This document shows positions 1 to 64,000 of a DNA stretch of 64,000 bases, one piece after another. The stretch lies in the sequence record PV796108.1; one strand, written 5' to 3'. The translations under genes and the position numbers were made by a program. Every line of letters starts with the position of its first letter. Within the stretch, counting starts at the first letter, position 1. Under the pieces are notes generated by a model. The model did not search any database. It saw only the letters and a program-made list of their open reading frames with translations, and had not been told where the DNA came from.

Positions 1-3000
1 ACGCTGTTTCATGTAATAACTGTTGAGCAGAAACATTTAAGTTACCTGCATTAATCGTACCAGCATCTAAGTTAATGATTTTTACTTTAGCCGCATCCAT
101 TGTTCCAGTAGTAATAGAGTCAGCTCGAATCTCAAGCTTGTTACCATTCTTAATGAACATACCTTTAATGTCGTCATTACCTGTTAATTCTTTATAGGTA
201 TTAGTTGCATCAGTTGGAGGCTTTGTCCCAGTGATCTTAGAATAGTCAGGACCGTTACCAGTAACCTTATCCCATGAGATGCTACCACCTTGCATGTTAA
301 TATTACCAGTGATAGTTAAGTTACCTGTTGAGCTATCTACACCAAAGACAACAGCACTATCAGATGTTCTTAGAATCTCGATACCTTTTGTAGCATTCAG
401 TGTTGTTTTGTTTTTCGAGCTTGTGATTACAACACCATTCGCAGTATCAATCTTCACACCATTATAATCTTGTGCTGGCTTAATACTATTATCAGCATTG
501 TCATTAATTGTTTTAGCAGTTGTAGAAAGGAGTTTATCCATACTGTCGTATAGTTCTCTCCATTTTAAATCCCAATCTGTTTTAACAATTGTGAGGTTGT
601 TTGCATTTGCATTATCCCAAGGACGAGGAGAAAGAGTTTCAAGGTATCCTTTTAAAGCTACATACTTTGTCTCTACTGCTTTGTAGTCTGCATTGCTATC
701 TCCTAGCTTCGCTTGCCTTGCTTGTAAACGAACGTGGTATATTTCACCGACAGTACCAGAATCAATAGCAGTGATTGCAGGAAGAGTATTTCCAGAAGGA
801 GCTGCACCTAGAAGGAATGTTAATGAGTCTTTAATCTCTTTTCTTTCTGAAGGAGTTAGGATGTTGTCTTTAGACATATCAGCTATGTCAGTAACAGTTT
901 TGTTCCACTTGTCTTTTACTGCTTGAGCAAGTTGAGCTTCTGTTAATCCGCCTACGATTTCTAAGAAACCATTTGTGATTTTCATACCGTCGCCACTAAT
1001 TACTACATTACCTTTAGCTGACTCAGCTTTGAAACCAAAGTCACCCATTGTAATAGCAGTAGGAAGTGGGCCAGCCAGATTCAAGTCATCTCGTAAACCT
1101 AAGTTAATTAAGTTAGGATTATATCCATCTTCAAAAGTTGTTGTTTTACCAACACGGATACGAGCTGCATCAATAATACCCGATGTAATCTTAGTTGCAT
1201 CTAGGTTTCCAATTTGAGCATTAGAGATAGCACCTTCTGCAATGATTGCACTACCAGCAGTAATTGTACCTACTTGGATATGGTTTGCATTAATCTCCTG
1301 TGCTTTAATCTTATCACCAGTAATTGTTTCAGCGACGATATGTTTAGCTAGTACAGATTCAGCAGCGATAATACGTCCGTCTACTTCACCATCACCAATC
1401 TTAGGATTCGTAATAGCTCCATCAGTGATACCTTCGTTGTATACACCCTTTTCATCATAGAGAACGGTTTGTCCATCTGCACCACGAACACGGAAACCGT
1501 ATTGCGTACCATCACCATTTACATCACCAATAGATACACGTTCAACAGGAACTTGGCTTCTATCGAATACTTGCAATCTATTAGACTTAATCTTTAGTAA
1601 CCCATCTGGACCTTGAACAGTAACTAAACCTGTATCAATCTGACCAGCTTTAATTTTATTTGCAGTTAAGCTAACAATCTTCGCATCCGTGATACTAGCA
1701 TCAGCAATCTGTACAGAGTCGATAGTACCTTCTTTAATAACAGCGCCATCAATTTTACCTAAGTCAGCAGAGATAACACCAGTAGCAATGTGGATAGCTT
1801 CAATAACATTAGCTTGAATATGTTTTGCATCCAATTCACCAATAACAGCTGTATTGATTTTAGCGGAATCTGCATTCATGTTTTCAGCATAGATGTTCAT
1901 TGCTTCAACAACATTTGCCTTCATACGTTCGGCATTAATATCACCAGCAGTAATTTTCGTAGCATTTAAATTTCCGATAGCCGCATCTTTGATTACAGCC
2001 TTATCAATAACTGCACTCTCAGCGTATAAGTTAATTGCGTTAACTACTGCCGCTTGAATACGTTCTGCTGACAAGTTACCTGTCGTAATGTTATCGGCAT
2101 TTAAGTTTTTGATGTTCGCTGCTTGCGCTTCAAAGTTGATTGCTTCAATGATGTTAGCCTTGATACGGTCTGCATCAATATCTCCAGCTTTAATACTTGT
2201 CGCATTTAACTGGTCAATGACTGCACCATGAATATATGCATTTCCAATTTCAGCGTGGTCTGCTGCTATATTAATAGCCTTGATAACACTTGCAGTAATA
2301 CGGTCAGCATCAATTGTACCTGCCGTAATCTTCTCTGCATGTAAATCACCAATGAAAGCCTGGTCAATAACAGCTGTGCCGATATAGGCATTAATGGCAT
2401 GGATTACGTTTGCACTTAAAGCATCAACAGATACTACTCCTTCAAGATCAGTATAGTTAAGAGTAGCTAGTTTTTTAATATCTAACTTCTCGCTACTTGG
2501 GTCAGCATTAATAGCTTGTAGTAATCGCTGTCCGTTATAGGATTTTATTTTGATATCATCAATGGAATTGTTTTGAATGATGTTTCCAGAAATAGAGGAT
2601 GGAGGAATATCTATGTGGGAGACAGGAATCTTAGAACCTTCATACTGCCAAGTTTGACTTGTCGTATTAATAGAGAGCTTTCCGATTTCCATTTCTCTGC
2701 TAAGTACATCGTTGTTTCGAAGAACAATAGGTGCTTCACTTTTCCATGTACCCATAACCAAACTATATGGATACCATTTATGTTCGTTAACACTAACACC
2801 GTTGTTTTCGACAGTCGTACCAAACATGTTGATTCCATATAAGACTGCTAATTGATGTGCATACTGGAATAGTTTTGTAGAAGCATCAGTAGTTTTAGAG
2901 GAGTCAATTAAAGAGGTTCCCATTACTTGGATGTGATAAGTCTTGCGGTAAGATAGTACCTTATCCATCTTATCTAGGAATTCTGGAAGAAGGAAAGAGG

Positions 3001-3697
3001 ATAGTGTATTTACACCGAACCCTCTCAGATGAAGAATGTCGCCTAGCTTCATTCCTGTTGTTAATGCATCTTCATTCATCGAAGCATGGTAAGTAGCTTC
3101 CATAACATCTTCCATGTAAGTAGCATAAACAATGGCTCTCATTCCAAGTTCATGAATTGCATCTAATATATCTCGTTGTCTTCGTCTTGAAACTTCATGG
3201 TCATATCCCATGTTGTCTACGTAGATGCCGTTAATACCTTTTTCTCTAAAGGTACGAATACGTTGGCGAATCTCACCAATCGTTAAACTAGATGAAGTTG
3301 TGCTGGCATCAATGTATCCATATAGATTCGAAGATGCAGTCAGATTAGAAATAATCGCATCAGGTATATCCGTCGGCAATACAATGTGCTTGAACTTCTG
3401 GAGGTATGCAATCTTATTCGCATCCGATAAGTTATTCAGATTTGCATATGTTCCAAGATAGAAGAACACGGATGGTGATTGCAACATACCATATCCATCT
3501 AATGAGTCCATTCTATCTTTTACTGTTGCATGATTTCCTTGTGGCATGACACCAAGAGCTTGTTCAATGGATATAATCCCATCTTGCAACTCATTGATGT
3601 CTTCAGCCATTACGTAATCACCGTTCGGGTCTCCATCATATGTTGCGTTGGTTTTAGGTACAAATGAATTTATTTTATTTGGATACTCTTCTGACAT
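1..3697 (-). CDS. Long tail fibre / receptor-binding protein, partial (>1230 aa, runs off the window start; not in the ORF track). Contains an N-terminal anchor motif, a putative glycoside-hydrolase-like TIM barrel and pentad-repeat beta-shaft
   Basis: AGGAGGT RBS at 3704-3710 lies 6 nt before the ATG at 3697. Manual translation gives MSEEYPNKINSF...KGINGIYVDNMGYD...LNATKITAGDINAERMKANV...NVSAQQLLHETA. The frame was spot-checked at ~3240, ~1990 and 1-52 and is the same throughout. Confidence 0.88.
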   Translation of the reverse strand, partial: MSEEYPNKINSFVPKTNATYDGDPNGDYVMAEDINELQDGIISIEQALGVMPQGNHATVKDRMDSLDGYGMLQSPSVFFYLGTYANLNNLSDANKIAYLQKFKHIVLPTDIPDAIISNLTASSNLYGYIDASTTSSSLTIGEIRQRIRTFREKGINGIYVDNMGYDHEVSRRRQRDILDAIHELGMRAIVYATYMEDVMEATYHASMNEDALTTGMKLGDILHLRGFGVNTLSSFLLPEFLDKMDKVLSYRKTYHIQVMGTSLIDSSKTTDASTKLFQYAHQLAVLYGINMFGTTVENNGVSVNEHKWYPYSLVMGTWKSEAPIVLRNNDVLSREMEIGKLSINTTSQTWQYEGSKIPVSHIDIPPSSISGNIIQNNSIDDIKIKSYNGQRLLQAINADPSSEKLDIKKLATLNYTDLEGVVSVDALSANVIHAINAYIGTAVIDQAFIGDLHAEKITAGTIDADRITASVIKAINIAADHAEIGNAYIHGAVIDQLNATSIKAGDIDADRIKANIIEAINFEAQAANIKNLNADNITTGNLSAERIQAAVVNAINLYAESAVIDKAVIKDAAIGNLNATKITAGDINAERMKANVVEAMNIYAENMNADSAKINTAVIGELDAKHIQANVIEAIHIATGVISADLGKIDGAVIKEGTIDSVQIADASITDAKIVSLTANKIKAGQIDTGLVTVQGPDGLLKIKSNRLQVFDRSQVPVERVSIGDVNGDGTQYGFRVRGADGQTVLYDEKGVYNEGITDGAITNPKIGDGEVDGRIIAAESVLAKHIVAETITGDKIKAQEINANHIQVGTITAGSAIIAEGAISNAQIGNLDATKITSGIIDAARIRVGKTTTFEDGYNPNLINLGLRDDLNLAGPLPTAITMGDFGFKAESAKGNVVISGDGMKITNGFLEIVGGLTEAQLAQAVKDKWNKTVTDIADMSKDNILTPSERKEIKDSLTFLLGAAPSGNTLPAITAIDSGTVGEIYHVRLQARQAKLGDSNADYKAVETKYVALKGYLETLSPRPWDNANANNLTIVKTDWDLKWRELYDSMDKLLSTTAKTINDNADNSIKPAQDYNGVKIDTANGVVITSSKNKTTLNATKGIEILRTSDSAVVFGVDSSTGNLTITGNINMQGGSISWDKVTGNGPDYSKITGTKPPTDATNTYKELTGNDDIKGMFIKNGNKLEIRADSITTGTMDAAKVKIINLDAGTINAGNLNVSAQQLLHETA
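1790..2440 (-). repeat. Protein-level repeats of 35-45 aa built on a 5-residue period (L.A.KI.AG.I.A.RI.A.VI.AIN)
   Basis: Units include LHAEKITAGTIDADRITASVIKAIN, LNATSIKAGDIDADRIKANIIEAIN, LNADNITTGNLSAERIQAAVVNAIN and LNATKITAGDINAERMKANVVEAMN. Confidence 0.85.
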
Positions 3698-3709
3698 CAT
3701 TGCACCTCC

Positions 3710-3895
3710 TTATCGTTTTTTAACAATGCCATGTCTACCATCGAAAGGCTTCCATGCTCTTTCGTTTTCATCAAAGTATTGTATTTCAAAATACTCGATA
3801 TCTGCATCTTCAAGATAAGACCAAGAGATATAAGTCTTCTCTTGGTCCTTGTCATAGAACTGGCTAATACCGAGGGGAACTCTTTTGTCGTTCAT
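3710..3895 (-). CDS. Small 61-aa protein, FN3-like beta fragment; possible fibre accessory
   Basis: AGGAGG RBS; fills the gap between two long genes; ISWSY...IEYFEIQYFD pattern. Confidence 0.7.
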   Translation of the reverse strand: MNDKRVPLGISQFYDKDQEKTYISWSYLEDADIEYFEIQYFDENERAWKPFDGRHGIVKKR

Positions 3896-3897
3896 AT

Positions 3898-6800
3898 TTA
3901 TTCCTCCTCTACGAATTCTACAATTGGGTAAATACCTGCTGCCTTATGGTCATCAACAATCTTTAAGACTTCCTCTTCACTGAAGCGGCCGCCATATTCT
4001 TGCAACACATTTCGTGGTACTTTAATAACGATAACACCTTGTTGGCTATAAGCCTCGCCATCCCAAGTGCCCATATCCCAGTGGCTTAATGCATCTGGTT
4101 GAACTTGTTTAATCTGTTGTCTTGAGATCGTTTCTTTTAGACCGCCACCTCTTGTACGTGCATCCATTACAATCGTATCTTCTACTTGTGTATGTTCTCG
4201 CACATGAACAACTGATAATAACAAAGCTCGTGGATTCATTTCCTGGATGTGCTTCCATTCTTCAATACTAAAGCAATGACGTACAGTATTACTACGATAT
4301 ACACCGAAGCCATCATGGTAAGGAAGGATGTAAATGTAAATATCTTTGTTTAGAAGTTTTACACTAGGAACACGCTCATACACAACGTATTCTTTCTCTC
4401 CTTCTTTTTTCTTAACAGGCATTGTAGATACATGACCAGGTAATGGATTGAAGTCCAAATGGAAGAAGATTCCCAAGTTCTCATCGAAGTAACCTTTATA
4501 CTCGTAGAAGTTTTCTTCGAACATATAGTTAACGTATACTTCGTCTTTGAAACTAATTGGGTCTTTCAAATAGATACGACCATTATCAATATCGACATCT
4601 AGTACTTCTAACGTTTCATCTTCTGCACAGTAGTAATCTGCATAAATAAAATCGTATTTGTCTTCATTGAAAATGATTGCGCCATCCGCATAAGAGATTT
4701 TATAGGCTGTTGTTGGAAGGAGCTGTCTATCTTCTCCTTGGTATACACGGGGGGTTGGAAACGGAAGCCAGTTAGCTTGCGTGCTACGCCATACTTTTCT
4801 ATCTGTAGTAGTAAGGCGGACATCTCGTTCTTGTTGGTTAGAGAACTTTCTGCGGAACACTTCTAGGTTGTCATAAGCAAAGTCTGCTTTAACTTGTCCA
4901 AGAACAGTGTCTTCAAAAATAATATAACCATATTCATAGTCAATATCAAACCCTTCTTTCCAAAGAATGAATTGACCATCACTATTTTCATCGACATATA
5001 CTTTTACAGCATAAGACTTTTTCCATTTGTTTTTAGAAGCAGTGAAAATCTTACGTTGTTTATCATAGCTTCGTAAGAGTTCTCCCTTTACTTCACCCTC
5101 ATCAATTACAAGAGGAGCATGAGAAACTTGAATCGTACGGTCATCTAAGTAAATAGCTGTTTCCGCATTCTTCTGTCTCAACCCTTTTTTCATGTGGAAG
5201 ACTTGTCGGTCATACTCAGGAATCTTATAGTGCTGCCATCCGAATACACGAGATTGATATCTTTCATAAGCACTTGTATTTTTATAGAGTTCTTTCAACT
5301 CATTGTATCCTAAGTCATTCTTAATGAATGAACCATTGTGGATACGTAAATACCAGTTGTCTCTTGTGTCATTAGAGCGTGGTCGTTCTACGAAGATTTG
5401 TCCACCCTCACGAGTAGATACAGAGTAACGACGTTTTGTTGCACCGACAGTGTAGTAATCTGTTTTCGCTTGAACAACAATCTCTGGTCGATGGTCTACA
5501 TAGTATAAATCTAAGTGAGATACAACTGAGTATCCTTCCTTATCGTAGAAGCTCTTACCAGTATCTTTGTTGTAAACAGATAAGTTAATGTATTGATTAT
5601 CAATACTAGAACCATCTCCACCCAAGAAGATTTCATAATACACTTTGTTTTTATCAGCCCATTTCGCTCCATCAGGAAGTGCTGGTAGTAACTCCATTAA
5701 AGAACCTAATGTGATAACACCATCAGCTTTAGAAACCTTACGTTTATATGTTACAAAGTTCCCTGTCTCTTTAATGAATCGTCCTTGCTTGTTACGAGTG
5801 TAGACGAAAGATCGAACCGTGAATACACAATCAAGTGATGGATAGTACTTCGCCACATCTACCTGTTGGAATCCTTCACTCTGTAAGTTCATGCTTTCTT
5901 CTTTTGGCTTCTTCGCATAAGCATATAATGCACGTTTACCATTTCCAGGAGGAGTCATGAATACCGAACCTACTGCATACATTCGTAGGAAGTCTGCATA
6001 TACAGTTCCGAATCCATTTCCATCAATGAATCCAATACGAATCTCAATGTTCATTGTAGATGGAACAGTGTAAGTTACTTTTACTTTCGTCCATTCTCTT
6101 GTGCCAATTAAGATAGGACTCTCTGCAAGTAGTTCTCCTTTATCATTAAAGAATCCTACTTTAGCTCCTTTACCAGTAGACAATACATCCTTTGTTTTTA
6201 ACCATGTCTCAAGAGTGTATGTGCCGCCGATTACATTCTCTACCATCTGACTCCAGTAAGCATGTGCTCCATCTTTAGAGTAAAGAGAGATAGATTTGAA
6301 ACCAGACTGCCCCCCATTTACTTGGTGTTCGAATAAAGAATCTGCACCAGCTAAACGCTTAACACTCCAACCTGGAATTGCATCAATTGTATTTTGAGTC
6401 CATTGCTTAACAACAACACCATTTACAATTGTTCCTGATTCGAAGTCTGGGTTACCTAAAGGAACTTCTTGGTCAGATTGGATTTCCATCTTATATGTTC
6501 CAGTATGGTATTTAAATGACTCTGGAAGATACTGCTGCATCTTATCATCAACGGTATCGGAAATCTGCTTCTTAGCGACAACAGAAGTTGCATCCTCATC
6601 ATCTTGACCATCTATATAAAGTGGAGTTCCTTGTTCATCTTTATACTCTTGGAAGAATAAGTTGTCACGGTGATATACATAGTCTTGAATCCAAGGACTA
6701 GAGATTACTTTGTTTTCAGCCATCCATAACAATGTGTTAATTGTATATTGATGGTCTACGTCTTCCTCTAGGAATAAGGCACGCCAGATAGCACAGTTCG

Positions 6801-8385
6801 AAATGATTACTCGACCTTTATCTAGGAATGTTTTATATGCAACCGAAGGAGTATTGTTTTCGTAAGAGATAAGATGTTTCCATTCTTCACCCTCACCAAC
6901 GCCAAACTTAATCTTTGCATTCACATTATCGTAGCCTAGTTCTTTAATCTTCCCGTTTGTTAGATACAGTCGTCTTGCAATCTCTTGTGCAACTGAATCT
7001 GTTCCAACCTTTTTAAATGCAGTCTCATTTGTTGTATCGAATGAGAACGAGAAGAAGGAAGTGTTTTCACCTTTACTATTGTTAAAAGTTAAAACTTGAG
7101 TACCTGCGCCAGCATTATCAACCCATATAGTACCACCATGAGATAGATAGTTTTGTAGAGACTCATTATATGGAGCAAGATCAAATGAACCGTATCCAGT
7201 TAGAATGATAATGTCATAGTCTGTATATTTCTCACGAGACATATTTAAATCAACAGACCAGTAACTTGGATTCTCTTTTAATAGAGAAAGTAATGGTGGA
7301 TGTGGATTATACATATCTAAATATGGAGGACGATACTTTTCATCATTAAAGATTTTCCATAATGAACCTTCCACATTCTCTACACCTACGATTGTTTCAT
7401 TCAGGTAAGCAATACCGATAGATAAGCTACCAGGATTTTCAGGAGTGAATCGAGTTTTTAAATCACCGTGGATACGGTACTTGAAAGAATGCCCAGGTCT
7501 TGTTGTATAGTTAGCAACAACAACTTGGCTAGGAGAGTAAACTTCGAAGCTTTGATTGTGCTTTTGCTTTACTGTATAAATCTTCTTGAAGATATCCTGC
7601 TTCCATCCTTGTCCATCTTTCGGATTCTCTTGCAGTTCATCAATTACAGTAGAGTCAACTTCTTCGAAGAATGGATGAGCTTGTAAGATTTCAACGTGGT
7701 CAGGTTTTAAAGAACCATCAGCATTGTATCTTTCATATCGAATTACGTATGTGTTTTCTACGGAGTTTTTGAAGTTAGTATATACATGAACACGGTAAGC
7801 ATTATCGGGAACGCCAGCACCAGATTCTTTTACCCACTCTACTTTGAATCGGCAATCGCTAGGAACGGGGTCACCGTTTAAAGTTGTGATAGATAATTTA
7901 GAACCCATGTATAGAACGTTCTCTCTTTGCTTTACACTTAGTTCATTGTATGAGAAGGTGCGAGAAGGAGGTGCAGCTAGATACCCCTGAGTGTACGGAA
8001 TAACTGCTGCCCCCTTCCCACTCATAAGTCCCTTTAAAGTCATCTTGTAATATAAAGGTTGTGGTGTATCCTGATGATAGCGAGGAATGGTAAACTCATC
8101 AGTCAGTATTACACGATTACTAGGGAGTTCTGATTTACCTTCTTTGTCTTGCAATAAGAATGTATCGTTAGGTATCATCATCTGTTCTGATACCTGATAC
8201 ACCTCTTTGTTCTCTGGAATATGTTCAGCAAAGCTTTCTACAAAGATGTTGTTTTCTGCGGAGGAATTCTTAGTCTGAACATACCCTAGATTTGCGCTCA
8301 TTCTAGGAAGAGTTTTGCCAATTCTAATGCTGTGACCTTTATCTTTTCCATCTTTTACGATTCTATCTTTATGTGAGCTAGTCAT
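3898..8385 (-). CDS. 1495-aa virion/baseplate-associated protein with a DUF4159-like (class I GATase-like) domain and a CBM4/9-like carbohydrate-binding domain
   Basis: Motifs DIIILTGYGSF...LQNYLSHGGTIWVDNAG and LGNPDFESG...GWSV...GGTYTLETWLKT...GTREWTKVKVTYTVP; located in the baseplate/fibre cluster. Confidence 0.6.
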   Translation of the reverse strand: MTSSHKDRIVKDGKDKGHSIRIGKTLPRMSANLGYVQTKNSSAENNIFVESFAEHIPENKEVYQVSEQMMIPNDTFLLQDKEGKSELPSNRVILTDEFTIPRYHQDTPQPLYYKMTLKGLMSGKGAAVIPYTQGYLAAPPSRTFSYNELSVKQRENVLYMGSKLSITTLNGDPVPSDCRFKVEWVKESGAGVPDNAYRVHVYTNFKNSVENTYVIRYERYNADGSLKPDHVEILQAHPFFEEVDSTVIDELQENPKDGQGWKQDIFKKIYTVKQKHNQSFEVYSPSQVVVANYTTRPGHSFKYRIHGDLKTRFTPENPGSLSIGIAYLNETIVGVENVEGSLWKIFNDEKYRPPYLDMYNPHPPLLSLLKENPSYWSVDLNMSREKYTDYDIIILTGYGSFDLAPYNESLQNYLSHGGTIWVDNAGAGTQVLTFNNSKGENTSFFSFSFDTTNETAFKKVGTDSVAQEIARRLYLTNGKIKELGYDNVNAKIKFGVGEGEEWKHLISYENNTPSVAYKTFLDKGRVIISNCAIWRALFLEEDVDHQYTINTLLWMAENKVISSPWIQDYVYHRDNLFFQEYKDEQGTPLYIDGQDDEDATSVVAKKQISDTVDDKMQQYLPESFKYHTGTYKMEIQSDQEVPLGNPDFESGTIVNGVVVKQWTQNTIDAIPGWSVKRLAGADSLFEHQVNGGQSGFKSISLYSKDGAHAYWSQMVENVIGGTYTLETWLKTKDVLSTGKGAKVGFFNDKGELLAESPILIGTREWTKVKVTYTVPSTMNIEIRIGFIDGNGFGTVYADFLRMYAVGSVFMTPPGNGKRALYAYAKKPKEESMNLQSEGFQQVDVAKYYPSLDCVFTVRSFVYTRNKQGRFIKETGNFVTYKRKVSKADGVITLGSLMELLPALPDGAKWADKNKVYYEIFLGGDGSSIDNQYINLSVYNKDTGKSFYDKEGYSVVSHLDLYYVDHRPEIVVQAKTDYYTVGATKRRYSVSTREGGQIFVERPRSNDTRDNWYLRIHNGSFIKNDLGYNELKELYKNTSAYERYQSRVFGWQHYKIPEYDRQVFHMKKGLRQKNAETAIYLDDRTIQVSHAPLVIDEGEVKGELLRSYDKQRKIFTASKNKWKKSYAVKVYVDENSDGQFILWKEGFDIDYEYGYIIFEDTVLGQVKADFAYDNLEVFRRKFSNQQERDVRLTTTDRKVWRSTQANWLPFPTPRVYQGEDRQLLPTTAYKISYADGAIIFNEDKYDFIYADYYCAEDETLEVLDVDIDNGRIYLKDPISFKDEVYVNYMFEENFYEYKGYFDENLGIFFHLDFNPLPGHVSTMPVKKKEGEKEYVVYERVPSVKLLNKDIYIYILPYHDGFGVYRSNTVRHCFSIEEWKHIQEMNPRALLLSVVHVREHTQVEDTIVMDARTRGGGLKETISRQQIKQVQPDALSHWDMGTWDGEAYSQQGVIVIKVPRNVLQEYGGRFSEEEVLKIVDDHKAAGIYPIVEFVEEE

Positions 8386-11003
8386 AGTTTACCCCCTTTT
8401 TTCAAAATGTATGCAGCTAAGTCCTGTTGTTTTTTCACAAAGACCGCATCATACTTGTGTTCTTCTATCCAAGAGAAGTCATCATAGTCAATGATACCGT
8501 CACCATTTACATTTAAAATGTTAAACAATTCAGGTTCAGTAGACAACTCTGTTTCTCCAAAGAATGAGATTAATGTATTTACGAATGCACCAATCTTCAC
8601 TTCTTGTTCTATCCATGTTCTTTCTTTCTCAAGCTGACTTGCTCGATAAGAGATTGGAATCTGGATAGTCTGTCCACGGTTTGTAGTTAAGAAGACTTCT
8701 AGTGGAACCTTCATTTTGTTCTCACGTTCAATATCTTCTTTGGCTGTTCCGTAGTTATCACATAGATTCTCTACTGTATCGAATCGTGTAACAACATGCT
8801 GAACTGTTTCTGATGTAGATAACACAACATGTTCTTGTACGCCAATACCAGTTTCTAAATCAATGATGTTGATAATGTCTTCTACATATTTCTTTCCTAC
8901 ATCTTCTGTTCGTAAGAATGGAGAGTAGTAATGATATAAATAGCGACCACTTTGTTCTTTCATTTTTAAGCTAGAGCGTTCGTATACTGGAATAATATAT
9001 CCTTTCTCCGCTTTCACATCTAAATCTAAATGAGTAATTGGATTGCCGTACTTATCAAGCGGTTCTACTACAACTAATGCTTGAGAGTAATCAGCTGCAA
9101 TTCCATCTGGAGTTACATGTGTGCGGAAACTTTCTAACTTCTCTACGTTGTTTGTTACATATAAGAATCCTTCATGTTGTGGAGTAGCAAATGGATTCAT
9201 ATCAATCATTGTAAGAAGTTTTTCTTCTTGGAATCTATTACCTTCTTGTGTAATCTTAATTGGATTCCCATCAGCTTTACCGAATCTAACACGAGCTGTA
9301 TCATACATATCAATATTAAAATCAACATTGTACGTATCTTTAGGTTGATAAGTCGCTCGAATCATTTTACGTTTCAGCTTCTTCTTTTCTTCTGGAGTAA
9401 GTGACATATAAATACGTCTACCTTGAATATCATAAGGTTCTCCGAATCGAATATTATCCAGTGTAGTAATGAATGGCTTGTGGCTTTCTGTTTCGATATC
9501 ATCAAATGCCACTTCAATGTAATCACTGAAACCATCATAGACTGATACTTCTTCATTATATGTTCTGTATTGTCCACTTACTGGGTCGAAGAATGAAACC
9601 TTACGCAATGGTTCTCCAGTTATCTTTTCTGCTAGGATAGGTGAACCATACTTTGGAACAGGTGTTATATCAATGAAGTCTTGTCGTTGATTTGAAATCA
9701 TAGCATCGAAGCTAGATCGAAGTATGATTGGAGAACTTGGTACAAACGGTTTATCAGATGTAGAAAGAAGAGTTAATTCTTTTGTATCTAATACACCTGA
9801 AGTAATTAAAACATCATCTACTTTACCAGAGAATGTTCCTTTACTTCCGCTACCAATAGAGATTGAACCTTTTAATGCAGGTAGTGTTTGTGTCTTTGCG
9901 GCAACAATTCGTTTACCGTCTACAAACATAGTAAGTTCGTATTGTGACCATGTTACAGCAATGTGTTTCCATGAGTTCATTGTGAATGTGGAAGCAGAAC
10001 TTACATTTTCTGTCCCATATACAAATGTAAACTTTCCAGACTCATAATACAAATGCATTTTATCACATTCGAAAACAGTAAATGCTGTTACGACTTTAGG
10101 ACTTAAAAACGTAGAGAACGTTCCTTCTAAAGGTTCAATATTGTTTTTAGATGGGAATGTAATCTTACTAGAAGCCCTTGTGTTTGGCTTGTCTAAAGTA
10201 GGAATGAAAGAAGTTTGTTGAGCCGACTCTAATTGTAGATTTCTCATTTCAAACGGTGTCCCTGCATTGCCCCATTTAATTGTAACAGCTTGGTTGTCTG
10301 CTGGTGTTGTAAGTGTATAAGCAAAGACAGTTTCTTCCGTACTAGATGGATTTAAAGTTGCTGGTGTCGCCCCTGTAATTGCAATTGCGCTCTTTCCTTT
10401 AGAAGTGAAAGATAATACATAAGTACCTTTCGTTGGAAGAGTTGCATTCACACTGTAGAAGTCACCATCTCCAGATGAACGAACATATGGAACATTACCT
10501 TTTCCTTTTCCTAACATATGAGATGCATTTGAATTGTACGCAATATTATCAGGAAGCAATCCAATAACTTCTAGGTTCGTACAAGTTGTGCCAACATCAC
10601 CTAGTAATCCTATCTTACCATTTGAGATATAAGGATACTCAATATGGAATACCTTTCTCTCATCTAAGAAGATAGCGAATGTTGTATTTTGCATAACCAC
10701 TTTTACTTTATATTCTTTGTTTGTAAATACAGGAAGTTCCATCATACCTAAAGATGTTCTTTCTTCTTGAAGGATGATATCAAAGTGAGCATAACCTTGG
10801 TTCTCACTATTAAAGAACTTCACTTCCATATAATAATTCGGTTCGTATATTCTAGGACTAACTCCAAATTCTTTTCCAGTGTATAAAAATGTAGCGTTGA
10901 TTTCTATATCTTTCCATTCTTGTTCACCGTATACAACATAACCTGGTGATAAGAATACAAGTCCTTCAGCCTTTTGTTCTGTTTGACCAATTGGATAATT
11001 CAT
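8382..11003 (-). CDS. 873-aa structural protein with concanavalin/LamG-like domains and a C-terminal EF-hand/dockerin-like motif
   Basis: LamG signature WKHIAVTWSQYELTMFVDGK...FSGKVDDVLIT; C-terminal LNVNGDGIIDYDDF. Confidence 0.7.
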   Translation of the reverse strand: MNYPIGQTEQKAEGLVFLSPGYVVYGEQEWKDIEINATFLYTGKEFGVSPRIYEPNYYMEVKFFNSENQGYAHFDIILQEERTSLGMMELPVFTNKEYKVKVVMQNTTFAIFLDERKVFHIEYPYISNGKIGLLGDVGTTCTNLEVIGLLPDNIAYNSNASHMLGKGKGNVPYVRSSGDGDFYSVNATLPTKGTYVLSFTSKGKSAIAITGATPATLNPSSTEETVFAYTLTTPADNQAVTIKWGNAGTPFEMRNLQLESAQQTSFIPTLDKPNTRASSKITFPSKNNIEPLEGTFSTFLSPKVVTAFTVFECDKMHLYYESGKFTFVYGTENVSSASTFTMNSWKHIAVTWSQYELTMFVDGKRIVAAKTQTLPALKGSISIGSGSKGTFSGKVDDVLITSGVLDTKELTLLSTSDKPFVPSSPIILRSSFDAMISNQRQDFIDITPVPKYGSPILAEKITGEPLRKVSFFDPVSGQYRTYNEEVSVYDGFSDYIEVAFDDIETESHKPFITTLDNIRFGEPYDIQGRRIYMSLTPEEKKKLKRKMIRATYQPKDTYNVDFNIDMYDTARVRFGKADGNPIKITQEGNRFQEEKLLTMIDMNPFATPQHEGFLYVTNNVEKLESFRTHVTPDGIAADYSQALVVVEPLDKYGNPITHLDLDVKAEKGYIIPVYERSSLKMKEQSGRYLYHYYSPFLRTEDVGKKYVEDIINIIDLETGIGVQEHVVLSTSETVQHVVTRFDTVENLCDNYGTAKEDIERENKMKVPLEVFLTTNRGQTIQIPISYRASQLEKERTWIEQEVKIGAFVNTLISFFGETELSTEPELFNILNVNGDGIIDYDDFSWIEEHKYDAVFVKKQQDLAAYILKKGGKL

Positions 11004-11027
11004 TCGTACACATCCTTTCCTTATTTT

Positions 11028-11056
11028 GTTGTAACCTGTTAAAAATCCTTTGACAA
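11028..11056 (-). promoter_or_regulatory. sigmaA-like promoter TTGTCA-N17-TACAAC, directly after a terminator
   Basis: -35 at 11051-11056 and -10 at 11028-11033, with 17-nt spacing, upstream of the 873-aa gene RBS. Confidence 0.45.
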
Positions 11057-11057
11057 T

Positions 11058-11081
11058 AGAAAAAGAGAGGTTTCCCTCTCT
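11058..11081 (-). terminator. Intrinsic terminator after the 1081-aa gene
   Basis: Minus strand reads AGAGAGG-GAAA-CCTCTCT followed by TTTTCTATT. Confidence 0.8.
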
Positions 11082-11096
11082 ATCCTAAAACTTTTA

Positions 11097-14000
11097 TTAA
11101 ACTTGCTTGAATTGTCGCTTAAATAATGTTTTCTTACTCGTAATTAGGAATCCACTATTCAAGATGTAGTTCGTTGCCTCTGGTTCTAATTGAACACCGC
11201 CATCAAACTTGCCTGGCACATATGCAACTTGTCTTGCTTGAGGAATCTCATCTTCACCATAGGTAGTTGTGATTGGCTCACTATACAGGAAGTGTTCTTT
11301 CTGACCAAGATAGTAATAACCATTTTTAATAGTTGGGAACCAATTATCTTTTGGCACTCTATCTTTCAGTGAACCTTTCAAGAAGTATTCGCCATCCTTT
11401 TTATCTACCCATGTTTGAACCCAAAGATCGTTATCCTCTACAACAAATTGAAGGTCTTCTATTCCTCTTGCACCTTCCCATGTTGTTGGTAATGGTAGCT
11501 TCATTGAGAAGCCCTTACCTGGACTACAGATACCTGCAAAGTGTTTAACCTCAGGAGAACGCCATACTTTATCAACGCCGCCTTCTTCTTTATAGGTAGT
11601 ATCCATATGAAGTGTAATACTTTCAGGTACTTCGCATTCATATGTTACATAATATTCATCTCCAGCTTTTGGCTCAATGCCTCCAGCAGGTGACCAATCC
11701 ACATAGTTACCATTACGCTTGAAGTCTCCAATCTTTGCAATGTCATTATACTCATTGTATTGAACCATGCCGTCTTTGCTTTCAACACGTTTAATGTTGA
11801 TAACTCGTGCATGTCCTAATACGTCTTTACCGTTTCCGACTGCACCACGAACTCGAAGTTCTTTTGTGATAGTTGTTTTACGATAAGTAATGTCGATGCT
11901 TTTTAATTGGATGTTTTCTTCTGCAAGTGGAGTGTCATCTTTCTTCTTCACACTTCCAGCAATGATTTCAATTACATATGGATTCTCAGTTACTTTTGCT
12001 TTTGGATGAATGATAGGTAAAGTGATTGGCGCAGGTACGACAATTTTCTTTCCCACAATAAGAGGTGTTGTATCAACCGATTCATTCTCCTTTAATAAAT
12101 CTTCTATATAAATAGAGAATTTATCTGCAATCGTTTTCCAAGTATCTCCTGCTTTCACCACATAGAAGAATGTTACAGCATCTTGTGTATCAGGGATTAG
12201 ATACGTACGTCTAAATTCTTTACGTACATCATTCGGGTTTACGACCCCGCTAAATATCTTCTCTTCTGAAACCCAATCCACATCTTCTTCTTGAGGAGGT
12301 CGGTTTACGATGACAACGAGTGTATCACTCTCTTTGTTGGCATTACCTGTTTCATAAGCATTGTGAGAACTCTTTTCTGTGTAAGCTTGTGTTGTGCCCT
12401 TGAAGGAGAAACCAATAACAGGGTTAACTGTTTTATTTGGAATCTTTACATACTGTCCTTCTACTAACATTCCATTCGCTTCATATAACAGACCTGGGTT
12501 TAATGCAATCAAGTCAGTTTCTAATACACCGAACTTCATAGCGATGTATCTTGTTCTATCACCTTTAACAGTGTAGTGCATTTCATCGGGCCATCCTGAA
12601 GTTACATAGTAACGATACTGTTTACCTTTAGTTAAGTTTGGAGTAAATGTCGGAGCCATTACAATCTCTTCTAGTTCTCCATAAACCATAGACCCTCCAC
12701 CATATTGATAATGAAGAGGAACACCAAGTTCACCTGGTTTGTTTTGACGAAGCACTTCACTATACACTTTATCTTTTGGATTACGTGTTAAGTTTGTTCT
12801 GTCGAACTTCTTCGATTCACTTTCCCAATATAGCAATAAGTCTGTTGGACGTTTTACCTCATCAAGTAAATGGTACTCGAAGTCAGTTGGTAAGCTGACA
12901 CCTGGTAACGCTGGTGAATACTTTGGATAGTTAAATTGAATTGTATTCATATCTAATACCATTTCTTTACCAGTATTATTGTTGTGTACAGCAGAAGTTT
13001 GTTGCGTATTCTTTACGATATCCTCTTTGTATTCCATCCAAGAACGGAAGTTTACAAAGTCAACAACAGGGGTTGATTTATCAATACGTCTTCGTAGTTC
13101 GATTCGTAAGAAGAAATCTTGATCCGTTGGCTTCTTCATACCCTTTTGTGTTCTACCATATGGTTCGAATCTATCATAAGGAGCATCCATATTCTTTGTG
13201 TAATCAATGAAGTTATAGAAGATACTAGTATCCTGAGATTCTGGTGGTCGATAAGATTGGTCATCCCATACATCCCATTTCAGATTGCGGACTAATCCTT
13301 TCTTAGTTCCTGTTACACTTCCATTAGATGGAGCAATATATGGAGAATCAATATAGCCATATGTTCTTCCTGGCTTCAATCGAATACGTCCTACGTTGTT
13401 TTTATATGGACAAGATACTTTGCTGAATACAACATTATCAGTAGAAGAACTTGAACGAACCCAAAGTGTAGTTCCTTCTGGCTCATCAGCTTTATAATGG
13501 ATACTTGTTACTTCTTTGAATGTTAATGTCTTATCTTGAGCAAGACGCTTCATATCAATAACAGCTGTCCATTGTCCGTTTTTCGAACGTTCATTAGCAT
13601 TACCACCAACTACTTGTAACCAATATACAGATGGGGATGTTAGGTCATCACTCGATGCCATCCATACTTTAATGCGAACGTAGTCACAACCTTTGTAGTC
13701 AGGTGATGTAGCAGTTAATAATGTTTGTCCATTCGTTGCTGGTTTCTCTGTGAAAGTTAGGGGGGCATAAGTATTCCACGCCCCGCCTTTTACTTTCGCT
13801 TGCATCTCCATACGGATATGAGAAGTCTGTGCTTGTACACCTTTAAAGTCGAATCTTTCACCTGTATGCGTATCAGGGAGGGAGATTGTAACTACATGAA
13901 TTCCATATTGAATATTAGGAATCACATAAGTTGCTGACAAGTTTGGATTTCCTTGTGTAGAGAATGTGTATGTTTGAACAGGTTGTTTACCAGCTTCTGT

Positions 14001-14342
14001 TTCAGATTCAACTTTTACTGTAACCTCTTTAGCGCTTGTTAAAGCAGCTGCATACACAATAGCAAGTTTACTACCTGTAGCTTGGAATTGAATAGATGCT
14101 CCAGCTTGTGTTGATGACCAAGTTGTTTTACCTGAGTCAATTGTCCATATGCCATTTTGAATTAGAAATTCTGGGGCTAGTGGCTTGTACCAAGCTTGTG
14201 GTAAGTTCACTTGAGCTGAAACCTGAGTCGTTCCAACTAAAGCTTCTTTTGTATAAATAGCATGTGTTTCGTAAGAACCTGAGAAGGCTCTGATTCGACC
14301 ATACCAAGATGTACCATAAAAGTTAACACCATACTGTGCCAT
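11097..14342 (-). CDS. 1081-aa baseplate/fibre-associated protein with two LysM domains
   Basis: HYTVKGDRTRYIAMKFGV...LIALNPGL (~12440-12580) and YVVKAGDTWKTIADKFSI...LLKEN...LIVGKKIVVP (~12030-12175). Confidence 0.75.
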   Translation of the reverse strand: MAQYGVNFYGTSWYGRIRAFSGSYETHAIYTKEALVGTTQVSAQVNLPQAWYKPLAPEFLIQNGIWTIDSGKTTWSSTQAGASIQFQATGSKLAIVYAAALTSAKEVTVKVESETEAGKQPVQTYTFSTQGNPNLSATYVIPNIQYGIHVVTISLPDTHTGERFDFKGVQAQTSHIRMEMQAKVKGGAWNTYAPLTFTEKPATNGQTLLTATSPDYKGCDYVRIKVWMASSDDLTSPSVYWLQVVGGNANERSKNGQWTAVIDMKRLAQDKTLTFKEVTSIHYKADEPEGTTLWVRSSSSTDNVVFSKVSCPYKNNVGRIRLKPGRTYGYIDSPYIAPSNGSVTGTKKGLVRNLKWDVWDDQSYRPPESQDTSIFYNFIDYTKNMDAPYDRFEPYGRTQKGMKKPTDQDFFLRIELRRRIDKSTPVVDFVNFRSWMEYKEDIVKNTQQTSAVHNNNTGKEMVLDMNTIQFNYPKYSPALPGVSLPTDFEYHLLDEVKRPTDLLLYWESESKKFDRTNLTRNPKDKVYSEVLRQNKPGELGVPLHYQYGGGSMVYGELEEIVMAPTFTPNLTKGKQYRYYVTSGWPDEMHYTVKGDRTRYIAMKFGVLETDLIALNPGLLYEANGMLVEGQYVKIPNKTVNPVIGFSFKGTTQAYTEKSSHNAYETGNANKESDTLVVIVNRPPQEEDVDWVSEEKIFSGVVNPNDVRKEFRRTYLIPDTQDAVTFFYVVKAGDTWKTIADKFSIYIEDLLKENESVDTTPLIVGKKIVVPAPITLPIIHPKAKVTENPYVIEIIAGSVKKKDDTPLAEENIQLKSIDITYRKTTITKELRVRGAVGNGKDVLGHARVINIKRVESKDGMVQYNEYNDIAKIGDFKRNGNYVDWSPAGGIEPKAGDEYYVTYECEVPESITLHMDTTYKEEGGVDKVWRSPEVKHFAGICSPGKGFSMKLPLPTTWEGARGIEDLQFVVEDNDLWVQTWVDKKDGEYFLKGSLKDRVPKDNWFPTIKNGYYYLGQKEHFLYSEPITTTYGEDEIPQARQVAYVPGKFDGGVQLEPEATNYILNSGFLITSKKTLFKRQFKQV

Positions 14343-14353
14343 AGTCTCCCTCC

Positions 14354-16552
14354 TTAGTCTTTATATTCTACAACGAGTTGTGCAAAGTTGTTCATGTAGC
14401 AGAATCCGCCGCCCCAAGCATCATAGATACAGATACCTTGTGCTTGCCAGTTTACAATCCTTTGAACATACTCTACAGGTATTGGAATGGTTTTCGTTTG
14501 TCCTACTTCGAGAGCTGTATCCCATGATGGAATATAAGAACTCCAGTTGTTTCCTGACCACCCTACTCTATCTCCTACGTATCCACCAAAGTCTCTTGTA
14601 TGGTTATGAGTATAGAAGTGAAGTAGTCGTCCTTGGTGAGCTGGAGCTGTACCACCGTCAATACGTTTCACACGGAAGTAAGCATTAATAATTCTCTTAC
14701 CAGATAAGTTACTTCTAATATCACCTTCACGGAAGTAATACATGCTTGCCCAGTGACCACTTGCACCGCCACCATAATATCCACGAGTATGATTATAACC
14801 TTCTTGTGGTCTCCATCTATGCGTCGTCCAGTTGTAAGCATGGCAGTGATGACTATCATAGGTGATAGTTTTAATTGGCTTATCCTTTGTTCTGAAAGGA
14901 GTCTCTGTCCATGGCCCGCAGCCTTTACGGTTACATGCTCTTACCCATGTTGTATACCATGTCTCAGGTTGGAAGCCATCAATCCAAGCAGCAGTACCTC
15001 CACCATTGTTCATTTCAGCTGGATGCATTGTATGTTTATAGATATAATACTCAGCTCTAGGAGTTGGGTCCCATCTCATTGTTGTATACCATTGCTCTGT
15101 TCCTTCGAATCGAACATTCTTAACTGGGCCAGGTGGTTGTAATGGGTCAAAGGTAATCGGTCCAACTTCTTTCCAATCACTTTCAAGTCCACTAATATCA
15201 ATCGCTTTTACACGATACCAAATCTTACGTTCTTCTACTTGAAGGACATGTCTTGTACTCGTGTTCTTGCCTTGGTAGTACATACTCCAGTACCCATTGT
15301 CATGATTACTATTATGCATAGGAACAGCAACAGTCTGAAGTTCATAACGGTCTAATCCCATAGGGAGCTTTTGACTTGTAGTAAACGTATAGGCTTTACG
15401 AAGTCTTCTGGATTTATTTCCATAGAAGTCTACTGTTCTAATTTCTAATGAGATAGTTTGATTCATTAAATTTAACTTCCCATTTTCAATAGCGAAGTCT
15501 AATGGGATGAATAAGTTGTTATCTCTTTCAATCGCTTCTTTTCTAAAGATAAGAGATGATTTATATCTTTCATTCGGACCATAAGTGAAGTCAACAACAT
15601 AACACCATACATCTGGACTATTATCTAAACCTAAATTCCATAGCACACTTGCAACAGGTTGAGGGTTTGCAGACCAAGATAAGTCTACTGAGTTGTCTTC
15701 TATTCCGTCATGTTGATATCGTAAGTAATCAATTTGATACATACTAGCATTTGGGAAGAACGGATCAATCTTCTTAACTGGAAGAGGAGGAATGTTAGAA
15801 AGCATTTCTAAATACATAGAGATGTGTTCTAAATCCGAGATACCCAGTGAATCACTAACTTGGTCAAGAACTGCAAGCTTAGGTGTATTCGATGCAACCC
15901 AACCTTGTACATAACCATGTTCAGCTTCACCAATGTTTCGACCATCTAGTTTCTCAGTAGGGTCAGTTGGGCGAATCTCTTTTGAAGCAGTATATTGAAT
16001 GCCTTGTAACTCTCCAAAACGCTTCAATAACTCTTGCAGGTTTGTGAAGTCCTCTTTACTTGGAGCAACTCTACCTGTGAATAAGTCATTGATGATAGCA
16101 ATGAACCCATTCTTATATTGAGGAAATCCATTCGCAAATCGAGTTAGATTTGTCTTTAATGTTTTAAAATAAGTATCACGAGTTACCTTGTCACCTATTT
16201 TATCCACTACAGCCAATTGAAGTTCTTCTCCTGGTACATAAGAACTGTATTCAAAACTTTGAACAACAGAAGTATCACTCGCAGTAGAATCTGAATATGT
16301 TGTTACCGTCCACTGATATCTTTTCTTATCAGTAAAAGTAAAATTAATATCAGAACAAGGGACGATAGTTCGTCCCGTGTTTTCATTGTGAGTGTAAAGG
16401 AGTGTACCTAAACTTCCGCTTAGTTCTTCATAGATTCGAATAACGGCTCTTGTCTGCACATGGGGAGGTGTCCAAGCAAAGCGTAGAGAAGGTGCAATGT
16501 TTGGACTCATTAAACTACCGTATGCAGGACTCAATCCTTCTGGTCTATTCAT
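14354..16552 (-). CDS. 732-aa tail fibre/tip protein with FN3 domains
   Basis: FN3 signatures WYRVKAIDISGLESDW and PPGPVKNVRF...MRWD...YTTWVRACNRKGCGPW; Trp/Tyr/His-rich C-terminal tip domain. Confidence 0.7.
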   Translation of the reverse strand: MNRPEGLSPAYGSLMSPNIAPSLRFAWTPPHVQTRAVIRIYEELSGSLGTLLYTHNENTGRTIVPCSDINFTFTDKKRYQWTVTTYSDSTASDTSVVQSFEYSSYVPGEELQLAVVDKIGDKVTRDTYFKTLKTNLTRFANGFPQYKNGFIAIINDLFTGRVAPSKEDFTNLQELLKRFGELQGIQYTASKEIRPTDPTEKLDGRNIGEAEHGYVQGWVASNTPKLAVLDQVSDSLGISDLEHISMYLEMLSNIPPLPVKKIDPFFPNASMYQIDYLRYQHDGIEDNSVDLSWSANPQPVASVLWNLGLDNSPDVWCYVVDFTYGPNERYKSSLIFRKEAIERDNNLFIPLDFAIENGKLNLMNQTISLEIRTVDFYGNKSRRLRKAYTFTTSQKLPMGLDRYELQTVAVPMHNSNHDNGYWSMYYQGKNTSTRHVLQVEERKIWYRVKAIDISGLESDWKEVGPITFDPLQPPGPVKNVRFEGTEQWYTTMRWDPTPRAEYYIYKHTMHPAEMNNGGGTAAWIDGFQPETWYTTWVRACNRKGCGPWTETPFRTKDKPIKTITYDSHHCHAYNWTTHRWRPQEGYNHTRGYYGGGASGHWASMYYFREGDIRSNLSGKRIINAYFRVKRIDGGTAPAHQGRLLHFYTHNHTRDFGGYVGDRVGWSGNNWSSYIPSWDTALEVGQTKTIPIPVEYVQRIVNWQAQGICIYDAWGGGFCYMNNFAQLVVEYKD

Positions 16553-16564
16553 TTAAACTCCTCC

Positions 16565-17578
16565 TTACTTATCAAATATACCTGGATGGGCTGGCATGAT
16601 GTGTAGATAATCTAGGTCTAATGTTACATCAGCACTAGTAGGTAACTTGGCAATTTCAAATTCAGGAATCTGATTTGGACCATTACCTTCTACAATCATA
16701 ATTGGATACATACTTTTCCATTGTCCTGAAGTAAATACATCTGCACGAATTGTATCTTTAATTGTTTTACCACCAACGGTTACAGATACTTCGATTAAAC
16801 TTTCAGGAATTGGATTATCGACACGAGCACGAACACAAATTGCATAGTCTCCATACTGTAAGTTTGGAGCTTTTACTTTCCATATTGATGTCTTTGTTTT
16901 ACCTGTAACTCGTCTAGCTTTGTTTGTAGCTGTTTTATAGTCAGTAATAACTGAACCACCAACGGCATCATCAGCAAGCCAAGTACGATCAAACATACTG
17001 TTTAGCTTTCCAGAGAAAAATGTGTTTCCTTTTACTTCACCGCCAAGAGACATAGATAATTTATCTACAATAGACTTCTCGATGCTTGTAGCGTTCTCAG
17101 AAGTTAAACGAATATCTGCACCAGTTAAACCAGTTGCAGTTAAGTCGATATTCTTTTTAGGAAGTAAGCCTTGCACTTCTTTTGTTAAATCAATTTTAGA
17201 AGCTCCACCTACTTGACCTAAATGTTTGTGCTCTTCAATTGTATTACCTGTGTCAGGTTTCCAGTTTGGACCACCATAACGCTTATCGTAGTTCTTGCTT
17301 TCTAACGTATCAATACGACCATCAACCGTACCTTGGTCAACTCCATCTTTATCAATGTGAGGATTAATACCAAGGATACGTTGAACTGCCATGACTGCAT
17401 CAGCTAAAGCATTGACATGCTCTGCCATGTTGTAATCTTTTAAGTTCTCATACCCACTAATGTTTGGGTTGAAGCCAGGATTTGCTTTGTCACGGCTATC
17501 AAACTTATCTGGATAATGAGACATATTCAAGTCAGTAAACTTTTTATTACCGACAGCATTTGCTTCACTACGAGCCAT
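16565..17578 (-). CDS. 337-aa short fibre / fibre-attachment protein
   Basis: N-terminal YPDKFDS...MAEHVNALADAVMAVQRILG motif is shared with the 1..3697 fibre; HKH motif; C-terminal jelly-roll-like region. Confidence 0.6.
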   Translation of the reverse strand: MARSEANAVGNKKFTDLNMSHYPDKFDSRDKANPGFNPNISGYENLKDYNMAEHVNALADAVMAVQRILGINPHIDKDGVDQGTVDGRIDTLESKNYDKRYGGPNWKPDTGNTIEEHKHLGQVGGASKIDLTKEVQGLLPKKNIDLTATGLTGADIRLTSENATSIEKSIVDKLSMSLGGEVKGNTFFSGKLNSMFDRTWLADDAVGGSVITDYKTATNKARRVTGKTKTSIWKVKAPNLQYGDYAICVRARVDNPIPESLIEVSVTVGGKTIKDTIRADVFTSGQWKSMYPIMIVEGNGPNQIPEFEIAKLPTSADVTLDLDYLHIMPAHPGIFDK

Positions 17579-17590
17579 TTATCTCACTCC

Positions 17591-17845
17591 TTATTTACAT
17601 TGTCTATAAAAGCTGTCTAACTCGCCAAGCTTTTCAAGAGCACGTTCTAATGCGTACTTTTCACCAAGTTCTCTCTTGTAATCTTTAGGGTCTACACATG
17701 CAGATGTTCCTACGATTTCAAAGCCATTCGTTAATTTAATTAAACAGACAGTTGTCTTCGTCCCCATCTTTTGATACTCGCAAGTCATAACCCAAGCTTT
17801 TGCTAAATCTTGTTTATACTGAGTAAACTCTTCAACGTATTTCAT
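17591..17845 (-). CDS. Phage protein of the N4 Gp49 / Sf6 Gp66 family
   Basis: KTTVCLIKLTNGFEIVGTSACVDPKDYKRELGEKYA matches the family consensus as I know it. Confidence 0.75.
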   Translation of the reverse strand: MKYVEEFTQYKQDLAKAWVMTCEYQKMGTKTTVCLIKLTNGFEIVGTSACVDPKDYKRELGEKYALERALEKLGELDSFYRQCK

Positions 17846-19455
17846 TACATATCACCCTTCTTTGGTAGTTTTAAAGTAAGTGTTCCTTCTGGAAGAATCT
17901 GAATCCCTAAGTCTATTAGGCTACCTTCCATCCATGAACCTTCTGTATCAATCTGATAGAAGAAATCTCCATAACCTAATTCCAGATTTCCATCAGGACT
18001 TGCATACAAGTTTTGTAAATCTGTGTCAATCAGTGGAGTATTCGTTGTGAAGTCTTCTTGTGTAGTAAAGATTGTACTCTGTACCTTATCAGTTGAATCT
18101 TTCCACTTTACTTCGATTTCATTTACGACAGGAGTTTTGTTTGATACTGTTGTGGATAATTCCGCATGGAGTTTTAAGAACCCATCTGTTGGAGTTGTTA
18201 GTACAGTATTACCTGTGATGATTTCTAAGCTAGGGTCATTTGGATTATCAAATGCATACTGTGACTGATTGAGTTTAAAATCAATAGCCGTTGTGTAGTA
18301 ATACTGAAGGTAGGCTCTTACGATGTAGTTGAGTTTAATTAACTCTGTTGAGGTAATTGTATAGCGATATGGCTCTGGCTTAAATTCTTCATTTGGGATT
18401 AAACCTTTTGCCGTAATTTTATAGCGGAAGTTTATTTCAGGGTCAATGCGGACTGAATCTTCTTCACGTCCCCTTACACCAATATAGGTATCAAAGTTAC
18501 GAAGATTAGATTCTTTTTTCGGAGCAGTAATTTTTAAATCATCACCATCACCGATACCACTCTGAAAGTCATCTTCTTTCCAACCTTCTAATGATGGATT
18601 CCATACATGAGGTAGGTATTGGAAACCTAATCGCTTCTCTTCAAGACTTCTCCAGTAAGCTTCATCCCAAGCCATGTTGTCCCATGTTGCACCAAGTAAG
18701 TTATTCATTGTATGAACGTACTCTCTCATCTTCTGAGTAGGTCGTCCATGCTCATCGAATAATGTTCCTTGGAATGCTTTCTGGTGGAATTCATTTACCG
18801 TAACGTCTTCTGGTTGAATACCAAGACCACGACTAATTGCATTCTCTAAACCAGTTTTAGAACTGTTACCTGGCTTACGGAATACATCTAGTATACGTTC
18901 CTTTAGCTCTGCATTTCGTTCACCGTACAATCGGCTTAATCCAAGAAGAAATGCGAACTCATCAAATGTATTCCAAACATGATGCAATAGAATTGTTTCG
19001 TGCATTGTTCCGTCAATTAAGATGTAGTCATATGGCTTATGCAAGTTCTCATCCATCAGATACTTTGCAGCTCTTATATACAAGTAACCTTCTTCTCTAT
19101 CTATCATTGCACAATGCTCATATGCATCTTCAATATAGAAGTCTCGTAAACTATCATACATAACAATAGGATATGCAATGTTATTGCTATACCCAAAGAT
19201 TTCTCTAAATGGTCTCATGTCCGCCACAACTGGAAGTGTAATTGGTACACGGTACATAACATCTACCTGCCCCAAGTTAGCTGTTCCGATGAATTGGTTT
19301 TGAATGGTTTGTTCTAAATACTCTTGAACATCATCAAACTCTAAACCAAATGTATCAAGGAACTGTGCTCCAATTGAGTCGGGGTCTTTCGCCATTTTCA
19401 TCCATTGAGGCAGAAGTGCTTGCAGTCTCTTTGTATTTTGACTGAGCATTCTCAT
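17845..19455 (-). CDS. Baseplate wedge protein (P2 gpI-like motif)
   Basis: FDEFAFLLGLSRLYGERNAELKERIL; directly follows the baseplate J-like gene. Confidence 0.55.
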   Translation of the reverse strand: MRMLSQNTKRLQALLPQWMKMAKDPDSIGAQFLDTFGLEFDDVQEYLEQTIQNQFIGTANLGQVDVMYRVPITLPVVADMRPFREIFGYSNNIAYPIVMYDSLRDFYIEDAYEHCAMIDREEGYLYIRAAKYLMDENLHKPYDYILIDGTMHETILLHHVWNTFDEFAFLLGLSRLYGERNAELKERILDVFRKPGNSSKTGLENAISRGLGIQPEDVTVNEFHQKAFQGTLFDEHGRPTQKMREYVHTMNNLLGATWDNMAWDEAYWRSLEEKRLGFQYLPHVWNPSLEGWKEDDFQSGIGDGDDLKITAPKKESNLRNFDTYIGVRGREEDSVRIDPEINFRYKITAKGLIPNEEFKPEPYRYTITSTELIKLNYIVRAYLQYYYTTAIDFKLNQSQYAFDNPNDPSLEIITGNTVLTTPTDGFLKLHAELSTTVSNKTPVVNEIEVKWKDSTDKVQSTIFTTQEDFTTNTPLIDTDLQNLYASPDGNLELGYGDFFYQIDTEGSWMEGSLIDLGIQILPEGTLTLKLPKKGDM

Positions 19456-19467
19456 GATATTCCTCCT

Positions 19468-20268
19468 TTATTCAACATTGATATTTTGCAAGTACAGTCG
19501 TTCATCCCATCTAGCTGAGATATTACCAATGAATCGTGGCATATCTTTTACTGTGATGCCTTGTAGGATAACGTCACTGATCTTAGGAGATGTTGCTTTT
19601 AATGTTCTTAGCAAGTCAGCATACAGAAGTGTATCACCAGGCTTTAAATTACCCATGTACTTCTTAGCATCCTGAATGATATGAGCTTTAATTACGTCTT
19701 TCTCTTCTGTTGAAGCACTGCTTCTATACATGACTCTAACCTTAATAGATACAGGAATCAAGAGTGGTGTTGCGATTTCTGCATAAACACCGCCAGCTTT
19801 TACTTTATCAACTTTCTCTTCTACTTGTGAAAGGATTTCGTCGATACGTTCCATGTCATCTGTAATGATGTGAAGTGTGAATGAGCCAGCACCATGAGTG
19901 TACTCTTTAAACTTCGCATCAATAACTCCTTCAACTTCAAGAGCTGCTAAACGCACTGCTGTTTTATTTGCACCAGCAATAACGAATACTTGTTTCGCAA
20001 TACGTTTTCGATAATCATCATCAGACTCATCTTCATTACGAACACAACTTACTAGTTCACCAATTAAGTCTAAGTATTGATTGGATGCTGTAGAGAGGAA
20101 AGCTGAGAATTTCAGGTTTAAGATTTCACTGTACATATCTCCAAAGCGTTCACTTAAAATCTCCATCAACGCACGAGCAATTGCACCAGGATTCAATTCA
20201 TTGATACCCGTCTTTTCTTCTAATCGCTTTAACAAGTCTTTTAGAATATCTTCATATAGTTTATTCAT
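19468..20268 (-). CDS. Baseplate J-like wedge protein
   Basis: STASNQYLDLIGELVSCVRNEDESDDDYRKRI...AVRLAALEVEGVIDA...GAGSFTLHI. Confidence 0.85.
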   Translation of the reverse strand: MNKLYEDILKDLLKRLEEKTGINELNPGAIARALMEILSERFGDMYSEILNLKFSAFLSTASNQYLDLIGELVSCVRNEDESDDDYRKRIAKQVFVIAGANKTAVRLAALEVEGVIDAKFKEYTHGAGSFTLHIITDDMERIDEILSQVEEKVDKVKAGGVYAEIATPLLIPVSIKVRVMYRSSASTEEKDVIKAHIIQDAKKYMGNLKPGDTLLYADLLRTLKATSPKISDVILQGITVKDMPRFIGNISARWDERLYLQNINVE

Positions 20269-20768
20269 TAGCTTTCATCCTTTTGATAGATATTTGAAAC
20301 CCCTGTTGTTAAGTTGAATACCAGAGGGATGTAGAATCGAACGGCATTGCCATCGTAAATACGAATAAAGAAAACGATTTCGCTTTCACTTACAGGAAGT
20401 GGCTTGATGTCGATATTGCCTTCACTGTATAGATTTGCATAAGTAAGGCTTCGTAGAATCATACCTACTCCACGCTCTGCTGTTTCTCTCGTATTCAGTT
20501 CTCCAATTAAGTCAGAAAGGTCTGCACCAATGTTTGCATGATGGAACCAATCAGGATTCTCTGTCTTAATACGGTTCTTAATAATCGTTTGCTCGACTTC
20601 ATAACCTAGTCCAAGTGATAGGTCGTAAATAAATACTCCATCATCTTGCTTGTCAGTTGTAATAGAACCATCAGGTTGTTTATATAGAAGGTTTCCGTCT
20701 TCATCTGTTTTCGGAACACTCCTAATTAAATCACCATCTTCTGAGAATGCGAGGTCATAACGAATCAT
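20268..20768 (-). CDS. gp25/gpW-like baseplate wedge (sheath initiator)
   Basis: IKNRIKTENPDWFHHANIGADLSDLIGE; position immediately before the J-like gene. Confidence 0.65.
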   Translation of the reverse strand: MIRYDLAFSEDGDLIRSVPKTDEDGNLLYKQPDGSITTDKQDDGVFIYDLSLGLGYEVEQTIIKNRIKTENPDWFHHANIGADLSDLIGELNTRETAERGVGMILRSLTYANLYSEGNIDIKPLPVSESEIVFFIRIYDGNAVRFYIPLVFNLTTGVSNIYQKDES

Positions 20769-21238
20769 TTGCTGTCACCTCTTTGTGTTAGATTGTAATC
20801 TTGCATGAGTTTCTTTGCTTGTGGAGAGTAATGCTGTAATGAATCTTTTGAAAGGAATGATGGACTGTCTGGATTCACATAATTGTTATTCCATTGAAGT
20901 CCAAGTGGGTTTGTTCTAATGTTTGTGGATTTACTGAAGACGTTTACGTTGTCACCATAGAGGTAAAGACTATTTGTGTTAGGGTCTAATCGAATGCCGA
21001 CACTACCATTACCAAATAAGTCTACTGTGCCATCATCATTCATTTTAAAGATAGCATCTGTTAGTGGATGTTTCATTGCTACTTCTTTACGTTGAATCCT
21101 ACGTTGTTGTCTATCTATCTCTGTAAAGTCTAGGACGTCAGGACGAACACGATATGAATCAACTTTTTCTTTCCAAGGAGCTGGACGGTATTCTATTTCA
21201 CCGCCACCTAAATCAAATTCAAATGGATTATCTGCCAT
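20765..21238 (-). CDS. Putative central spike beta-helix protein
   Basis: Short beta-strand repeats (AIFKMNDDGTVDLFGNGSVGIRLDPNTNSLYLYGDNVNVFSK); synteny. Confidence 0.45.
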   Translation of the reverse strand: MADNPFEFDLGGGEIEYRPAPWKEKVDSYRVRPDVLDFTEIDRQQRRIQRKEVAMKHPLTDAIFKMNDDGTVDLFGNGSVGIRLDPNTNSLYLYGDNVNVFSKSTNIRTNPLGLQWNNNYVNPDSPSFLSKDSLQHYSPQAKKLMQDYNLTQRGDSK

Positions 21239-21250
21239 GTTATCACTCCT

Positions 21251-21604
21251 TTACATATACCATAGATTTGGTGGGATATCTCTTGTTTGTGAGCTATCAT
21301 ATAATTCATCATTACTATTCTTATGAACAACAGAAATGTAAGGGCGGTCTACTTTACCACCACGGAAAGCAATGCTTACACGGTTTCCAATCTCAACACT
21401 CTCACGGAATATACCATCACCATCTTGTGGTAGAGGTACGTTTCTTGATTCACGCCAGTTATGACCTTGATGGTCTTTCCACATAACATCAACTGTTTGT
21501 TCAATATAACTAACACCTACAACATAACCAATAATATCCTGACGAATATTTTGTACCATAGGCTGAAGCATCTTTTTAATCTGTTGTTGAACTGGGTTAT
21601 TCAT
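21251..21604 (-). CDS. Putative spike OB-fold protein (gpV/Gp138 N-terminal-like)
   Basis: IGYVVGVSYIEQTVDV...NVPL...VEIGNRVSIAFRGGKVDRPYI. Confidence 0.6.
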   Translation of the reverse strand: MNNPVQQQIKKMLQPMVQNIRQDIIGYVVGVSYIEQTVDVMWKDHQGHNWRESRNVPLPQDGDGIFRESVEIGNRVSIAFRGGKVDRPYISVVHKNSNDELYDSSQTRDIPPNLWYM

Positions 21605-21608
21605 TTAC

Positions 21609-22910
21609 TCACCTCCATGAATTTGGTCCGACATATACATCATATCCTGGATACGAATCATACTCTCTTTCAAATAAGTCTACATGTATAAATCCATTAC
21701 CAGGCTTTACGTTTTGGAAGCCTAACATAGAAATAATATCTGCTAATCTATAAGTCTCTTCTTTGTTATATCCTGTTTGAATTTTTACCGCAAGACCTAT
21801 TCCATAAAATGTATTGGCTTTTGGTGTAAAAGATTGCAATATAGAAAGTTTATTCTTCTTTAACAGGCTCTTCGATTTAAATTCTTGATGGATTAAGTCC
21901 ATTGCTTTCAACATTAAAGGGTGTACAAGTAATGTACATCCTATGTGACCAGACTCATATCGAGAACTTGGAAGACGCACTAATCGTTTTTCGTTCAAGA
22001 AGTCTCTTCTATACAATGCATACATTTCTTTACGAGGATATTCTTTTGAGATTTCAATAGTTCTTGTATTGATCTTTGGAAGTGGAAGCATTAATGAAAC
22101 TTGTCCAACAGTAGGAATTACTTTTACTTCTCTTGCATCAGCAAAAAATTGTAGTGAAGCAAACTGAGCTGTTTTCTTTTCTTCTGGTTTAGCTGGTGTT
22201 GTAGCAGCTCCAGATGCCTTAGGAGGAGCGAAACGTCTTGCACATATATATCTAGCTCCATACCAGTTTGTATTCAAACTACGAAGTCCTAGACCTCCCC
22301 ATTCACCTTTACCAGATGCCATATCAATAAACTTATCTCCACCCATAGCGATAGCACAGTGAACTACGTTAAATGAACCGACGCCAGGAACGTTAACTCT
22401 ATGTCCACTACCATCTGTAGATTTAAAGAAGATACAATCCCCAGGGAGTAATTGTTCTCTAGGGATAATTAATTGACCTGCTTGGTTTGCAATCTGTTCT
22501 CCAGTATAACCACCTATATTCGGGCCACCTGCTAATTGAATTGCTTGTCTTGTTAATGTAGAACAGTCACCAGTATTCTTATTGATAATGTCACGGACAG
22601 CTTGAGAGTAAGGAGCATTCTTATGTTCATTCATAATCTTTTGAGCCATTGCCGCTATATTCTCTCCGTTGAATCCTGTTCCACCTTGGAATTGGAAGTT
22701 TCCATCAGGAGTAGCAGCAGGGACTTCAGTACTAACACCTGGGTCCCCACCATCTGTATACTCCGCTTCTTCCTCTTCCTTACGTTTCTTGTTTATTTCT
22801 TGAGAGTACTCTTCAATCCATTTAAGACGTTCTTCTGCATTAAGTTTCATCGCCTCTAACTTCTTGGAGTAATTATCTTCCCTTTGTGCGAACTTCTCAT
22901 TTCTAGCCAT
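21609..22910 (-). CDS. Tail-associated NlpC/P60 peptidase with a degenerate C-terminal peptidase M15-like domain
   Basis: GDCSTL...QLLPGDCIFF...VVHCAIAMG (~22230-22640); C-terminal QSFTPKANTFYGIGLAVKI...GFIHVD. Confidence 0.85.
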   Translation of the reverse strand: MARNEKFAQREDNYSKKLEAMKLNAEERLKWIEEYSQEINKKRKEEEEAEYTDGGDPGVSTEVPAATPDGNFQFQGGTGFNGENIAAMAQKIMNEHKNAPYSQAVRDIINKNTGDCSTLTRQAIQLAGGPNIGGYTGEQIANQAGQLIIPREQLLPGDCIFFKSTDGSGHRVNVPGVGSFNVVHCAIAMGGDKFIDMASGKGEWGGLGLRSLNTNWYGARYICARRFAPPKASGAATTPAKPEEKKTAQFASLQFFADAREVKVIPTVGQVSLMLPLPKINTRTIEISKEYPRKEMYALYRRDFLNEKRLVRLPSSRYESGHIGCTLLVHPLMLKAMDLIHQEFKSKSLLKKNKLSILQSFTPKANTFYGIGLAVKIQTGYNKEETYRLADIISMLGFQNVKPGNGFIHVDLFEREYDSYPGYDVYVGPNSWR

Positions 22911-22922
22911 CTAACTCACTCC

Positions 22923-24194
22923 TTACGGCCCACTTCCTGGTCCTTTATATGGTGGATAACCAGCGTAATCTCCCCAACTACCTGGAGGACCGATATCAAT
23001 ATGAACGAAACCACCACCAGGTTGCACAGCCCTAAATCCTAAATTGTAAGCCATGTCTGCAATCTGATATGCTCTTGCCCTACTTCGTCCTTCTACACCA
23101 ATATCAATTGCCATACCGCAACCATGGAAGTCATTATCGCCAGGACGATATGCAGAGTTCACTAGCATCTTCCCATTGGTTAATAGGTTTTGTGATTTCA
23201 TAGTGTTATAGAGTAACTCAACAAATGGAATAAACTCAGGAGCTTCCATCATTGTACATCCACCCAAGTTACTTACGAAACGACTTGCATCTAATCTTTG
23301 ATGACCAGTGTACCCTTTACGAGCAGCTAGTATCTTTGCTCTATAATCACTACGACTTTGAGCAGGTGGAGCATTTACTTTTCCATTACTAATGGTTGCA
23401 CCTTGTACACCGCCAGGGAAGTTAGTAGCGTAATTACCGCCACCGCCGCCACCTTGGGCTTTTTCTGGAAGACTATACATGAATGGGTCTGTGATTTTAT
23501 AACCAAGACCCTCCATGATTTCTTTAATACCTTTTGGATAAGAAGAACCATATCCACTATTACTATATCCAACGTAGAACCAAGCAATCTGATAAAGCTC
23601 TACTTTCTTCATATCCTCTGGGCCGAATCGGAATTTATGAGGAGTCTTTTGCCATGGCAACCAGTACGTATTACGTTTACCAATTAACTCTTCTACCCCA
23701 CATTCAATTTGATACTTTGTATCTTTTTGTAATCTACCAGTATCGAATCCATACTCAGATGCTTTAACCTGCATCAGACCATAGTAACCTGCATTCGAAC
23801 GAGTGGTTGGTTCCCCAGCAGACTCCTGAATCATAATAGCTTTAACGAAGACTGGATTGATTCCGCCTTTTTCTTTACATACCTGAACGATTAAGTCATT
23901 CCATTTATCTGTTCCAGCTACACGACCTTTCATACCCGTTTGACCATGGGCACTTTTCTCTGGTCCTTTCCAGTCTGCTACAGTTGGCATAGTTCCAGTG
24001 AAACTACCACCACCGCCTTCGGTAGTAGTAGCCTCTCCTCCTTCACCAGAACCTTTCTTCTTTTTCTTATTTGCTTCGATCTCTTTAGAGTATTCCTCAA
24101 TCCACTTCAGACGTTCCTCCGCATTGACCTTCATGGCCTCAAGCTTGGCGGAGTACTTATCTTCACGATTGGTTTGCTTATCTCCCCTTGCCAT
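22923..24194 (-). CDS. Tail-associated lytic transglycosylase (SLT) plus Zn peptidase M15
   Basis: VKAIMIQESAG...GLMQV (~23560-23910); NSAYRPGDNDFHGCGMAIDI...GFVHID (~22985-23260). Confidence 0.85.
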   Translation of the reverse strand: MARGDKQTNREDKYSAKLEAMKVNAEERLKWIEEYSKEIEANKKKKKGSGEGGEATTTEGGGGSFTGTMPTVADWKGPEKSAHGQTGMKGRVAGTDKWNDLIVQVCKEKGGINPVFVKAIMIQESAGEPTTRSNAGYYGLMQVKASEYGFDTGRLQKDTKYQIECGVEELIGKRNTYWLPWQKTPHKFRFGPEDMKKVELYQIAWFYVGYSNSGYGSSYPKGIKEIMEGLGYKITDPFMYSLPEKAQGGGGGGNYATNFPGGVQGATISNGKVNAPPAQSRSDYRAKILAARKGYTGHQRLDASRFVSNLGGCTMMEAPEFIPFVELLYNTMKSQNLLTNGKMLVNSAYRPGDNDFHGCGMAIDIGVEGRSRARAYQIADMAYNLGFRAVQPGGGFVHIDIGPPGSWGDYAGYPPYKGPGSGP

Positions 24195-24211
24195 GTATCC
24201 TCACCTCTTTA

Positions 24212-27200
24212 TTACTCTTTTTTCTGACCATAATTATCAAGGTCTTCGTAGCTTGTTGTGAACTTACGGTCACTAGCTTCTGTGTCAGCCATGAAGTTCA
24301 TGAATCCACCGACTGCTGCAAAGAATCCGTCGCCTGAGCCATCGAATCCTAGACCTTGTAAGAAGTTATCCATTGAGCCTTGTTTCGTATCACCAACAAC
24401 CATACCTTTATGACCATTAATACCAGCTGTAAACTCTTTACCTTGATGCATTAATGGCATCATCAGTACAGCTTGGTTCGTAGTCTTACTTCGTCTCCAC
24501 TTCTCGAATAAGCTTTCAACTAACCATCCAGCAGTTAAACTGAATATCCATCCAAGTGGTGTCCCTTTCGAAGCAAAGGTTCCGACCCCTTTAATAAACT
24601 TAGAACTTGATTTCATATCTTTCATTGCACCAGGCAATTTAGATGCAGTTAGAAGTGAACGAGCCGCTAACTTTTTCGTTCCTTTCATAATCTTACCATC
24701 CTTACCAGGTACTCCTCCAGATTTTAACCATTCCTGCGCCTTTTTGGAAACATTATCTGCTGCATTTTTTACACGTTCCCAAGCCTGTGCCTCATTCTTA
24801 CCTTCCTTACCTTTTGCTTTATAGTAAGAATCAATAGCCTTTTTCAGTTCATCTGTTTCAGGAGTTTCAGGAAGTGTACTTACAAGGTTCTTCATACTCT
24901 TCTCTACTATCCATCCACCAGCTGCTTTACCTTTGGTCATTAATGTTCGACCTGTTGCACTATTAGCGAACTTACGAGTTGCCGCATTACCAGCACGCAT
25001 TCCCATAACAGTTGCTCCAGCTAACATCCCGATTGATGCCCACCAGTTTGAATGAGCTAACATTGCTTTGTCATCAATAACAACAACTGCATCAGGAGTT
25101 ACACTTGAAATGAAACCAGTCTCATGAGAGAAGTGATGAACAACAGCTTCAACTCCGATGTTACCGTTCATATCAGAAACTGAATCTGACATGTAAATCA
25201 TATCGTGTGGTTTCAATGTAGGTGTTCCAAGGATTGTGATACGTCCTTTATACATATCTTTCATGTAATCACGAACAGTACTTGCAGAGTAGTAAAGAGC
25301 TTGCTTCTCTGTAGTAAACTTATCCCAACCTGGAATTGTACGAGAGATTAATGGAAGGTCAACAACGGCTGTACGTTGCATTGAGAAGTCGATATCGTAG
25401 TCTGCATACACTGGAGGTGTTGGTTTGCCGCCGTAGTTACCAACAACAATTGTGTACATACCATCAGAAGATGCTTTGATTTGGTTAGAGATAATATCCA
25501 TGCCATCATCAATATAATGAAGTTGACAATATGGACGTCTATGCTCTGTATCAAGCGTACGATCCCATGACTTCGTTTTCTCGTTATAAGCATAGGTACT
25601 ATCATAACGATATGCCATATTCCAATATGGTTTTCCGAAGAACAATGTAGAGCGTGTTTCGAATGGATGAACCGCAGCAATATAGTCAGGGAAGCAATAA
25701 GAAATGTTTGTAGCTACATCCCAGATTGTTTGATTATATAGAGGCATCAAGATGTTGTCCTCGTCACCGCCTTGGAATTTAAGAATGAATCCATCCCACT
25801 TCATAGGAATACGAGTACCATCTTCATAAATCCATTGGCTAAATGTTTGAAGCCCGTTTGCAGAGTAAATGTTTTGAGCAGCCTCTCCATAGTTTTCATT
25901 GAAGAACTTGAAGTTAGCATCTGGTGTTCTATCGCCTGGACGACCAAAGTGAGCCACCCCTAATGGATTGTCACGGAAGAATCTATTCTCACTGGCTACG
26001 TTAATTACGTCTTTTGCCCATGCACCTTTAGATGTTAATAACTTACAGATAATGTCTCGTGGTTCTTGAGCATTAAATAGTTTCGCTGTCTTATCGTCAG
26101 GGTCACCAGAGATTACGCTTGTTAATTCTAGTCCGTCACCTTGAGCAACGATAGTGATAATGTCGTTCGTATCCATCTCTGTAATCTTACCGTTGAATAC
26201 AGTTGGTAATCTTCGTACAGATGAGCCATAACCCATTCGCAAGTGAATACGAGCACCAACTTCTAACATCATACTGTTCAATAAATCTGAACGAGCATCT
26301 AGTACTGCATCACTTGGATTGTCTAGTACTAAGTTATCCCAGAAGCTATATGCAAAGCTATCATACATTTCACTTGTTGGTCGTGCTGTTAAGTTACTGT
26401 ATACGTTTGTCATCGAGATAACAGCTGTATCTGCAACTTGTTTTCTACTTCTATGAACATCAATAGATTGGATTGCGTTGAATCCGTAGAAGTTATCCCA
26501 TAGACGATAAGAACCCATCCAACGTCCTTCATCAATAATGAAGAATTGGAACGTAGGGAAAGCACGACATAAGCGACCTCTCATATCATATGACAACATA
26601 TTGTGAGACATTTGAGAGAATGCCTCTTCAGGAGATTGCTGGAATAGTAGACGATTGTATTCCTCATCTTTGATGTCTTCTACCTTTTGTTGGTTTTCAT
26701 AGTTCTTCGATTCTTGAGATTTACCATCTCCGAAAACTTGGTCCCATAAAGAGCCATCTCCACCAAATGTTTTACTCCATCCTAAAGCAAGAAGGTCAGT
26801 TGCCCATTTACCAATTAGCATGTTTGTATTACCGCCAGTCGGAATCTTAACTTGGTCTAGGTAACCTTTTAACTTTCCGTCCTTATGCATCTTCATGTAT
26901 GATTCGTAAATCTTCTTTACTTCACTAGATGATTTCTTCTTCATCTCACTCAGCAATGCCTTTGCCTTTTCCTTGCCGATAACATCCTCAATGATTTTAG
27001 AATCCTCTAAGTCTTTGATTAAAGCATCCTTATCACTTGTTGCTACGTTGACACTGTGTGAAGATTTACCATCAACTAGCTTCATGATGTCAGGGTCTAC
27101 AACTTGTCGTGGAGAACGGTAACGGTTCTTATCTCCGTTATATAAAGACTTCCACACACTCATGATAGAAGGGAATGCACCTTCTTTGATGCTGTCTTTT

Positions 27201-30200
27201 TTCAGCTCACCAATATAGAAAGCAGATAACATGTAATCCCAAGCACGGTATTCAAACTCTTTCTCTTTTGAATCTCTAGCTTTTACATAGAATTTATAGA
27301 TATCATCTACGATTACCTTCAACTGATATTTCCAATCCCATAGGAATCGTTGTGCATCATCTACACTACTTGTAAAGTTTGGAATGTCTACCTTACCGAT
27401 ACCACCGAATGTACCGTTCACATAAGGCTTGCTCATAGAATCGAAGCCATTCCATTTACTTTGGTGATGGAAGAATGCTTTTAAATAGTTGGCAATACGA
27501 GCACGAGTGGTTGGCATAAACTCTTTGTAGTACATACCATTTGTTTTATCTTGTCCAAGTAAAGCAACTAAGTTATCAGTAGGCTTCTTACCTTCACGAT
27601 ATTGTGTATACAGTTTCAAGTGGTCTTCTGGTTCAGCATACGTAAGTTTTGTATGTCCACCTTCAGCTTTGTTTTTGTCATTGTATACGTTGTTGTTTTT
27701 CACCCAACGTCCATCAATTAAAGAGTAAAGTTCTTTATAGAACTCGATTGGTTTTGGAACAACATTCTGTCTCCACTTTGTAAAATCAGCTTCAGTTGAA
27801 CCATAGCCCCATGTCTTCCACTTATCTAATGGAGGAGGAGTATCTATATTCTTTTTCTCTTTTAACCATGTAGCAACTTCAGCATTTGGCTTACCAGTAC
27901 CTTTTGCACCACCAGTAGAGTCTGTTGCATTCTCCGCAGCCTTTTCAGAGTTTGCACCTTGATTATCCTCAGCCCAGTTAAAGACATAAGGAACATAAGG
28001 AGTCTTCTTCTCAAGCGCTTCAATTACATGCATGTTCTCTTTATCTACATCCATTGGGTCTGTAGAAGTAATGTTGGATGACATGTGAACACCAGAAGAG
28101 TCACTGAACTTCATCTCTTTACGTTGTTCTAATTGCTTCTTAACTTCTCCACGGAATGTCCATTTTGTAGAAGCATAGAAGTCAGGGTCAACGTAAACAC
28201 CACCTGGTTTGTTTTTGTACTCTTTAATACCAGCTCCAGTTTTCTCAATGACATCATTCAGCTCTTTGTAAGTTGGTAATTCTAAGTCAGGGTATACTTC
28301 CATTTGGTCCATCTTGTATTCAATGATTGCATCCTGTAGTTTGTAATCTACTGTAGATGAATGTAATTGATCTCGGTCATTTCCATCGAATGCACTCATG
28401 CCTTTTAGTTCTTCTTGGCGACGTTGTGTTTTGTTGAATGCTACTAGAACCATTTCACCTTGAAATCGACCTGGGAATCCTGGCACCGTATTAATATTCA
28501 ATGTTTCAATCATGACACTCTTCACACCGAATAGTTTCATTAATTGATTCTCTATTCCTAAGAACCCAGAAGAAATACCTACACGATAATGACGAGCGAA
28601 CTCATCAATCTTATCTACTAAAGTACGTAGTTTCATTACACCATCTTCTGTTAATTCAAGGTCTAGTTTTACGGCAACATCTTGAGAACCAAGGAACTGC
28701 ATCGTAGGTGATTCACCTGTACGAGTTTGAGCAGAACTGAAAATGTTTTCGTACATAACTTGCATAGAAGTAACCAACATATCCTTTTCAGGAATTGTAT
28801 AGTCAATCATAGATAGTTTTGATTCCGTTACATATACAATGTCACTTAACTTGTTATAACGGTCAATCTCAGTCATTGCCATTTGTTCTGCACGACGACC
28901 TCTTTCAACGATACTCTTCAATGCACCTAAAGATGTTTCTGTTACATAGAAGTAACCAATAGCATCTTTCTCGGACTTCGGTTTTACCCAAAGGTTTTTA
29001 TGCTTCTTCAGTTCCTCACCATTCGGGATAGACCATAAGAAGATTTTAAATGTATCTTTCTTACGGAAGTATCCAGGAAGCTCTGAACCTTCTTCTGCAT
29101 CTACTGGTAATTTACCACGCATGATGTCATGCACTTCACTATCATGTGGAGCAAAGAATTCCGTATCATCAAATACAGCTCTAGCACTTCTATTGTTGTA
29201 CATATCTTGGAACACTTGATGACCTTCTACTAAATCATCAGGGTCTTTAATATCACCATTCTTTTTATGGCGTTGATACTTATCGTACTGTTCAAGAACA
29301 AGTGATGCTTTTTTACCATCAGCAATAACTTTACCTAGTTCACTCTTCTTCGCATCAATCTCCATTCTCATTACATTGATTGGCTTCATTTCACGAAGAG
29401 CAATGATTGCTTCTGCTCGTTGTTCTAATTCAGCTTCATCTGCATGAGAGAAAGAAATCTTATTTGTTAATTGACCAGCGATAGGTTCTAGGAATGTATG
29501 AGCATCATTAGCTGGTTTAGATAAACTACGTTGGTAGTACCATCTCATTAATGGATAGTTAATCGCATCATGCAAACTAACTTCTTGAGGCATGTAAGCT
29601 TCAGAGTTGAATTTCGCTAATGTTAAGTTAGCCATAATAGAATGAGGGAATCCTGGCACTGTCTCTACTGATAAGTTCATTAATGCCACATCATGAATAT
29701 CTAAGATAGTATTAATGTATGCATTATCAATAGGAAGGAAAGGCATCTTCTGGAACTGAGCAATCAATTGGCGTAAACCATCCATTGTGTACTCCATACC
29801 TTCTGGTGTTTTCCAAGGCGTACCATTAATCGCTTCTAAGTCATGGAAATATAATTGAAGATTAATAGATGTACTTGAGAAACCAGTCTTCGTTAAAATA
29901 CTTCCTTTTGTACGAAGTGTCTTAACACGTTCTGTATGAGAAGTTCTGTTCACTTGGATTCCTAATGGAGGAACGGTAAGTAATACATCACCAATACGAA
30001 CACGATGTTGGTTTTGTAGGTCTCCCATCTTTTCTAATCTATCATCTAGTGGTTCTAAGAAGTCTAGTGTATTGTCATACACTTCATCATATTTGATTTT
30101 AACTTCTGACAAGTCCGATTTCTCTTCGTTGTTCTTACCACTTTCTTTAAAGTAGTCGTCTAGCTTCTCGCCAACTGTTCCGCTATCAGGCATATCCTTT

Positions 30201-31171
30201 AATAGTCCAAGGTCTTTATACCATTTCATTACATCGAAACGAATATAGCCTTCGTCATTTACGAACTTCTCATATGGCATACCAAGAGGAGCAGGTGCAT
30301 ATAATGCAGAAGGTTTAGCAAGTAAGCTTTTATTCATATTGATTGCGCTAGGTATTTTGTCACCTTTAAGTACTTCTGATTTATTTACATGTGTTTTGTA
30401 AACAACAGCAACATAACGACCATATACATCTTTACGTGGTTCATGGTTTTCGATTCTATCTACATCGACTACGACAGCCCCAGAACCACTTAACATGTTG
30501 TTCATGTAGTCTCTTGCTTCTTCACCGATCTTGAATGCTTGTTCTTTTGTTACTTTATAGCGAGACATGTACCCAGCATTTCGAGTTGTACCAGATGCTT
30601 CGCCGTGGTCTTCTGTCTCAGGTGCTTGTACACCTACATAACGAATATTAATGCGTTCGCCTTTTTTAACATGTATCCCAATCCATTTACCCGTATCATA
30701 AACAACACCAGAGATTGTATCACCATCTTTTACTTTTACATCTTCTAATACAATGATACCTTCTGATACTGGAGTTTCTTCTGGCGGAGCTGCTAAAGCA
30801 CGAGCCATTAATCTAGGAGCAAATGCAGGTTCTGCTTTCTTATCTTCCCCTATTCTTCCTTGCTCATGAAATGGAGAGTTGGATTCAACAGGTAGCTTTC
30901 TAACTACGTGTGCATGTACATCTATATTCGAAACCTTACCACCTAGTTTTCTTGCGAATCCGTGGCTTCCTTCTGTTTTATTAAATAGAACGGAGATAGG
31001 ATATACTTTATTTTTTGCGGCTACTGTTGCTAAGTATTCGGACAATCTATTTCCAACAGAAACTTCGTTATATCTAAAACGAACTCTTTCTCCATCTACA
31101 TCCAGAGTAAGAAGCCAGAATGACTCTGGCTTCTCTTTCTGAACAGATAGGAGTCTCATTTCATACAACAT
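24212..31171 (-). CDS. ~2319-aa baseplate hub. Domains: N-terminal SNase/thermonuclease, two tube-like domains, degenerate SLT, gp27/gpD-like hub, hydrophobic C-terminus
   Basis: Start moved to ATG 31171 (AAAGGAGG RBS). DGDT at 30716-30727, IRYVGVQAPE and DVYGRYVAVVY give the SNase. IQSIDVHRSRKQVADTAVISMTN...RIHLRMGYG...VFNGKITE gives the hub. Confidence 0.8.
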   Translation of the reverse strand: MLYEMRLLSVQKEKPESFWLLTLDVDGERVRFRYNEVSVGNRLSEYLATVAAKNKVYPISVLFNKTEGSHGFARKLGGKVSNIDVHAHVVRKLPVESNSPFHEQGRIGEDKKAEPAFAPRLMARALAAPPEETPVSEGIIVLEDVKVKDGDTISGVVYDTGKWIGIHVKKGERINIRYVGVQAPETEDHGEASGTTRNAGYMSRYKVTKEQAFKIGEEARDYMNNMLSGSGAVVVDVDRIENHEPRKDVYGRYVAVVYKTHVNKSEVLKGDKIPSAINMNKSLLAKPSALYAPAPLGMPYEKFVNDEGYIRFDVMKWYKDLGLLKDMPDSGTVGEKLDDYFKESGKNNEEKSDLSEVKIKYDEVYDNTLDFLEPLDDRLEKMGDLQNQHRVRIGDVLLTVPPLGIQVNRTSHTERVKTLRTKGSILTKTGFSSTSINLQLYFHDLEAINGTPWKTPEGMEYTMDGLRQLIAQFQKMPFLPIDNAYINTILDIHDVALMNLSVETVPGFPHSIMANLTLAKFNSEAYMPQEVSLHDAINYPLMRWYYQRSLSKPANDAHTFLEPIAGQLTNKISFSHADEAELEQRAEAIIALREMKPINVMRMEIDAKKSELGKVIADGKKASLVLEQYDKYQRHKKNGDIKDPDDLVEGHQVFQDMYNNRSARAVFDDTEFFAPHDSEVHDIMRGKLPVDAEEGSELPGYFRKKDTFKIFLWSIPNGEELKKHKNLWVKPKSEKDAIGYFYVTETSLGALKSIVERGRRAEQMAMTEIDRYNKLSDIVYVTESKLSMIDYTIPEKDMLVTSMQVMYENIFSSAQTRTGESPTMQFLGSQDVAVKLDLELTEDGVMKLRTLVDKIDEFARHYRVGISSGFLGIENQLMKLFGVKSVMIETLNINTVPGFPGRFQGEMVLVAFNKTQRRQEELKGMSAFDGNDRDQLHSSTVDYKLQDAIIEYKMDQMEVYPDLELPTYKELNDVIEKTGAGIKEYKNKPGGVYVDPDFYASTKWTFRGEVKKQLEQRKEMKFSDSSGVHMSSNITSTDPMDVDKENMHVIEALEKKTPYVPYVFNWAEDNQGANSEKAAENATDSTGGAKGTGKPNAEVATWLKEKKNIDTPPPLDKWKTWGYGSTEADFTKWRQNVVPKPIEFYKELYSLIDGRWVKNNNVYNDKNKAEGGHTKLTYAEPEDHLKLYTQYREGKKPTDNLVALLGQDKTNGMYYKEFMPTTRARIANYLKAFFHHQSKWNGFDSMSKPYVNGTFGGIGKVDIPNFTSSVDDAQRFLWDWKYQLKVIVDDIYKFYVKARDSKEKEFEYRAWDYMLSAFYIGELKKDSIKEGAFPSIMSVWKSLYNGDKNRYRSPRQVVDPDIMKLVDGKSSHSVNVATSDKDALIKDLEDSKIIEDVIGKEKAKALLSEMKKKSSSEVKKIYESYMKMHKDGKLKGYLDQVKIPTGGNTNMLIGKWATDLLALGWSKTFGGDGSLWDQVFGDGKSQESKNYENQQKVEDIKDEEYNRLLFQQSPEEAFSQMSHNMLSYDMRGRLCRAFPTFQFFIIDEGRWMGSYRLWDNFYGFNAIQSIDVHRSRKQVADTAVISMTNVYSNLTARPTSEMYDSFAYSFWDNLVLDNPSDAVLDARSDLLNSMMLEVGARIHLRMGYGSSVRRLPTVFNGKITEMDTNDIITIVAQGDGLELTSVISGDPDDKTAKLFNAQEPRDIICKLLTSKGAWAKDVINVASENRFFRDNPLGVAHFGRPGDRTPDANFKFFNENYGEAAQNIYSANGLQTFSQWIYEDGTRIPMKWDGFILKFQGGDEDNILMPLYNQTIWDVATNISYCFPDYIAAVHPFETRSTLFFGKPYWNMAYRYDSTYAYNEKTKSWDRTLDTEHRRPYCQLHYIDDGMDIISNQIKASSDGMYTIVVGNYGGKPTPPVYADYDIDFSMQRTAVVDLPLISRTIPGWDKFTTEKQALYYSASTVRDYMKDMYKGRITILGTPTLKPHDMIYMSDSVSDMNGNIGVEAVVHHFSHETGFISSVTPDAVVVIDDKAMLAHSNWWASIGMLAGATVMGMRAGNAATRKFANSATGRTLMTKGKAAGGWIVEKSMKNLVSTLPETPETDELKKAIDSYYKAKGKEGKNEAQAWERVKNAADNVSKKAQEWLKSGGVPGKDGKIMKGTKKLAARSLLTASKLPGAMKDMKSSSKFIKGVGTFASKGTPLGWIFSLTAGWLVESLFEKWRRSKTTNQAVLMMPLMHQGKEFTAGINGHKGMVVGDTKQGSMDNFLQGLGFDGSGDGFFAAVGGFMNFMADTEASDRKFTTSYEDLDNYGQKKE

Positions 31172-31184
31172 ATGAAAACCTCCT

Positions 31185-34100
31185 TTAATATGTGAACCCT
31201 TTACCCATGACGTTTGCAAACTGTGTCTGCATCCATTCATTGTCTAACTTTTGGGTGTTATCATTTACATTCATGTTCATGTTAAGTTGAGCGCTCGTTT
31301 GATTGGACAACTCTTGGTGAACAAGTTTAGAAATATCTTGTTGAGACATTCCTTTTGCATCCTTTGCTCTAATCGAGATGTTGATGTTTTCATTCGACAT
31401 TACACGAGCAGTTGGGCCAGAAGATACTTGGACAGGAGGTGGCGGTGGTGGCGCCATTTCAGTCTGCTCTTGGAATGCTTCTGGTGTTGGACCACTTCTC
31501 ATTAAAGCTGAAGCTGCCCACATAGCACCAAATCCAATTGCTCCTCCTATCATACCTGGTCCCATCTTATGTGCTAGACCAGACATTTTTTCACCTACGG
31601 CTTCTGTTGCTCGAACAATACCTTTGTCTGCACCAATCATTTCTGTAAGAGTATTCTTACTTAGATGCGGTGTTTCAGTTATCGTATCAGCGAGAGAATC
31701 TTTTATTGCTCTGTCTCTAAACGAGAATCGCTCGGAGATGAGGTTTTCAAAGTTCTGCACGCCTTCATCATATATCTTTTTAAATTGAGGATTGTTTGCA
31801 GCGATGTTGTCTAAGTGAGGAGTTGGAACTGATTCGTATTTACCACCAGCTACAATGTTAGAAACAATTTCTGTATCCTTCGTACCACCAGATTGCATAC
31901 CCTTCAGATGAGGATTCTCAGTGAATGAATTTCCAGATAATGAATACAGGTCTTGTAATTGGTCTAAGTGTCTATCAAGACCGTAGTGGTTCATACTTTC
32001 GCCTGGATTACTTGTTTTGAAGATACCAAGTATATCATTGGCTTTTCGAATCTTCTCTACACCAACAGAGTCAGGTCGGATAACACCTTCCTTTAACATC
32101 TCAATCGCTTGGTAATGAGTTTGCATACGGCGTTCGACTTCAGTCATAACTGCATCTGCACCATGATGCTCCATTACTTTAGCAGCGTATTGGCTTTCAT
32201 CACTCGTTAATGATTTGCCCCAGCTCTTAACAATCTCTTCCGTTAAAGCACCGACACTAATCTTTTTAGAAGAAATAGAGTCCTGTGAAATCTTACTACT
32301 GAACTCTTCTAAAACATTCATAGCTTGGTATGCTTCGTCTTGAGACATCAAGCCTTTCTTAGCAAGAGCTTCATAAGTTGGGTTCGTTAGAGTTTGCATA
32401 CGTTGACGTAAGTTATCGAGTACCCCGATATCAGCTTTACCAGTACGAGCTAGTAAGCTTTCCATCTCATTGAGTCTAGTTGTTTTTGGACCCCAACCAG
32501 CTAACTCTCCAAGGTCTTGCGTCTTCTGAATGTCTCTTTGGATTTGCTCACCAACTGTAAGCTTTTCTGAGTTGTAATGCTTTAACTCATCTCCTGCCAT
32601 TTCAACAGCAGCTTGATTATAAAGTGGAACACTTCCTTGTTGAACCTCAGCCATTTCACCATGAATCGCACGAATGTCATCAATAGTATGATTCTTACTT
32701 GCTTTATAGTGGTTGAATACGGCGTTACCATTATCACCATCATGATCGGCTTTGAATACTTTTGCAGTACCAGCGCCAACATACATAACGTTTGATTCGA
32801 TTCTATCATCCACCAGATAACGAAGAACTCCATTGGTCTGTTTATTGATAGTCGGATAACGGTTCGTAAATCCATATAAACCATTTGTTTTTGCAATTTC
32901 AAGTGCTTCTTCACCCATACGTTCAGATTTAAACTGATTCGCTAAAGATTCGAGACGTTTTTTCTCTTGTCCTTTTGCTTTACCAGCTTGAGTCATTCGT
33001 TCATTGTACTCTGTAAGAATAGATTCATGACGCTTCGGAGCTAATGATTGAACGATGTCGCCTTCTGCACCTGCAATCATACGTTGCATTTGTTTCGGAC
33101 CGATTAATGCATCCCCTTCAGCCAATCCTTTCTCATGCATGTTAACCCCTTCAATGTGGAAACGACCAGACATATCCATCTTCGCAGAGTATTTATCTAG
33201 AAGTGTTCCTCCATGAGAACCAGTTACCATGTAATTCAGGTATGACTTGTATGCATCCACTGCTTGTTCAACAGCTTCTTTGTTCTCAATTGTAGGAGCA
33301 GCTTGATATGCTTTAATGTTTCTCCAGATACCAAGAGAACGTTTGTCTACTTCATTTGCCATCTCCAGTGCTTCTGGGCCAGTACCGATTTGCATCGTAC
33401 CAGGAGACATTAATCGAACGTACTTATCTTTAAACTGATGCTCACTATTACTTGGCATTTCTAGTAAGAATGTACCACCGTTTTTCTTCATAAGACTTCC
33501 GACAGTCTCATCAACACCTTCACCAAGTCCTTCGATTTGTAACTGCAAGCTTCTTGGGTCTGCAAGTGTCATTGCATAATTACCAAGTTTACCTTTCGTC
33601 ATCTCAGGGTCAGTAGCAACATTGAATTGTGGGTCACGGAATGCATGTTGAGAAATCTCTAGGTGACCATCTTTCATAACAGCTGTATGTGTACCATCTG
33701 GGTCTAAGTCAGTCATGATGTTTCCGCCTGTACGAATAACAATGTCACCATCTTGTACAACGCCTTGTTTTTGAAGAGTTGTGTTTTGGTGGTCATTGAT
33801 TGCTCGTAAGATACCAGACGTTTCTTCAGCTAGTGTCATTTCATTACTGCTGTTTTGAAGAGCAGAACGTGAGGAGATTTGTTGGCGAACGAACTTACCA
33901 ATAGTGTGGTCTTTACGATTTAAGATTTGGTCTGTACGATTGACAATGGCTTCTTGCTCTTTATATGTCCAACGTACTAAGCCAGACTTACCATCAGTAG
34001 ATACACCCATTTGGTCTTGCCATTTATGAAGGTCAGCAACTCGAAGTGTTAAGTTAACATTCTTTTCCTGACGATTAATTGGAGCAACATAATTGATAAC

Positions 34101-37100
34101 GCCAGCTTTAGCCGCAAGCTCTTCCAACATTTGAGATGATTGTTTTACGAAATCATACTCTTGTTGTAACCCATATACAGGCCCAGCGATTCGACCATGC
34201 TCTGAATTTAATACCAGCTTACCGACTGTTAAGTTGCTTCCTTGTACAGGCTCAAGTCTCATACCAATATCTGCATCTGGTATTTGGAAGATACGTTGTG
34301 TCATATCTTTAATATCTAATACGTATTTTTTAACGGCTTCATTCTTGAAGTCCATGTCAGAGTTTGTAATTAATCGGTTGGCTTCATCTACAGCTAATCG
34401 GACTTGACCTTCAATCTCCGTACCATGCATACCTTTATTGATATCACTTACAGTAACGATTGCTTTTGAATTTCCTACACCAAGTGCTTCAAAGATATCT
34501 CTATCGAAGAAGTTTGTTGTAATACGATGGTTGGCATCCGTTAAGAACTTACGTCCATTCTCTGTTTTCTCAATCATTTGAGTTTGCAGTTTACGAGTCT
34601 CTGGGTCATAACCTACAACATGGAATCCATCTCCCCATGCTTTTTCAGCTTGATAGTTTGTATTTTGACCAACACTTACTTGACCAATTGTTAATTTTCC
34701 ATGGTCAGCTTTACCTGGGTTATTCACACGACCACCAAGAATTGTTTCCAATTCAGTAGCGTTTTTCATTACATCCCCTTCAAGTCTCCATCCACCACTA
34801 TCAGTTCGAACAGAACGGAATCCATCTCTCTCCAAATCATTACCTTCAGCTTGTCTAAAGAAGTTTTCAATATCTTTGTGTAAGCTGTATCCACGTTGCA
34901 GAGTAAAGTTCTTCTCACGCTTCGTATCAAATACACTTTGTAATGACTTATCAATGATAGACATACCCTCAAATGTAGTCAGGTTCTTTTCAAATCCTTG
35001 ACCATATTTTCGAACTAGGTCTGCATATCCATCAGGATTGCTTTTTCTAAATGCATCCATTCGATCTTTAATGTCCATGTCTGTTAATTCAACAGCTTGA
35101 ACATTTAATCCTGTTAATTCTTTTTGTTTAACAACAGAACCATCAGGCATACGAATAGGAGCGCTTAAAGCTTCAGATGCAGTTGTTGTCGCAGAAGTTT
35201 GAATCATACGTTCAATCTCAACACTTGTATAGCCTTGTGCTTGTAATCGACTACGAATCTCTCTTTCTTCTAGTGGAATGTAGTTACGAGTTTTATTCAT
35301 TTGCTCACGGGCTAGGATATTGTAATGCCCAAATGCTTGATAAGCTTGCGATGTTTCTCTTGTACCGTAAATACCATTCAGTACTTGTTCACCACTCACG
35401 TTACCAGCATTTAAATACATGTTCTTTTCTCTAGATGCAAACTCTTGAATCGTACTATGGAAAGCACGTTGCTCTCTCATTCCTAAGTTCTCGAAGAATG
35501 AAGTATATGAACCAGAAGCCTTGTCTTTAATCTGTTGGTATTTGTTTTTTACGCCTAGTTCTTTTTCGAAACCATAACGTTGGTCATACCATGAATACCA
35601 TTCTTCAGCCCATCCACTTACATCTATCTTACTTCGAGCAGCACGTTGAGCTACCTGAGAACGCTTAGAGTCGTGCTTAGTAAGTTCTTTTGCATTTGTG
35701 TATGGATTATTATGTGAGAACTTTTCTGTCGCTTCACGAGCTTGTCTACGTAGTCTAGAGTGAGCTTCCTGTTCGTTACCTTTACGGATTAACTCTTTTG
35801 TAGAACCAGCACGACGAACTGCACCATCTACTAATTGTTCCAATGGAGTACCAAGAATGTCTTTACCATTCATACGCATTGCTTTTAGATAACCTGTTTT
35901 AGTAGAACCAGGCATCTGAACGTTCATGTTTTCATCCAGTAATGGAATTGGAACAGAAGCAACTTTTGCGTGTTCAATGATTTGGTTTGGCTGAAGACCC
36001 ATTACTTCTTTCATAACAGTTTCCTGCATAACAGCAAGCATGTATGTCTTCTTATGTCCATCATAGATTAATTGAGTAGCCATTCCCTCACCAGAATAAG
36101 AATGGATTAATTGTTTCACTACATCTTCAGCTTTCATCGTTTGAACGCCACGAGCAGTGTTACCACCACTGATTTGCATTAAACCATTTAAAGCTTCATC
36201 ATGTACTTGCAATGCCTTTTGGAATTTAGCGTCACTTAAATCTACAGCTTTACCTTGAGTCTTATGAGATGCTCTTCCGCTATCAATCCCTCGTCCGATG
36301 ATTTCATCTAAGATAGCAGGGTTTTTGTAAGCTTCAACTAAAGGCTTACGGATAGAACTTACATCTTTAATATCTAAGTTATGGTTTGCATAAGATGAGT
36401 TATGAGTATACTCTGCTCTCATCATACGAGCCATACTTTCAATAATCATGTACGGGCTTTCTCCGTGTTGTAGTTCAGAAACCTGACGCATTAGTTGAGA
36501 TTTCTCAGATGATGTTAACCCTGAAGCTCCTGGCCTACGAATATGATGCACAACATCTTGCAAACGTTTCTTTACAAGACCGATATCTACGCCACCATTC
36601 TTACTGATGTTCTCTTTAATATCTAATCCTTTTGTGATATAAGAACGGATATTACGAGCTGCTGTCGCATCAGTAGAAAGATCAATACGATGAGTTGTAT
36701 CACCAGGCAATTGTAATTCTAGGAATCCTTTACCGTTTGGCATTCTAATTCTTGACTCACCGCTACCATATCTCTCATCTAACTCTTGAGAAATTTTACG
36801 TAGAGCTACGTTCTGACTGAAAGGAGTAAATCCATTTACAGCTGGCATAGTAGAATCTAAACGTTGCATAGCAGTTTGCCATACTTTCTTCTCTTGCGTT
36901 AAACGTTTCTCCATTACAAGAAGGTCACGGTATTGAGAGTTTGGTAATCCAGTAGGAGTTCCGCCAACAGTACGTTGCACATTTGGATGATTCTGTACAT
37001 AGTCAGCAATATCTACTTTGCGGATTTCACCACGTTTAACTTTCTCTCTCCCTTCGTTTAATGCATCAAGAGCAGCGTACATACGCTCAAGCATCCAACG

Positions 37101-38732
37101 CCCACCACCAGATTCAGTAGTAGAGAACATCTTATCGTAAGTACGTCTTGCACGGTCTAATCCATATGCAGTTCTATTTCCAGAGTTAGGGTTTGCTAAA
37201 TGAGGAACTTCTTCTGAAGGTTTAAATACTTGATGGAATACACTTTGAAGGTCTGTCTCGCTATCTCTAGCAATGAAGTGAAATAAGTCTGTTTCTAAGT
37301 TACGAAGCAAGATACCACTTTGTTTATTCTCAGAGTTCTTTAATTTACCGCTGAATGTTTTTACAACCTCATACTCAGACTCTTTAGAGATTGGATTCAC
37401 ATTCCCTTTGTAAGCAGGGACCAACTGTTTCTTTTCTGGGTCCCAACGGAACACACCATCATTCGCTCCGCTTTCATATCCTGGCAACCCTGTCATAGAG
37501 AATAACTTATCTCCAGCTTTAATGGAGTTACTATTCCAAGTACCATTCATACGAGTACCAGCATCACTATTTACAATACCTTCTACATTTAATTTATCTA
37601 AGAATACTTTATTAGCTACGTCTACAGTTAAATCCGTATCTTGTAAAGCCATGTGAGTTGCTTGTGCGACTTCACCAGTCATTCCATAGAAGTTTGCTAG
37701 CGTTTGGTTCTTTAAGCCATGCTTAGAACTTAGGTCAGCGAATAAAGAGTTTGCAATAGATAATGTATCGAATGAGTCAGCCTTTTGAATATCAGAAGCT
37801 AAACGATTTAAAGCCATTCTAGTCTTTCTATCTTTCTTAGGTATGCTAGGAACTAACTGGTCTTTAATATAATCACGCATGAAGGGGATATCATATGTGT
37901 TAATATTTTGCCCACCTAGTTTTAATTCTTTTCCATTACGTAATGTATTCAAGAATTCTCTAGCTACTACATGCGGTTCTGTACCATGCTTTACAACATT
38001 CTCGAATCCACGTTTCGCCGCTTTGATTTGGTCATGTGTAAATAAAGTACCTTTCATAGCTTTTTGATCTTTGTTCTGTTTTAAGATGGTAGTCATGTCA
38101 CCATCTTTACGGAAGTATCCTTGTCCGAATGCATCATCTGCTCCGTATAGGATTAAGTCATTCACGGTACGTCTTTCATCATCAGACAAGTTAATGCCTG
38201 TGATATGGATTCCTTTTAGTTTTTCAAAGATATCCATTACATGCTTTTGTTCTTTCTCACCTGGCTTTACTAATAGAGAAAGAGCCTTATCTGTTTTACT
38301 AAATTGAAGTTTACCTGCGGCATCTCTTTCTACCTTTGTTTGACGGAAACCAAACTCTAGAGGTGAGTACCATTCTCCGCCATGAGTACCAATATTCTCA
38401 ATATCGAAGAACGTGAAGATATCTCCAGCCTTCATATTTTGAATCGTTTGGATTGACTTCTGAGCATGGGATTTCGTGCTTGTACTTGGGATATGGATAG
38501 ACTTAAACATATTCATTTGAGAATCAGCAGAGTTTGTCAATATCTTACCGTTGTAAGTAGCCGCTTTGAATAACTCATCAGCACCTGTTGTTCTTGGTTT
38601 CTTTTCTCGTTGAGACATTTGAGCAACAATGTATGATGGGTCAGGGTTAGTATTTTGTTTGATATAAGTATCATGAAGGGGGTCGTATTTAAACTGACCC
38701 CCATTTTTAATTCCCCCTTTATTTTCTTCCAT
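31185..38732 (-). CDS. 2515-aa putative virion single-chain two-barrel RNA polymerase with an N-terminal DEDDh 3'-5' exonuclease and a tape-measure-like C-terminus
   Basis: Exonuclease: FFDIE (D110/E112), GQNINTYD281, H360MALQD365. RNAP motifs in canonical order: TFEG(1255)MSII, GRK1395...R1403, LLDKYSAKMDMSGR, NR1958YPT, AD1996HD1998GD2000. Confidence 0.82.
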   Translation of the reverse strand: MEENKGGIKNGGQFKYDPLHDTYIKQNTNPDPSYIVAQMSQREKKPRTTGADELFKAATYNGKILTNSADSQMNMFKSIHIPSTSTKSHAQKSIQTIQNMKAGDIFTFFDIENIGTHGGEWYSPLEFGFRQTKVERDAAGKLQFSKTDKALSLLVKPGEKEQKHVMDIFEKLKGIHITGINLSDDERRTVNDLILYGADDAFGQGYFRKDGDMTTILKQNKDQKAMKGTLFTHDQIKAAKRGFENVVKHGTEPHVVAREFLNTLRNGKELKLGGQNINTYDIPFMRDYIKDQLVPSIPKKDRKTRMALNRLASDIQKADSFDTLSIANSLFADLSSKHGLKNQTLANFYGMTGEVAQATHMALQDTDLTVDVANKVFLDKLNVEGIVNSDAGTRMNGTWNSNSIKAGDKLFSMTGLPGYESGANDGVFRWDPEKKQLVPAYKGNVNPISKESEYEVVKTFSGKLKNSENKQSGILLRNLETDLFHFIARDSETDLQSVFHQVFKPSEEVPHLANPNSGNRTAYGLDRARRTYDKMFSTTESGGGRWMLERMYAALDALNEGREKVKRGEIRKVDIADYVQNHPNVQRTVGGTPTGLPNSQYRDLLVMEKRLTQEKKVWQTAMQRLDSTMPAVNGFTPFSQNVALRKISQELDERYGSGESRIRMPNGKGFLELQLPGDTTHRIDLSTDATAARNIRSYITKGLDIKENISKNGGVDIGLVKKRLQDVVHHIRRPGASGLTSSEKSQLMRQVSELQHGESPYMIIESMARMMRAEYTHNSSYANHNLDIKDVSSIRKPLVEAYKNPAILDEIIGRGIDSGRASHKTQGKAVDLSDAKFQKALQVHDEALNGLMQISGGNTARGVQTMKAEDVVKQLIHSYSGEGMATQLIYDGHKKTYMLAVMQETVMKEVMGLQPNQIIEHAKVASVPIPLLDENMNVQMPGSTKTGYLKAMRMNGKDILGTPLEQLVDGAVRRAGSTKELIRKGNEQEAHSRLRRQAREATEKFSHNNPYTNAKELTKHDSKRSQVAQRAARSKIDVSGWAEEWYSWYDQRYGFEKELGVKNKYQQIKDKASGSYTSFFENLGMREQRAFHSTIQEFASREKNMYLNAGNVSGEQVLNGIYGTRETSQAYQAFGHYNILAREQMNKTRNYIPLEEREIRSRLQAQGYTSVEIERMIQTSATTTASEALSAPIRMPDGSVVKQKELTGLNVQAVELTDMDIKDRMDAFRKSNPDGYADLVRKYGQGFEKNLTTFEGMSIIDKSLQSVFDTKREKNFTLQRGYSLHKDIENFFRQAEGNDLERDGFRSVRTDSGGWRLEGDVMKNATELETILGGRVNNPGKADHGKLTIGQVSVGQNTNYQAEKAWGDGFHVVGYDPETRKLQTQMIEKTENGRKFLTDANHRITTNFFDRDIFEALGVGNSKAIVTVSDINKGMHGTEIEGQVRLAVDEANRLITNSDMDFKNEAVKKYVLDIKDMTQRIFQIPDADIGMRLEPVQGSNLTVGKLVLNSEHGRIAGPVYGLQQEYDFVKQSSQMLEELAAKAGVINYVAPINRQEKNVNLTLRVADLHKWQDQMGVSTDGKSGLVRWTYKEQEAIVNRTDQILNRKDHTIGKFVRQQISSRSALQNSSNEMTLAEETSGILRAINDHQNTTLQKQGVVQDGDIVIRTGGNIMTDLDPDGTHTAVMKDGHLEISQHAFRDPQFNVATDPEMTKGKLGNYAMTLADPRSLQLQIEGLGEGVDETVGSLMKKNGGTFLLEMPSNSEHQFKDKYVRLMSPGTMQIGTGPEALEMANEVDKRSLGIWRNIKAYQAAPTIENKEAVEQAVDAYKSYLNYMVTGSHGGTLLDKYSAKMDMSGRFHIEGVNMHEKGLAEGDALIGPKQMQRMIAGAEGDIVQSLAPKRHESILTEYNERMTQAGKAKGQEKKRLESLANQFKSERMGEEALEIAKTNGLYGFTNRYPTINKQTNGVLRYLVDDRIESNVMYVGAGTAKVFKADHDGDNGNAVFNHYKASKNHTIDDIRAIHGEMAEVQQGSVPLYNQAAVEMAGDELKHYNSEKLTVGEQIQRDIQKTQDLGELAGWGPKTTRLNEMESLLARTGKADIGVLDNLRQRMQTLTNPTYEALAKKGLMSQDEAYQAMNVLEEFSSKISQDSISSKKISVGALTEEIVKSWGKSLTSDESQYAAKVMEHHGADAVMTEVERRMQTHYQAIEMLKEGVIRPDSVGVEKIRKANDILGIFKTSNPGESMNHYGLDRHLDQLQDLYSLSGNSFTENPHLKGMQSGGTKDTEIVSNIVAGGKYESVPTPHLDNIAANNPQFKKIYDEGVQNFENLISERFSFRDRAIKDSLADTITETPHLSKNTLTEMIGADKGIVRATEAVGEKMSGLAHKMGPGMIGGAIGFGAMWAASALMRSGPTPEAFQEQTEMAPPPPPPVQVSSGPTARVMSNENINISIRAKDAKGMSQQDISKLVHQELSNQTSAQLNMNMNVNDNTQKLDNEWMQTQFANVMGKGFTY

Positions 38733-38744
38733 CCCAATTCCTCC

Positions 38745-41700
38745 TTAGTTAAATACTTTTGTCCAGTTCGTATTCAACTCCTGAATAATCTCACTGGTTC
38801 TATCTTTCATCATGTCGAAACCGACACTAATTATATTGTCATCTTTAGATGGTGAACGTTGAACGGTTACCTGTACATCATCTAGACCTGCTCCTCGAAG
38901 GACTTTCTCAATTCTAGATGAGTTAATCATGTCTCCCATTAAACGTGGTTGCATATCAACAGCATCAACGCCAGAAGCATCTGCTCTCGTTTCATCACTA
39001 CCCCAGAACCCAAACTCTGTAAGTTCCATACCTTCATTACGAACAACCTTTAATTTAATGTCATTCAATGCGGTATCTGCACGCCATCCTTCCCAGTTCT
39101 CACTAGGTAGATAATGCTTTTTAAAGTAGGATTCATTGCTCTCTACTTTATCCATCTTCATTCCCCACTTAGCTTGGAAGAAGCGACGTTCATTTTCAGG
39201 AACAAGTCGAAGGATTTCCTCCCTTTCTTCAGGAGCAGCCTTCATGAATTCTGCAAAGTACTCTCTATCTTTTTTCGGTAGAGAACGGAAAATTTTTGTC
39301 ATGTCACCATTTGGGTCAGCCCCGAATAATGTTGACTCATATTCCGCTTTGTATTGAAGAGCTAGTAACGTATGTGGCCCAATATCAACACTACTTCTAT
39401 CCTCACCAATCGTTTTCAGATTGTCACGGATACGTTTCAATTGGAACTCTGTAAGCTCATCATCACCATAACCCATTTTTTTCTGCATTGCCAATTGTTT
39501 TTTGTAAAGTTCTAGCGTTTTACGAGATTGCTTATTCTGCTTACCACGCTTACTATTCTCGTCCAGAAGTTCTTTTAAATCTACACCTTCTGTACGTTTC
39601 GCTTCTTCAGCTGCTTTCTCATATAAACCTTTGAACTTCATGTATTTCAAACGGTCAAAGTACTCGTTAACTTCCCTTTCCTTCTTACGTCTTTCTGGTA
39701 ACCAAACTTTATCATTGCCAGGAGTGTGTTCACTTAATACTCGAAGAGCCGCCGCCCCACCGCCTACTAAAGCACCAATCCATTTACCATAATATTTACC
39801 TTTACCTCGTCCAGCTAACCAACCAATACCATAACCTTGAGCACTTGCAATTAATGGATTACGAGAAGCCATTGTTTCAATCATAGGTTGTAACCATCCA
39901 GAGATAGGTTCTTCCCATGGTCTCCACGCTTTACCATAGACTTCAGTACGTTTGTATTGTTCTAATGGAGAACGAACTTGTAAGAACTTATCAGCGATAG
40001 GACCGATGATAGGTAAGCTTGGTAATAAGTCATGGCTCAAGAACTCCCATGCTTTACCGACAGTAATTTGGTCATTACTGAATAATGCTTGTGTAGCAGT
40101 TGCACTACCATCATCTTTCACACTTACTTTATTGTCTCCACCAATACCCATAATTCCACCGAAGGAACGATTCGCTAACATGTAGTTGACGTTCTGACCT
40201 TTTTGAGTCATGTAGAACGGCATACCTTCTTCACTATTTCCAGCGTATACAACAGCACGCATTGTATTCATCATGTCATCACGGACACGGAATAGTGGGT
40301 CGGCATCTAATCCTACTCGAATCTTCGCACCTTCATAAACGAACTGACGTAATAAAGACTGAGCTTCTTCATCATCTTGCTTGATAGATACACCAGCTAG
40401 TTTAATAGGGTTATTCGGGAACTCTTCTGTTAAGAATGTATTCTGGTCAAGAATCTTCGTAACAGTTACATCCTGCATATCAATGTCAGCATTTGTGAAT
40501 CGTTTATCAAAGAATTGGTATTTCTTTTTACGTTCACGTACTTGCGTCATTACTTCTTGATACTCATCATTCATCTCTTCTGTTAAACGACCATCTTGGT
40601 TCATTTGGGAAACAACACGTTTCCACATACGATACTGGTCAGAGTATGGAGCAACGTCAGCTAAGATACGGAATCTATCGAATGCACCGTACTTGCTTCC
40701 ATCTTCTTGAGAGAACTCATCTGGATGTAGCTTGTATAAAGATTCATAAGCTTCACCAGGAAGTCTCATTTCACCTTTACTTACTTTTACATAAGGGTCA
40801 CCGTATTTAAATGGTAGGAAGTATTCCGCACCAGGCATCCAGTCTGGCATTGTGTTTCGAATTGGATTGTAGTAATTTTTATTCGGGTCACGAGGAATAT
40901 AACGACGGAAAATCTCGGAGAATCCGCCACCAACCATATCGGCTCCACCTAGCTCCATATCCCAGAAGCTACGAGCCATACTATCCATACGAGAACTTGG
41001 CTCAAGTGTTAATCCACGTCCACCCTCTTGGAATCCAGATAGTGCTTTTGTACCGAAACCGTAGATACCAAGAACCTCAGATGCAGAGTAGAACATATCA
41101 CGAGCTACACCAGATGGATTACCAATCTCACCGATGTCAGCTAAGTCTGCTAGTGCTTCAGGGTCACGTAAGCTTTCTAATTGAGTTAAAGGTCTCATCT
41201 TAGATTGGTTAACTGCTGCTTGACCTCTCATGATGATACGTTGGTTAATTGCTGCTAAAGAAGCACTGGAGTAATCTCCTGTTCCAACCATTCGTTCAGT
41301 TCCTTCAATAGCAACGCCACCTTCAGAACTAGAACCACCACCAAGACCAATGGCACCGCCAGCACCTGAACCATAACCTTCTTCATATCCACCATCACCA
41401 GAAGGCATATCTTCATATACTTGAAGCCCACCAGCTGGCATTAACTGAATACTAGCACCTTCACTATATGCATCAAAACGTCTACTAGATGCTGCAATTA
41501 CTTCATCTTGATAACGTTCATGTTGTTCTTGTAAGTCTGCTCTTACAGTACGTGGAGAAATGATTCGCCCAATTGTATTATCTGCAAGTGGACCGACAAT
41601 AGGGAAGTCAGATAGGATTGTTCCACCTTTAATTGGGTAAGGTCTGTCATCTTCATGCTTCTTTTCTAGATAACTATGACCATTTAACATGTAAGTTAAT

Positions 41701-44700
41701 GGAGCTATTGGATTTGATAATGTAGGAATCCAAGTGTTTGCCCAGTAATCATTTGCACTTCCATAAAGCGTATCAGTGTATTCATAATCACTCTTCGCTT
41801 TACGATACCAGTTTGGTTCCCATCTCTCGATCTTTCCACCAGCCCAAGGAGTATTCGAACCTAGACCCCAGTAACGACCTTTACGTACAGCATCTTCACC
41901 AGATTCATAGTACTTATCTACTTCCTTTTCTGAACGAAAATCAGAGAATGCACCAAGTGTTAAGAAGTCGAATGCCTTTAAGAATGGTAGTTCACCTAAT
42001 TGCCCAGCACCTGCAAATGGAGCAGTTAGTTCTTTACCAATACGATTAATACCAAGTGCTTCTTTTACACCAGCTAAGTCGCCATGCATATTTACATACG
42101 TATCAGCTAGGCTATCACTTACTGTATCTCCAGTCATATCATCAAGGTACTCTAACTCTTTGTAAGCTACATAAGGAAGTAAGATACGTTTCCCTAATTG
42201 GTTTACAAGAATACTTTGCATACTACCTTTGTCTTTTTGAGCAAGACCTAATCCTACTTTGGATAACGCATTATCCATACGTTCAACACCGTAATAGAAG
42301 AATGTAGTAGCTGTCGTTACATCACCAAGGTTATTACGACCAGCGAATGGTTGCTTTACTACTTCTTTCGCACTATTAAGAAATGCAGATACAGAGTTAG
42401 AACCTTCTTCAATTAATTGATTGTAGTTCTCTTGCGCCCATCCAATTCCTTTTGCATCTCGCATGATACCGTAACCTGTTGTCGGTCCGAAATAGTTCGG
42501 CGGTTTCATACCTGGCCCAGTACTTGTTAATGGATTGAACTCTTTAATGCTCTGATGGATAGCTTGACCAAATACACTGTCATCGCCTTTCATCAACCCA
42601 GCGAATTCTTCTAATGCATCGTCACCATACGTATTACGATTACGATAAACATCTTTCCACCATGTACGCATTTTAGAAAGGACTTCCATATTACGTACTT
42701 CACCTAATGCATTTTTCTCTAAATCACCTTCTAGGATTGCATTTCGAACAAGACGGCTTGTACCCTCTGTTGTCATATTGACTTGGTGAATAGAGTGTTG
42801 TTGAATTAAACGTTTTGCATCATCTAAAATACCAACTAATTCTGTTTCACCTGTTTCTAATGCAGAAGCAAACTCAGGAAGAACAGCGCCGTTGTCACTA
42901 GAGATACGCTTATTCTTTAAGAAGCCTTGAGGGGAACGACTAAACTTCGTCCACATTTCATCTAATTGTTCAGCTAATGCCGTATTACCTTTAGAGATTT
43001 TACCATCGAACTCAGGAGAACCAATGGCTTGTCGTAAACGTCCTACTGCACCCATGATTTCATCTGTTGTATTTAATTTTGTTAAATCAATATCAACGTT
43101 CCCATATGCTTTCTTTACATGTGGGTTTAAGAAATCAATTGTTGTACTAGAGAAGTTTGTTGTCTTTTCATTAAATGAACTATATAGGTTCTTATAGATA
43201 CCTTCTACTTCATCTAAATCCTTGTACTGACCTTTCATCATTGTACGAACTTGGTTAATCTCCCAGTCAGGGTCTTTAAATTTCGTAAACATACTCTTGA
43301 TGTTAGCGAAGCTAGATGGGGATTCTTGCATTCCAAATCCAAAGAAGTTCTTTACTGGACCAACATCATCATAGTTTCGTACGTGTAAGTTAGCCATGCT
43401 TGCTGGCATACGGCTGAATACACCGAATCGTCTATCGGCTAGGTAGACACCCTCATCTACTTTATTCATATCATGCATACGGTATACATTTCCACCAACA
43501 AAGATATGGTCGTCTGCTAATGTACCAGCTGCCGCATCTCTATTATGAGCCGCAGGATGCTGTACTGTTCGTGCTCCTTGTAAGAACGGGTCAATATCTC
43601 CACGTTTTAATACGTAGCTTTTAGGAGCTTCACGAATTGTTTTAATACTAGAATAGTGAGCAAGGTCTAATGGGTTGAATCGTAGATATGGTAATTGCAC
43701 ATTGTCTTTTACAATATCAAGGAAGTTTAATCCGCCATCAATACTGTTACGCATATCAACAACGTTACCTGATTTATCTAAGAATAAGCCTGGGTCTACA
43801 TGTAGGTCTCCTAGTTCACTATCAGACTTCATATGGATACGGAAGTTGTTTGCTAAGTTCTTTGGAGCCATCTTGCTAGCTTTTTCTAATGGAACTAAAA
43901 AGTCTGAACTGTCTTGGTCAATCAAACCTCTGTTTAATGTTTCCTTTAATGTCAGTGGTTTTAAACCTCGGCGTTGAGCAGCTTCCATCCATTTACCATT
44001 CTTGTCAACTGAGTGGTCATCCTTGAATGCTTTTACACGGAGGTCACGATATTCTTTGTAGTTCTTTTTCGCAACATCCTTTACATTCTTATCCTTCTTA
44101 ACCGCTGTCATCGTTTGGTAAACTGTCTCTGCTGTTTTCTTACGTTCTAACTCATCAACAAAGTCTAATGCATTACTGATGTTATTCTTTTTCGCATTCT
44201 CTTTTGAATGCATTTTTAATAACTCGTCTACCTTTTTAAGAGACGGAGCTTCATAGAATAAGTCATCACGTTTTTGACGAAGGACATTTTCTAGTCCGCC
44301 TTCCTTCATTCTCTCAGGGAGAACAGAACTTAGTCGTTTCATTGTCTCTTCAAACTGAGTAGAACGTACAAAGTCTTTACGTTCCTTTTGAAGACCCTTC
44401 ATCATAGACAGATATTCATTTTGAATCTTCGTTGGTTTTCCACCAAGAGGAGTTCGTGCCATACGCATTCTCTCTTCTTGCAGGTCTTTAAATGTACGAG
44501 TAAAACGATTATCGAATCTATCCTTATTTCTCATATGGAATAGAGGATTCTTTTGATCTAATGCATGGTCTAATGATTTTAAATATGAACCTACTTCACC
44601 CATTGCATTGCCTACAGGAGTATTGCGGGCTGACATTTTAGCAGCTTGAATAGCGGCTCCTCTCATAGCCATACTAGATTCATGTGTAACTACCTTGATT

Positions 44701-44822
44701 CCTTTACCGATTGCTCGTCTATATTTATAACCTAGTGCTGCACCACCTACTATACCTGCAAGCTCTAAAGGACTGGAACCTTCTTGCTCTGGTAAGGGCT
44801 GGCGTCCAGTTTGCTCTGCCAT
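38745..44822 (-). CDS. Tape measure protein (2025 aa) containing a degenerate SNase-like fold
   Basis: Lies immediately after the tail chaperones; long and mostly helical, with Gly/Ala-rich hydrophobic segments (LAGIVGGAALG; WIGALVGGGAAAL). Confidence 0.75.
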   Translation of the reverse strand: MAEQTGRQPLPEQEGSSPLELAGIVGGAALGYKYRRAIGKGIKVVTHESSMAMRGAAIQAAKMSARNTPVGNAMGEVGSYLKSLDHALDQKNPLFHMRNKDRFDNRFTRTFKDLQEERMRMARTPLGGKPTKIQNEYLSMMKGLQKERKDFVRSTQFEETMKRLSSVLPERMKEGGLENVLRQKRDDLFYEAPSLKKVDELLKMHSKENAKKNNISNALDFVDELERKKTAETVYQTMTAVKKDKNVKDVAKKNYKEYRDLRVKAFKDDHSVDKNGKWMEAAQRRGLKPLTLKETLNRGLIDQDSSDFLVPLEKASKMAPKNLANNFRIHMKSDSELGDLHVDPGLFLDKSGNVVDMRNSIDGGLNFLDIVKDNVQLPYLRFNPLDLAHYSSIKTIREAPKSYVLKRGDIDPFLQGARTVQHPAAHNRDAAAGTLADDHIFVGGNVYRMHDMNKVDEGVYLADRRFGVFSRMPASMANLHVRNYDDVGPVKNFFGFGMQESPSSFANIKSMFTKFKDPDWEINQVRTMMKGQYKDLDEVEGIYKNLYSSFNEKTTNFSSTTIDFLNPHVKKAYGNVDIDLTKLNTTDEIMGAVGRLRQAIGSPEFDGKISKGNTALAEQLDEMWTKFSRSPQGFLKNKRISSDNGAVLPEFASALETGETELVGILDDAKRLIQQHSIHQVNMTTEGTSRLVRNAILEGDLEKNALGEVRNMEVLSKMRTWWKDVYRNRNTYGDDALEEFAGLMKGDDSVFGQAIHQSIKEFNPLTSTGPGMKPPNYFGPTTGYGIMRDAKGIGWAQENYNQLIEEGSNSVSAFLNSAKEVVKQPFAGRNNLGDVTTATTFFYYGVERMDNALSKVGLGLAQKDKGSMQSILVNQLGKRILLPYVAYKELEYLDDMTGDTVSDSLADTYVNMHGDLAGVKEALGINRIGKELTAPFAGAGQLGELPFLKAFDFLTLGAFSDFRSEKEVDKYYESGEDAVRKGRYWGLGSNTPWAGGKIERWEPNWYRKAKSDYEYTDTLYGSANDYWANTWIPTLSNPIAPLTYMLNGHSYLEKKHEDDRPYPIKGGTILSDFPIVGPLADNTIGRIISPRTVRADLQEQHERYQDEVIAASSRRFDAYSEGASIQLMPAGGLQVYEDMPSGDGGYEEGYGSGAGGAIGLGGGSSSEGGVAIEGTERMVGTGDYSSASLAAINQRIIMRGQAAVNQSKMRPLTQLESLRDPEALADLADIGEIGNPSGVARDMFYSASEVLGIYGFGTKALSGFQEGGRGLTLEPSSRMDSMARSFWDMELGGADMVGGGFSEIFRRYIPRDPNKNYYNPIRNTMPDWMPGAEYFLPFKYGDPYVKVSKGEMRLPGEAYESLYKLHPDEFSQEDGSKYGAFDRFRILADVAPYSDQYRMWKRVVSQMNQDGRLTEEMNDEYQEVMTQVRERKKKYQFFDKRFTNADIDMQDVTVTKILDQNTFLTEEFPNNPIKLAGVSIKQDDEEAQSLLRQFVYEGAKIRVGLDADPLFRVRDDMMNTMRAVVYAGNSEEGMPFYMTQKGQNVNYMLANRSFGGIMGIGGDNKVSVKDDGSATATQALFSNDQITVGKAWEFLSHDLLPSLPIIGPIADKFLQVRSPLEQYKRTEVYGKAWRPWEEPISGWLQPMIETMASRNPLIASAQGYGIGWLAGRGKGKYYGKWIGALVGGGAAALRVLSEHTPGNDKVWLPERRKKEREVNEYFDRLKYMKFKGLYEKAAEEAKRTEGVDLKELLDENSKRGKQNKQSRKTLELYKKQLAMQKKMGYGDDELTEFQLKRIRDNLKTIGEDRSSVDIGPHTLLALQYKAEYESTLFGADPNGDMTKIFRSLPKKDREYFAEFMKAAPEEREEILRLVPENERRFFQAKWGMKMDKVESNESYFKKHYLPSENWEGWRADTALNDIKLKVVRNEGMELTEFGFWGSDETRADASGVDAVDMQPRLMGDMINSSRIEKVLRGAGLDDVQVTVQRSPSKDDNIISVGFDMMKDRTSEIIQELNTNWTKVFN

Positions 44823-44837
44823 TTAATTCACTCCTTT

Positions 44838-45359
44838 CTAGAATGGGTGATGATGCTGTTGTTCTTTATCTTCTTCTAACTTAACTCCTCGAAGAACTTC
44901 TAATGTCCATTTAGCACGAGAATAGTACCACATTGTTTTCTCTAATCCCCAGTTGTCAATCTCTTCTAATTCAAACTCAGGGAAACAGAACTTAATAATA
45001 CAAGATACTTGATTCTCGAAGCTTCTCATGTCTGCATCAAACTTCATCTCAAGTTCTTTCATTAAATTATTGTCTTTACCGAATCCTGCTTTCTTCAGAA
45101 TTTCTTGACCGACAACGTTTGGAACCCCAGCAGGTAATGATTCTGTATCATCAATTACAGGGTCTAGTAAACATATTCTACAGATTTCATCGTACTTGTC
45201 TGTTTCAAATTCTATTGGAGCAATTCTTTCTTTAAACTCTTTACGAGATAATGGTCGCCATACATATGCATCATCTTCAAACTCTGTCACATATACTTCC
45301 ATGTATTCTTTTATCCATTCATCTCTAATGCGTAAGTACTCTGTTATGTCTTTTGTCAT
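44838..45359 (-). CDS. Tail assembly chaperone, GT-like (G-like domain plus C-terminal extension)
   Basis: YVWRPLSRKEF...AGVPNVVGQEILKKAGF is paralogous to the upstream chaperone, with an extra C-terminal domain; precedes the tape measure gene. Confidence 0.7.
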   Translation of the reverse strand: MTKDITEYLRIRDEWIKEYMEVYVTEFEDDAYVWRPLSRKEFKERIAPIEFETDKYDEICRICLLDPVIDDTESLPAGVPNVVGQEILKKAGFGKDNNLMKELEMKFDADMRSFENQVSCIIKFCFPEFELEEIDNWGLEKTMWYYSRAKWTLEVLRGVKLEEDKEQQHHHPF

Positions 45360-45377
45360 TGTGTTCTCCTCCCAAAT

Positions 45378-45404
45378 AAAAAAGAGAGGGGATTTCCCCC
45401 TCTC
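45378..45404 (-). terminator. Intrinsic terminator between the two chaperone genes
   Basis: GAGAGGGG-GAAAT-CCCCTCTC followed by TTTTTTATTT. Confidence 0.85.
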
Positions 45405-45419
45405 CCCTTATTATATTTC

Positions 45420-45905
45420 TTATAGACGGATAGCGCCTGTTTTTGCAGTGAAACCAGATTTCTCTAAGATAGTGTCAGCTAATACAGTTGGGATACCAGC
45501 TTTACCAGCACGTAATTGTGCGAAGCCGTAACCTACAGGATATAAGATTGCTGTATCACAAATCTTTTCTTCACGGTAGTATTGGTCTGCACCTTGCATA
45601 TTCATTACTGATTTGTACTCAGTGCGTTTAAGTGGGCGCCAGATAAATACTTGGTCGTCGAATTCAACAAGATAAACTTCTTCGTTGAAAGCTGATTTCC
45701 ATTCTTCAACTTGGTTCTCTGTTGGACCACCTGGGAACAATAATTTATTACCGTGTTCATCGACCATTAAGTCTGCTTCGAAGTCTTCTTCAGGTTGAGC
45801 TTCTGGAGCTGGGCCAGCTGTTGGTGCTTCTTCTTTCCACTCAGCCTTTTCTTCGATTTGTTCTACTGCTTCTAATTCTAACTCTTCATTTTTTTTGCGT
45901 GCCAT
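45420..45905 (-). CDS. Tail assembly chaperone, G-like
   Basis: FIWRPLKRTEYK...AGIPTVLADTILEKSGF; acidic N-terminus; lies between the tube genes and the tape measure. Confidence 0.7.
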   Translation of the reverse strand: MARKKNEELELEAVEQIEEKAEWKEEAPTAGPAPEAQPEEDFEADLMVDEHGNKLLFPGGPTENQVEEWKSAFNEEVYLVEFDDQVFIWRPLKRTEYKSVMNMQGADQYYREEKICDTAILYPVGYGFAQLRAGKAGIPTVLADTILEKSGFTAKTGAIRL

Positions 45906-45930
45906 CTTGTTTTCCTCCTAATTTATGAAT

Positions 45931-46671
45931 CTATAATGATGCGTTGAAGTCTCTAGCAATAAATGTATAGACTTCTTCAACAGGGCTTCCGTCCCTCCCG
46001 ACGACTTGCGAAACACCTGTTAGTTGCACACCTGTCAATGTTTGTGCCGTAGCTGCTACTTTATTACCATTCGTTTGAGTCATTGGACCATACTGGACAA
46101 CGATGTTGAATCCCATATCGCCTAGTTCTTTTTGTCCACCTTCACTACCATTTACATGGTTTGTGAAGTAACTACTCTGGCTTCGTATAGCGCTATTTGT
46201 TGTAATGGAATTAATACCTTGTTCTTCCCAAAATGTTTTTTCGAACTTGTCAGCTACCGCATAGAAGTTTTCTCCTGATGCCGCTTCCACTGCTTGTTCT
46301 AATGTAAGGTTGCTTTTGAAATTATCATAACTGAAGACTGCTCCATTATCTGGAGAGGTAAGAGGGGCTTGTAATCTTTCGAGTGCTGATTGCAGATAGA
46401 ATGATTCTTTAAAGTTGATGGAGAACTGACCTTGAATTTGACGAGACCCTCGTGCTACCTTATCCCATGTATAAGAAGCATACCCAAAGATCGGCGCTAC
46501 GTTTTCCTGCATCGAAAATTGTAACCCTGTTATCTCATCCAACCAAATATCATTAAAGTAAATTCTAACATCTGCACCAGTAAAATATTGTTCATTGAAT
46601 CTCTTATACTCAACTGTTTGTCCTGGAGAGTTATATGAATATCCAAAAACACGAGGTGTAGTGTTTCCCAT
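45931..46671 (-). CDS. Tail tube-like protein 3 (divergent paralog)
   Basis: Start moved to 46671 (AGGAGG RBS). YFTGADVRIYFN...APIFGYAS...ARGSRQIQGQFSIN...YTFIARD aligns by eye with the two tube genes. Confidence 0.7.
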   Translation of the reverse strand: MGNTTPRVFGYSYNSPGQTVEYKRFNEQYFTGADVRIYFNDIWLDEITGLQFSMQENVAPIFGYASYTWDKVARGSRQIQGQFSINFKESFYLQSALERLQAPLTSPDNGAVFSYDNFKSNLTLEQAVEAASGENFYAVADKFEKTFWEEQGINSITTNSAIRSQSSYFTNHVNGSEGGQKELGDMGFNIVVQYGPMTQTNGNKVAATAQTLTGVQLTGVSQVVGRDGSPVEEVYTFIARDFNASL

Positions 46672-46699
46672 TTTATACCTCCTTTTCCTTATCACCGTT

Positions 46700-46729
46700 A
46701 TCGTAACGATTCGTTTCGTTAAAAGTCAA
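46700..46729 (-). promoter_or_regulatory. sigmaA-like promoter TTGACT-N18-TACGAT; the -10 overlaps an inverted repeat CGTTA-tcg-TAACG
   Basis: -35 at 46724-46729 and -10 at 46700-46705, in the only gap between tube genes 2 and 3. Confidence 0.5.
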
Positions 46730-46736
46730 GCGTTTA

Positions 46737-47309
46737 TTAATACTCTGTATACACATCATCAATGCCATCTGGGTCCATTAAATCAATATCCATTGCAATG
46801 TACTGCATTGTATTCTCAGTAATCATATCTTCGATAGACATTGTTTGTCCTTCTGTAAGTATATGAACTCCATAGATATTGAGAGTAGAAGCATTACCAT
46901 ACTCATTCATGAAGTTTATGTTTATATCAAAAGGAGGAAGCTCATCTGTCTTCATATTCTTTTTCATTAAACTAATTTCTTCAGAAGTGAAGTCGAAGTC
47001 TGTACGGCTTCCAGTGTATGGTGATTCTCTTGGAGTTGCACCGTTCTCATAGCTTCGCATTACATTCTTTAATACGTGTCTATCAAACACTGTAAAGATA
47101 AGTGTGCCAGCAATCGTACGTTGCCCTCGTACAACACCTTTAGGATTAATACGACCTAATGCATATACAGGTGATGTAGGACGATAAATACTGTATGTTA
47201 CAGTCTGTAGTTCTCCGAATACGATTGGCTTACCATTTAATGGAGTGATTGTAGCTAGGATGTCAGAACCACCAAATGATGTATATGTTCTATTATTATA
47301 TTTTGTCAT
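46737..47309 (-). CDS. Tail tube protein 2
   Basis: SFGGSDI...GELQTVTYSI...RGQRTIAGTLIFTVFDR...DELPPFDININFMNEYG; close paralog of tube 1. Confidence 0.8.
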   Translation of the reverse strand: MTKYNNRTYTSFGGSDILATITPLNGKPIVFGELQTVTYSIYRPTSPVYALGRINPKGVVRGQRTIAGTLIFTVFDRHVLKNVMRSYENGATPRESPYTGSRTDFDFTSEEISLMKKNMKTDELPPFDININFMNEYGNASTLNIYGVHILTEGQTMSIEDMITENTMQYIAMDIDLMDPDGIDDVYTEY

Positions 47310-47324
47310 ACTGCTTCCTCCCTA

Positions 47325-47350
47325 TAAAAAAAGAGGGCACTAGGCCCTCT
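47325..47350 (-). terminator. Intrinsic terminator after tube 1
   Basis: AGAGGGC-CTAGT-GCCCTCT followed by TTTTTT. Confidence 0.85.
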
Positions 47351-47360
47351 CCTCTTGAGT

Positions 47361-47936
47361 TTATCGAATGTCGTCGTAAGCGTCAGCTACCATGTCTTCG
47401 ATATCACGAGCTACGAAAGTACAAGCCTTTTCAGTTGTGATGTCGTCGATAGACATTCCCATACCTTCATTTAGAATCTCTACTCCGTAGATTGTCATCT
47501 TAGAAGAGTTACCATATTCGTTCATGAAGTTTACTGTAATGTCGAATGGTGGAATTTCATCTGTGTACTTTGGACGAACTTTTTCTTTCCAACGACCAGG
47601 AATGTCTTGAATAGTTAAGTTGTATTCATGAACTGGAGTTGGATTTTGTTGTTCAGCAGATGAGTTCATTGCGTGACGGAATACGCCAGGTTCTGCTTTT
47701 AATTGGTGTAACGCATCACGGTCAAACACTGTGAATACGATAGAGCCAGCAATACCACGTTTACCACGAGAGAATGAACGTGGGTTAGGATCACCCATAG
47801 TGTATACAGGTACCTTTTCACGAGTTACAGAGTAAGTGATAGCTTGAAGCTCCCCTACTACTCGACCATTGAAAGTAGCCATGATGTCAGCGCCACCGAA
47901 AGTTGTATACGTTCTTGTATATGTGCTTGCAGACAT
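47361..47936 (-). CDS. Tail tube protein 1 (probably the major tube)
   Basis: TFGGADI...GELQAITYSV...RGKRGIAGSIVFTVFDR...DEIPPFDITVNFMNEYG; directly follows the sheath gene. Confidence 0.8.
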   Translation of the reverse strand: MSASTYTRTYTTFGGADIMATFNGRVVGELQAITYSVTREKVPVYTMGDPNPRSFSRGKRGIAGSIVFTVFDRDALHQLKAEPGVFRHAMNSSAEQQNPTPVHEYNLTIQDIPGRWKEKVRPKYTDEIPPFDITVNFMNEYGNSSKMTIYGVEILNEGMGMSIDDITTEKACTFVARDIEDMVADAYDDIR

Positions 47937-47963
47937 TTGTATTGCCCCCTTTTATTTGTTTGG

Positions 47964-47988
47964 AATAACAAGCCCCCACAAGGAGGGC
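47964..47988 (-). terminator. Weak terminator or stabilising hairpin after the sheath gene
   Basis: GCCCTC-CTTGT-GGGGGC followed by TTGTTATT. Confidence 0.5.
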
Positions 47989-47994
47989 AAGCTA

Positions 47995-49572
47995 TTAGAA
48001 GTTAGGACGTAAAGATACGTTAACTTGGATTTTACGCATTTCGAATGCTGGGATGATTTCTAAAGTCACGATACATTCTGATAAAGAGTTACCACGACGT
48101 ACAACGCTGAAGCGGTAGTCACGGATAGCACCCTCAGTCTTCATCGCTTCTAATCCACCTTTAATCGTTGCGTTTAAAGAGTTGAAACGTGGGAAGTCAT
48201 TTGGTTCACCAATGAATGGTTCACAAACTGTTCTCACTAACTCAGTAGCTGCTTGAGTAATACGTAGAGTAGAAAGACGAGAATAATCAGAAGTACGTTT
48301 TACACCATCTACGAAGTAGTCTGGAGCAGTAGTGATACCGTCTGTACAAACAACTTGGTTGTTACGTAAGCGGAATGTTACATACTTTTGACCAGTTAAT
48401 AGATTTAATTGGCGAAGAGATAAGTTGTAGTGGATAGAAGCAACACCAGGAACACGTTTGTTCGTTGGAGCAGATTCTGCACGAAGCGTAGAAGTTAATG
48501 CTGCGTAAGATACAACAGAACTCATGTAGTGAAGAGAAGACTTACCAGGAAGGTTGAAGCCGAACTCTGGGCAAGCTACTACAGAAACATAACCAGAATA
48601 CTCATTATCTAACTTAGCTAATTTATCAACGTGACGTTTTACGTTAGCCAATGAGTTGTCAATTGGAGCTGATGTCCCAATGTAAGTTAGAACAGCATTA
48701 TGAGTTAATGTCTGTATTTCAGCGTAGTCTGCTAAAAGTTGTGCGAAGTTACCTACGTGGATTGTACCAGTATCATGCTTCTCACGTTTAGAAAGACCAG
48801 GCTTGATTCCAAGAGGAGCAGTTGTGTCTGCTTTAAGTGTGATTGGCTTATCAGAGATGATAGTTAATACACCTTCAACCAATGCAACATCAAGTTTAGC
48901 TGTTCCTGCTGGAGTAGCAGCTGATAAAGCTGATTTAATGTCAGCAATGAAGTCCTCGATTTTTTTGTTTTGACCATCGTAAGTTACTGCTGCTAATGTA
49001 GCCGTACGGTCTACACCGCCTTCAGAGAATACGATTTTGTCTGTTTTGTCCAATTCGACTTTGATTGGAGCAGATAATACAGCGTCAGCATGAAGCATTT
49101 CAGCATAGTGTACGATACCAGGTACGTTCGGGAAGTTTTCAATTCCTTCGATATCTGGAAGGTCCTCTACTTTAATGTCAGCTACTTCGCTATCCACGAA
49201 TACACCATGTAATACAACGTGGTCTACTGTGAAGTCTGCTAAGATACCAAACAATGCATCTTGTAAATAAGCGAATTGCTCTTTTGAGTCTTTTCCTTTT
49301 ACAGCCATTAAATAAGTACGACGGTTACCAGCATCAAATGCTGCTTTCCAAGCTGCTGCAATTGGGTTAACCTCGCCGTTCATTACGAATGTACCGAAGC
49401 CAAATGTTACTAAGTCGCTAGATTGACGAATTAATACTGGTTGGCCTGGAGCATCTGCAACTAAAGATGGTGCTAAGATTAATAGACTTTGTGTGCTTGT
49501 ATCCTCTGGAAGGATTAAACCACCGTCTGCGATATTAACCTCAATACCAGGTAGGTTTGTAAAGTTAGCCAT
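47995..49572 (-). CDS. Major tail sheath protein
   Basis: Start moved to 49572 (MANFTNLPG, AAGGAGG RBS). Sheath C-terminal signature RLSTLRITQAATELVRTVCEPFIGEPN...IRDYRF...LEIIPAFEMRKI. Confidence 0.85.
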   Translation of the reverse strand: MANFTNLPGIEVNIADGGLILPEDTSTQSLLILAPSLVADAPGQPVLIRQSSDLVTFGFGTFVMNGEVNPIAAAWKAAFDAGNRRTYLMAVKGKDSKEQFAYLQDALFGILADFTVDHVVLHGVFVDSEVADIKVEDLPDIEGIENFPNVPGIVHYAEMLHADAVLSAPIKVELDKTDKIVFSEGGVDRTATLAAVTYDGQNKKIEDFIADIKSALSAATPAGTAKLDVALVEGVLTIISDKPITLKADTTAPLGIKPGLSKREKHDTGTIHVGNFAQLLADYAEIQTLTHNAVLTYIGTSAPIDNSLANVKRHVDKLAKLDNEYSGYVSVVACPEFGFNLPGKSSLHYMSSVVSYAALTSTLRAESAPTNKRVPGVASIHYNLSLRQLNLLTGQKYVTFRLRNNQVVCTDGITTAPDYFVDGVKRTSDYSRLSTLRITQAATELVRTVCEPFIGEPNDFPRFNSLNATIKGGLEAMKTEGAIRDYRFSVVRRGNSLSECIVTLEIIPAFEMRKIQVNVSLRPNF

Positions 49573-49573
49573 C

Positions 49574-50230
49574 TTAATTTCCTCCTTTATTTCTTGATGG
49601 AATCTCAATATGAATTTCATTTTGAGTATATGAGTCATCTGCTAGATTCATTTTCGACTGAATCGTTGCAGTAACTTTTTCGATAATACCGCTATTCATT
49701 TCAGTTAGTTCCTCTAAACGTAGTAGATAGGTAATCTCTCGCCCTACCATCGTATCTCGATAGAACCCAGCATCCATGTCTTTACATTCTCGGAAGAGAA
49801 TATCTTCTACACCTTGCTCCATTAAGAAGCCTTGGTAGGTAGACATTAATTTACGGAAGTCTCTTGCTAGTGCATCAGCCTTTCCATTTGACTCTTCCCA
49901 TATAAAAAACTTCATTACACAATCCATGATTTGACCTTTAATCGTAATCGTTTCATTAGCTTTTGTCTGGGGGTTTTCGACAACGAACTGCTGACGAATA
50001 CGAGGTTTAATCTCGACTGTCTTTTCTCCAAGAGTACCAGGCTTCAAAGATTCAACCTTGTAGGTAATAACAGGAGTAGTGATTGTTTTTGGGTCTGTAC
50101 CAGAAGGCCAAGCTTCTGTGAACGTCCCCCAATCTTCTCCCCAAACCGCTGGGATTAAGTTATGCAGGAGTGTGGTGAACCCATCTGCATCTAAACACCC
50201 TTTAGCTTGCAACCGATGTTCTCTTTGCAT
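49574..50230 (-). CDS. Tail terminator / tail completion protein
   Basis: PVITYKV...KFFIWEESNGKADALARDF...REITYLLRLE; synteny directly before the sheath gene. Confidence 0.55.
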   Translation of the reverse strand: MQREHRLQAKGCLDADGFTTLLHNLIPAVWGEDWGTFTEAWPSGTDPKTITTPVITYKVESLKPGTLGEKTVEIKPRIRQQFVVENPQTKANETITIKGQIMDCVMKFFIWEESNGKADALARDFRKLMSTYQGFLMEQGVEDILFRECKDMDAGFYRDTMVGREITYLLRLEELTEMNSGIIEKVTATIQSKMNLADDSYTQNEIHIEIPSRNKGGN

Positions 50231-51681
50231 TAGCTATTCCCCCTTGCTATATAGACTGTTGTATTGGACTGTACTCTTTCGATCTCGCCATAAAATTGGA
50301 AGACCAAATCTATGACTGCTAGAGTATCTGATTCTTGATAAGAGATAGAAGACTCATAGTTTCGAACCCATTGGTTCTTCACATATTCATCTAATATTTC
50401 TTTTAAGAATTGTTCAAGTTGTTGTTTCTGTCTTCGTAACATAGGGTCACCAATGAACTGGCTTGTCTTTAATTGGAGTTCGTAATGAAGGTACTGGATA
50501 GTACGAACGATATGAGGTTTGTGTGCGGGTAGTTTTGTAGAAGAAAAAAACGTAGCGTAAAAAGGAACGTACCCCTTTCGAATAGAAGGTACAATACAGA
50601 TATAACCATTAGACGATAACGATGCAACATATTTCTGCGATAATTCGTAATTTAATCCTAAAATTCCTTCTAATTTCTTATTTGTAGGAATAATGTTATG
50701 TTTTATCGTTCCAAGTAATGCTCCGTAGGCAGGTGCCATAGATATCATCGGGCCATCTATTTCGAAATAACCTTCGCCAATAACCACCTGTACATGTTCA
50801 TATTTACCCTTCTCTACATTCATGAGAGCTTCTTTCTTATCAGCAACAGATTCATTTGTAACAGTCGTAATAGGTTCAGTACCAATAACAACTGTACAAC
50901 CAATATCACTAACCTCTGCTTTTTCTCTCGCAAAGTCCTCTAGCTTTTGTACAAAACTAAAGTCATCTTCCATATACCATCCTGCTAATACCATTGTATT
51001 GAAGTTCAGCATACCTAAATACGGGTGAACACTATCATCTTCAAATAGATTAGCGGCTACGGCTTCTGTTAATAATTGCTTATCATGAGCTTGCCAATCC
51101 TTATCCCATCTATTTTCACACATCCACGTATCTGAAACGCCATTGTTTAATTGAATTAAAATAGGTAATTCTAATGAGAAGGATAGCTTTGCATCAGATA
51201 ACGGATGAGCCATTACACCTGTCAATCCGAATGTAGCATCGTTATTAATAGCCTGTACTAGTTCTTGCACAGTTGTATAACGAGAGAAGTCGTATTCACG
51301 GCGACGTCCACCTACACCTGACTCGTCTATCAATAGATGTGTCTCATATAACATGATGCGAATGTCATTTCCATACTCTCCACCGCAGATTGCATATAAC
51401 TTAAACATCTCAGTACCCGTTACAGGGTGTTTAACGACTGTCTCAGCATGTTCTCCGTTGATACGGTATAAAACTATGTCAGGAACTTTAGCAGCCGCAC
51501 AAGCAGTGTACGCATCGTATAAAGGACTATCACCTAAGAACTCTTTTGCATCTTCTTCAGAGTACAATAAGAATGGTGTGCCAACTGGTCCACCTTGTGA
51601 TGGTCCCACTAATAAGACAGTAGAGAACGGGTCATATTGTTTTTCCTCGGCATAAGCAAAATACTTTTTAGAATTATGCAT
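50230..51681 (-). CDS. Second, divergent tail sheath-like protein
   Basis: N-terminal LLVGPSQGGPVGTPFLLYS; C-terminal RTIQYL...QFIGDP...VRNYE...QFYGEIERV. Confidence 0.7.
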   Translation of the reverse strand: MHNSKKYFAYAEEKQYDPFSTVLLVGPSQGGPVGTPFLLYSEEDAKEFLGDSPLYDAYTACAAAKVPDIVLYRINGEHAETVVKHPVTGTEMFKLYAICGGEYGNDIRIMLYETHLLIDESGVGGRRREYDFSRYTTVQELVQAINNDATFGLTGVMAHPLSDAKLSFSLELPILIQLNNGVSDTWMCENRWDKDWQAHDKQLLTEAVAANLFEDDSVHPYLGMLNFNTMVLAGWYMEDDFSFVQKLEDFAREKAEVSDIGCTVVIGTEPITTVTNESVADKKEALMNVEKGKYEHVQVVIGEGYFEIDGPMISMAPAYGALLGTIKHNIIPTNKKLEGILGLNYELSQKYVASLSSNGYICIVPSIRKGYVPFYATFFSSTKLPAHKPHIVRTIQYLHYELQLKTSQFIGDPMLRRQKQQLEQFLKEILDEYVKNQWVRNYESSISYQESDTLAVIDLVFQFYGEIERVQSNTTVYIARGNS

Positions 51682-51689
51682 ACAATCAC

Positions 51690-52214
51690 CTACTTTCCAT
51701 ATACAAGTTCATAACCTATTTCAAATGCTTTCTCTACGATACGAATACCACGAATCTCTTTTTGGATTGGTTGGTCATGGACATAAACCTTCTTATAGAT
51801 AAGCTCATCACGTTCGAAGTGATATGGAGATATATGAGACACTTCAAACAAGTCTCCTCCGTTATAGATAGGAACGCCTTGTGGTGTCCAATCCACTTCT
51901 AGGATTAAGTCTCCTTGTTTCACTTGTGTAATTATATCCATGTAATAGAAACGACCTGGTACCATCATTTCACCAAAGTTTCCTGCTTGTCCAAGTAATG
52001 CCAATGTTTCAGGTACACTCGTATCTGTATTTCTTGCTAGATGTTTTTCGATAATAGGAACACTACCCAAACCAAAACAGCTTGGGCAGTCCCTTTGTGC
52101 TTCTTGTCTCTTTTCATCCCAGCAAGAACATTTGGTCATATTACTTGCACGAATCAGCAAACAGTTTCGTCCATACTTTTCTAAGATACCTCGAAACTTT
52201 TGATACAGATTCAT
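51690..52214 (-). CDS. Head closure / neck protein with a Cys4 zinc-binding motif
   Basis: KCSCWD...DCPSCFGLG; synteny after the adaptor gene. Confidence 0.55.
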   Translation of the reverse strand: MNLYQKFRGILEKYGRNCLLIRASNMTKCSCWDEKRQEAQRDCPSCFGLGSVPIIEKHLARNTDTSVPETLALLGQAGNFGEMMVPGRFYYMDIITQVKQGDLILEVDWTPQGVPIYNGGDLFEVSHISPYHFERDELIYKKVYVHDQPIQKEIRGIRIVEKAFEIGYELVYGK

Positions 52215-52226
52215 ACAGTAACCTCC

Positions 52227-53747
52227 CTAGTTCATTTGTTTTAATGTTACACGATCTATGAACGGTGGGAATGGGTTTCCTACGCCGCCCTTTTGAACGC
52301 TTGTTGGTTTTGCATATCCACGATTAAAGTGACCATGCATCCAATCTAGCCATGGTTTCATAGCATTCTGGAAGTATCTCATAAGAGATAGTACATCTGA
52401 AACAGTAGATTTGTCCTCTACCTGCAAGTCACCTAACTTGATTGCTTCTTTACCACCAGCACCCATACGCACACAAGTATCAAGTAACATACCGTAAGCT
52501 ACCTTACATCTCACGTATTGTGATACTTCATATGGGAATGCACCATCTTTATATAGAGCTGCATCAAATGATTTAGATTTAAAAGCGATTTGATAAGCTT
52601 CTTTACTAGCTTCATGAATACGTTTTGCTAATGAGAAATCAGAGACATCAGCGATTAGATGTCCGATATCTTCTCGTATTACATCAATAGATACATAGAA
52701 AGGATTCATAGGAGTATGGAAAGTAACACTATGTGTAACTCCTAATCCAAGCCCAGATTCAGATGCAATCTTACTACGAAGGATAATCGTATAAGCTTTG
52801 TTCTCATCTAGTTTTTCTGGGAGCGTCACTTTGATTACTCTTCCTTCTTCTATAGATACTACTGTTCCTTCAACAGCTTTATTCTTTGAGAATACGGTAT
52901 GAAGCTCCATTGGGGAGTATTCGTTTTTACCTTCTGCTTCAACCATATACACAGTAGAATCATCCACTGTTGTTTCATCTAGTTTCTCTGAGAAGGAAAT
53001 AAATACTTCGCTCTCTTTCATATCTAAGCTATTGTTTGTTGGATAGCTTTCAATCATTCGTAAACCTGTTCCAGTTATAGGTGGCTTCGGGTCCTCAGGT
53101 TTCTTTTCGATATTAAATACCGCAGATACCCACTTACTTTCTACATCCTTTTGCTTACTCTTGATATGAGCCGTGTACGTGCCCTCCTTGAAGGTGATAG
53201 GCATCTCTAAGGACTGTTGGGTTACAGCGTAGATAGGTTCGTTTACAGGCCATATAACGGGCGCATCAGGACCAGTGTTTCCTTCTGTAATAAATAGATG
53301 GTAAACAACTTGCTCAGTAGGAATAAATGTAATAGGTGGTAACCAAGCGAATGTAATCGCAGAAGGTTTCACTGTAGCTACAAATGATTGTGGCTCTGAT
53401 ACAGATGCCTCACCTTTTGTAGAGAATGAGTAAGTCTTATTTACTCCAATGATGTCTCCTAATACGGTCTTAACACCATTTGATTCTCCTATAATCATAA
53501 TTTCATATTGAGCTAGTGCTTCTAATGGTGCAGTAGGGGTAACAATCAGTTCTTTATTCGTACGAACATATTCATACGTACAAGCAACTTTTGCTCCGTT
53601 TACTTTTGTTAAGTATACTGTTCCTTCATTTAATGAACTTACATTCATGTCCGCTTGGAAACGTACACGTACTTTTGTATCCACTGCAACGTTCTGTTCT
53701 TTGTTAGCAGGATAAACATATGTTACTAAGAATGGATTTGCAGCCAT
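52227..53747 (-). CDS. Head-tail adaptor-like protein with N-terminal Big_5 (SbsA-type) Ig and FN3-like domains
   Basis: Start moved to 53747 (GAGGTG RBS). YPANKEQNVAVDTKVRVRFQADMN and YPTNNSL...ISFSEKLD are Big_5-like; helical adaptor-like C-terminus. Confidence 0.6.
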   Translation of the reverse strand: MAANPFLVTYVYPANKEQNVAVDTKVRVRFQADMNVSSLNEGTVYLTKVNGAKVACTYEYVRTNKELIVTPTAPLEALAQYEIMIIGESNGVKTVLGDIIGVNKTYSFSTKGEASVSEPQSFVATVKPSAITFAWLPPITFIPTEQVVYHLFITEGNTGPDAPVIWPVNEPIYAVTQQSLEMPITFKEGTYTAHIKSKQKDVESKWVSAVFNIEKKPEDPKPPITGTGLRMIESYPTNNSLDMKESEVFISFSEKLDETTVDDSTVYMVEAEGKNEYSPMELHTVFSKNKAVEGTVVSIEEGRVIKVTLPEKLDENKAYTIILRSKIASESGLGLGVTHSVTFHTPMNPFYVSIDVIREDIGHLIADVSDFSLAKRIHEASKEAYQIAFKSKSFDAALYKDGAFPYEVSQYVRCKVAYGMLLDTCVRMGAGGKEAIKLGDLQVEDKSTVSDVLSLMRYFQNAMKPWLDWMHGHFNRGYAKPTSVQKGGVGNPFPPFIDRVTLKQMN

Positions 53748-53760
53748 CATATCACCTCGC

Positions 53761-53783
53761 AAAAAAGGGCGGTGTTACCCGCC
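53761..53783 (-). terminator. Intrinsic terminator after the 281-aa Ig protein
   Basis: GGCGG-GTAACA-CCGCC followed by CTTTTTT. Confidence 0.8.
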
Positions 53784-53800
53784 ACTTATTATTGTTTATC

Positions 53801-54646
53801 TTATGCTTCTGGTTCTGGTTCAGTTGGTTTAGCAGCAACAGTAGCTGATGCTTTATCAGACTGTACGTACTCACGAACAGCGATTACGTCTACTACTTCA
53901 CCTTTTACTAACGCACGAGTTGTAATAGAGTAAGAGCCAGTAGAGTTAGCTTCACCTAGTTTAGTAGAACCAACGTAAGCTTCTACTTTAACTCCGTTAG
54001 TAGCAGTACCTTTAACCACTGTGTCACCTTCAGTTAATGCATCTACCTTAGGAGCAGCTGGTTTAGCTACGTCTTTCAGTAAACCAGATTTAACACCAGT
54101 TTGGTTTTGAGCTTCAGCTAAAGTATAAGTAGTTGTTCTACCAGTTGCATCTGTAACTGAGTCAACACCTTTGGCAATGAAGTTAGAGTATCCAGATGGT
54201 TTCGTTACTGTTACGTAATAAACACCAGCGTCAATAGCATCAAACTTGAAGTCACCTTTTGAATCAGTAACTACGTCTTTAACTTTTGTTCCATCAGATT
54301 TAAATAATGATACTGTAACAGAAGCTAGTCCTAAGTCAGTGCCAGCATCAAATCGACCATTACGGTTAACGTCCGACCATACGTTACCAGCTAATGTAGC
54401 AGGTGTTGGTGGGTTAATATCTTCCGCAACGAAGTCATTAAATAACTCTACATCATTTGGTAAAACCATTAATAGATTTTGTCGCACTAATGAGTCAATA
54501 CCTGTGAAGTCCATGCCTTCATGAATGTTATATAGTTTTAAATATTTATCTGTTCCAGCATGGAACGTAATACCTGTTTTATCATCTGTAAAGCCGTGTC
54601 CTCTATACGATGGACTAACAGCAACGGTTACACGTTTCTTTGCCAT
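53801..54646 (-). CDS. Surface decoration protein with an SdrD B-type (Cna-B-like) domain and a C-terminal Ig-like domain
   Basis: LAGNVWSDVNRNGRFDAGTDLGLASVTVSL...TDSKGDFKFDAIDAGVYYVTVTKPSGY; start MAKKRV with AGGAG RBS. Confidence 0.7.
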   Translation of the reverse strand: MAKKRVTVAVSPSYRGHGFTDDKTGITFHAGTDKYLKLYNIHEGMDFTGIDSLVRQNLLMVLPNDVELFNDFVAEDINPPTPATLAGNVWSDVNRNGRFDAGTDLGLASVTVSLFKSDGTKVKDVVTDSKGDFKFDAIDAGVYYVTVTKPSGYSNFIAKGVDSVTDATGRTTTYTLAEAQNQTGVKSGLLKDVAKPAAPKVDALTEGDTVVKGTATNGVKVEAYVGSTKLGEANSTGSYSITTRALVKGEVVDVIAVREYVQSDKASATVAAKPTEPEPEA

Positions 54647-54665
54647 ATTGCACACTCCTTATCAT

Positions 54666-54697
54666 ATAAATAAGACCCCTACATTCCGTAGAGGTCT
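54666..54697 (-). terminator. Intrinsic terminator after the 115-aa gene
   Basis: AGACCTCTAC-GGAAT-GTAGGGGTCT followed by TATTTAT. Confidence 0.65.
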
Positions 54698-54707
54698 CTA
54701 GGTGTTC

Positions 54708-55055
54708 TTACTGTTGATTCAATTGAATTGTACCAGTAAGGTTAATTGGAGATGCTTGAGATTGAGAGAATTGCTCTTTGTTGTAGTAAATCAAATCGAA
54801 TGGGTAATACGTAGAAGGTGCAAACAATTCTTCACCCTCATTTAGATAGAAGACATGTAAATCATTGGCTTTAAACTCAATAAACATTTCTTTATCCTCA
54901 AGGACTTCTTTTGTTCCAAACTTATGAAAAGTATTTGGATAGTTGAAGTTGTATGAACGGATTCCTACATACCCACCACCTGGTACTCCTTTAGCGATTG
55001 CTACTGGAACACCGTTTGCGTTTTGTCTACCTGCAAACTTTACAATCTTCATCAA
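54708..55055 (-). CDS. Hypothetical 115-aa protein after the capsid gene
   Basis: AGGAGG RBS; flanked by terminators; no recognisable motif. Confidence 0.7.
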   Translation of the reverse strand: MMKIVKFAGRQNANGVPVAIAKGVPGGGYVGIRSYNFNYPNTFHKFGTKEVLEDKEMFIEFKANDLHVFYLNEGEELFAPSTYYPFDLIYYNKEQFSQSQASPINLTGTIQLNQQ

Positions 55056-55076
55056 GCATTCCTCCTAATATTTTAT

Positions 55077-55104
55077 ATTGAAGAGAAAGCCCGAAGGCTC
55101 TCTC
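55077..55104 (-). terminator. Terminator with a UUCG tetraloop after the major capsid gene
   Basis: GAGAGAGCC-TTCG-GGCTTTCTC followed by TTCAAT. Confidence 0.75.
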
Positions 55105-55118
55105 AAACAATCAAGCTA

Positions 55119-56255
55119 TTAGATTTGGTCGTGTTGTTTTGCGAATGAACCTTTCATGTCAGAAGGTAAAGGCATTTTCTCGAACTCACGAGTTGGAGCT
55201 GGGTAAGTTTTAGCGAACTTGATGTTACGAGCTACTGCTAATCCTAAACCACCGTTTAAGATACCTACTCCGTATCTTTCTTTTACTTTTAACGTGTAGA
55301 TGTCACGTAATGGATCGTCGAATTGCTCAGTTGAGATTTCGTCTTTCACAAGCATTACACCAACGTTGTTACGGTCTACTAAGTAGAAGTCGAACGTTTT
55401 GTTAGCTTGGTCGAAAGGTACGAATGGAGAGAAGATAACGTTTAATCCTAATGCGTTTGAAGTATTGAATGCTTTAGGGTCAAAGCTTGAGCTACCTTGT
55501 CCGAATGCTGCGATAGAAGAACCTTCTAAAGCTGCGTTTTTAGCGAATAATGACCAGCAAAGTGGGTGCATTACGATGTCAGTTGGAGTATGACCAGCAG
55601 CCATGATAGATACAGCCATGTCGATGATATCTTCAGCAGCTAATGTACCATTGCGTTCTCCATCGAATCCACGTCCTGTTGGATAACCATCTTGGTAACC
55701 TACAATAACGTCTGGGCCTGATGGATTTGCTGGGTCTTTACCCATGATAGGTCCATACATTTTAGCATCGAATACTACGTGACCATGTTTAGAGAACTCT
55801 TCGAAGATTACCTCTTCTTTTTTACGAGCCATTGCACGACCAGCAGCTTGTAAGTGTAAGCCGATAACATCCCATTGAGAGTCAGCTACCATTTCGTCAG
55901 TGATTTGAACTTTTAAACCGTATTTCTTAACACGAACATCAACGTTTGTGATGCCTTGTTTAGTAAGGTTTAAAGTTTGCTCTCTGTATTCTTGACCTTC
56001 TCCGACTTCGAAAGCACGGATAGCGCCAAAGTGAATGAACTCCATTGAGCGACCTTCGTTAAGTTGTACTTTTTGGAAAAACTGAGAAGCTAAGTACATA
56101 GGTTCAGCAGATTCTGCTACTACTTGTGATACTACTTTTGGAATTAAGATATTTGCATCAGCAGTTGTTAATGCCTCTGTTACAGATACGAAACTTTCTT
56201 CAGTGCGACGACCTTCAAAAGTCACCATCTTAGCAAATTTTTCTTCTAGTTTCAT
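55119..56255 (-). CDS. Major capsid protein (HK97 fold)
   Basis: DANILIPKVVSQVV...VKKYGLKVQITDEMVADSQWDVIGLHLQAAGRAMARKKEE...PTDIVMHP...KERYGVG; highly expressed codon usage. Confidence 0.88.
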   Translation of the reverse strand: MKLEEKFAKMVTFEGRRTEESFVSVTEALTTADANILIPKVVSQVVAESAEPMYLASQFFQKVQLNEGRSMEFIHFGAIRAFEVGEGQEYREQTLNLTKQGITNVDVRVKKYGLKVQITDEMVADSQWDVIGLHLQAAGRAMARKKEEVIFEEFSKHGHVVFDAKMYGPIMGKDPANPSGPDVIVGYQDGYPTGRGFDGERNGTLAAEDIIDMAVSIMAAGHTPTDIVMHPLCWSLFAKNAALEGSSIAAFGQGSSSFDPKAFNTSNALGLNVIFSPFVPFDQANKTFDFYLVDRNNVGVMLVKDEISTEQFDDPLRDIYTLKVKERYGVGILNGGLGLAVARNIKFAKTYPAPTREFEKMPLPSDMKGSFAKQHDQI

Positions 56256-56297
56256 TACTTGTTTCCTCCTTCAAATCCCTTTTTAAATTAAGTTTTA

Positions 56298-56322
56298 AAT
56301 AAGGGAGGGGGCTAACCCCTCC
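56298..56322 (-). terminator. Hairpin or partial terminator between the decoration and capsid genes
   Basis: GGAGGGG-TTAGC-CCCCTCC followed by CTTATTT. Confidence 0.55.
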
Positions 56323-56337
56323 AGTTTGTTGTTAGGG

Positions 56338-57567
56338 TTAGCGTTGTAATAAGATACGAACTGCACCGACAGAACCAGCGTAATCCCACTCAGTTGGAAC
56401 ACCAGCGATTGGGTCTACTACTAAGTCAGCGTCGATTGTTAATTCAGCAGCAGCTAAACCTGGTTCTAGGTAAGCAACTACAGTGTTGTTTTTGATATCA
56501 ACGTGTACGTCTTCAGAAGCAAGAGCTTTACCACCGAATTTAACTACGATGCTATTAAGTTCAGCTTTATCGAATTTGTGACGAAGCTTGATGAATACTG
56601 CTAAGTTACGAACATCAGCTTTAGTTGCAACTGTTTTACCAGCGATTGTTACGCCGTCAGTAGCATGGATGTGTTCGATGTGACCATCGTTGTTTGAAGT
56701 TTTATCAAAGATGTCGTCAAGCTTAATGTCAGCAACACGTTGTTTAGCAGCGAAGTAACCGTCAGTTAAGAATGGGATACCTTTATTGATAGTTGGGTTT
56801 AATAATTTTTCGAAGTCATTCTTCCAACCATGTAGTTGGTGAGGAGCACCGAATGGGTAAGCAGCGGCAGAACCGTCTGGGTTAAAGCCTGGAGATGGAG
56901 TAGTAGAAAGACCTTTTAGGTAAGCTTCAAGCTCAGGAATTTCCATATCCATGTAGTATTGTAAGAAGCCAGCTGGTGGTAATTCACGTTCAGCAGCTAA
57001 TACTTGACCAATGATTTCGAAAGGAGAAGCTTCTGGTTTAGATGCATCTAACTTAACGAAGTTACCGTCTTTACCAACTTTTACGAAGTCACCTGGTTGT
57101 AAAGCATCAGCTTTAGCAGAGTAAGCAGCACCGTATTTCATTGCAGATGCAAATTGTGAAGCTGTGTCAATTGTTTCATGTTCGAATAATGGTACTTCGA
57201 TGTAGTTACGAGTTAATACTGTAGGTTGCATTCCTGTGAAGCGATCACGGTAGCGTTTGTATTGGTTGTTTTGAATAACACCAATTGCTTTACGAGAACC
57301 TTCTGTAGCTTGTTTAAGAGCTGTGCGGTAACGACCATGTTCTGTGTCATACTCAGCAGGAGCTGCTTCTACGATTTTACCTTTTGCTAAAACTACTTCT
57401 TGGTTTCCTTCAGGTCCGAATGGGTAAACGAATTTCACCTTACTGTTTTCTTCTTTAGAAACAATCCATTCTTCAGCTGGTGCGTTTCCTTCAGAAACTA
57501 CTAAGTTCGTATGTGTTTTACCACCGAACGTGTAACCATTTACTTGAGAGTTTGGAAATAATGCCAT
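56338..57567 (-). CDS. Capsid decoration / minor head protein (409 aa)
   Basis: Lies between the protease and capsid genes; LQPGDFVKVGKDGNFVK...IIGQVL resembles beta-tulip decoration proteins; biased codon usage. Confidence 0.6.
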   Translation of the reverse strand: MALFPNSQVNGYTFGGKTHTNLVVSEGNAPAEEWIVSKEENSKVKFVYPFGPEGNQEVVLAKGKIVEAAPAEYDTEHGRYRTALKQATEGSRKAIGVIQNNQYKRYRDRFTGMQPTVLTRNYIEVPLFEHETIDTASQFASAMKYGAAYSAKADALQPGDFVKVGKDGNFVKLDASKPEASPFEIIGQVLAAERELPPAGFLQYYMDMEIPELEAYLKGLSTTPSPGFNPDGSAAAYPFGAPHQLHGWKNDFEKLLNPTINKGIPFLTDGYFAAKQRVADIKLDDIFDKTSNNDGHIEHIHATDGVTIAGKTVATKADVRNLAVFIKLRHKFDKAELNSIVVKFGGKALASEDVHVDIKNNTVVAYLEPGLAAAELTIDADLVVDPIAGVPTEWDYAGSVGAVRILLQR

Positions 57568-57588
57568 TTCTAGTTATCCTCCTTTGGA

Positions 57589-59013
57589 TTACTTTTTCAT
57601 TTTTTGGATATTGCCACCGAATAAAGTCTTCAGTGCATTCTCAGGTGTAATACCTTCTGCAACTTGTTTCGCACCTGGCTCATTAGGGTCAGCGCTTGAA
57701 CCTGGATTCTGAACACCTTCTACTACTCTAGTAGCGGCTGGTGTAACTTGATTAGTAGGAACTACTACAGATTCTTTTGCTAAGTCCGCTAATGTATCTT
57801 TTAAAGATTCCATTGTACGACCTTTATATGAGTCGATAGCTTCTTCACGAGATGATTCTTTTCCTAATAGGACACGCATGTCTACTACACGTTCAACTAC
57901 TTGTGTATGTAGCTCTTTTCCTAAGGATTCTTGTTGAGCTGTTAACTCTTCTTTAGCAGTGTTAGCTTCAGTAAGAGCTTCTTCAGCTTGAGTCTTAGCT
58001 TCTTCTAACTGAGTTTTCTCAGTTTCTAAAGTAGACTTCTCTTCTACTAGAGTAGCTTTCTCAGTTTCTAGAGTAGCGTTAGCTTCTTCTAGGCCTGTTA
58101 CTTTTTCAGTAGCTTCTGTTACTGATGCTTCTAGTTCAGTTACTTTATTCTCTAATTCTTGTTTTTTTGTATTAGCTTCTGCAAGGTCAGTTGTTAATGA
58201 ATCAACTTCTGCTTGCAACTCTTCAACCGTCTTCATGCCTTTAGCTCCTTCCGTATTTTCAATGATAAGGCCTTTTTGTTTAGCTTCCGCTTCAGAAACC
58301 TTCCAAGACTCTTTAGGTCTTGATAAGTCGATAAGTTCATGTGTGCTTCCCATGAATGCTTCTGCTGTTGAGATTGTTTGACCAGTCTCTACAATCATTG
58401 CATCTTGGTCAGCTGGGACATTAACCCAAGATAACTCATCGAAGTAGACGTTTCCGACAATCCACTCTGTTGTAATGCCATCATGAACTTCACCTTTCCA
58501 GTGACCACAGAAACCTTCATTAATGATGTCTGTTCCACAAACGCTACAAGTACAAGCATCAGTGCTAGCACCAATGGATACTGTCAGTAAACGTCCGCCT
58601 AAGATATCATCAATTGCTTTTTCATGTGTAATCTTTGGAGTAACGATTAAGCCTGGGCGACCTGATGCAGTGAATTCAGTGAATACTGCGCTCTGTACAC
58701 GACCAGTAACTTCTGTTTCATGGTCATGGTTGAAGATAACAGGTTTTGCATATGGCTTTGTCCAAGAGTAAAGCCCACTCTTTAACTCTTCATGACCACG
58801 AAGCTTTTCAGCAGGGTAACGAGTATAGTTTCGAGTAGAACCAGCGTGGATTGCTTCAATACGTGGAAGTAAGTAGCGCATACCATTTTCGGAAGTAGAC
58901 TCTTGAAGAGCAGTACGATTACCATTTAGAATGTTGGCTTTGATAGTTGTAGACTCTGATAACTTAGCAGGGTCAACGTCCAAGCCTTTCCATTTGATAA
59001 TATTCAATATCAT
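57589..59013 (-). CDS. Prohead protease fused to a coiled-coil scaffold
   Basis: KPVIFNHD...VSIGA...ELSWVNVPAD protease; heptad repeats LETEKATLVEEKSTLETEKTQLEEAK. The true start may be the TTG at 59007. Confidence 0.85.
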   Translation of the reverse strand: MILNIIKWKGLDVDPAKLSESTTIKANILNGNRTALQESTSENGMRYLLPRIEAIHAGSTRNYTRYPAEKLRGHEELKSGLYSWTKPYAKPVIFNHDHETEVTGRVQSAVFTEFTASGRPGLIVTPKITHEKAIDDILGGRLLTVSIGASTDACTCSVCGTDIINEGFCGHWKGEVHDGITTEWIVGNVYFDELSWVNVPADQDAMIVETGQTISTAEAFMGSTHELIDLSRPKESWKVSEAEAKQKGLIIENTEGAKGMKTVEELQAEVDSLTTDLAEANTKKQELENKVTELEASVTEATEKVTGLEEANATLETEKATLVEEKSTLETEKTQLEEAKTQAEEALTEANTAKEELTAQQESLGKELHTQVVERVVDMRVLLGKESSREEAIDSYKGRTMESLKDTLADLAKESVVVPTNQVTPAATRVVEGVQNPGSSADPNEPGAKQVAEGITPENALKTLFGGNIQKMKK

Positions 59014-59028
59014 CCACCTCCTGACTCA

Positions 59029-61077
59029 TTAAAGTACTCCGACCAAACATTCACAATTAGGGTGATGTGGTGGAATCTGATGAAGGACATCGTGTAAACT
59101 TCCTTCTAATGAAATCTTTGTTTGCTTACATTTATTACAATCACTTTGTGAGAAGATTACTGCATCTTTCACACCTGTCTCTTTTAAAGAAACCGCAATG
59201 CCAAAGTTGTAAGCACGATACCATTCAGTTTTAACGATGGTTTTGATACGATAACGATTTGCATAGAAAGCGCCTATAAGTGAGGAAATTTGTTCAGCAC
59301 CATAATCTTCTTCGAAGTGTCGGTCTAACATTGTAGACAAGTCATCTACGAATCTAGTCATGGACTTTTCAAATTGAGGATTTAGCATGGAAGCCATCTG
59401 TAATTGGAGGTTAGCTGAGGAAGAAGACGCTTTATACGCAAGTCCTTTTGAGATTGCACGTTCCATGTGGAGACGATGTTTTTTGTTAAAGAGTGACTTA
59501 GCTTGGTTGAGAACAAAACCCTCGATATGATCTTTAGATTTTTTTGCTTCTACCATTGCTAGTACATCATCTTGTATGGAAATATAAATGGCTTCCATCT
59601 CTTCCTGATAGTTATTAATGTCTAACTCAGGATTAAAAGTAACCATTTGATTATTCTCCGTCAATAGCTTTTTATCATTTTCTTCATTTTCTTGTAAATT
59701 TTCCTTCTTTGCCTTGCCTGGAGAGTCCTGTTTTCCACTTTGGTTCTCTGGTTTGTCTTTATTGTCACCTGCATTTGCGGCTCCTTCATCGACAGTTCCT
59801 ACGGCAAACATGTTAGCATTTAATCGAGATTCATCCGCAACTGGGTCTAATCCCATCATCATGCGCATCTCCTCGTGCGTAATAACGTTTTGAGAGAACA
59901 TCTGTACAATATGATTCTCTTTCTTCGTTTTCGCATCTAATTCAATTTCATGGAATGTAAATAGTACTTCATCATCTACATTCAGAACTGGGTCATAACC
60001 GCCCTCAAATAATAACTCATTTATAATTTCATACTGAACGACTTCAGCCATAATACGTTGGAACTCTTTTACTCCATCATTTAAGTCAGCAGACATATTA
60101 TCTGAAGTTGCTTTATTCGCTGTGTCACCAATGCCCATTACTGAATCAGATACACCTAGTCCAGAAAATACACGTTGTCTATAGTACTTCAAATATGGAG
60201 ATGCATCTAAAGCATTACCTTGTGAACCTAGTACACTAATGTTATGTCTCTCTGGGACTACGATACCGCCGTCCATCGGCATGGAATTAATTTCCTCACG
60301 GATGTCTTCAATCTCTGTATCACTAGCTTCCCAACCTGGCTTATCTAAACCTACTTGGTAGATATATAGAGGGAATAAGTTACGGTGAACTAAACGAGCC
60401 ACGTTTTCTTCAATCTGACGAAGCATCTTAACATCATCTAATACGTTGAAGATTAGAGGTACACCGTATGCACGTCCTGTTGGTTTATTATATGTGAAGT
60501 GAATAACATCTTCTGGTTTAAATGTAATACCGTCCCCACCAGTAGTAGATTGTTCATAACCGACAACCTTACCTTGTTCATCACGAGATACTTTAATTGT
60601 TGTTGGAGGTAGAATGAAATAACCAGCGACAGGTTGTTTTGCAGTATAACCTACTGCTTTCACGCCAGTTGCTCCGCCCATTGAACCTTTTTGTCGTGCT
60701 TTAACTACATAAGCATTACCAAATAAAATTAAGTCGTAACCGATTTGATTGAATAAACGTTCTAATGGTTGTTGCGTTGCTTCTTCCATTAGCTTTAAAC
60801 GAGTCCATACATATTCACTTGCTGCTTCGTTCTTACCAGAGATATCCCATCCTTGCTTAAACATTAAACTATTGTATTTGTTTATAGCACGTTTAATATA
60901 AGAATCGGTTTGATAAGCACGGAAGATTTCTTCTAAATCAACTGGGTTGTCTTCAAAGTCAGAACCACCAGCACCTTTAATAGCTTGACCTACTTTTTTT
61001 ACTGCGACCTTTTTGGGGTCACGAGGAGTCGCCTCTTTTGTTTTAAATAGACGACTCATTGTTGACCACAATTTCAT
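59029..61077 (-). CDS. Portal protein with a C-terminal MuF (SPP1 gp7-like) domain
   Basis: DLILFGNAYVVK...EDVIHF...YGVPLI...ITHEEMRMMMGLDP portal; KTEWYRAYNFG...CNKC...PPHHPNCEC MuF. Confidence 0.85.
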   Translation of the reverse strand: MKLWSTMSRLFKTKEATPRDPKKVAVKKVGQAIKGAGGSDFEDNPVDLEEIFRAYQTDSYIKRAINKYNSLMFKQGWDISGKNEAASEYVWTRLKLMEEATQQPLERLFNQIGYDLILFGNAYVVKARQKGSMGGATGVKAVGYTAKQPVAGYFILPPTTIKVSRDEQGKVVGYEQSTTGGDGITFKPEDVIHFTYNKPTGRAYGVPLIFNVLDDVKMLRQIEENVARLVHRNLFPLYIYQVGLDKPGWEASDTEIEDIREEINSMPMDGGIVVPERHNISVLGSQGNALDASPYLKYYRQRVFSGLGVSDSVMGIGDTANKATSDNMSADLNDGVKEFQRIMAEVVQYEIINELLFEGGYDPVLNVDDEVLFTFHEIELDAKTKKENHIVQMFSQNVITHEEMRMMMGLDPVADESRLNANMFAVGTVDEGAANAGDNKDKPENQSGKQDSPGKAKKENLQENEENDKKLLTENNQMVTFNPELDINNYQEEMEAIYISIQDDVLAMVEAKKSKDHIEGFVLNQAKSLFNKKHRLHMERAISKGLAYKASSSSANLQLQMASMLNPQFEKSMTRFVDDLSTMLDRHFEEDYGAEQISSLIGAFYANRYRIKTIVKTEWYRAYNFGIAVSLKETGVKDAVIFSQSDCNKCKQTKISLEGSLHDVLHQIPPHHPNCECLVGVL

Positions 61078-61095
61078 AGATGTTTACCTCCCTTC

Positions 61096-61971
61096 TTAGA
61101 TAGTGACACGAATTTCTTTTACTTGAGATGATAGTTGTACATATACTGCACCTGTTGAGCTTGGAGGTAATACTTTCTCTTCTGAATACCCACCGAAGTA
61201 AGATAAGAAGCTACCACCTACTACATACGTACGTTGATGACGAACTAACTTATCCTCATCGTCTGGGATTAACCATACTTCGTCACGATGCCATTGCTTG
61301 CCATGTGTATGACCTGTTACATATAAATCTGCTAACGGAACAACTTTGTTTAATTTTTCCGCACTGTTTGCTTTTGCACCTGTCGTAGAACCGCCGCCTA
61401 CTCCATGATGGAAAGCTACTTTGTAAATAATTTCTCCTACTTTTAATCGGAAGTACCCTTGGTATCCGAAATAAGGAACACCTAAACGATCCGCTAAAAT
61501 CTGCATAGGATTCATACCAATCATGTGAGCTACACGTTGTTCATGATTACCTGGCCCCATTCCCAGGATTTTACCTGCTTCAGCAAGTGGTTTCAGTAAT
61601 TCATAAAGTGCATCCAATTGTTCTGGAATGTTCTTGTCCTCTTCGAACATAGCCATACCAACTGATGTCTTCGTAGCTGTTTCTGCTAAGTCGCCATTTA
61701 AGATTGTTACGCAATTTGGAATTTCCATAATCAGTTGTAAGAACTCCTGGAAGTGTTCAATGTTACATTGTCGGTTTCCTAAATGAACATCAGTGATAGG
61801 AATAATAACTAGCCCATCTTTCTCAAATAACTCCCCCACAAACTCATAAGATAAAATACGTTTTCCATCTTCTTTCTTATTACGTTGGATACGATAGAAT
61901 TTTTCGATAGGAGACTCCTCTCCTAATTGACTGCGTAATTCTTCTAATCTACTTTTGTAGTCCTCCATCAT
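61096..61971 (-). CDS. Calcineurin-like metallophosphoesterase
   Basis: DVHLG, GDLAE, GPGNHE, HHG and GHTH motifs are all present. Confidence 0.9.
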   Translation of the reverse strand: MMEDYKSRLEELRSQLGEESPIEKFYRIQRNKKEDGKRILSYEFVGELFEKDGLVIIPITDVHLGNRQCNIEHFQEFLQLIMEIPNCVTILNGDLAETATKTSVGMAMFEEDKNIPEQLDALYELLKPLAEAGKILGMGPGNHEQRVAHMIGMNPMQILADRLGVPYFGYQGYFRLKVGEIIYKVAFHHGVGGGSTTGAKANSAEKLNKVVPLADLYVTGHTHGKQWHRDEVWLIPDDEDKLVRHQRTYVVGGSFLSYFGGYSEEKVLPPSSTGAVYVQLSSQVKEIRVTI

Positions 61972-63365
61972 TATTCCCCTCTCTTCTCAGTAGCTGATGC
62001 AACTGCATCAATCCATTCATCTATATGGTCTTCTTTTACAGGACTCTGTTCTAATGCTCCTGACATATTCTCAACAATAGAATAGAGGCGACGCACACTT
62101 TCTTTATCCGTCACTGCTCGCATATGTCTATGTCGATAGTTCGCTTCATAATCAAGCATTTTAAAATAGTCCATAGATTGTTGTTGATACGCATCTTCCA
62201 TTGCATAAACACCTTCAGTTAGGTTATTGAATAGCCACTCCTCTGTGCTACCTTGCTCTGTAGGAGGAGCCTCATTCATTTGCTCATGGAGAGAACGGAA
62301 TACTTCATTACGTAAGTAAATATCATCAAGCAATCCATCTTGTACTTTTAAACGATTGTCACGATTACTAATTGTCCGAAGATTACTGGTAAACATCTCA
62401 ACTTCTTCTTTGCGCTTGTCATATCCAAGTCTTAGTCCCATCAGGACATGTTCGGGTTTTAGAGTTTTACTCTTCTCGAACATAGAAAGTAAGTTGCGAA
62501 TAATCTTGCTATCTTCTCCCTCTTTTGGTACGAATCCTACGCATTCTTCTAAGTAGTCAATATGATAGGACAAGTTACCAAGTTTACGTTTGCATAGCGC
62601 ACCGATCTCTGTCTTAGTAACTAATCTTGTCTCTATCTCTTTCTTTTTCTTTTCTGCTTCTCTTGTTTCTTTAGCTTTTACTTGCTGTTCCAATGAACCA
62701 TAATCCGTCATCACGAGCTTGTCATTTTCATACTGAGTACTTTCAAATTCTTTTGTACGTAATACGTATTCATCAGAAATCTTTTTCTCTAGTTCAGCAA
62801 GTGTCTGCACCACTTCGTCTTGCTCTGATTTGTTTGGCGTCTTCCAATCCATCAGTGGACGAATCAACCCATCTTCGATAAACGACTTTGTATCTTTCAC
62901 ATCATCTTGAATAGCTAATACATCTCTGTAGAGTTCGCCCTCCATTAGACCATCTATCTCACTGAAATGTGATTCTATCTCTTTAATTATTAAGCTATTC
63001 TCATGTGTAGTCGGCTCCATCAGAGCGTTTTTATAATCATCAATTGTAAGGGTACTTTTTCCTGTGAGGTCATGTAATGTCTCATTGTTTACAGGAATGA
63101 TTGTGGGTTTTAATTTTTCGTGGAATTCATCTACAACTTTATCAACCTTATCTTCGATTTTAATAATCTCTTCCCAGATATCAGGAATGATTACTTCAGT
63201 AACTTCATCTATCACTGTCTCTGGTTGTAAGTCTTCAATGATTGGAGATGTAACTCTTGACTCTCCAAATATTTCTGTTAGTTCTGGACGGTATGTTAAT
63301 ACCCATCTTTCATATGGCGTATCAATACCAGGACCATTAACTCTTTTTTCTTCCGTCATATACAT
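61971..63365 (-). CDS. Hypothetical acidic coiled-coil protein (464 aa)
   Basis: GGAGG RBS; its stop overlaps the next gene's start (TAATG); no catalytic motif recognised. Confidence 0.75.
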   Translation of the reverse strand: MYMTEEKRVNGPGIDTPYERWVLTYRPELTEIFGESRVTSPIIEDLQPETVIDEVTEVIIPDIWEEIIKIEDKVDKVVDEFHEKLKPTIIPVNNETLHDLTGKSTLTIDDYKNALMEPTTHENSLIIKEIESHFSEIDGLMEGELYRDVLAIQDDVKDTKSFIEDGLIRPLMDWKTPNKSEQDEVVQTLAELEKKISDEYVLRTKEFESTQYENDKLVMTDYGSLEQQVKAKETREAEKKKKEIETRLVTKTEIGALCKRKLGNLSYHIDYLEECVGFVPKEGEDSKIIRNLLSMFEKSKTLKPEHVLMGLRLGYDKRKEEVEMFTSNLRTISNRDNRLKVQDGLLDDIYLRNEVFRSLHEQMNEAPPTEQGSTEEWLFNNLTEGVYAMEDAYQQQSMDYFKMLDYEANYRHRHMRAVTDKESVRRLYSIVENMSGALEQSPVKEDHIDEWIDAVASATEKRGE

Positions 63366-63378
63366 CCTCCTTTATTCA

Positions 63379-63434
63379 TAAAAAGAGGCAAGACATATAA
63401 GCAATGGGGGAGGAGGGTGCCCATATGTCTTGCC
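63379..63434 (-). terminator. Long-stem terminator after the terminase gene, with a C-rich loop
   Basis: GGCAAGACATAT (63423-63434) pairs with ATATGTCTTGCC (63387-63398), followed by TCTTTTT; G-U pairs extend the stem. Confidence 0.8.
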
Positions 63435-63511
63435 CAAGAAGGGAGAGGGAGGAAAACAAGAGGTGCTAGGCAAGACCTAGCTATATAGTAAACAGGTTTC
63501 CCTGAATTACC

Positions 63512-64000
63512 CTAGAATTTTCGTCGAGTGAACTCACGAGTAGTCCCTCTACTTCCCCAAGAGAAGGAGCTTCCTCTTCGTCTCGAACCAGTGGACACTT
63601 TTTTAAGTGGTGGTGAGCCAGGCTCATCCCATTCTACTTCGTCAGTCTTACGGAAAGACTTGAGTTGAGCGAGTGGGTCAATGAACTTCATGTTGGCAGA
63701 ACCAAATGTAGTTGCTCCTTTTACAGAATCTACAGTCTGTGCAATGTTTGGCATCTCTATAATGAAAGCAAGTAGAGATAACATGAATGCATCCAGAGCA
63801 TGTTCATCTTTATTGGAGTAAGTTGGCTCCCCTGTTTTTGCTGATATGCTTACCACTTGATAGTTAACCATTTGACGATAAATTGTTTCGTCCATTTCCT
63901 GAGTTGGAATACGAAGCATACCACGTTCTAATAGCATAACAGTTTGGTTAACCATGAACGGTTTGATTGGCTTCTTATCGAACTCACGAGAATGTGGGTC
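63512..64000 (-). CDS. terL: Terminase large subunit, C-terminal nuclease part (partial, runs off the window end)
   Basis: Frame is open to 64000 (DPHSREFDKKPIKPFMVNQ...). QMVNYQ...PTYSNKDEHALDAFMLS matches the D..H..DA motif; located upstream of the portal. Confidence 0.8.
   Translation of the reverse strand, partial: DPHSREFDKKPIKPFMVNQTVMLLERGMLRIPTQEMDETIYRQMVNYQVVSISAKTGEPTYSNKDEHALDAFMLSLLAFIIEMPNIAQTVDSVKGATTFGSANMKFIDPLAQLKSFRKTDEVEWDEPGSPPLKKVSTGSRRRGSSFSWGSRGTTREFTRRKF

Follow-up and report, generated by a model that had tools for sequence, protein, structure and literature searches.

A predicted single-chain RNA polymerase with a fused exonuclease in the tail operon of Bacillus phage Edson

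Does a contractile phage tail carry nucleic-acid enzymes to the host? The question is raised by three successive giant open reading frames (ORFs) of 2025, 2515 and 2319 aa, all on the minus strand of the window, the whole 64,000-nucleotide stretch of DNA that was analysed. The initial annotation read them as a tape measure with a dead staphylococcal-nuclease (SNase) fold, an exonuclease–RNA polymerase (RNAP)–tape-like protein and a hub with a near-intact SNase, and proposed that a polymerase, an exonuclease and an endonuclease may enter the cell from the tail, as a host-takeover or anti-defence payload comparable to eCIS cargo.

Operon layout and relatives of the giant genes

The window is 100% identical to Bacillus phage Edson, a jumbo phage of 234 kb with a contractile tail, whose GenBank record calls the identical three coding sequences. 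The giant genes and their neighbours are:

45420..45905, minus strand: tail-assembly-chaperone-position gene, first of two, 161 aa (WH1 orthologue labelled 'tail chaperonin gp098')
44838..45359, minus strand: chaperone-position gene, second, 173 aa (WH1 orthologue labelled 'tail chaperonin gp097')
38745..44822, minus strand: gene 1 (g1), 2025 aa, gp145-family virion protein (ORF and tblastn)
31185..38732, minus strand: gene 2 (g2), 2515 aa, predicted exonuclease and single-chain beta/beta'-type RNAP (ORF and domain evidence)
24212..31171, minus strand: gene 3 (g3), 2319-aa baseplate hub protein (tblastn and PHROG)
22923..24194, minus strand: cell-wall hydrolase, 423 aa, SLT transglycosylase and peptidase M15-like (Pfam)
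21609..22910, minus strand: NlpC/P60 peptidase protein, 433 aa, downstream of gene 3 (Pfam NLPC_P60, E 6e-7)

Gene 3 starts at the ATG that follows an AGGAGG (31171); the mechanical ORF list places its start at 31240. The gaps between the giants measure 12 and 13 nt, each contains an AGGAGG-type ribosome-binding site, and no terminator-like hairpin was found at either junction. ORFs, gaps, hairpin scan and the Edson record agree on the tight, terminator-free succession described initially. On the upstream side stand sheath, tube and chaperone-position genes, on the downstream side hub, wedge and lysin genes. The trio forms the middle of the tail/baseplate operon in a jumbo myovirus that belongs to the 0305phi8-36 lineage. 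The 161-aa gene, which has PHROG matches only of unknown function, holds the same position as orf143/144 of 0305phi8-36 (PMC2147016). The 173-aa gene adjoins gene 1 directly upstream, and gene 1 occupies the canonical tape-measure position beside the pair. Downstream of gene 3, the 423-aa hydrolase is matched by two Pfam families, SLT (E 8e-8) and Peptidase_M15_2 (E 3.5e-3); in WH1 the orthologue is labelled an amidase.

The trio is also present in WH1, KLEB27-3, Acinetobacter phage ME3 and metagenomic/MAG contigs of 106 kb and 38 kb; a further, short metagenomic contig carries counterparts of genes 1 and 2 and breaks off near the start of the next gene. The gp145-gp146-gp147 genes of 0305phi8-36 form the same three-giant layout after a two-gene chaperone (PMC2147016), and the outer two are clear homologues of genes 1 and 3. 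Gene 1 is 36% identical to ORF145 over 52% of its length (tblastn), and the ORF145 product is a virion protein by mass spectrometry; further gene 1 homologues occur in Moorella phage MTATph1, KLEB27-3 and ME3 (tblastn). Gene 3 is 33% identical to both the ORF147 'baseplate hub protein' and the hub of MTATph1, and 40% identical to a 'putative baseplate protein' of KLEB27-3 (tblastn). The middle giants are of similar size (gp146, 2537 aa; gene 2, 2515 aa) and have the last ~60 residues in common. However, gp146 lacks the R-x-P...D-x-D-x-D signature of gene 2, and the gene 2 family HMM does not detect it.

The exonuclease and RNA polymerase modules of gene 2

The gene 2 family comprises 112 clusters at 50% identity, 77 of them full length (16–35% identity), and is absent from Pfam, PHROGs and NCBIfam. 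Profile, fold and catalytic-residue evidence places the following on one chain, a stronger case for an exonuclease joined to an RNAP than was originally made:

37608..38450, minus strand: DEDDh (DnaQ/RNase T-type) 3'-5' exonuclease domain, residues ~95-375 (family profile against PDB)
33783..37385, minus strand: RNAP second-largest-subunit (beta/Rpb2)-like module, residues ~450-1650 (AlphaFold2 and Foldseek)
31683..33782, minus strand: RNAP largest-subunit (beta')-like module, residues ~1651-2350 (model, Foldseek and profile)
32733..32861, minus strand: R-Y-P ... D-H-D-G-D catalytic signature, residues 1958-2000 (family alignments)
31188..31565, minus strand: conserved C-terminal module of low-confidence fold, residues ~2390-2515 (alignments)

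The family profile matches PDB exonuclease 9l8b_A (E 8.6e-6) as well as PolC exonuclease 2p1j_A, exonuclease I and TREX1. Pfam RNase_T matches one relative (E 7.8e-6), and there is a faint precomputed match on P0057. The pentad D110, E112, D281, H360 and D365 is 100% conserved in 43 relatives, and the DEDDh site is intact.

The beta' part is recognised by profile and by fold. The family profile matches phiKZ gp055 (7ogp_A, E 3.8e-4), and the phiKZ and AR9 beta' matches span the R-x-P...D-x-D-G-D signature; Pfam RNA_pol_Rpb1_2 reaches E 0.18 in gene 2 itself and E 1.6e-4 in one relative. A model of residues 1316-2515 (m3809628ab848; pLDDT 76.6, pTM 0.71) has 168 Foldseek matches at E<=1e-3, and the best 50 PDB matches are all beta' chains, including AR9 7s01_d (E 2.5e-5) and bacterial beta'. 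Within the signature, R1958, P1960, D1996, D1998 and D2000 are invariant in alignments of 47 and 78 sequences (G1999, 96–97%), although the family is otherwise only 22–26% identical per column. One RxP...DxDxD occurs in each of the 77 full-length relatives, in 74 as DxDGD.

The beta-like assignment of residues ~450-1650 is a prediction from the modelled structure, as PDB profile and Pfam searches found no sequence-profile match to RNAP beta. For a second, independent model, of residues 450-1649 (m42944843bfcd; pLDDT 78.7, pTM 0.64), the best 50 Foldseek PDB matches are without exception beta/Rpb2-type chains of bacterial, plastid, archaeal, Pol I/II/III, vaccinia and ASFV enzymes, led by 6dcf_C (E 9.6e-5). 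The matches align over 540–1200 columns with TM-scores of 0.15–0.25. A beta-strand domain of this module contains K1395, at least 90% conserved, and position 1403, K or R in 91%; we tentatively regard K1395/R1403 as the basic active-site pair of the beta-type barrel. Gene 2 is accordingly modelled as a two-barrel, cellular-type (beta + beta') RNAP on one polypeptide with an exonuclease in front, its activity being predicted.

A DEDDh domain is a typical DNA-polymerase proofreader, and the PDB matches of the profile include the exonuclease domains of PolC, Pol delta and family B. Two-barrel enzymes also count RNA-dependent and DNA-synthesising members (PMC9508822, PMC7281927), so that gene 2 might be another template-dependent polymerase, either RNA-dependent or DNA-synthesising like archaeal PolD, with the exonuclease as its proofreader. 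We consider this very improbable: the fold matches listed are DNA-dependent RNAP beta/beta' over hundreds of residues, with QDE-1 and PolD absent from among them, and the D-x-D-G-D form with its preceding R-x-P agrees with transcription enzymes.

Might the DNA-dependent RNAP that we favour also be, or have been, a tail-length ruler? Gene 2 occupies the position of 0305phi8-36 orf146, described as a 2537-aa 'hypothetical tape measure protein' (PMC2147016), with which it shares its C-terminal module, and there is remarkably little variation in length within the family (median 2453 aa, interquartile range 2384–2477, n=77). The polymerase would then be an added domain or a relic, and gp96 of Thermus phage P23-45, a tape-measure-fused virion RNAP, shows that ruler and RNAP can coexist in one protein (Chaban et al. 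2024, PMC10770324). This reading is nevertheless unlikely. Confidently packed, globular enzyme domains account for residues 95-2350; residues 450-2350 are modelled as RNAP-like throughout (pLDDT 77–79, pTM 0.64–0.71), and neither hydrophobic membrane-type segments nor a long helical or hydrophobic tape-type segment was found in gene 2. The 'tape-like' part ascribed to it initially is unsupported. A fixed domain architecture would account for the constant length just as well, and it is gene 1 that takes the usual tape-measure place beside the chaperone pair. In ME3, both the middle protein (1603 aa) and the gene 1 counterpart (1263 aa) are shorter, so both scale. Strict conservation of the catalytic residues disfavours a relic. 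In our preferred reading, gene 2 is an enzyme and not a ruler.

The SNase-like domain of the hub and the supposed SNase fold of gene 1

Gene 3 is matched over residues 1518-2270 by PHROG 20474 (E 1e-216), and its 0305phi8-36 homologue gp147 has a T4 gp27-like domain (PMC2147016). Near its N terminus lies a further domain:

30302..30682, minus strand: staphylococcal-nuclease-like (SNase/OB-fold) domain, gene 3 residues ~164-290 (Pfam, NCBIfam, PHROG and PDB profile)

Pfam SNase scores 26.5 bits (E 9e-6; cut-off 21), NCBIfam calcium-activated nuclease EcnA matches under its equivalog cut-off (E 2.8e-7), PHROG 452 'endonuclease' matches, and the family profile finds thermonuclease structures (E 1.2e-3). 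Most catalytic residues are kept. The description of gene 3 as a hub with an SNase-like domain holds. The 'dead SNase fold' ascribed to gene 1 finds no such support: gene 1 has no match in Pfam, PHROGs or NCBIfam, nor its family profile in PDB, and a profile-profile comparison of its residues 1472-1556 with the hub SNase region gives a weak hint (E 0.014, probability 3%).

The nuclease-type domains may have roles other than attack on host nucleic acid. The hub OB-fold may be a structural leftover, a building block of hub or spike, and the exonuclease may serve the polymerase by editing transcript 3' ends. Two metagenomic hub homologues lack the positions matching the SNase arginine and acidic residues, Gln or Asn stands at one metal-ligand position in the hubs of Edson, KLEB27-3 and MTATph1, and gene 3 matches the Pfam SNase profile at only 60 of its 107 positions. 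In every gene 2 relative, exonuclease and polymerase share one chain, as expected of a cooperating domain. Against this, the Edson hub retains the equivalents of thermonuclease R35, E43, Y85 and R87, and the invariant exonuclease pentad means that both nucleases could act on any substrate. We regard the structural and editing roles as a serious possibility, falling slightly short of an even chance. Some hub relatives have a degenerate SNase site, which makes it doubtful that an endonuclease 'payload' is a general feature. The exonuclease of gene 2 could trim transcript 3' ends or attack host nucleic acid.

Proposed virion delivery and comparison with known polymerases

The gene 2 protein probably travels in the virus particle and initiates transcription once inside the host. 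Our preferred reading, held with moderate confidence, is a virion-borne single-chain RNAP delivered with the DNA to transcribe the first phage genes; we infer the virion, tail, ejection and early-transcription steps. The protein would be synthesised late, together with the tail proteins, and would enter the virion associated with the tail or hub, probably via its C-terminal module. After reaching the host along with the DNA, it would transcribe the first phage genes without host RNAP, and phage sigma factors may afterwards redirect host RNAP to later genes. A folded polymerase of ~2000 residues is too big for the tail-tube lumen and would therefore be unfolded there or housed in the head or baseplate.

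The C-terminal module is the best-conserved stretch of gene 2 against KLEB27-3 (56% identity), and many database fragments match in this module alone; its pLDDT is below 50 over most of its length. It is also the only part that aligns with gp146, the positional counterpart in 0305phi8-36 (59 columns, E 1.8e-4, hhalign). Mass spectrometry places gp146 in the virion; its similarity to the gene 2 family is confined to those last ~60 residues. Orthologues of gene 2 are labelled 'virion structural protein' in WH1 and 'structural protein' in KLEB27-3.

These GenBank labels may derive from position, and a folded 2500-aa enzyme is hard to fit in a tail. Gene 2 could be a polymerase that never enters the virion: although encoded in the late operon, it would act in the infected cell, for example in late or replication-coupled transcription or in priming. 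We judge this decidedly unlikely: the gene is packed at 12–13 nt between two virion-protein genes with no promoter or terminator signals found, its position is kept across very distant relatives, it shares its C-terminal module with a proven virion protein, and an enzyme produced only alongside late structural proteins would have little left to transcribe.

For the virion-borne RNAP, the closest precedent by analogy is P23-45 gp96, proposed to enter with the DNA and to transcribe the first genes (PMC10770324); this direct precedent makes entry of a virion polymerase with the DNA plausible. Both are giant proteins of the tail module that contain a two-barrel RNAP and its D-x-D-G-D loop, which escape ordinary sequence searches. 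The PDB matches listed for gene 2 by profile or Foldseek do not include gp96. P23-45 is a non-contractile siphovirus, whereas the Edson tail is contractile. The 5002-aa gp96 has an N-terminal polymerase plus membrane and metallopeptidase tape-measure parts; in gene 2 the polymerase follows an exonuclease and fills nearly the whole protein, membrane and peptidase parts were not found, and a separate giant gene takes the tape-measure position.

The multisubunit RNAPs of phiKZ and AR9, one set of which is packaged in the virion, provide the best profile and fold matches of the beta' part (7ogp_A, 7s01_d, 7s00_d). Their four or five polypeptides are encoded away from the tail module, whereas Edson fuses beta-like, beta'-like and exonuclease parts in a single chain whose gene lies between the one in the tape-measure position and that of the hub. 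The N4 virion RNAP is of the T7 type, not two-barrel, and that of crAss resembles QDE-1; both enzymes are packaged in the heads of tail-less-tube podoviruses, and to our knowledge neither carries a fused exonuclease. What N4-like and crAss-like podoviruses would share with the proposed role of gene 2 is a polymerase within a giant virion protein, ejected to start transcription (named in PMC10770324).

Enzymes of the YonO, 0305phi8-36 gp99 and QDE-1 type resemble gene 2 in combining both barrels and R-x-P...D-x-D-x-D on a single chain, but measure about 840–1220 aa and lack its extended beta/beta' architecture. Pfam RdRP (PF05183) does not match gene 2. Outside the core motif, hhalign to YonO-like enzymes is insignificant (54 columns, E 0.16), a point against the favoured reading. 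Over 222 kb of the 230-kb WH1 record, the annotation lists two sigma factors and no RNAP besides the gene 2 orthologue, and tblastn found no YonO-like gene in Edson, WH1 or KLEB27-3. In 0305phi8-36, a YonO-like orf99 is present and the middle giant lacks the catalytic signature. YonO-like genes and gene 2-type polymerases are thus complementary in distribution between 0305phi8-36 and the Edson-type phages.

Layout of the three giant genes and their neighbors

The 20.6-kb stretch holding the three giant genes matches Bacillus phage Edson (PV796108, 233.8 kb) at 100% identity and the B. cereus phage vB_BceM_WH1 (WH1) at 91%. All genes of the window lie on the minus strand, and the three giants follow one another as single open reading frames:

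44822..38745, minus strand: gene 1, open reading frame of 2025 aa
38732..31185, minus strand: gene 2, open reading frame of 2515 aa
31171..24212, minus strand: gene 3, open reading frame of 2319 aa

The gaps separating them measure 12 and 13 nt and each contains an AGGAGG-type ribosome-binding site; no terminator-like hairpin was found at the gene 1/gene 2 or gene 2/gene 3 junction. On the 5′ side of gene 1 lie, in order, a capsid gene, two sheath paralogs, three tube-like paralogs and two small genes, which are annotated as tail chaperonins in WH1. Gene 3 is followed by an SLT/M15 hydrolase, an NlpC/P60 protein and baseplate wedge genes. The reading frames, gaps and neighboring genes thus bear out the structural part of the initial annotation, which had described three back-to-back giant genes with no terminator between them in a contractile-tail locus; the tail is contractile, as that annotation stated.

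The sole good terminator-like hairpin near the module, a GC-rich stem followed by a T-run at 45387-45400 (minus strand), is located in the 60-nt gap separating the two chaperone-position genes and might limit how much transcription continues into gene 1 and the giants behind it. The tandem tube-like paralogs (254, 190 and 191 aa) span 45931-47936, and the sheath paralogs (547 and 483 aa), which flank a 218-aa gene, span 47995-51681. The tube paralogs match PHROG 9206, whose label ‘major head protein’ is probably wrong for these proteins, because their orthologs in Bacillus phage KLEB27-3 are annotated as tail tube. Elsewhere in WH1 (22124-26322), the annotation of DNA polymerase III alpha is broken into three coding sequences with gaps between them, a pattern suggestive of introns or inteins that interrupt the replicase gene.

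The same trio is present in phage 0305phi8-36, where it comprises gp145 (1930 aa), gp146 (2537 aa) and the hub gp147; gp145 and gp146 are virion proteins by mass spectrometry, and gp146 was named ‘hypothetical tape measure protein’. Gene 1 and gp145 are clear homologs (36% identity). Gene 1 belongs to a virion-protein family, and it occupies the usual place of a tape measure gene, directly after the chaperone pair. None of its domains is recognized by Pfam, PHROGs, NCBIfam or a single-sequence phmmer search of the PDB, and its family profile retrieved nothing meaningful from the PDB. The ‘dead SNase fold’ initially ascribed to gene 1 could not be confirmed: the sole support came from hhalign, which paired residues 1472-1556 with the SNase region of the hub (E 0.014, probability 3%). 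In two distant relatives, the gene 1 ortholog is split at a similar relative place: in KLEB27-3 (locus L003, 8722-15875) into 1340 and 677 aa with a 211-aa reading frame between the pieces, and in a metagenomic contig (L007, 2627-9954) into 1461 and 529 aa around a 248-aa reading frame. A mobile element, for example of the homing-endonuclease/intron type, may thus have inserted here more than once.

Gene 3 is confirmed as the baseplate hub at the sequence level, by its position and by 33% identity to gp147 over residues 387-2085; the gp27 domain of gp147 has been shown previously (PMC2147016). Residues ~164-290 match Pfam SNase (PF00565) at 26.5-28 bits (cut-off 21), over profile positions 1-60 of 107 only, and the NCBIfam calcium-activated nuclease EcnA at E 2.8e-7, far below the equivalog cut-off. 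A profile of this region built from eight relatives matches thermonuclease structures at E 1.2e-3. In the alignment, the Edson protein keeps the equivalents of thermonuclease R35, E43, Y85 and R87, with Gln in place of D40 and Ala in place of T41; the site is more degenerate in several hub relatives. ‘Near-intact’, as the SNase of this hub had been described, is fair for Edson, but nuclease activity is not a property of the whole family. The C-terminal third of gene 3 (residues 1518-2270, window 24212-26620) matches PHROG 20474 ‘endolysin’ at E 1e-216, and no Pfam lysin domain was found there; the label seems to be inherited from gp147-type hubs of 0305phi8-36.

Exonuclease and RNA polymerase modules of gene 2

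Single-sequence searches of Pfam, PHROGs, NCBIfam and the PDB (phmmer) returned no match for gene 2. Its family was gathered by exhaustive phmmer with residues 1316-2515 as query against 1.84 billion cluster representatives, which returned 112 proteins, 77 of them full length (median 2453 aa, interquartile range 2384-2477). The mean column identity is ~22-26%. Residues that never change in the family include R1958, P1960, D1996, D1998 and D2000, and further G2103, N2107, Q2150, I2153, S2154, K2156, A2442 and D2491. Every full-length relative (77/77) contains exactly one R-x-P...D-x-D-x-D motif, which takes the form D-x-D-G-D in 74 of the 77.

Modules of the gene 2 protein (encoded on the minus strand) and the evidence for each
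Residues ~95-375: exonuclease; DEDDh profile match and conserved pentad
Residues ~450-1650: beta-like module; predicted structure and Foldseek
Residues ~1650-2350: beta′-like module; predicted structure, Foldseek, profile and invariant motif
Residues ~2390-2515: C-terminal module; highly conserved, poorly predicted

Positions 241-373 of the family profile match DEDDh exonucleases in the PDB (9l8b_A, E 8.6e-6; also PolC exonuclease, exonuclease I and TREX1), the alignments to 9l8b_A and 2p1j_A spanning Exo II-III. Pfam RNase_T matches one relative at E 7.8e-6. The pentad occurs in the expected order and is 100% conserved: D110 and E112 in the D-x-E of Exo I, D281 in Exo II, and H360 and D365 in the H-x4-D of Exo III. 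As judged from these alignments, gene 2 carries the catalytic-residue set of DEDDh (DnaQ-like) 3′-5′ exonucleases.

Compared with the RNA polymerase (RNAP) beta′ subunits of phages phiKZ and AR9, the family profile matches exactly across R-x-P...D-x-D-G-D (7ogp_A, E 3.8e-4), and R1958, P1960, D1996, D1998 and D2000 align to the same residues of phiKZ gp055. Pfam Rpb1 domain 2 gives a weak match in gene 2 (E 0.18) and reaches E 1.6e-4 in another family member. Two AlphaFold2 models were built from family alignments, one of residues 1316-2515 (pLDDT 76.6, pTM 0.71) and one of residues 450-1649 (pLDDT 78.7, pTM 0.64). When the C-terminal model was searched against the PDB with Foldseek, the best 50 matches were all largest-subunit chains (beta′/Rpb1-type, mostly bacterial beta′), the top match being AR9 at 2.5e-5, with 168 matches at E ≤ 1e-3. 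Gene 2 thus contains a beta′-type barrel with the R-x-P motif and the metal-binding D-x-D-x-D loop.

The best 50 PDB matches of the 450-1649 model were all second-largest-subunit chains (beta, Rpb2, archaeal B, vaccinia and ASFV), with E values of 1e-4 to 2e-2 and probabilities of 0.72-1.0; the top match was 6dcf_C at 9.6e-5, and alignments covered 540-1200 columns. TM-scores of the two models against RNAP chains are low (0.1-0.25), as expected because multi-domain proteins differ in domain arrangement. We assign the RNAP fold to both modules because the match lists are uniform. An independent BFVD model of the WH1 ortholog superposes on the gene 2 model with a TM-score of 0.83. The predicted structure therefore includes a beta/Rpb2-type partner-barrel module; no sequence-profile support was found for this module. 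Its candidate basic pair consists of K1395, with conservation of at least 90%, and position 1403, which is K or R in 91% of cases, both in a predicted beta-strand domain with pLDDT ~90. We tentatively equate them with the two basic residues that, together with an acidic one, are expected at the active site of a beta-type barrel. K1591/E1592 forms a second candidate active-site cluster. Taken together, the Foldseek lists for both subunits, the profile matches, the invariant motif and the pentad uphold the proposal that one middle protein combines a polymerase with an exonuclease.

The middle protein had also been called ‘tape-like’, a description that found no support. Hydrophobic segments with KD19 ≥ 1.6 are absent from gene 2, its predicted domains are globular throughout and show no long unbroken helical ruler, and Pfam, PHROG and NCBIfam gave no peptidase or tape measure match. 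It does not lie directly behind the chaperone pair and lacks the extended architecture of tape measure proteins. The constant length of the family is explained by its fixed domain architecture. Given the position of gene 1 and the globular nature of gene 2, we favor gene 1 as the protein that sets tail length.

A different type of polymerase, the single-chain YonO/QDE-1 enzymes, was considered and rejected: hhalign aligned just 54 columns (E 0.16), and no match to Pfam RdRP (PF05183) was found. BFVD A7KVB1, a 1218-aa unnamed protein taken to be the YonO-like polymerase gp99 of 0305phi8-36, matches the gene 2 model at E 0.02 only.

Relatives of the gene 2 module

Among 50,697 phage records searched with tblastn, gene 2 was found only in Edson, WH1 and KLEB27-3, whose counterpart shares 27% identity over 98% of the length; a viral-contig scan found no relatives. 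The recurring gene order is a chaperone pair, a ~2000-aa protein, a ~2400-2600-aa D-x-D-G-D protein and a giant hub. The initial annotation had proposed a synteny search as a check, and the layout with a DxDGD middle protein indeed recurs in KLEB27-3, the GCA_016294925.1 contig, a 106-kb metagenomic contig and, as far as its sequence reaches, a short metagenomic contig.

Counterparts of the three giant genes
KLEB27-3: first giant present, split; middle 2434 aa; hub 2326 aa
Short metagenomic contig: first giant 2006 aa; middle 2410 aa; ends early in the next gene
106-kb metagenomic contig: first giant present, split; middle 2486 aa; hub >3400 aa, with amidase/M23
Contig of assembly GCA_016294925.1: first giant 2204 aa; middle 2608 aa; hub 2462 aa
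Acinetobacter jumbo phage ME3: genes of 1263, 1603 and 2329 aa

In the fold comparison of the gene 2 model with BFVD, the best non-trivial match was the ME3 middle protein (E 1.2e-7), which keeps R-E-P...D-H-D-Q-D. This protein, ME3_36 (L016, 13173-17984), is annotated as hypothetical; it is a shortened, 1603-aa polymerase relative with no detectable exonuclease match, and it extends the module to a Gram-negative host. In Moorella phage MTATph1 (L005, 10174-17530), the gene 2 counterpart is interrupted once by an insertion with a transposase gene. The piece upstream of the insertion still aligns (probability 98.4%) to the family's N-terminal part, which bears the exonuclease, and has ~800 extra N-terminal residues ahead of the exonuclease-like region.

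In contrast to the flanking giants, gp146 of 0305phi8-36 is not a full homolog of gene 2, a possibility that we rejected: the family HMM does not detect it, it contains no R-x-P...D-x-D-x-D, and it has only the last ~60 residues in common with the family (hhalign E 1.8e-4). Hardies et al. described the same pattern on comparing gp146 with its counterparts in prophages (PMC2147016). While 0305phi8-36 encodes gp99 as a separate polymerase and lacks the gene 2 type, no gp99-type gene was found in Edson, WH1 or KLEB27-3. Over the first 222 kb of the 230-kb WH1 record (all but the last 7.6 kb), two sigma factors are annotated and no further RNAP. This complementary pattern supports gene 2 as the phage’s own polymerase. 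It also agrees with a proposed scheme in which a virion enzyme would make the first transcripts and the phage sigma factors would then redirect the host enzyme.

Virion polymerases and a possible cargo slot

Virion-carried RNAPs let phages begin transcription without the host enzyme and are known from N4-like, crAss-like and phiKZ-like phages and from Thermus phage P23-45. The closest known system is gp96 of P23-45, a virion RNAP fused to the tape measure protein, with which gene 2 shares its logic (PMC10770324); the authors of that study noted that crAss-like and N4-like phages likewise have virion polymerases fused to giant proteins. Unlike gp96, gene 2 is a separate gene, lacking on its own polypeptide the membrane segments, metallopeptidase and long helical ruler of a gp96-type tape measure. 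Instead of a minimal two-barrel core, it resembles a full beta plus beta′ pair; it also carries a DEDDh exonuclease and belongs to contractile-tailed jumbo phages. The virion label of its orthologs comes only from the WH1 and KLEB27-3 annotations, the mass spectrometry pertaining to gp146. The literature searched contained no mention of the gene 2 family and no paper on WH1 or KLEB27-3, and neither phage is listed in the supplementary survey of PMC10770324.

The conserved C-terminal module, common to otherwise unrelated middle proteins, provides the sole lead toward a packing signal for lumen cargo of the eCIS/T6SS type. A speculative reading, which we consider unlikely, is that the position between genes 1 and 3 is a cargo slot, that the C-terminal module serves as a loading or attachment tag, and that different lineages load different giant passengers. 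Edson-type phages would then load a single-chain cellular-type RNAP coupled to a proofreading exonuclease, ME3 a shorter version with D-H-D-Q-D, and 0305phi8-36 an unrelated protein of 2537 aa. If this were true, the contractile tail would be a protein-injection device for a transcription machine, and the exonuclease-polymerase fusion would represent the first two-barrel RNAP with a built-in DEDDh editor.

Gene 2 would add a large family missed by curated libraries: it numbers at least 112 clusters at 50% identity, and none of Pfam, PHROGs and NCBIfam has a model for it. In this family, both large RNAP subunits would share one chain with a DEDDh exonuclease, encoded within the tail operon of jumbo phages of Bacillota and Acinetobacter that have contractile tails. 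Gene 2 would offer a compact single-chain model of cellular-type RNAP, and it is relevant to the ‘tape measure’ label given in 2007 to the middle giant gene of the 0305phi8-36 lineage. It also raises the question of how an enzyme of 280 kDa could travel with a tail or through it.

After ME3, the next BFVD fold match of gene 2 is an uncultured siphovirus protein labeled ‘minor tail protein’ (E 1.7e-7), which hints that further tail-linked polymerases exist. In a metagenomic contig with an SPbeta-like context (L008, 9355-15423), a protein of 2022 aa has D-F-D-G-D at residue 1136; its gene adjoins tail genes of the YomU/YomV/YomX type, and a PhageMin_Tail gene lies just downstream of it. This protein is only weakly related to gene 2, and only in the surroundings of the catalytic loop (E 5.8e-4); it may represent a further giant polymerase linked to a tail.

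What the first reader, a model, noticed from the sequence alone, without database searches (positions are those of the whole stretch)
30310..30745. Thermonuclease (SNase) at the N-terminus of the baseplate hub
Seen: VKDGDT (30716-30727), IRYVGVQAPE and KDVYGRYVAVVY...NMNKSLL. Known: these match staphylococcal nuclease D19/D21, R35, E43 and R87; the D40 Ca2+ ligand is Gln here. Hubs usually carry peptidoglycan hydrolases, not nucleases. Inference: it either clears extracellular DNA in biofilm ahead of the tail tip or is delivered into the cell.
Basis: partly seen in the sequence, partly recalled or inferred. Interest (0 to 1): 0.7.

Follow-up and report, generated by a model that had tools for sequence, protein, structure and literature searches.

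The report
Nuclease domain on phage baseplate hub
The 2319-residue baseplate-hub protein of the Bacillus cereus jumbo phage Edson carries a staphylococcal-nuclease-type domain with an intact catalytic core near its N-terminus; a 2007 paper noted the same feature in a related Bacillus element and nobody has explained it since.

Summary
Observation confirmed. The window is Bacillus phage Edson (100% identity). The gene at 24212-31171 (- strand, intact, 2319 aa) encodes an SNase-fold domain at aa ~135-298. Evidence:
- Pfam SNase scores above its curated cut-off.
- A family profile hits staphylococcal nuclease in the PDB at E=4e-8.
- The AlphaFold model has pLDDT 92, and all 50 listed Foldseek PDB hits are SNase.
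- The equivalents of SNase D19, D21, T22, R35, E43 and R87 are invariant in 19/19 relatives at ~33% identity.
- The D40 position is Gln here and D/N/Q across the family.
- dN/dS against phage WH1 is 0.036.

The hub assignment holds through collinear homology to 0305phi8-36 gp147, a published T4 gp27/P2 gpD homologue, and through gene order. The SNase module sits where gp147 carries a lytic transglycosylase. In Edson the wall hydrolases are separate genes just downstream.

The feature is not new. Hardies et al. (Virol J 2007; 4:97) described an N-terminal SNase domain in the BtI1 hub homologue and called its use obscure. Function remains untested. My best inference is a Ca2+-dependent nuclease carried on the virion that acts outside the cytoplasm. 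Interest is moderate. It is a new member of a known kind.

The parts
24212..31171 (-). Baseplate hub gene (Edson GAKEdson_0910, 2319 aa). Intact: no stops or frameshifts.
   Evidence: ORF. 100% identical to PV796108.1. Collinear homology to 0305phi8-36 gp147 'baseplate hub'. Orthologue WH1 gp094 is annotated 'virion structural protein'.
31179..31184 (-). Shine-Dalgarno AGGAGG, 7 nt upstream of the ATG at 31171. It fixes the true start; the longer ORF running to 31240 overlaps the upstream gene.
30842..31171 (-). N-terminal domain of unknown function (aa 1-~110), followed by an Ala/Pro-rich linker (aa ~111-134).
   Evidence: Translation. No family hit. A comparable extra N-terminal domain is described for the BwK1/BtI1 homologues (PMC2147016).
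30278..30769 (-). SNase (thermonuclease)-fold domain, aa ~135-298. A ~20-aa helical insert follows the E43-equivalent, and the C-terminal third is divergent.
   Evidence: Pfam; PDB profile search; AF2 pLDDT 91.8; Foldseek PDB and BFVD; dN/dS 0.036.
30716..30727 (-). DGDT motif, D149-T152, equivalent to SNase D19 G20 D21 T22 (D21 is a Ca2+ ligand).
   Evidence: 19/19 invariant
30617..30643 (-). R177...Q182 A183 P184 E185, equivalent to SNase R35...D40 T41 P42 E43. Gln replaces the D40 Ca2+ ligand.
   Evidence: R and E are 19/19 invariant. The D40 position is D7/N5/Q7.
30416..30424 (-). Y250 G251 R252, equivalent to SNase Y85 G86 R87.
   Evidence: R is 19/19 and Y is 17/19.
29492..30034 (-). Conserved block A (aa ~380-560), function unknown, shared with gp147.
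   Evidence: Conservation profile; tblastn to gp147.
28172..28774 (-). Conserved block B (aa ~800-1000), shared with gp147. Contains a weak DUF6046 match.
24998..26626 (-). Hub core (aa ~1516-2058), the most conserved part, homologous to the gp27/gpD-like part of gp147.
   Evidence: tblastn E=6e-52 to gp147; phrog_20474 at 1e-216; weak PDB hit 9qgm_8A at E=0.031; Pfam YQBQ-like in 2/12 members; HHsearch assignment of gp147 in PMC2147016.
31185..38732 (-). Upstream neighbour, 2515 aa. By position and size it is the counterpart of the 0305phi8-36 gp146 tape measure (2537 aa).
   Evidence: No family hit. No detectable sequence similarity to gp146.
22923..24194 (-). Downstream tail-lysin candidate with SLT transglycosylase and an M15-like peptidase. 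Its SLT part is homologous to the N-terminal module of gp147.
   Evidence: Pfam; tblastn E=7e-17 to gp147 aa 3-135.
21609..22910 (-). Downstream NlpC/P60 protein, homologous to the C-terminal NlpC/P60 module of gp147.
   Evidence: Pfam; tblastn 1e-8.

Best explanation
The domain is a genuine SNase-family phosphodiesterase and is probably catalytically competent. It is built into the trimeric baseplate hub and so is carried on every virion. It occupies the N-terminal 'payload' slot that holds a lytic transglycosylase in the homologous hub of phage 0305phi8-36. The most likely action is outside the cytoplasm: cutting free or surface-bound nucleic acid (biofilm or lysate DNA and RNA) around the host envelope before or during tail contraction. 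Dependence on millimolar Ca2+ would keep it inactive in the low-Ca2+ cytoplasm where virions assemble next to phage DNA, and would switch it on outside the cell. Shown: the fold, the conserved catalytic residues, purifying selection, the hub context and the slot equivalence. Inferred: activity, Ca2+ dependence, substrate, exposure on the virion and site of action.
For: Fold and family. Catalytic constellation: the D19/D21/T22/R35/E43/R87 equivalents are invariant in 19/19 sequences at ~33% identity. The D40 position is always D, N or Q and never a residue without a side-chain oxygen. dN/dS for the domain, Edson against WH1, is 0.036, close to the hub core at 0.027. All but one of the hits in 1.84 billion representative proteins are ~1900-2500-aa hub-type proteins or fragments of them, with the domain at aa ~130-320 in most, so the domain is long resident in this hub lineage. 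It is also present in the Moorella phage MTATph1 hub. Slot equivalence: the gp147 N-terminus is an SLT module that is homologous to the separate Edson gene 22923-24194 (PMC2147016). An SNase was acquired separately in the Acinetobacter phage ME3 hub, next to an M23 peptidase, and a 'baseplate hub protein' of an uncultured phage also appears among the fold hits. SNase-family enzymes being Ca2+-dependent and extracellular is established knowledge, not something tested here.
Against: No activity, metal-binding or virion-location data exist for any member. The canonical D40 Ca2+ ligand is Gln and T41 is Ala. Only the first ~60% of the Pfam model aligns. The C-terminal third, which in SNase holds the Tyr113/Tyr115 nucleotide contacts, cannot be aligned by sequence. 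A helical insert sits beside the active site. Global TM-scores to SNase are only 0.44-0.57. Virion presence rests on database annotation of WH1 gp094 alone. A non-specific nuclease next to the DNA exit channel must somehow be kept off the phage's own genome.
Confidence: 0.45

Rival explanations
1. Delivered effector. The hub, like an 'evolved' VgrG spike of a type VI secretion system, carries the nuclease through the envelope. It then acts inside the host on chromosomal, plasmid or RNA targets, or on nucleotide signals.
For: The hub core is gp27/gpD/VgrG-like. One family member carries a T6SS VgrG3-like C-terminal domain at E=3.8e-49, so this scaffold does exchange effector modules with secretion systems.
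Against: SNase-type chemistry needs far more Ca2+ than the cytoplasm offers (established knowledge). The enzyme would be non-specific and would meet the incoming phage genome too. The same slot in gp147 holds a wall-acting enzyme. No hydrophobic or translocation segment was found.
Confidence: 0.15
2. Non-catalytic module. The OB-fold is kept as a structural adaptor or as a binder of polyanions (DNA, teichoic acids) that helps adsorption, without hydrolysis.
For: SNase-like domains that bind but do not cut exist elsewhere, for example the SN domains of Tudor-SN proteins (established knowledge). D40 is replaced by Q/N in 12/19 members. The C-terminal third is divergent.
Against: All four residues that matter most for catalysis are invariant in 19/19 sequences while their surroundings drift to ~33% identity. 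Binding alone would not require E43 and both arginines together with D21.
Confidence: 0.15
3. Retargeted phosphodiesterase. The SNase chemistry is turned on phosphodiester-linked wall polymers of Gram-positive hosts, such as teichoic acids or the linkage units of secondary wall polysaccharides, as part of the wall attack.
For: The slot is otherwise used by a wall hydrolase. Every member of this N-terminal subfamily with a named host infects Firmicutes: Bacillus or Moorella. The region that would contact the nucleotide base is not conserved with SNase, and an invariant Asn sits in a new insert near the active site.
Against: No SNase-fold enzyme is known to me with such a substrate. The Gram-negative Acinetobacter phage ME3 also puts an SNase on its hub, though from a different SNase lineage. 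Most family members come from metagenomes with unknown hosts.
Confidence: 0.1

Closest known systems
Hub protein of the BtI1 phage-like element of Bacillus thuringiensis israelensis (RBTH_07687), described by Hardies, Thomas and Serwer, Virol J 2007; 4:97 (PMC2147016)
   Same: A homologue of 0305phi8-36 gp147 with an N-terminal staphylococcal-nuclease-related domain, a further unidentified domain upstream of it, and two lysin-type genes directly downstream. Edson has the same layout.
   Different: I did not fetch or compare the BtI1 sequence, so identity to Edson is not measured. BtI1 is a chromosomal string of phage-like genes, whereas Edson is an isolated phage.
Bacillus phage 0305phi8-36 gp147 baseplate hub
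   Same: Collinear homology over blocks A and B and the hub core. The position after the tape measure and before the gpV/gpW/gpJ-like genes is the same.
   Different: gp147 has no Pfam SNase. It carries an SLT at the N-terminus and NlpC/P60 plus M23 at the C-terminus, and these modules are separate genes in Edson.
Staphylococcus aureus nuclease (thermonuclease, SNase; e.g. PDB 1stn, 1ey0)
   Same: The OB-fold core and the D19/D21/T22, R35, E43 and Y85-G86-R87 equivalents.
   Different: About 20-25% identity. D40 is Gln and T41 is Ala. There is an extra helix after E43, and the C-terminal third is divergent. It is a domain of a 2319-aa structural protein, not a secreted 149-aa enzyme.
Acinetobacter phage vB_AbaM_ME3 hub protein ME3_37
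   Same: A giant gp147-family hub carrying an SNase domain (Pfam E=4.7e-14).
   Different: The domain is mid-protein (aa 1126-1241), next to an M23 peptidase. It is canonical in length and only remotely related to Edson's (BLASTP found nothing; hhalign gave 75%). This points to a separate acquisition.
T4 gp27-gp5 hub with tail lysozyme; evolved VgrG spikes of type VI secretion
   Same: The concept is shared: a gp27-like hub that carries an enzyme to the target envelope.
   Different: Those payloads are wall hydrolases or toxins placed C-terminal to the hub or spike. Here the payload is a nuclease-type domain about 1200 residues N-terminal to the hub core.

Membership tests
SNase / thermonuclease superfamily (Pfam PF00565) | Match to the family model above its curated threshold | tested here: met
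   26.5 bits against a cut-off of 21, E=9e-6, but only model positions 1-60 of 107. 13 of 16 full-length relatives also match.
SNase / thermonuclease superfamily (Pfam PF00565) | OB-fold barrel plus helices of SNase | tested here: met
   AF2 pLDDT 91.8. All 50 listed Foldseek PDB hits are SNase at prob 1.0, TM 0.44/0.57, rmsd 2.8 A over 121 columns. An independent BFVD model of the WH1 orthologue agrees at TMq 0.93.
SNase / thermonuclease superfamily (Pfam PF00565) | Catalytic residues R35, E43 and R87 | tested here: met
   R177, E185 and R252, mapped through the HMMER alignment to SNase chains. Invariant in 19/19.
SNase / thermonuclease superfamily (Pfam PF00565) | Ca2+ ligands D21 and D40 (T41 contributes through its backbone) | tested here: inconclusive
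   The D21 equivalent is present and invariant. The D40 equivalent is Gln here and D7/N5/Q7 across the family. Whether Gln still ligates Ca2+ cannot be decided from sequence.
SNase / thermonuclease superfamily (Pfam PF00565) | Nucleotide-binding C-terminal segment (Tyr113/Tyr115 region) | tested here: inconclusive
   Neither the Pfam nor the PDB profile alignment extends there. The model folds confidently, but I had no access to its coordinates.
SNase / thermonuclease superfamily (Pfam PF00565) | Ca2+-dependent cleavage of DNA/RNA | not testable with these tools
   No experimental data were found for any hub-borne member.
Baseplate hub (T4 gp27 / P2 gpD / VgrG-N family) | Homology to gp27/gpD hub domains | tested here: inconclusive
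   Direct tests were weak: no Pfam hub family hit, YQBQ-like in 2/12 members at E=0.008, and PDB 9qgm_8A (Photorhabdus, identity of the chain not established) at E=0.031. The indirect link is strong: E=6e-52 to gp147, which HHsearch linked to gp27 domains 1 and 3 in PMC2147016.
Baseplate hub (T4 gp27 / P2 gpD / VgrG-N family) | Gene position between the tape measure and the baseplate wedge genes of a contractile tail | tested here: met
   The order is sheath, tube, chaperones, 2025-aa gene, 2515-aa gene, this gene, two lysins, small genes, baseplate J. 0305phi8-36, KLEB27-3 and MTATph1 share it.
Baseplate hub (T4 gp27 / P2 gpD / VgrG-N family) | Presence in the virion | not testable with these tools
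   Only the database label 'virion structural protein' on WH1 gp094. No paper on WH1 or KLEB27-3 is in the library.
0305phi8-36 gp147 / BtI1 hub family | Collinear similarity over the non-enzymatic body of the protein | tested here: met
   Edson aa 387-590, 820-1001, 1521-1913 and 1967-2085 match gp147 in the same order.

The most novel reading that the evidence does not exclude
The hub SNase subfamily, so far seen only in phages of Firmicutes where hosts are known, has been retargeted from nucleic acids to the phosphodiester-linked anionic polymers of the Gram-positive wall. It would then be a new kind of virion-borne wall-depolymerising enzyme sitting in the slot that relatives fill with a transglycosylase. 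Its distinguishing features are a new helical insert, an invariant Asn beside the active site, N/Q at the D40 position, and a C-terminal third that cannot be aligned to SNase.
Probability: 0.1. Interest if true: 0.8.

Novelty: new member of a known kind. Interest (0 to 1): 0.4.

Why it matters
Phage tail tips are known to carry peptidoglycan and capsule hydrolases. A nuclease-type enzyme fixed to the hub is a recurring payload that nobody has studied. It appears in this Bacillus/Moorella lineage, separately in Acinetobacter phage ME3, and in uncultured phages. If it cuts extracellular nucleic acid, that would add a matrix component to the list of barriers that virions digest for themselves. 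It would also show how a dangerous non-specific nuclease can be assembled safely beside phage DNA, through Ca2+ gating. For annotation, it turns a 'hypothetical protein' in Edson into a hub with a defined enzymatic module.

Tried and rejected
- phmmer of the single domain against the PDB found nothing. A profile was needed.
- Single-sequence AF2 failed with pLDDT 36 and cost one of the two structure jobs, so the hub core could not be folded.
I used only window and search-derived proteins instead.
- The whole-protein profile against the PDB gave only weak SNase hits and no hub structures.
- The hub-core profile gave only a marginal Photorhabdus hit and no Pfam hub family. The word-based protein search returned fragments without Pfam hub labels.
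- The genome-contig scan found no relatives. The domain alignment was too variable to scan with.
- P0018, which looked like a stand-alone 152-aa SNase, is not on record. It lacks a start Met and ends abruptly in the alignment, so I read it as a fragment of a hub and not as a free-standing donor gene.
- An apparent loss of DGDT in the L004/5/8/9 lineage came from where I cut the piece. The motif is present upstream.
- A hydropathy scan found no membrane-type segment, so I dropped the idea of a C-terminal membrane anchor.
- Literature searches for virion- or hub-borne thermonucleases found only the 2007 paper.

- All residue mapping comes from the tool alignment.
- I also glanced at a tool-printed consensus line once. 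I then replaced that with column counts.
Full report
**Identity of the window and gene**

The 7-kb region is 100% identical to Bacillus phage Edson (PV796108.1, 233.8 kb, host B. cereus). It is 91% identical to phage vB_BceM_WH1.

The finding lies in one intact - strand ORF. The longest ORF starts at 31240, but that start overlaps the upstream gene. The real start is ATG 31171, which sits 7 nt after a perfect AGGAGG and just after the upstream stop. The GenBank CDS uses the same start. The product has 2319 aa and is labelled 'hypothetical' in Edson and 'virion structural protein' in WH1.

**The observation**

DGDT lies at exactly 30716-30727.

- Pfam SNase scores 26.5 bits against a cut-off of 21.
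- NCBIfam's calcium-activated nuclease EcnA and a PHROG endonuclease family give consistent weaker hits.
- The single sequence finds nothing in the PDB.
- A profile of 12 domain sequences finds staphylococcal nuclease at E=4.4e-8.

The alignment printed maps the residues as follows:

| Edson residue(s) | SNase equivalent |
|---|---|
| D149 G150 D151 T152 | D19 G20 D21 T22 |
| R177 | R35 |
| Q182 | D40 |
| A183 | T41 |
| E185 | E43 |
| Y250 G251 R252 | Y85 G86 R87 |

**Fold**

A single-sequence prediction failed. With 18 homologues the AF2 model reached pLDDT 91.8 and pTM 0.85.

Foldseek against the PDB listed 50 hits, all staphylococcal nuclease, at probability 1.0. TM-scores were 0.44-0.57, and the best local superpositions gave 2.8-3.5 A over 121 columns. 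Against predicted viral structures, the top hit is a fragment of the WH1 orthologue at TMq 0.93. It is followed by free-standing thermonuclease-like proteins of phages and giant viruses, and by a fragment of a 'baseplate hub protein' from an uncultured phage.

The domain differs from SNase in two ways. It has an extra helix after the E43 equivalent. Its C-terminal third cannot be aligned by sequence.

**Conservation**

A full scan of 1.84 billion representative proteins found 18 relatives of the domain. Thirteen are full-length proteins of 2320-2498 aa with the domain at about aa 130-325. Four others are a 1910-aa protein with the domain at aa 39-198, an 899-aa and a 152-aa sequence that I read as fragments, and P0015, which is described under 'noticed in passing'. 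Fifteen IMG/VR loci encode relatives of the whole protein, and 12 of them carry the domain.

Across 19 sequences at about 33% identity:
- The equivalents of D19, D21, T22, R35, E43 and R87 are invariant.
- Y85 is kept in 17 of 19.
- The D40 position is D in 7, N in 5 and Q in 7, and never a residue without a side-chain oxygen.

An apparent exception in one lineage came from where I cut the sequence piece.

Between Edson and WH1 the domain has dN/dS 0.036. The hub core has 0.027 and the whole gene 0.047. This pattern fits an enzyme kept under selection and does not fit a decaying or purely structural relic.

**The carrier protein**

The most conserved part (aa ~1516-2058) matches ORF147 of Bacillus phage 0305phi8-36, annotated as the baseplate hub, at E=6e-52. 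It also matches the hub of Acinetobacter phage ME3. The similarity to gp147 is collinear over four blocks.

Hardies, Thomas and Serwer assigned gp147 to the T4 gp27/P2 gpD hub family by HMM-HMM comparison (PMC2147016). My own direct tests of that link were weak:
- A hub-core profile hit one Photorhabdus chain in the PDB at E=0.031.
- Two of 12 members touched Pfam YQBQ-like.

Gene order agrees with a hub. The sequence is sheath, tube, chaperones, a 2025-aa gp145 homologue, a 2515-aa gene in the tape-measure position, this gene, two lysin-type genes, small baseplate genes and baseplate J.

**The slot**

gp147 has no SNase. It carries NlpC/P60 and M23 domains at its C-terminus and, according to the paper, a transglycosylase at its N-terminus.

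In Edson the SLT protein encoded at 22923-24194 is homologous to the first ~135 residues of gp147 (E=7e-17). The NlpC/P60 protein at 21609-22910 matches the C-terminal module of gp147. The SNase module therefore sits where a relative carries an enzyme that must act on the wall, and the wall hydrolases have become separate neighbours.

Other hubs also carry an SNase:
- The Moorella phage MTATph1 hub has the N-terminal SNase (hhalign 96%, E=4e-9).
- The ME3 hub has a canonical SNase in mid-protein beside an M23 peptidase. It is only remotely related to Edson's, which suggests a second, separate acquisition.

One family member carries a VgrG3-like C-terminal domain and two carry LysM. This shows that the scaffold swaps payloads.

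**Prior knowledge**

[quoted passage not shown] It also notes that a further unidentified domain lies upstream, that two lysin-type genes lie just downstream, and that the use of the nuclease domain is obscure.

That is the architecture found in Edson. The finding is a new, well-supported member of a described arrangement. I found no later work on it.

**Mechanism**

Shown:
- An SNase fold with an intact and conserved catalytic core.
- Purifying selection on the domain.
- Location in a hub protein.
- Occupation of a payload slot that a relative uses for a wall enzyme.

Inferred:
- The domain is active.
- It needs Ca2+. This is established for SNase enzymes, but here a Gln replaces one ligand.
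- It acts outside the cytoplasm on nucleic acid around the cell.
- The Ca2+ requirement protects phage DNA during assembly.

I put 0.45 on this reading. The rivals are delivery into the cell (0.15), a non-catalytic binding or structural role (0.15), and retargeting to phosphodiester-linked wall polymers (0.10). The last is the most novel reading that the data leave open. Every host known for this N-terminal subfamily is a Firmicute, and the part of SNase that contacts the base is the part that has diverged.

**Verdict**

Noticed in passing
window 21609-24194 (- strand): Two lysin-type genes directly downstream of the hub (SLT plus M15-like, and NlpC/P60) are homologous to the N- and C-terminal modules fused into 0305phi8-36 gp147. 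This is a clear case of domain fission or fusion between a hub and its neighbouring genes.
   Followed up: partly
L020 (Acinetobacter phage ME3) 7330-14319, protein aa 1126-1401: The ME3 hub protein has a full-length canonical SNase domain immediately followed by a peptidase M23. It is only remotely related to the Edson domain and sits at a different place in the protein, so it is probably an independent acquisition.
   Followed up: partly
L003 (Bacillus phage KLEB27-3) 5003-12156: The homologue of the Edson 2025-aa gene (window 38745-44822) is annotated there as two CDS with one small extra CDS between them, that is, one interruption. I did not examine what kind of interruption it is.
   Followed up: no
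L021 (Moorella phage MTATph1) 961-8317: A transposase CDS lies inside the block of large structural genes upstream of the hub (one insertion). The region that corresponds to the Edson tape-measure-sized gene is annotated as several shorter CDS.
   Followed up: no
protein P0015 (1316 aa): This protein shows six separate matches to the first ~60 residues of the domain (the beta-barrel half carrying DGDT and R35-E43). It looks like a repeat array of half-SNase units.
   Followed up: no
alignment A1 members: One full-length family member carries a T6SS VgrG3-like C-terminal domain (E=3.8e-49) and two carry LysM. I did not determine which members, or where in the proteins.
   Followed up: no
window 31185-38732 and 38745-44822 (- strand): Two further giant genes (2515 and 2025 aa) have no family hit in Pfam, PHROGs or NCBIfam. 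The 2025-aa one is homologous to 0305phi8-36 gp145. The 2515-aa one has the size and position of the gp146 tape measure but no detectable similarity to it.
   Followed up: partly
window 28559-28660 (hub aa 871-904): A weak DUF6046 match recurs in 10 of 16 family members, always below the Pfam cut-off. Its meaning is unknown.
   Followed up: no

What the first reader, a model, noticed from the sequence alone, without database searches (positions are those of the whole stretch)
32200..35450. Hidden single-chain two-barrel RNA polymerase inside a giant tail-module protein
Seen, in transcription order: AFGHYNILAREQM...YIPL (~35272-35337), ELTGLNVQAV (~35105), TFEGMSIIDKSL (34941-34976), GRK1395FLTDANHR1403 (~34520-34555), LLDKYSAKMDMSGR (~33160-33203), NRYPT (32850-32864), ADHDGD (32733-32750), IGVLDN (~32420) and SQDSISSKK (~32275). 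Known: these parallel, in the same order, beta N..R/GxN/FED, the K1065/K1073 pair (same 8-residue spacing), beta' LLGKRVDYSGR, NRxPT and NADFDGD, and the bridge-helix/trigger-loop motifs of QDE-1/YonO/crAss-type enzymes. Inference: this is a virion-packaged RNAP injected to transcribe early genes. Precedents are crAss-like phi14:2 gp66 and the tape-fused RNAP of Thermus P23-45; I do not know of one characterised in a Bacillus myovirus tail module.
Basis: partly seen in the sequence, partly recalled or inferred. Interest (0 to 1): 0.95.

Follow-up and report, generated by a model that had tools for sequence, protein, structure and literature searches.

The report
RNA polymerase hidden in giant tail protein
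A 2,515-residue unannotated protein in the tail gene block of Bacillus jumbo phage Edson contains a predicted single-chain two-barrel RNA polymerase, with an exonuclease-like domain in front of it, so the phage may bring its own transcription enzyme into the cell.

Summary
All nine quoted motifs sit at the stated coordinates in one uninterrupted 2,515-aa ORF (31185-38732, minus strand). The window is Bacillus phage Edson.

The RNA polymerase reading holds up in silico:
- About 80 clusters of homologous giant proteins exist. DxDGD is kept in 81/81 aligned sequences, R and P of NRxPT in 80, K1395 in 61/61, and R1403 in 53 (K in 7).
- Homologues reach Pfam RNA_pol_Rpb1_2.
- An AlphaFold model (pLDDT 82.5) finds only RNA polymerase large subunits, beta' and beta/Rpb2, among its top 50 PDB matches.

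It is not a detectable member of the YonO, crAss gp66 or P23-45 gp96 families. It looks like a separate family.

New here: an invariant DEDDh exonuclease-like domain at the N-terminus, a strongly conserved hydrophobic and proline-rich C-terminus, and no cysteine at all.

The gene always lies between the tail chaperones and the baseplate hub, as the middle of three giant genes. Packaging into virions, ejection and early transcription remain inference. Support is two relatives' GenBank labels, synteny and analogy.

Verdict: a new variant of a known kind, unannotated in public records. Interest 0.72.

The parts
31185..38732 (-). Whole gene for the 2,515-aa giant protein (Edson GAKEdson_0920, 'hypothetical protein'; 94% identical to WH1 gp095, 'virion structural protein')
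37533..38465 (-). N-terminal DEDDh (RNase T/DnaQ-like) exonuclease-like domain, about aa 90-400. D110, E112, N276, D281, H360 and D365 are invariant.
   Evidence: 63-64 of 64 sequences; PDB profile hits to Exonuclease I and others, E 0.04; Pfam RNase_T below threshold in two homologues
35436..37532 (-). Conserved region of unknown fold and function, aa 401-1099
   Evidence: occupancy 0.8-0.99 across 65 full-length homologues; no Pfam or PDB match
32133..35435 (-). Two-barrel RNA polymerase module, aa 1100-2200 (the segment that was modelled)
   Evidence: AlphaFold pLDDT 82.5, pTM 0.76; top 50 PDB matches are all RNA polymerase large subunits; viral RNA polymerases; 80 homologous clusters
35271..35336 (-). 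Conserved motif at the start of the polymerase module (aa 1133-1154). G1135, E1143, K1147 and N1150 are present in nearly all sequences that cover it.
34941..34976 (-). TFEG motif. Position 1255 is always acidic (D 34, E 27 of 61) and G1256 follows. Candidate for the beta-type metal-B acidic residue.
   Evidence: the assignment is inferred, not verified structurally
34524..34556 (-). Beta-type basic pair K1395...R1403, spacing 8, on predicted beta-strands
   Evidence: K 61/61; R 53 and K 7 of 61; strands at model residues 282-310; spacing as for Rpb2 K979/K987 in PMC2919709
33162..33203 (-). SAKMDMSGR motif at the start of the beta'-type barrel (S1855 and G1856 conserved)
32733..32864 (-). Beta'-type catalytic core, from NRYPT (aa 1957-1961) to DHDGD (aa 1996-2000). 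Pfam RNA_pol_Rpb1_2 aligns here.
   Evidence: R 80/81, P 80/80, D-D-G-D 81/81; PF00623: 25.4 bits in P0004, 6 of 17 members, window itself E 0.077
32358..32477 (-). 40-residue predicted helix (aa 2086-2125) carrying near-invariant R2096, G2103 and N2107. Bridge-helix candidate.
   Evidence: the assignment is inferred
32262..32288 (-). SQDSISSKK motif (Q2150, I2153, S2154, K2156 invariant where aligned). Trigger-loop-region candidate.
   Evidence: the assignment is inferred
31188..31565 (-). C-terminal module aa 2390-2515: Gly/Ala-rich hydrophobic segment, poly-proline, then a conserved about 70-aa end. It is the best-conserved part of the protein.
38745..44822 (-). Upstream neighbour, giant protein 1 (2,025 aa, no cysteine, no family match), directly after the two chaperone-position genes
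24212..31171 (-). Downstream neighbour, giant protein 3 (2,319 aa as annotated), with a staphylococcal-nuclease domain and a lysin/baseplate-hub region
44838..45905 (-). Two small genes (173 and 161 aa) in the tail-assembly-chaperone position ('tail chaperonin' in WH1)

Best explanation
The middle of three giant tail-module genes of Bacillus phage Edson encodes a multidomain protein. Its central 1,100 residues are a catalytically intact single-chain two-barrel RNA polymerase, with a beta-like barrel first and a beta'-like barrel second.

The most likely mechanism is as follows. The protein is built into the virion with the tail and ejection apparatus. It leaves the particle with, or ahead of, the DNA. 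Its conserved hydrophobic and proline-rich C-terminus holds it at the tail tip or membrane channel. The polymerase then transcribes the first phage genes to enter the cell, independently of the host enzyme. Phage sigma factors later redirect the host polymerase. The N-terminal DEDDh exonuclease-like domain acts on nucleic-acid 3' ends during the same step.

Shown in silico: the fold, the conserved catalytic residues, the family and the synteny. Inferred: packaging, ejection, template, timing and the role of the exonuclease.
For: **Fold and catalytic residues**
- The frame is uninterrupted and all motifs are present.
- About 80 homologous clusters of near-constant length (about 2.2-2.6k aa) carry the module at the same place.
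- D1996, D1998, G1999 and D2000 are kept in 81/81 sequences, R1958 in 80/81, P1960 in 80/80 and K1395 in 61/61. R1403 is R in 53 and K in 7 of 61. Position 1255 is always D or E.
- The published screen [RK]xPx{20,100}DxDxD is met.
- Pfam RNA_pol_Rpb1_2 hits 6 of 17 family members. One is above the gathering score. The window's own segment scores E 0.077.
- The AlphaFold model has pLDDT 82.5 and pTM 0.76.
- All top-50 PDB matches are RNA polymerase beta' or beta/Rpb2 chains, including phage AR9.
- BFVD's independent model of the WH1 orthologue agrees with this model (TM 0.80). Many viral RNA polymerases follow in that list.

**Virion and tail context**
- The order tube, two chaperones, giant 1, this gene, giant 3 (nuclease and lysin), lysins, baseplate is kept in Edson, WH1, KLEB27-3 and in distant metagenomic members.
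- The orthologues are labelled 'virion structural protein' and 'structural protein'.
- The gene at the same position in 0305phi8-36 (gp146) was found in virions by mass spectrometry.
- Giants 1 and 2 have no cysteine in 4,540 residues (P about 1e-10). This fits proteins that must pass through a narrow channel.

**Transcription programme**
- WH1 encodes two sigma factors and no other annotated polymerase.
- No other long ORF in the WH1 stretches examined carries DxDGD, apart from an ATPase.
- Sigma-70-like sites are not enriched in the early-looking region.
- Precedent: the P23-45 tape-measure-fused virion polymerase (PMC10770324).
Against: - There are no proteomic, expression or activity data for Edson or its relatives. 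The basis of the 'structural' labels is unknown.
- gp146 of 0305phi8-36 is only a positional counterpart. It has no DxDxD and no detectable homology.
- The beta-like barrel has no sequence-level match to Rpb2/beta families. It rests on the model, on Foldseek hits to beta chains (whose aligned ranges the tool does not report) and on the conserved K/R pair.
- Foldseek E-values are modest (about 1e-4), with about 270-590 aligned columns out of 1,101.
- No phage-specific promoter motif turned up in crude searches.
- A folded 1,100-residue enzyme cannot pass a tail tube without unfolding, and how that would happen is unknown.
Confidence: 0.6

Rival explanations
1. The protein is itself the tail tape measure, or part of a composite one. 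The polymerase is a fused passenger, as in Thermus phage P23-45. Its main selected function is then tail-length determination and channel formation.
For: - It lies in the tape-measure region after the two chaperone-position genes.
- The counterpart in 0305phi8-36, of nearly identical length (2,537 aa), was annotated 'hypothetical tape measure protein'.
- The family length is strikingly constant at about 2.4-2.55k aa.
- The C-terminal hydrophobic segment is conserved.
- There is a P23-45 precedent.
Against: - Giant 1, not this gene, directly follows the chaperones.
- There is no tape-measure family hit.
- The modelled 1,100 residues are globular with mixed alpha/beta structure, not an extended helical ruler.
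- The tail length of Edson is unknown, so length scaling could not be checked.
Confidence: 0.3
2. The polymerase module is real and delivered, but its role is not early mRNA synthesis. Alternatives are pulling the 234-kb genome into the cell by transcription-coupled translocation, making primers for replication, or RNA-templated synthesis. The exonuclease might trim host or phage nucleic acids.
For: - Two-barrel enzymes include RNA-dependent and dual-template polymerases such as QDE-1 (PMC9508822) and archaeal PolD.
- Hardies et al. raised polymerase-assisted injection for 0305phi8-36.
- A covalently linked DEDDh exonuclease is not a feature of the known virion RNA polymerases that I found in the literature searched.
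- No early promoter motif was found.
Against: - The top structural matches are DNA-dependent RNA polymerases.
- The Pfam link is to Rpb1 domain 2, not to RdRP.
- All characterised virion-borne phage polymerases in the papers read here transcribe early genes.
Confidence: 0.2
3. The protein is not packaged. It is a late-expressed, non-virion polymerase that acts inside the producing cell and merely sits among the tail genes.
For: - No proteomics exists for this family.
- The Edson record says only 'hypothetical protein'.
Against: - The position between chaperones and baseplate hub is strictly conserved in distant members.
- Two independent records carry structural labels.
- A polymerase made only late could not start the infection, and the phage has sigma factors for later stages.
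- The protein is cysteine-free like its giant neighbour.
Confidence: 0.08
4. The motifs are a chance resemblance or a decayed relic, and the protein is purely structural.
For: - The window protein alone gives no significant Pfam or PDB sequence hit.
- The first, shallow model was poor.
Against: - The catalytic positions are invariant across 60-81 sequences at about 25% overall identity.
- The deeper model is confident and matches only RNA polymerases.
- One homologue reaches the Pfam gathering score.
Confidence: 0.03

Closest known systems
P23-45 gp96, the tape-measure-fused virion RNA polymerase of a Thermus siphovirus (PMC10770324)
   Same: - A single-chain two-barrel polymerase with a DxDGD metal motif, hidden inside a giant tail-module protein and almost unrecognisable by sequence.
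- The phage also uses the host polymerase later.
- Hydrophobic segments occur elsewhere in the same polypeptide.
   Different: - In gp96 the polymerase is at the N-terminus of a 5,002-aa tape measure that also has a metallopeptidase domain. Here it is central (aa 1100-2200) in a 2,515-aa protein, preceded by a DEDDh exonuclease-like domain.
- The host here is a Gram-positive Bacillus and the virus a jumbo myovirus.
- No sequence similarity was detectable. PDB sequence searches at E up to 10 returned no gp96 chain.
- No second, non-virion polymerase was found in the parts of WH1 examined.
crAss-like phage phi14:2 gp66 virion RNA polymerase
   Same: A giant (about 2,000 aa) virion protein from a structural gene block containing a single-chain two-barrel polymerase that is delivered for early transcription (as described in PMC10770324).
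   Different: - No sequence relation. tblastn over 50,697 phage genomes found only Edson, WH1 and KLEB27-3.
- The solved gp66 structure is not among the top 50 structural matches.
- crAss profile hits in the published survey table carry DFDID or DDDPD where this family has DxDGD.
- gp66 comes from a podovirus-like phage of Bacteroidetes.
YonO (SPbeta) and 0305phi8-36 gp99 single-subunit polymerases, related to QDE-1-type RdRPs
   Same: Both barrels lie in one chain, in the order beta-like then beta'-like. They occur in phages of Bacillus.
   Different: - Those enzymes are stand-alone, about 800-1,200 aa, non-virion, and match Pfam PF05183.
- This family gives no PF05183 hit.
- hhalign against gp99 gives probability 0.1%.
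Cellular and jumbo-phage multisubunit RNA polymerase beta'/beta (Rpb1/Rpb2), including phage AR9 and phiKZ enzymes
   Same: - These are the best structural matches.
- They give the only sequence-family link: Pfam RNA_pol_Rpb1_2 over NRxPT...DxDGD.
- The spacing of the basic pair and of the RxP...DxDxD motifs is the same.
   Different: - Here there is one chain instead of separate subunits.
- No match was found to other Rpb1/Rpb2 domains.
- The module is embedded in a tail-module giant with exonuclease and C-terminal anchor-like modules.

Membership tests
Two-barrel (double-psi beta-barrel) RNA polymerase superfamily | Beta'-type metal-binding DxDxD loop | tested here: met
   D1996-H-D1998-G-D2000. 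D, D, G and D are present in 81 of 81 aligned sequences.
Two-barrel (double-psi beta-barrel) RNA polymerase superfamily | Invariant R and P ([RK]xP) 20-100 residues before DxDxD, the screen used in PMC10770324 Suppl. Data 4. These are the invariant Rpb1 R446/P448 of PMC2919709. | tested here: met
   R1958 in 80/81 and P1960 in 80/80 sequences, with 35 residues before D1996.
Two-barrel (double-psi beta-barrel) RNA polymerase superfamily | Two invariant basic residues, 8 apart, in the beta-type barrel (Rpb2 K979/K987) | tested here: met
   K1395 in 61/61 sequences. Position 1403 is R in 53 and K in 7 of 61, so it is basic but mostly Arg rather than Lys. Spacing is 8.
Two-barrel (double-psi beta-barrel) RNA polymerase superfamily | Invariant acidic residue of the beta-type subunit (Rpb2 D837) | tested here: inconclusive
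   Position 1255 is D or E in 61/61 sequences and is followed by conserved G1256. Its equivalence to Rpb2 D837 was not checked in a structural superposition.
Two-barrel (double-psi beta-barrel) RNA polymerase superfamily | Two double-psi beta-barrel folds facing one active site | tested here: met
   The model has pLDDT 82.5. The top 50 PDB matches are all RNA polymerase beta' chains or beta/Rpb2 chains such as 3po2_B and 9dvs_C. Caveats: this is a prediction, the tool gives no aligned ranges, and the beta-like barrel has no sequence-level support.
Two-barrel (double-psi beta-barrel) RNA polymerase superfamily | Template-dependent RNA synthesis | not testable with these tools
   There are no biochemical data for any member.
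YonO/QDE-1-like single-subunit polymerases (Pfam PF05183) | Sequence match to the RdRP family profile or to a member | tested here: not met
   No PF05183 hit in the window protein or in 17 homologues. hhalign against 0305phi8-36 gp99 gave probability 0.1%.
crAss-like gp66 virion polymerase family | Detectable homology to gp66-type proteins | tested here: not met
   No crAss-like genome appeared among tblastn hits. No gp66 chain appeared in PDB sequence searches or in the top 50 fold matches.
P23-45 gp96-type tape-measure-fused polymerase | Polymerase fused to a tape measure that has transmembrane and metallopeptidase domains, with homology to gp96 | tested here: not met
   No homology. No peptidase domain. 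The polymerase is central, not N-terminal. The architecture is analogous only.
Virion-packaged (ejected) phage RNA polymerases, a functional class | Presence in purified virions | not testable with these tools
   Only GenBank labels exist for relatives ('virion structural protein', 'structural protein'), plus mass-spectrometry evidence for the non-homologous positional counterpart gp146.
DEDDh 3'-5' exonucleases (RNase T/DnaQ-like, Pfam PF00929) | The motifs D-x-E, (N)x4D and H-x4-D in order, with a family profile match | tested here: inconclusive
   The residues are invariant: D110, E112, N276, D281, H360 and D365 in 63-64 of 64 sequences. Profile matches are below threshold: RNase_T 21.9 bits against a cut-off of 24 in one homologue, and PDB Exonuclease I at E 0.04.
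Tail tape measure proteins | The gene directly follows the tail assembly chaperones, the protein is an extended helical ruler, and its length scales with the tail | tested here: inconclusive
   It is the second gene after the chaperones; giant 1 is first. No tape-measure family hit. The modelled part is globular. The tail length is unknown.

The most novel reading that the evidence does not exclude
This is a previously unrecognised family of tail-delivered two-barrel RNA polymerases in which the polymerase is covalently joined to a DEDDh 3'-5' exonuclease. The exonuclease could be a built-in RNA 3'-end editing or processing activity, or a nuclease that prepares the template. The conserved C-terminal anchor would tether the whole machine to the DNA-entry channel, so that transcription starts on the genome as it enters.
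Probability: 0.25. Interest if true: 0.85.

Novelty: new variant of a known kind. Interest (0 to 1): 0.72.

Why it matters
Phage-delivered two-barrel RNA polymerases are known from only a few lineages: phiKZ-like phages, crAss-like phages and P23-45.

This finding would add a populated family of about 80 clusters at 50% identity. Nearly all come from metagenomes and three from isolated Bacillus phages.
- The hosts are Gram-positive and the viruses are jumbo myoviruses.
- No public record that I saw calls the protein a polymerase.
- It may explain how these phages begin infection.
- It extends the link between tail or ejection proteins and transcription to contractile-tailed phages.
- It offers a natural polymerase-exonuclease fusion for the study of minimal RNA polymerases and their evolution.

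Tried and rejected
**Searches that found nothing useful**
- Single-sequence Pfam, PHROGs and PDB searches of the window protein found nothing.
- Profile searches against PDB sequences found no polymerase at a significant level. The best was the phiKZ beta'-like subunit at E 1.9.
- The first AlphaFold run, with 5 sequences, was unusable at pLDDT 43.
- A 39-sequence alignment failed inside the tool, and my own MAFFT run timed out. A 28-sequence alignment worked.
- Pfam on the beta-like barrel segment of 7 members gave no Rpb2 hit.
- IMG/VR and GTDB genome scans returned no relatives with the patterns the tool chose.
- A second word-based protein search added one protein.
- BK034237.1, a member of another published polymerase family, is not in the phage collection, so that comparison was dropped.

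**Relationships tested and rejected**
- Homology to 0305phi8-36 gp146.
- Homology to 0305phi8-36 gp99.
- Paralogy among the three giants.
- The 822-aa monocistronic WH1 protein I suspected of being a second polymerase has no DxDxD. It has only a Rho_N/SAP-like N-terminus.

**Promoter hunt**
- Exact k-mers and 9-mers with one mismatch in 29 intergenic gaps of the WH1 early-looking region recovered only ribosome-binding sites and T-runs.

**A limit on the literature check**
- The survey table in PMC10770324 lists only viruses with two or more polymerases. WH1's absence from it says nothing about prior detection.

Full report
**Source and setting**

The window is 100% identical to Bacillus phage Edson (PV796108.1, 233.8 kb, host B. 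cereus). It is 90% identical to vB_BceM_WH1. The finding lies inside one open frame, 31185-38732 on the minus strand, of 2,515 aa. Edson annotates it 'hypothetical protein'. WH1 calls the 94%-identical gp095 'virion structural protein'.

In transcription order the neighbourhood is:
- capsid, sheath and tube genes;
- two small genes in the tail-chaperone position;
- giant 1 (2,025 aa);
- this gene;
- giant 3 (2,319 aa as annotated), with a staphylococcal-nuclease domain and a lysin/hub region;
- SLT and NlpC/P60 lysins;
- baseplate genes.

**Observation**

Every quoted string is present exactly once, at or within a few bases of the stated coordinates.

**Is it a polymerase?**

The window protein alone gives no Pfam, PHROGs or PDB sequence hit.

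Homologues do exist.
- A word-based search found four, down to 25% identity.
- An exhaustive profile search of 1.84 billion representatives, using aa 1100-2200, found 80 clusters. Most are giants of about 2.2-2.6k aa with the matching region at about 1100-2150. The shorter hits (about 400-1,900 aa) may be fragments of such giants.
- No cellular RpoB or RpoC was among the hits.

In an HMM alignment of 83 sequences:
- D1996, D1998, G1999 and D2000 are present in 81/81;
- R1958 in 80/81 and P1960 in 80/80;
- K1395 in 61/61;
- position 1403 is R in 53 and K in 7 of 61;
- G2103, N2107, Q2150 and K2156 are invariant where aligned.

Position 1255 is always D or E.

These correspond to the eight residues that Ruprich-Robert and Thuriaux list as invariant in all two-barrel polymerases (PMC2919709). 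There are two caveats. The second basic residue here is mostly Arg. The acidic residue's equivalence was not verified. The screen used by Chaban et al., [RK]xPx{20,100}DxDxD, is met with a 35-residue gap.

Pfam RNA_pol_Rpb1_2 is the only recurring family. It matches 6 of 17 members over the NRxPT...DxDGD segment. One homologue scores 25.4 bits against a gathering score of 25.3. The window's own segment scores E 0.077.

**Structure**

A 5-sequence model failed, with pLDDT 43. With 28 sequences (alignment A4) the model of aa 1100-2200 reached mean pLDDT 82.5 and pTM 0.76.
- Against the PDB, all 50 listed matches are RNA polymerase large subunits. Most are beta' chains (about 270-290 columns, E about 1e-4, probability 1.00). 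Some are beta/Rpb2 chains (3po2_B, 9dvs_C, 8r6s_C, 8wa1_B). The beta'-like subunit of phage AR9 is also listed.
- Against BFVD, the independently predicted WH1 orthologue superposes at TM 0.80.
- A metagenomic siphovirus 'minor tail protein' matches over 1,127 columns (E 1e-18, 12% identity).
- Many viral RNA polymerases follow in the BFVD list.

The predicted strands carry K1395/R1403, SAKMDMSGR, NRYPT and DHDGD. A 40-residue helix carries R2096, G2103 and N2107.

The beta' barrel is therefore supported by sequence and model. The beta-like barrel is supported by the model and the conserved residues only (one search was negative).

**Which family?**

It is not a detectable member of any characterised single-chain family.
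- tblastn over 50,697 phage genomes finds only Edson, WH1 and KLEB27-3.
- There is no PF05183 hit.
- hhalign against the YonO-like gp99 of 0305phi8-36 gives probability 0.1%.
- No gp66, gp96 or QDE-1 chain appears in the PDB sequence searches or in the top 50 fold matches.

The only sequence link is to canonical Rpb1/beta' domain 2. This hints, no more, at the multisubunit-derived clade.

**The rest of the protein**

- Residues about 90-400 carry the DEDDh exonuclease signature. D110, E112, N276, D281, H360 and D365 are present in 63-64 of 64 sequences. Weak but consistent profile hits go to Exonuclease I, RNase_T and the family-B polymerase exonuclease domain.
- Residues 401-1099 are conserved but unassigned.
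- The C-terminal 125 residues are the best-conserved part. They comprise a Gly/Ala-rich hydrophobic segment, a poly-proline run and a conserved end.
- Giants 1 and 2 contain no cysteine in 4,540 residues, against 0.5% in the other window proteins (P about 1e-10). The same holds for 0305phi8-36 gp145 and gp146.
- The three giants are not paralogues.

**Context across relatives**

The three-giant arrangement between chaperones and lysins/baseplate is kept in KLEB27-3, in a 229-kb Logan contig, in a 241-kb NCBI contig, in a JGI contig and in distant members.

0305phi8-36 is a distant relative, with sheath identity of 32%. It has the same layout. Its middle giant, gp146 (2,537 aa), is annotated 'hypothetical tape measure protein' and was seen in virions by mass spectrometry. 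However, gp146 has no DxDxD and no detectable homology to this family. That phage instead has the stand-alone gp99 polymerase on its other arm.

WH1 has two sigma factors and no annotated polymerase. In the stretches of WH1 examined (about 86% of the record), no other long ORF carries DxDGD except an ATPase.

**Mechanism**

By analogy with P23-45 gp96, I think the following is most likely. The protein is assembled with the tail or ejection apparatus. It is released on infection and tethered by its C-terminus. It then transcribes the first genes to enter. Phage sigma factors redirect the host enzyme afterwards.

Only the fold, residues, family and synteny are shown. Packaging, ejection, template and timing are inferred.

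Weak side evidence: sigma-70-like sites are not enriched in WH1's early-looking region (44 found against 64 +/- 9 expected). My crude motif searches found no phage-specific promoter either.

**Novelty**

None of the source names I retrieved for family members calls one an RNA polymerase.
- The jumbo-phage survey of Iyer et al. states that only phiKZ-like phages and two YonO-bearing group 3 phages encode polymerases (PMC7824862). It predates these genomes.
- Full-text searches found no description of this family.

I rate it a new variant of a known kind.

I stopped each time.

Noticed in passing
window 37533-38465 (-), aa 90-400 of the same protein: An invariant DEDDh exonuclease signature (D110, E112, N276, D281, H360, D365) sits at the N-terminus of every family member. 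I found no such fusion to a two-barrel RNA polymerase in the literature searched.
   Followed up: partly
window 31185-44822 (-): Giants 1 and 2 together have no cysteine in 4,540 residues, against 0.5% in the other proteins of the window. The positional counterparts gp145 and gp146 of 0305phi8-36 also have none, while the hub protein gp147 has 10.
   Followed up: partly
window 31188-31565 (-), aa 2390-2515: The C-terminal hydrophobic Gly/Ala segment, a run of seven prolines and a conserved end form the most conserved stretch of the whole protein. This may be an anchor or membrane element.
   Followed up: partly
window 24212-31171 (-), giant 3: The 2,319-aa hub or lysin-like giant carries a staphylococcal-nuclease domain near its N-terminus (Pfam SNase E 9e-6, aa 198-287). 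The tail module therefore encodes a second nuclease-like domain.
   Followed up: no
L005 6860-7850 and L003 16745-17841 (relatives; the counterpart of window 38745-44822): In the 229-kb Logan contig and in KLEB27-3 the giant-1 gene is split into about 1,340 and 672 aa by a 211-aa ORF. In L005 that ORF is flanked by weak group I intron matches (RF00028, 22 bits, below gathering). Edson's copy is continuous.
   Followed up: partly
L013 597-7730 (distant relative): The giant-1 counterpart in a distant family member carries Hint/intein-splicing Pfam hits, which suggests an intein there.
   Followed up: no
L010 16624-24237 (0305phi8-36 gp146): The 'hypothetical tape measure protein' has the same position and nearly the same length (2,537 aa) but lacks the polymerase motifs. 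A weak local match (hhalign probability 8%) aligns an exonuclease-I-like 'D-I-E-T' stretch around its residue 1220.
   Followed up: partly
BFVD entry A0A8S5SD80_1: A 'minor tail protein' of a metagenomic siphovirus matches the whole 1,100-residue model (E 1e-18, TM 0.48, 12% identity). Tail-module polymerase-like giants may be wider spread than this family.
   Followed up: no
L008 22025-24493 (WH1, outside the window): An 822-aa gene, which looks monocistronic, in the early-looking arm has a Rho_N/SAP-like N-terminus (Pfam E 6e-6) and no polymerase motif. Its function is unknown.
   Followed up: partly
window 31171-31240: The longest ORF for giant 3 starts at 31240 and would overlap the end of the polymerase gene by 56 nt. 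The GenBank start (window 31171) lies 14 nt after its stop.
   Followed up: no

Follow-up and report, generated by a model that had tools for sequence, protein, structure and literature searches.

A predicted N-terminal DEDDh exonuclease conserved together with a putative RNA polymerase barrel in giant tail-module proteins of Bacillus jumbo phages and their relatives

What is a 3'-5' exonuclease doing at the N-terminus of a putative phage RNA polymerase, and on which 3' ends would it act? The question is raised by a 2515-aa protein encoded in a 64,000-nt stretch of sequence record PV796108.1 (the window), which a sequence-only reading had described as a DEDDh exonuclease fused to a two-barrel polymerase. 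The gene has a ribosome-binding site, AAGGAGG, 7 nt upstream of its ATG, and it is identical to gene GAKEdson_0920 of Bacillus phage Edson, whose public label is 'hypothetical'. It is part of a structural/tail module and stands between two other giant genes:

31185..38732, minus strand: the whole gene, an uninterrupted ORF for the 2515-aa putative giant virion protein
38745..44822, minus strand: upstream partner, a 2025-aa protein in tape-measure position after two chaperone-like genes
24212..31240, minus strand: downstream partner, a 2342-aa protein that combines an SNase domain with a cell-wall-hydrolase region (start at 31171 in the public record)

The gene order runs from sheath and tube paralogues through the chaperone-like genes, the 2025-aa gene, the 2515-aa gene and the 2342-aa lysin to the baseplate. 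The order around the 2515-aa gene recurs in three distant relatives (L003, L005 and L008), the last of which has the same giant trio with a Hydrolase_2 giant in the position of the downstream partner. The counterpart in phage WH1, gp095, is 97% identical and labelled 'virion structural protein', and a relative in KLEB27-3, gp034, is labelled 'structural protein'; a literature search found no publication behind either label. Its assignment to the virion comes from database annotation only and is inconclusive. Matches by tblastn among 50,697 phage records were confined to Edson, WH1 and KLEB27-3. No relative turned up among single genomes of 185,579 bacterial and archaeal species, which gives no sign of prophage copies. 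In searches that also took in both giant neighbours, Pfam and PHROGs recognised no domain in the N-terminus or the whole protein, and Pfam found neither of the two domains discussed below, no other effector domain and no peptidase family in seven family members.

The exonuclease motifs that had been read from the sequence (FFD110IE112, GGQNINTYD281IPF, DTLSIA and TH360MALQD365) are all in the translation of 31185..38732 on the minus strand as described. The domain had been placed at 37620-38410, which does span Exo I to Exo III, but the modelled fold is wider:

37569..38471, minus strand: DEDDh 3'-5' exonuclease domain, aa ~88-388, from AF2 model, Foldseek and hhalign
38397..38411, minus strand: Exo I motif FFD110IE112 (FFDIE, aa 108-112)
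37983..38207, minus strand: family-specific insert of ~75 residues in the exonuclease fold, aa ~176-250, an unaligned block in hhalign
38142..38180, minus strand: invariant D185-E-R-R-T-x-N-D-L-I-L-Y motif inside the insert
37881..37916, minus strand: Exo II motif GGQN276INTYD281IPF, aa 273-284, GGQNINTYDIPF
37752..37769, minus strand: D322-T motif DTLSIA, aa 322-327, at the end of strand beta5
37638..37658, minus strand: Exo III motif TH360MALQD365, aa 359-365

Since Exo III has the form H-x4-D, with His and not Tyr, the domain belongs to the DEDDh subclass. Its AF2 model (pLDDT 73, pTM 0.75) shows the canonical order of strands and helices, with the D-x-E of Exo I in the strand at 105-115. 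Searched with this model, Foldseek returned RNase T as all of its best 9 matches (E 2e-4, prob 1.0; TM 0.56 on the target for a predicted structure), followed by ERI1, ISG20 and RNase AS. An exonuclease profile run against 1.84 billion representative proteins matched ~25 small proteins with E-values of 5e-7 to 1e-3, and all 10 of the 10 tested were Pfam RNase_T (PF00929). Alignment by hhalign with 17 bona fide Pfam RNase_T proteins gave 99.5% probability (E 9e-23) and brought all four motifs into register, with Exo II paired to GHNI..FD, Exo III to aH.AL.D and D322-T to the DT column. This bears out the membership of the DnaQ/RNase T superfamily that had been assigned from motifs. Neither the 450-aa N-terminus nor the complete protein had a Pfam match at E<=1, and since the PF00929 gathering score was not reached, we place the exonuclease in a divergent branch of the superfamily outside the Pfam family as drawn. 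Against PDB sequences, phmmer of the N-terminus found no match. The exonuclease profile found nothing significant there, its best matches being ~190-aa chains deposited as 'exodeoxyribonuclease III', and the full-length profile of seven sequences gave only a sub-threshold match to Exo II (D222) of RB69 polymerase, and no polymerase; these weak matches, at E 0.3-0.45, are not significant.

On profile, predicted-fold and motif evidence, aa ~88-388 is a DEDDh exonuclease of the RNase T/DnaQ superfamily. It shares the fold order, the five residues and the DT motif with E. coli RNase T and PF00929, oligoribonuclease, ERI1, ISG20 and DnaQ epsilon. It differs from the RNase T type in length (~300 versus ~200 residues) and in the conserved 75-residue insert with its R-R-T, and it sits in a 2515-aa chain whereas RNase T is a free dimeric enzyme. 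The best reading of the intact catalytic residues, all five of which are present, is that the domain is predicted to be active.

Conservation was assessed in 81 full-length representatives clustered at 50% identity, with counts that rest on segment alignments. D110, E112, N276, D281, D322, H360 and D365 are invariant in seven homologues at ~30% identity, and in the larger set the five catalytic residues D-E-D-H-D are kept together in 79/81. Taken singly, the D-x-E of Exo I is found in 79/81 after four misalignments were resolved, D281 in 81/81, N276 in 75/81, D322 in 80/81, H360 in 78/81 and D365 in 80/81. The D185-E-R-R-T motif of the insert forms invariant columns in the seven homologues and is conserved in part across the 81. 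This pattern leads us to reject chance motif matches and a dead exonuclease domain. In ~80 proteins of 2100-2860 aa the exonuclease invariably occupies the N-terminus (aa ~55-450), even where family identity falls to 13-30%. Stand-alone versions of the exonuclease, 325-373 aa long, also occur, on contigs of ~1.2 kb without gene context.

The second module lies far downstream in the chain and is followed by a hydrophobic segment:

32013..34415, minus strand: polymerase module as modelled, aa 1440-2240 (AF2 pLDDT 79.9)
32733..32864, minus strand: beta'-type catalytic barrel core, from NRYPT (aa 1957-1961) to DHDGD (aa 1996-2000)
32403..32450, minus strand: bridge-helix-like segment, aa 2095-2110, conserved and on a long helix of the model, ARTGKADIGVLDNLRQ
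31500..31562, minus strand: Gly/Ala-rich hydrophobic segment, aa 2391-2411, GPGMIGGAIGFGAMWAASALM
31434..31451, minus strand: poly-Pro run after the Gly/Ala-rich segment and before the conserved C-terminal ~90 aa

The model of aa 1440-2240 had 222 Foldseek matches in the PDB at E<=1e-3, and the best 50 of these were all RNA polymerase largest-subunit chains (beta', Rpb1-type/Pol I largest subunit, plastid), with prob 1.0 over ~290 columns. Fold matches in BFVD were viral RNA polymerase subunits. A region-specific profile matched phiKZ gp55 (E 8.6e-5) and AR9 beta' (E 5e-3) exactly on the NRYPT-DHDGD stretch, the only significant PDB sequence matches that it gave. By hhalign the barrel core pairs with NRAPT..NADFDGD of E. 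coli RpoC; NRYPT 1957-1961 falls on NRAPT in E. coli beta' and, in the phiKZ gp55 match, on NRNPT. R1958, P1960, D1996, D1998 and D2000 are kept in 67/69 representatives. This combination of profile and model evidence supports a beta'-type catalytic barrel of a putative cellular-type RNA polymerase. The segment at aa 2095-2110, which we take to resemble the beta' 'GARKG' segment, has conserved A2095, R/K2096, K2099, G2103 and N2107 in the pattern A-R-x-G-K-x3-G-x2-D-N (aa 2095-2107); the correspondence of aa 2095-2107 with the bridge helix comes from visual comparison only and is inconclusive.

Of the two barrels proposed for this enzyme, the beta'-type catalytic one is thus upheld and the second is something we infer. 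The model is rich in beta structure at aa ~1664-1877, and in the aligned sequences K/R1591 (52/52), E1592 (46/52) and a DMSGRF..NP motif are conserved. The hhalign comparison of the polymerase-region profile with E. coli RpoB gave no real match, and no beta chain is among the best 50 of the 222 Foldseek matches. Since the second, beta-type barrel has neither a sequence nor a fold match, 'two-barrel' is used here in a putative sense. An 822-aa right-arm ORF of WH1 was considered as a separate non-virion polymerase and rejected; it starts with a Rho_N/SAP-like region and lacks a DxDxD motif.

Proofreading DNA polymerases characteristically carry a fused DEDD exonuclease, and a two-barrel DNA polymerase exists in archaeal PolD (PMC7281927, PMC10770324). 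The 2515-aa protein could then be a DNA polymerase or primer extender that repairs or completes the entering genome. The position two residues ahead of the first Asp in the DHDGD triad would fit: it is Lys, and variable in the family, where cellular beta' has the Asn of NADFDGD. In cellular enzymes this Asn makes the ribose contact. We regard this reading as very improbable, given that the only significant sequence matches are the phiKZ and AR9 RNA polymerase subunits and that RNA polymerases make up the fold matches listed (the best 50 of 222, and BFVD). The gene also lies in the tail module, away from replication genes, and the exonuclease of PolD is of the Mre11 type, not DEDDh.

The exonuclease had been called an N-terminal fusion to the polymerase, and its position is right, but the two modules are not adjacent: between exonuclease and catalytic barrel lie ~1,550-1,600 residues without assigned function. 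The two modules are conserved together. DxDGD occurs as a single copy in the same relative place in 72/81 representatives and as a DxDxD variant in 7 more, and these 79, with the motif at 78-80% of the length, are the same 79 that keep D-E-D-H-D. The survey of homologues that the sequence-only reading had called for thus finds both domains together in 79/81. That reading had also named what would count against it, a fold that is not RNase H-like or a domain that is inactive and not conserved with the polymerase core. Neither was found, since the AF2 model matches RNase T and the exonuclease shows no degeneration and is retained along with the core. A word-indexed search from the polymerase side, of low sensitivity for exonuclease-less relatives, returned family members only.

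This fixed layout bears on whether the exonuclease serves counter-defence or host shutoff independently, as an effector that rides with the polymerase in a polyvalent injected protein. Such a protein is known in N4-like phages, whose ejected giant virion RNA polymerase is fused to other enzymatic domains (metallopeptidase, ART, lysozyme or RNase; PMC5512222), and many enzymes that target nucleotide signals are found in jumbo phages (PMC7824862). The long spacer between the modules also fits independent action, and the targets might be linear oligonucleotide signals, nanoRNAs, or the 3' ends of tRNA or small RNA. Cyclic signals are excluded because DEDDh enzymes require a free 3' end. The N4 polymerase has a T7-like right-hand fold and partner domains that vary by phage (PMC5512222), whereas the partner here is fixed. 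Polyvalent proteins are variable and shuffled, but no such shuffling is seen among the 81 representatives, 79 of which have the same layout and domain position over deep divergence, and Pfam found no other effector domain in the seven members. The architecture of exonuclease plus polymerase is fixed, unlike that of the polyvalent injected proteins (PMC5512222), and we consider the independent-effector explanation quite unlikely.

Our favoured explanation, at about even odds, is a virion RNA polymerase that is ejected and carries an active exonuclease working in cis, with the 3' ends of nascent RNA as the substrate that we prefer. The 2515-aa protein would be built into the tail together with both giant neighbours and ejected before or with the phage DNA. 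The C-terminal hydrophobic segment, which falls below a strict Kyte-Doolittle transmembrane threshold (aa 2391-2411), may hold it at the membrane, where it would transcribe the first phage genes as crAss phi14:2 gp66 and P23-45 gp96 do. The exonuclease would act on free 3'-OH ends in cis with the polymerase, its favoured substrate being the 3' ends of backtracked, misincorporated, abortive or terminated transcripts, and in doing so it could replace Gre/TFIIS-type cleavage factors. The substrate is the most conjectural of these steps; the sequence-only reading had named several roles and chosen none of them. Against an RNA-editing role stand the RNA cleavage that two-barrel polymerases perform within their own active site, the lack of an obvious demand for fidelity in a virion enzyme whose early transcripts are few, and the long spacer between the two modules.

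The DEDDh domain might more specifically be a dedicated editing site that receives product 3' ends from the polymerase centre, in the manner of a proofreading DNA polymerase; we think this rather unlikely, and its extreme form would be a virion-delivered proofreading DNA polymerase. A functional parallel is coronavirus nsp14 ExoN, a DEDDh exonuclease that serves RNA synthesis by nsp12 and removes nucleotides from the 3' end of the product strand. This is an analogy and not a homology of systems: the nsp12 polymerase has a right-hand fold, its exonuclease is a separate protein and its template is RNA, whereas the 2515-aa protein unites exonuclease and putative two-barrel fold in one chain, presumably with DNA as template.

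The exonuclease could instead act on DNA 3' ends, either trimming or resecting the entering genome end, whereby a single-stranded promoter or template would be exposed or a 3' overhang removed, or attacking host DNA ends beside the SNase of the neighbouring protein. Both ssDNA and RNA are substrates of RNase T-type enzymes, and the nearest solved structures in Foldseek are RNase T with ssDNA bound. The best PDB sequence matches also point to DNA enzymes (RB69 DNA polymerase and the 'exodeoxyribonuclease III' chains) but at the non-significant E-values given above. If ejected through the tail, the 2515-aa protein would probably meet the DNA end first. Because the neighbouring giant, an ejected-type protein, carries an SNase domain, the nucleases of the trio could be host-directed effectors. 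Resection in the 3'-5' direction would leave a 5'-ended single strand that the polymerase would read towards the genome end, so it should be of no help to transcription-coupled entry, and a nuclease against host DNA does not need the one-to-one coupling to a polymerase seen in ~79 clusters. We judge a DNA substrate, with both versions taken together, unlikely.

The favoured role, that of an ejected RNA polymerase, has precedents. Few ejected single-chain two-barrel RNA polymerases are known, and the precedents, crAss gp66 (2021) and P23-45 gp96 (2024), are recent finds (PMC10770324). P23-45 gp96, for which transcription of pre-early genes at the entry pore has been proposed, is likewise a giant protein of the tail module; it has one DxDGD-type motif, is missed by standard polymerase searches and has a hydrophobic segment elsewhere in the chain (PMC10770324). 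Its polymerase is N-terminal, where that of the 2515-aa protein lies at 60-90% of the chain, and it shares its chain with a true, metallopeptidase-bearing tape measure; the gp96 paper mentions no DEDDh exonuclease such as the 2515-aa protein carries at its N-terminus (PMC10770324). In the 2515-aa protein Pfam and PHROGs found no metallopeptidase, and the tape-measure position is held by the separate 2025-aa gene, which leads us to reject a tape-measure-fused polymerase of the gp96 type. The crAss-like phi14:2 gp66 (PDB 6VR4; cited in PMC10770324) is a single-chain virion protein of ~2200 aa encoded beside other giant virion genes, with a two-barrel polymerase related to QDE-1/YonO; it is a cargo protein of a podovirus, whereas the 2515-aa protein comes from a jumbo myophage. 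The full-length profile against the PDB showed no similarity to gp66 and matched no RNA polymerase chain, and no description of an exonuclease domain in gp66 was found in the literature searched. Single-chain DxDGD polymerases of Firmicute phages also include YonO and orf99 of 0305phi8-36, the latter from a Bacillus jumbo myophage like the source phage (PMC2147016, PMC2919709, PMC7824862). These are ~800 aa, non-structural and recognised by the Pfam RdRP family, unlike the structural, Pfam-invisible 2515-aa protein, which has no tblastn match in 0305phi8-36.

The architecture had been thought novel-looking, and the literature search agrees, with nothing relevant found on a DEDDh domain paired with a virion polymerase and no earlier description found of an exonuclease paired with a cellular-type RNA polymerase. 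Nor was a counterpart of the obligate N-terminal DEDDh exonuclease found in any two-barrel polymerase. The family would form a third, sequence-unrelated lineage beside crAss gp66 and P23-45 gp96. It is common in metagenomes, with ~80 clusters at 50% identity, and it marks an annotation gap in which Pfam and PHROGs are blind to it and public records say 'hypothetical' or 'structural protein'. Since three isolated Bacillus jumbo phages (Edson, WH1 and KLEB27-3) carry the gene, the lineage is open to bench study. If the exonuclease acts on DNA or on host RNA, it would be a new first step in jumbo-phage takeover. If it edits or trims the transcript, cellular-type RNA polymerases can use a separate proofreading site, and a dedicated editing site would be without precedent in the RNA polymerase/PolD superfamily.

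The feature analysed here is a single uninterrupted open reading frame:

31185..38732, minus strand: target ORF, 2515 aa

It starts 12 nt past the upstream gene's stop codon, with an AAGGAGG site 7 nt ahead of the ATG. The sequence-only reading had taken its product for a DEDDh exonuclease fused N-terminally to a putative RNA polymerase, and the motifs on which it relied are found in the translation at the residues quoted (D110/E112, D281, DTLSIA at 322-327, H360/D365), as are NRYPT at 1957 and DHDGD at 1996.

The N-terminus retrieved nothing from Pfam (E<=1), from PHROGs or in a phmmer search of the PDB. We aligned seven homologues over aa 61-420 (~30% identity), among which D110, E112, N276, D281, D322, H360 and D365 are invariant, and scored the resulting profile against 1.84 billion representative proteins. 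Among the 119 matches, ~80 are 2100-2860 aa long and carry the domain at aa ~55-450, while ~25 are proteins of 107-311 aa matched over the Exo II-Exo III half (E 5e-7 to 1e-3); all 10 of the small proteins tested belong to Pfam RNase_T (E 1e-33 to 2.5e-7). Alignment of the family against 17 RNase_T proteins with hhalign gave a probability of 99.5% (E 9e-23) and placed Exo I, Exo II, the DT motif and Exo III all in register, with a block of ~75 residues (aa ~176-250) unaligned. An AlphaFold2 model of the domain (pLDDT 73, pTM 0.75) follows the canonical strand and helix order and puts the catalytic residues on the expected elements. In the PDB it most closely resembles nine RNase T chains (E 2e-4, probability 1.0, TM 0.56 on the target), with weaker matches that include ERI1, ISG20 and RNase AS. 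Because profile, hhalign and model evidence agree with RNase T, the DEDDh identification holds, and with it a predicted RNase H-like fold. The domain forms a divergent branch, and its conserved insert bears an invariant D-E-R-R-T-x-N-D-L-I-L-Y motif.

Two proteins of 325 and 373 aa, on metagenome contigs of ~1.2 kb (L011, 170-1147; L012, 9-1130), match nearly the entire exonuclease profile, insert included. They are called as complete genes, so stand-alone or split forms of the domain may exist, although coverage is low and the contigs lack context. An 875-aa protein (P0056; L013, 13-2640) has a different architecture, with a related exonuclease domain placed C-terminally at aa 530-804.

For the downstream module, a full-length profile found no polymerase in the PDB. 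A profile of aa 1440-2240, built from an 18-sequence alignment, matched gp55 of phiKZ, a subunit of the non-virion polymerase (E 8.6e-5), and the beta' subunit of AR9 (E 5e-3), in both cases exactly over NRxPT...DxDGD, and hhalign against E. coli RpoC selected NRAPT...NADFDGD. When this region was modelled with AlphaFold2 (pLDDT 79.9), a fold search gave 222 hits in the PDB at E<=1e-3, the best 50 of which are all beta'/Rpb1-type chains with probability 1.0. Against a viral library, the model matched giant-virus and jumbo-phage RNA polymerase subunits, together with a 'minor tail protein' from a siphovirus (690 columns). That the target is instead a proofreading DNA polymerase, a reading to which its exonuclease lends itself, is very improbable beside these matches. 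Of 69 representatives, 67 keep R1958, P1960, D1996, D1998 and D2000. A conserved A-R-x-G-K...G...N segment (2095-2107) lies within a long helix of the model and resembles a bridge helix, and residues ~1664-1877 are beta-rich in the model, with a conserved K/R1591-E1592 and a DMSGRF motif. As to a second, beta-type barrel, hhalign with the polymerase-region profile gave no RpoB match. The C-terminus of the protein consists of a Gly/Ala-rich hydrophobic segment, which falls below the strict transmembrane threshold, a proline run and a conserved end of ~90 residues.

The two modules have been kept together. A quick alignment was made of 81 full-length representatives (pairwise identity <=50%); D281 is present in 81/81, D365 in 80/81 and H360 in 78/81, and the complete D-E-D-H-D set in 75. 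Four of the six exceptions are misaligned and do have an FDIET-type Exo I; the other two, P0072 and P0079, are different proteins, which leaves 79 genuine members. DxDGD occurs as a single copy at 78-80% of chain length in 72 of the 81 representatives, and DxDxD variants occupy the same place in 7 more. Both modules, in identical order, are therefore found in all 79 genuine members, each with a predicted catalytic set and a DxDxD-type motif, and neither of the outcomes that would have told against the sequence-only reading, a fold that is not RNase H-like or an inactive domain not conserved with the polymerase core, is borne out in this family.

The window corresponds to positions 62001-126000 of Bacillus phage Edson (PV796108), a 233.8-kb phage isolated on B. 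cereus BC102p, where the public record labels every gene 'hypothetical protein'. All window ORFs of at least 150 aa lie on the minus strand and GC skew is negative in nearly all 2-kb bins, as expected of a single long late transcription unit. The region is a tail and head structural module, ordered sheath, three tube-like paralogues, two chaperone-like genes, giants of 2025, 2515 and 2342 aa, then lysin and baseplate genes:

45931..47936, minus strand: three tandem paralogues of ~190-250 aa, adjoining the sheath gene and matching phrog_9206
44838..45905, minus strand: two adjacent small genes sharing phrog_29368, 'tail chaperonin' in WH1
38745..44822, minus strand: upstream giant, 2025 aa, in the tape-measure position directly after the two chaperone-like genes
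24212..31240, minus strand: downstream giant, 2342 aa, with an SNase domain and an endolysin-like C-terminal region

PHROGs names phrog_9206 'major head protein', a label that appears misleading here since the equivalents in KLEB27-3 are annotated as tail tube proteins. The small-gene pair may be a G/GT-type chaperone pair. For the 2025-aa giant, Pfam and PHROGs returned nothing, BLASTP found no resemblance to either of the other giants, and no stretch of the protein is strongly hydrophobic. The ORF of the 2342-aa giant starts at 31240, overlapping the target stop by 56 nt (31171 in the public record). Residues 198-287 of this giant form a staphylococcal-nuclease domain (Pfam SNase, E 9e-6) and the last ~750 aa match phrog_20474 'endolysin' (E 1e-216), which makes it a nuclease carried by an apparent tail-tip lysin or hub.

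In a tblastn search of 50,697 phage records, the N-terminal 450 residues of the target matched Edson (100% identity), vB_BceM_WH1 (97%) and vB_BauM_KLEB27-3, isolated on Bacillus australimaris sKR4M-27 (27%), and no other phage, and no relative was found in bacterial or archaeal genomes of 185,579 species. The giant-gene trio recurs in a 251-kb IMG/VR contig, a 241-kb metagenome contig and a distant JGI contig, in which the third giant bears Hydrolase_2. The target homologue is labelled 'virion structural protein' in WH1 and 'structural protein' in KLEB27-3; literature searches found no published source for these labels. The right arm of WH1 (L009, 25885-28353) also encodes an 822-aa ORF labelled 'hypothetical protein_xxxxx', isolated amid numerous tiny early-type genes, which lacks polymerase motifs and whose DNA-binding N-terminus is of a Rho_N/SAP-like kind (Pfam E 5.7e-6).

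An exonuclease of the DEDD type linked to a two-barrel polymerase is described neither in a jumbo-phage survey, a survey of polyvalent proteins (PMC5512222) and the P23-45 paper (PMC10770324) nor in anything retrieved by full-text literature searches, and within that literature the architecture is undescribed. In 0305phi8-36 the sole polymerase is YonO-like and non-structural. Precedents for the target are crAss phi14:2 gp66 and P23-45 gp96, the latter a DFDGD-bearing polymerase fused to a tape measure, which transcribes pre-early genes and for which a position at the entry pore has been proposed (PMC10770324). By analogy to gp66 and gp96, the target is most likely an ejected virion RNA polymerase.

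Action of the exonuclease on DNA ends, whether of the phage or of the host, is unlikely. Still a little less probable is an independent host-directed effector, an idea kept alive by the SNase domain in the adjoining 2342-aa giant. In N4-type polyvalent proteins the partner domains are shuffled (PMC5512222), whereas in the target family the position and catalytic residues of the exonuclease are fixed across deep divergence, which argues that it works together with the polymerase. We tentatively favour a role in which the exonuclease of this putative virion RNA polymerase would trim nascent RNA 3' ends.
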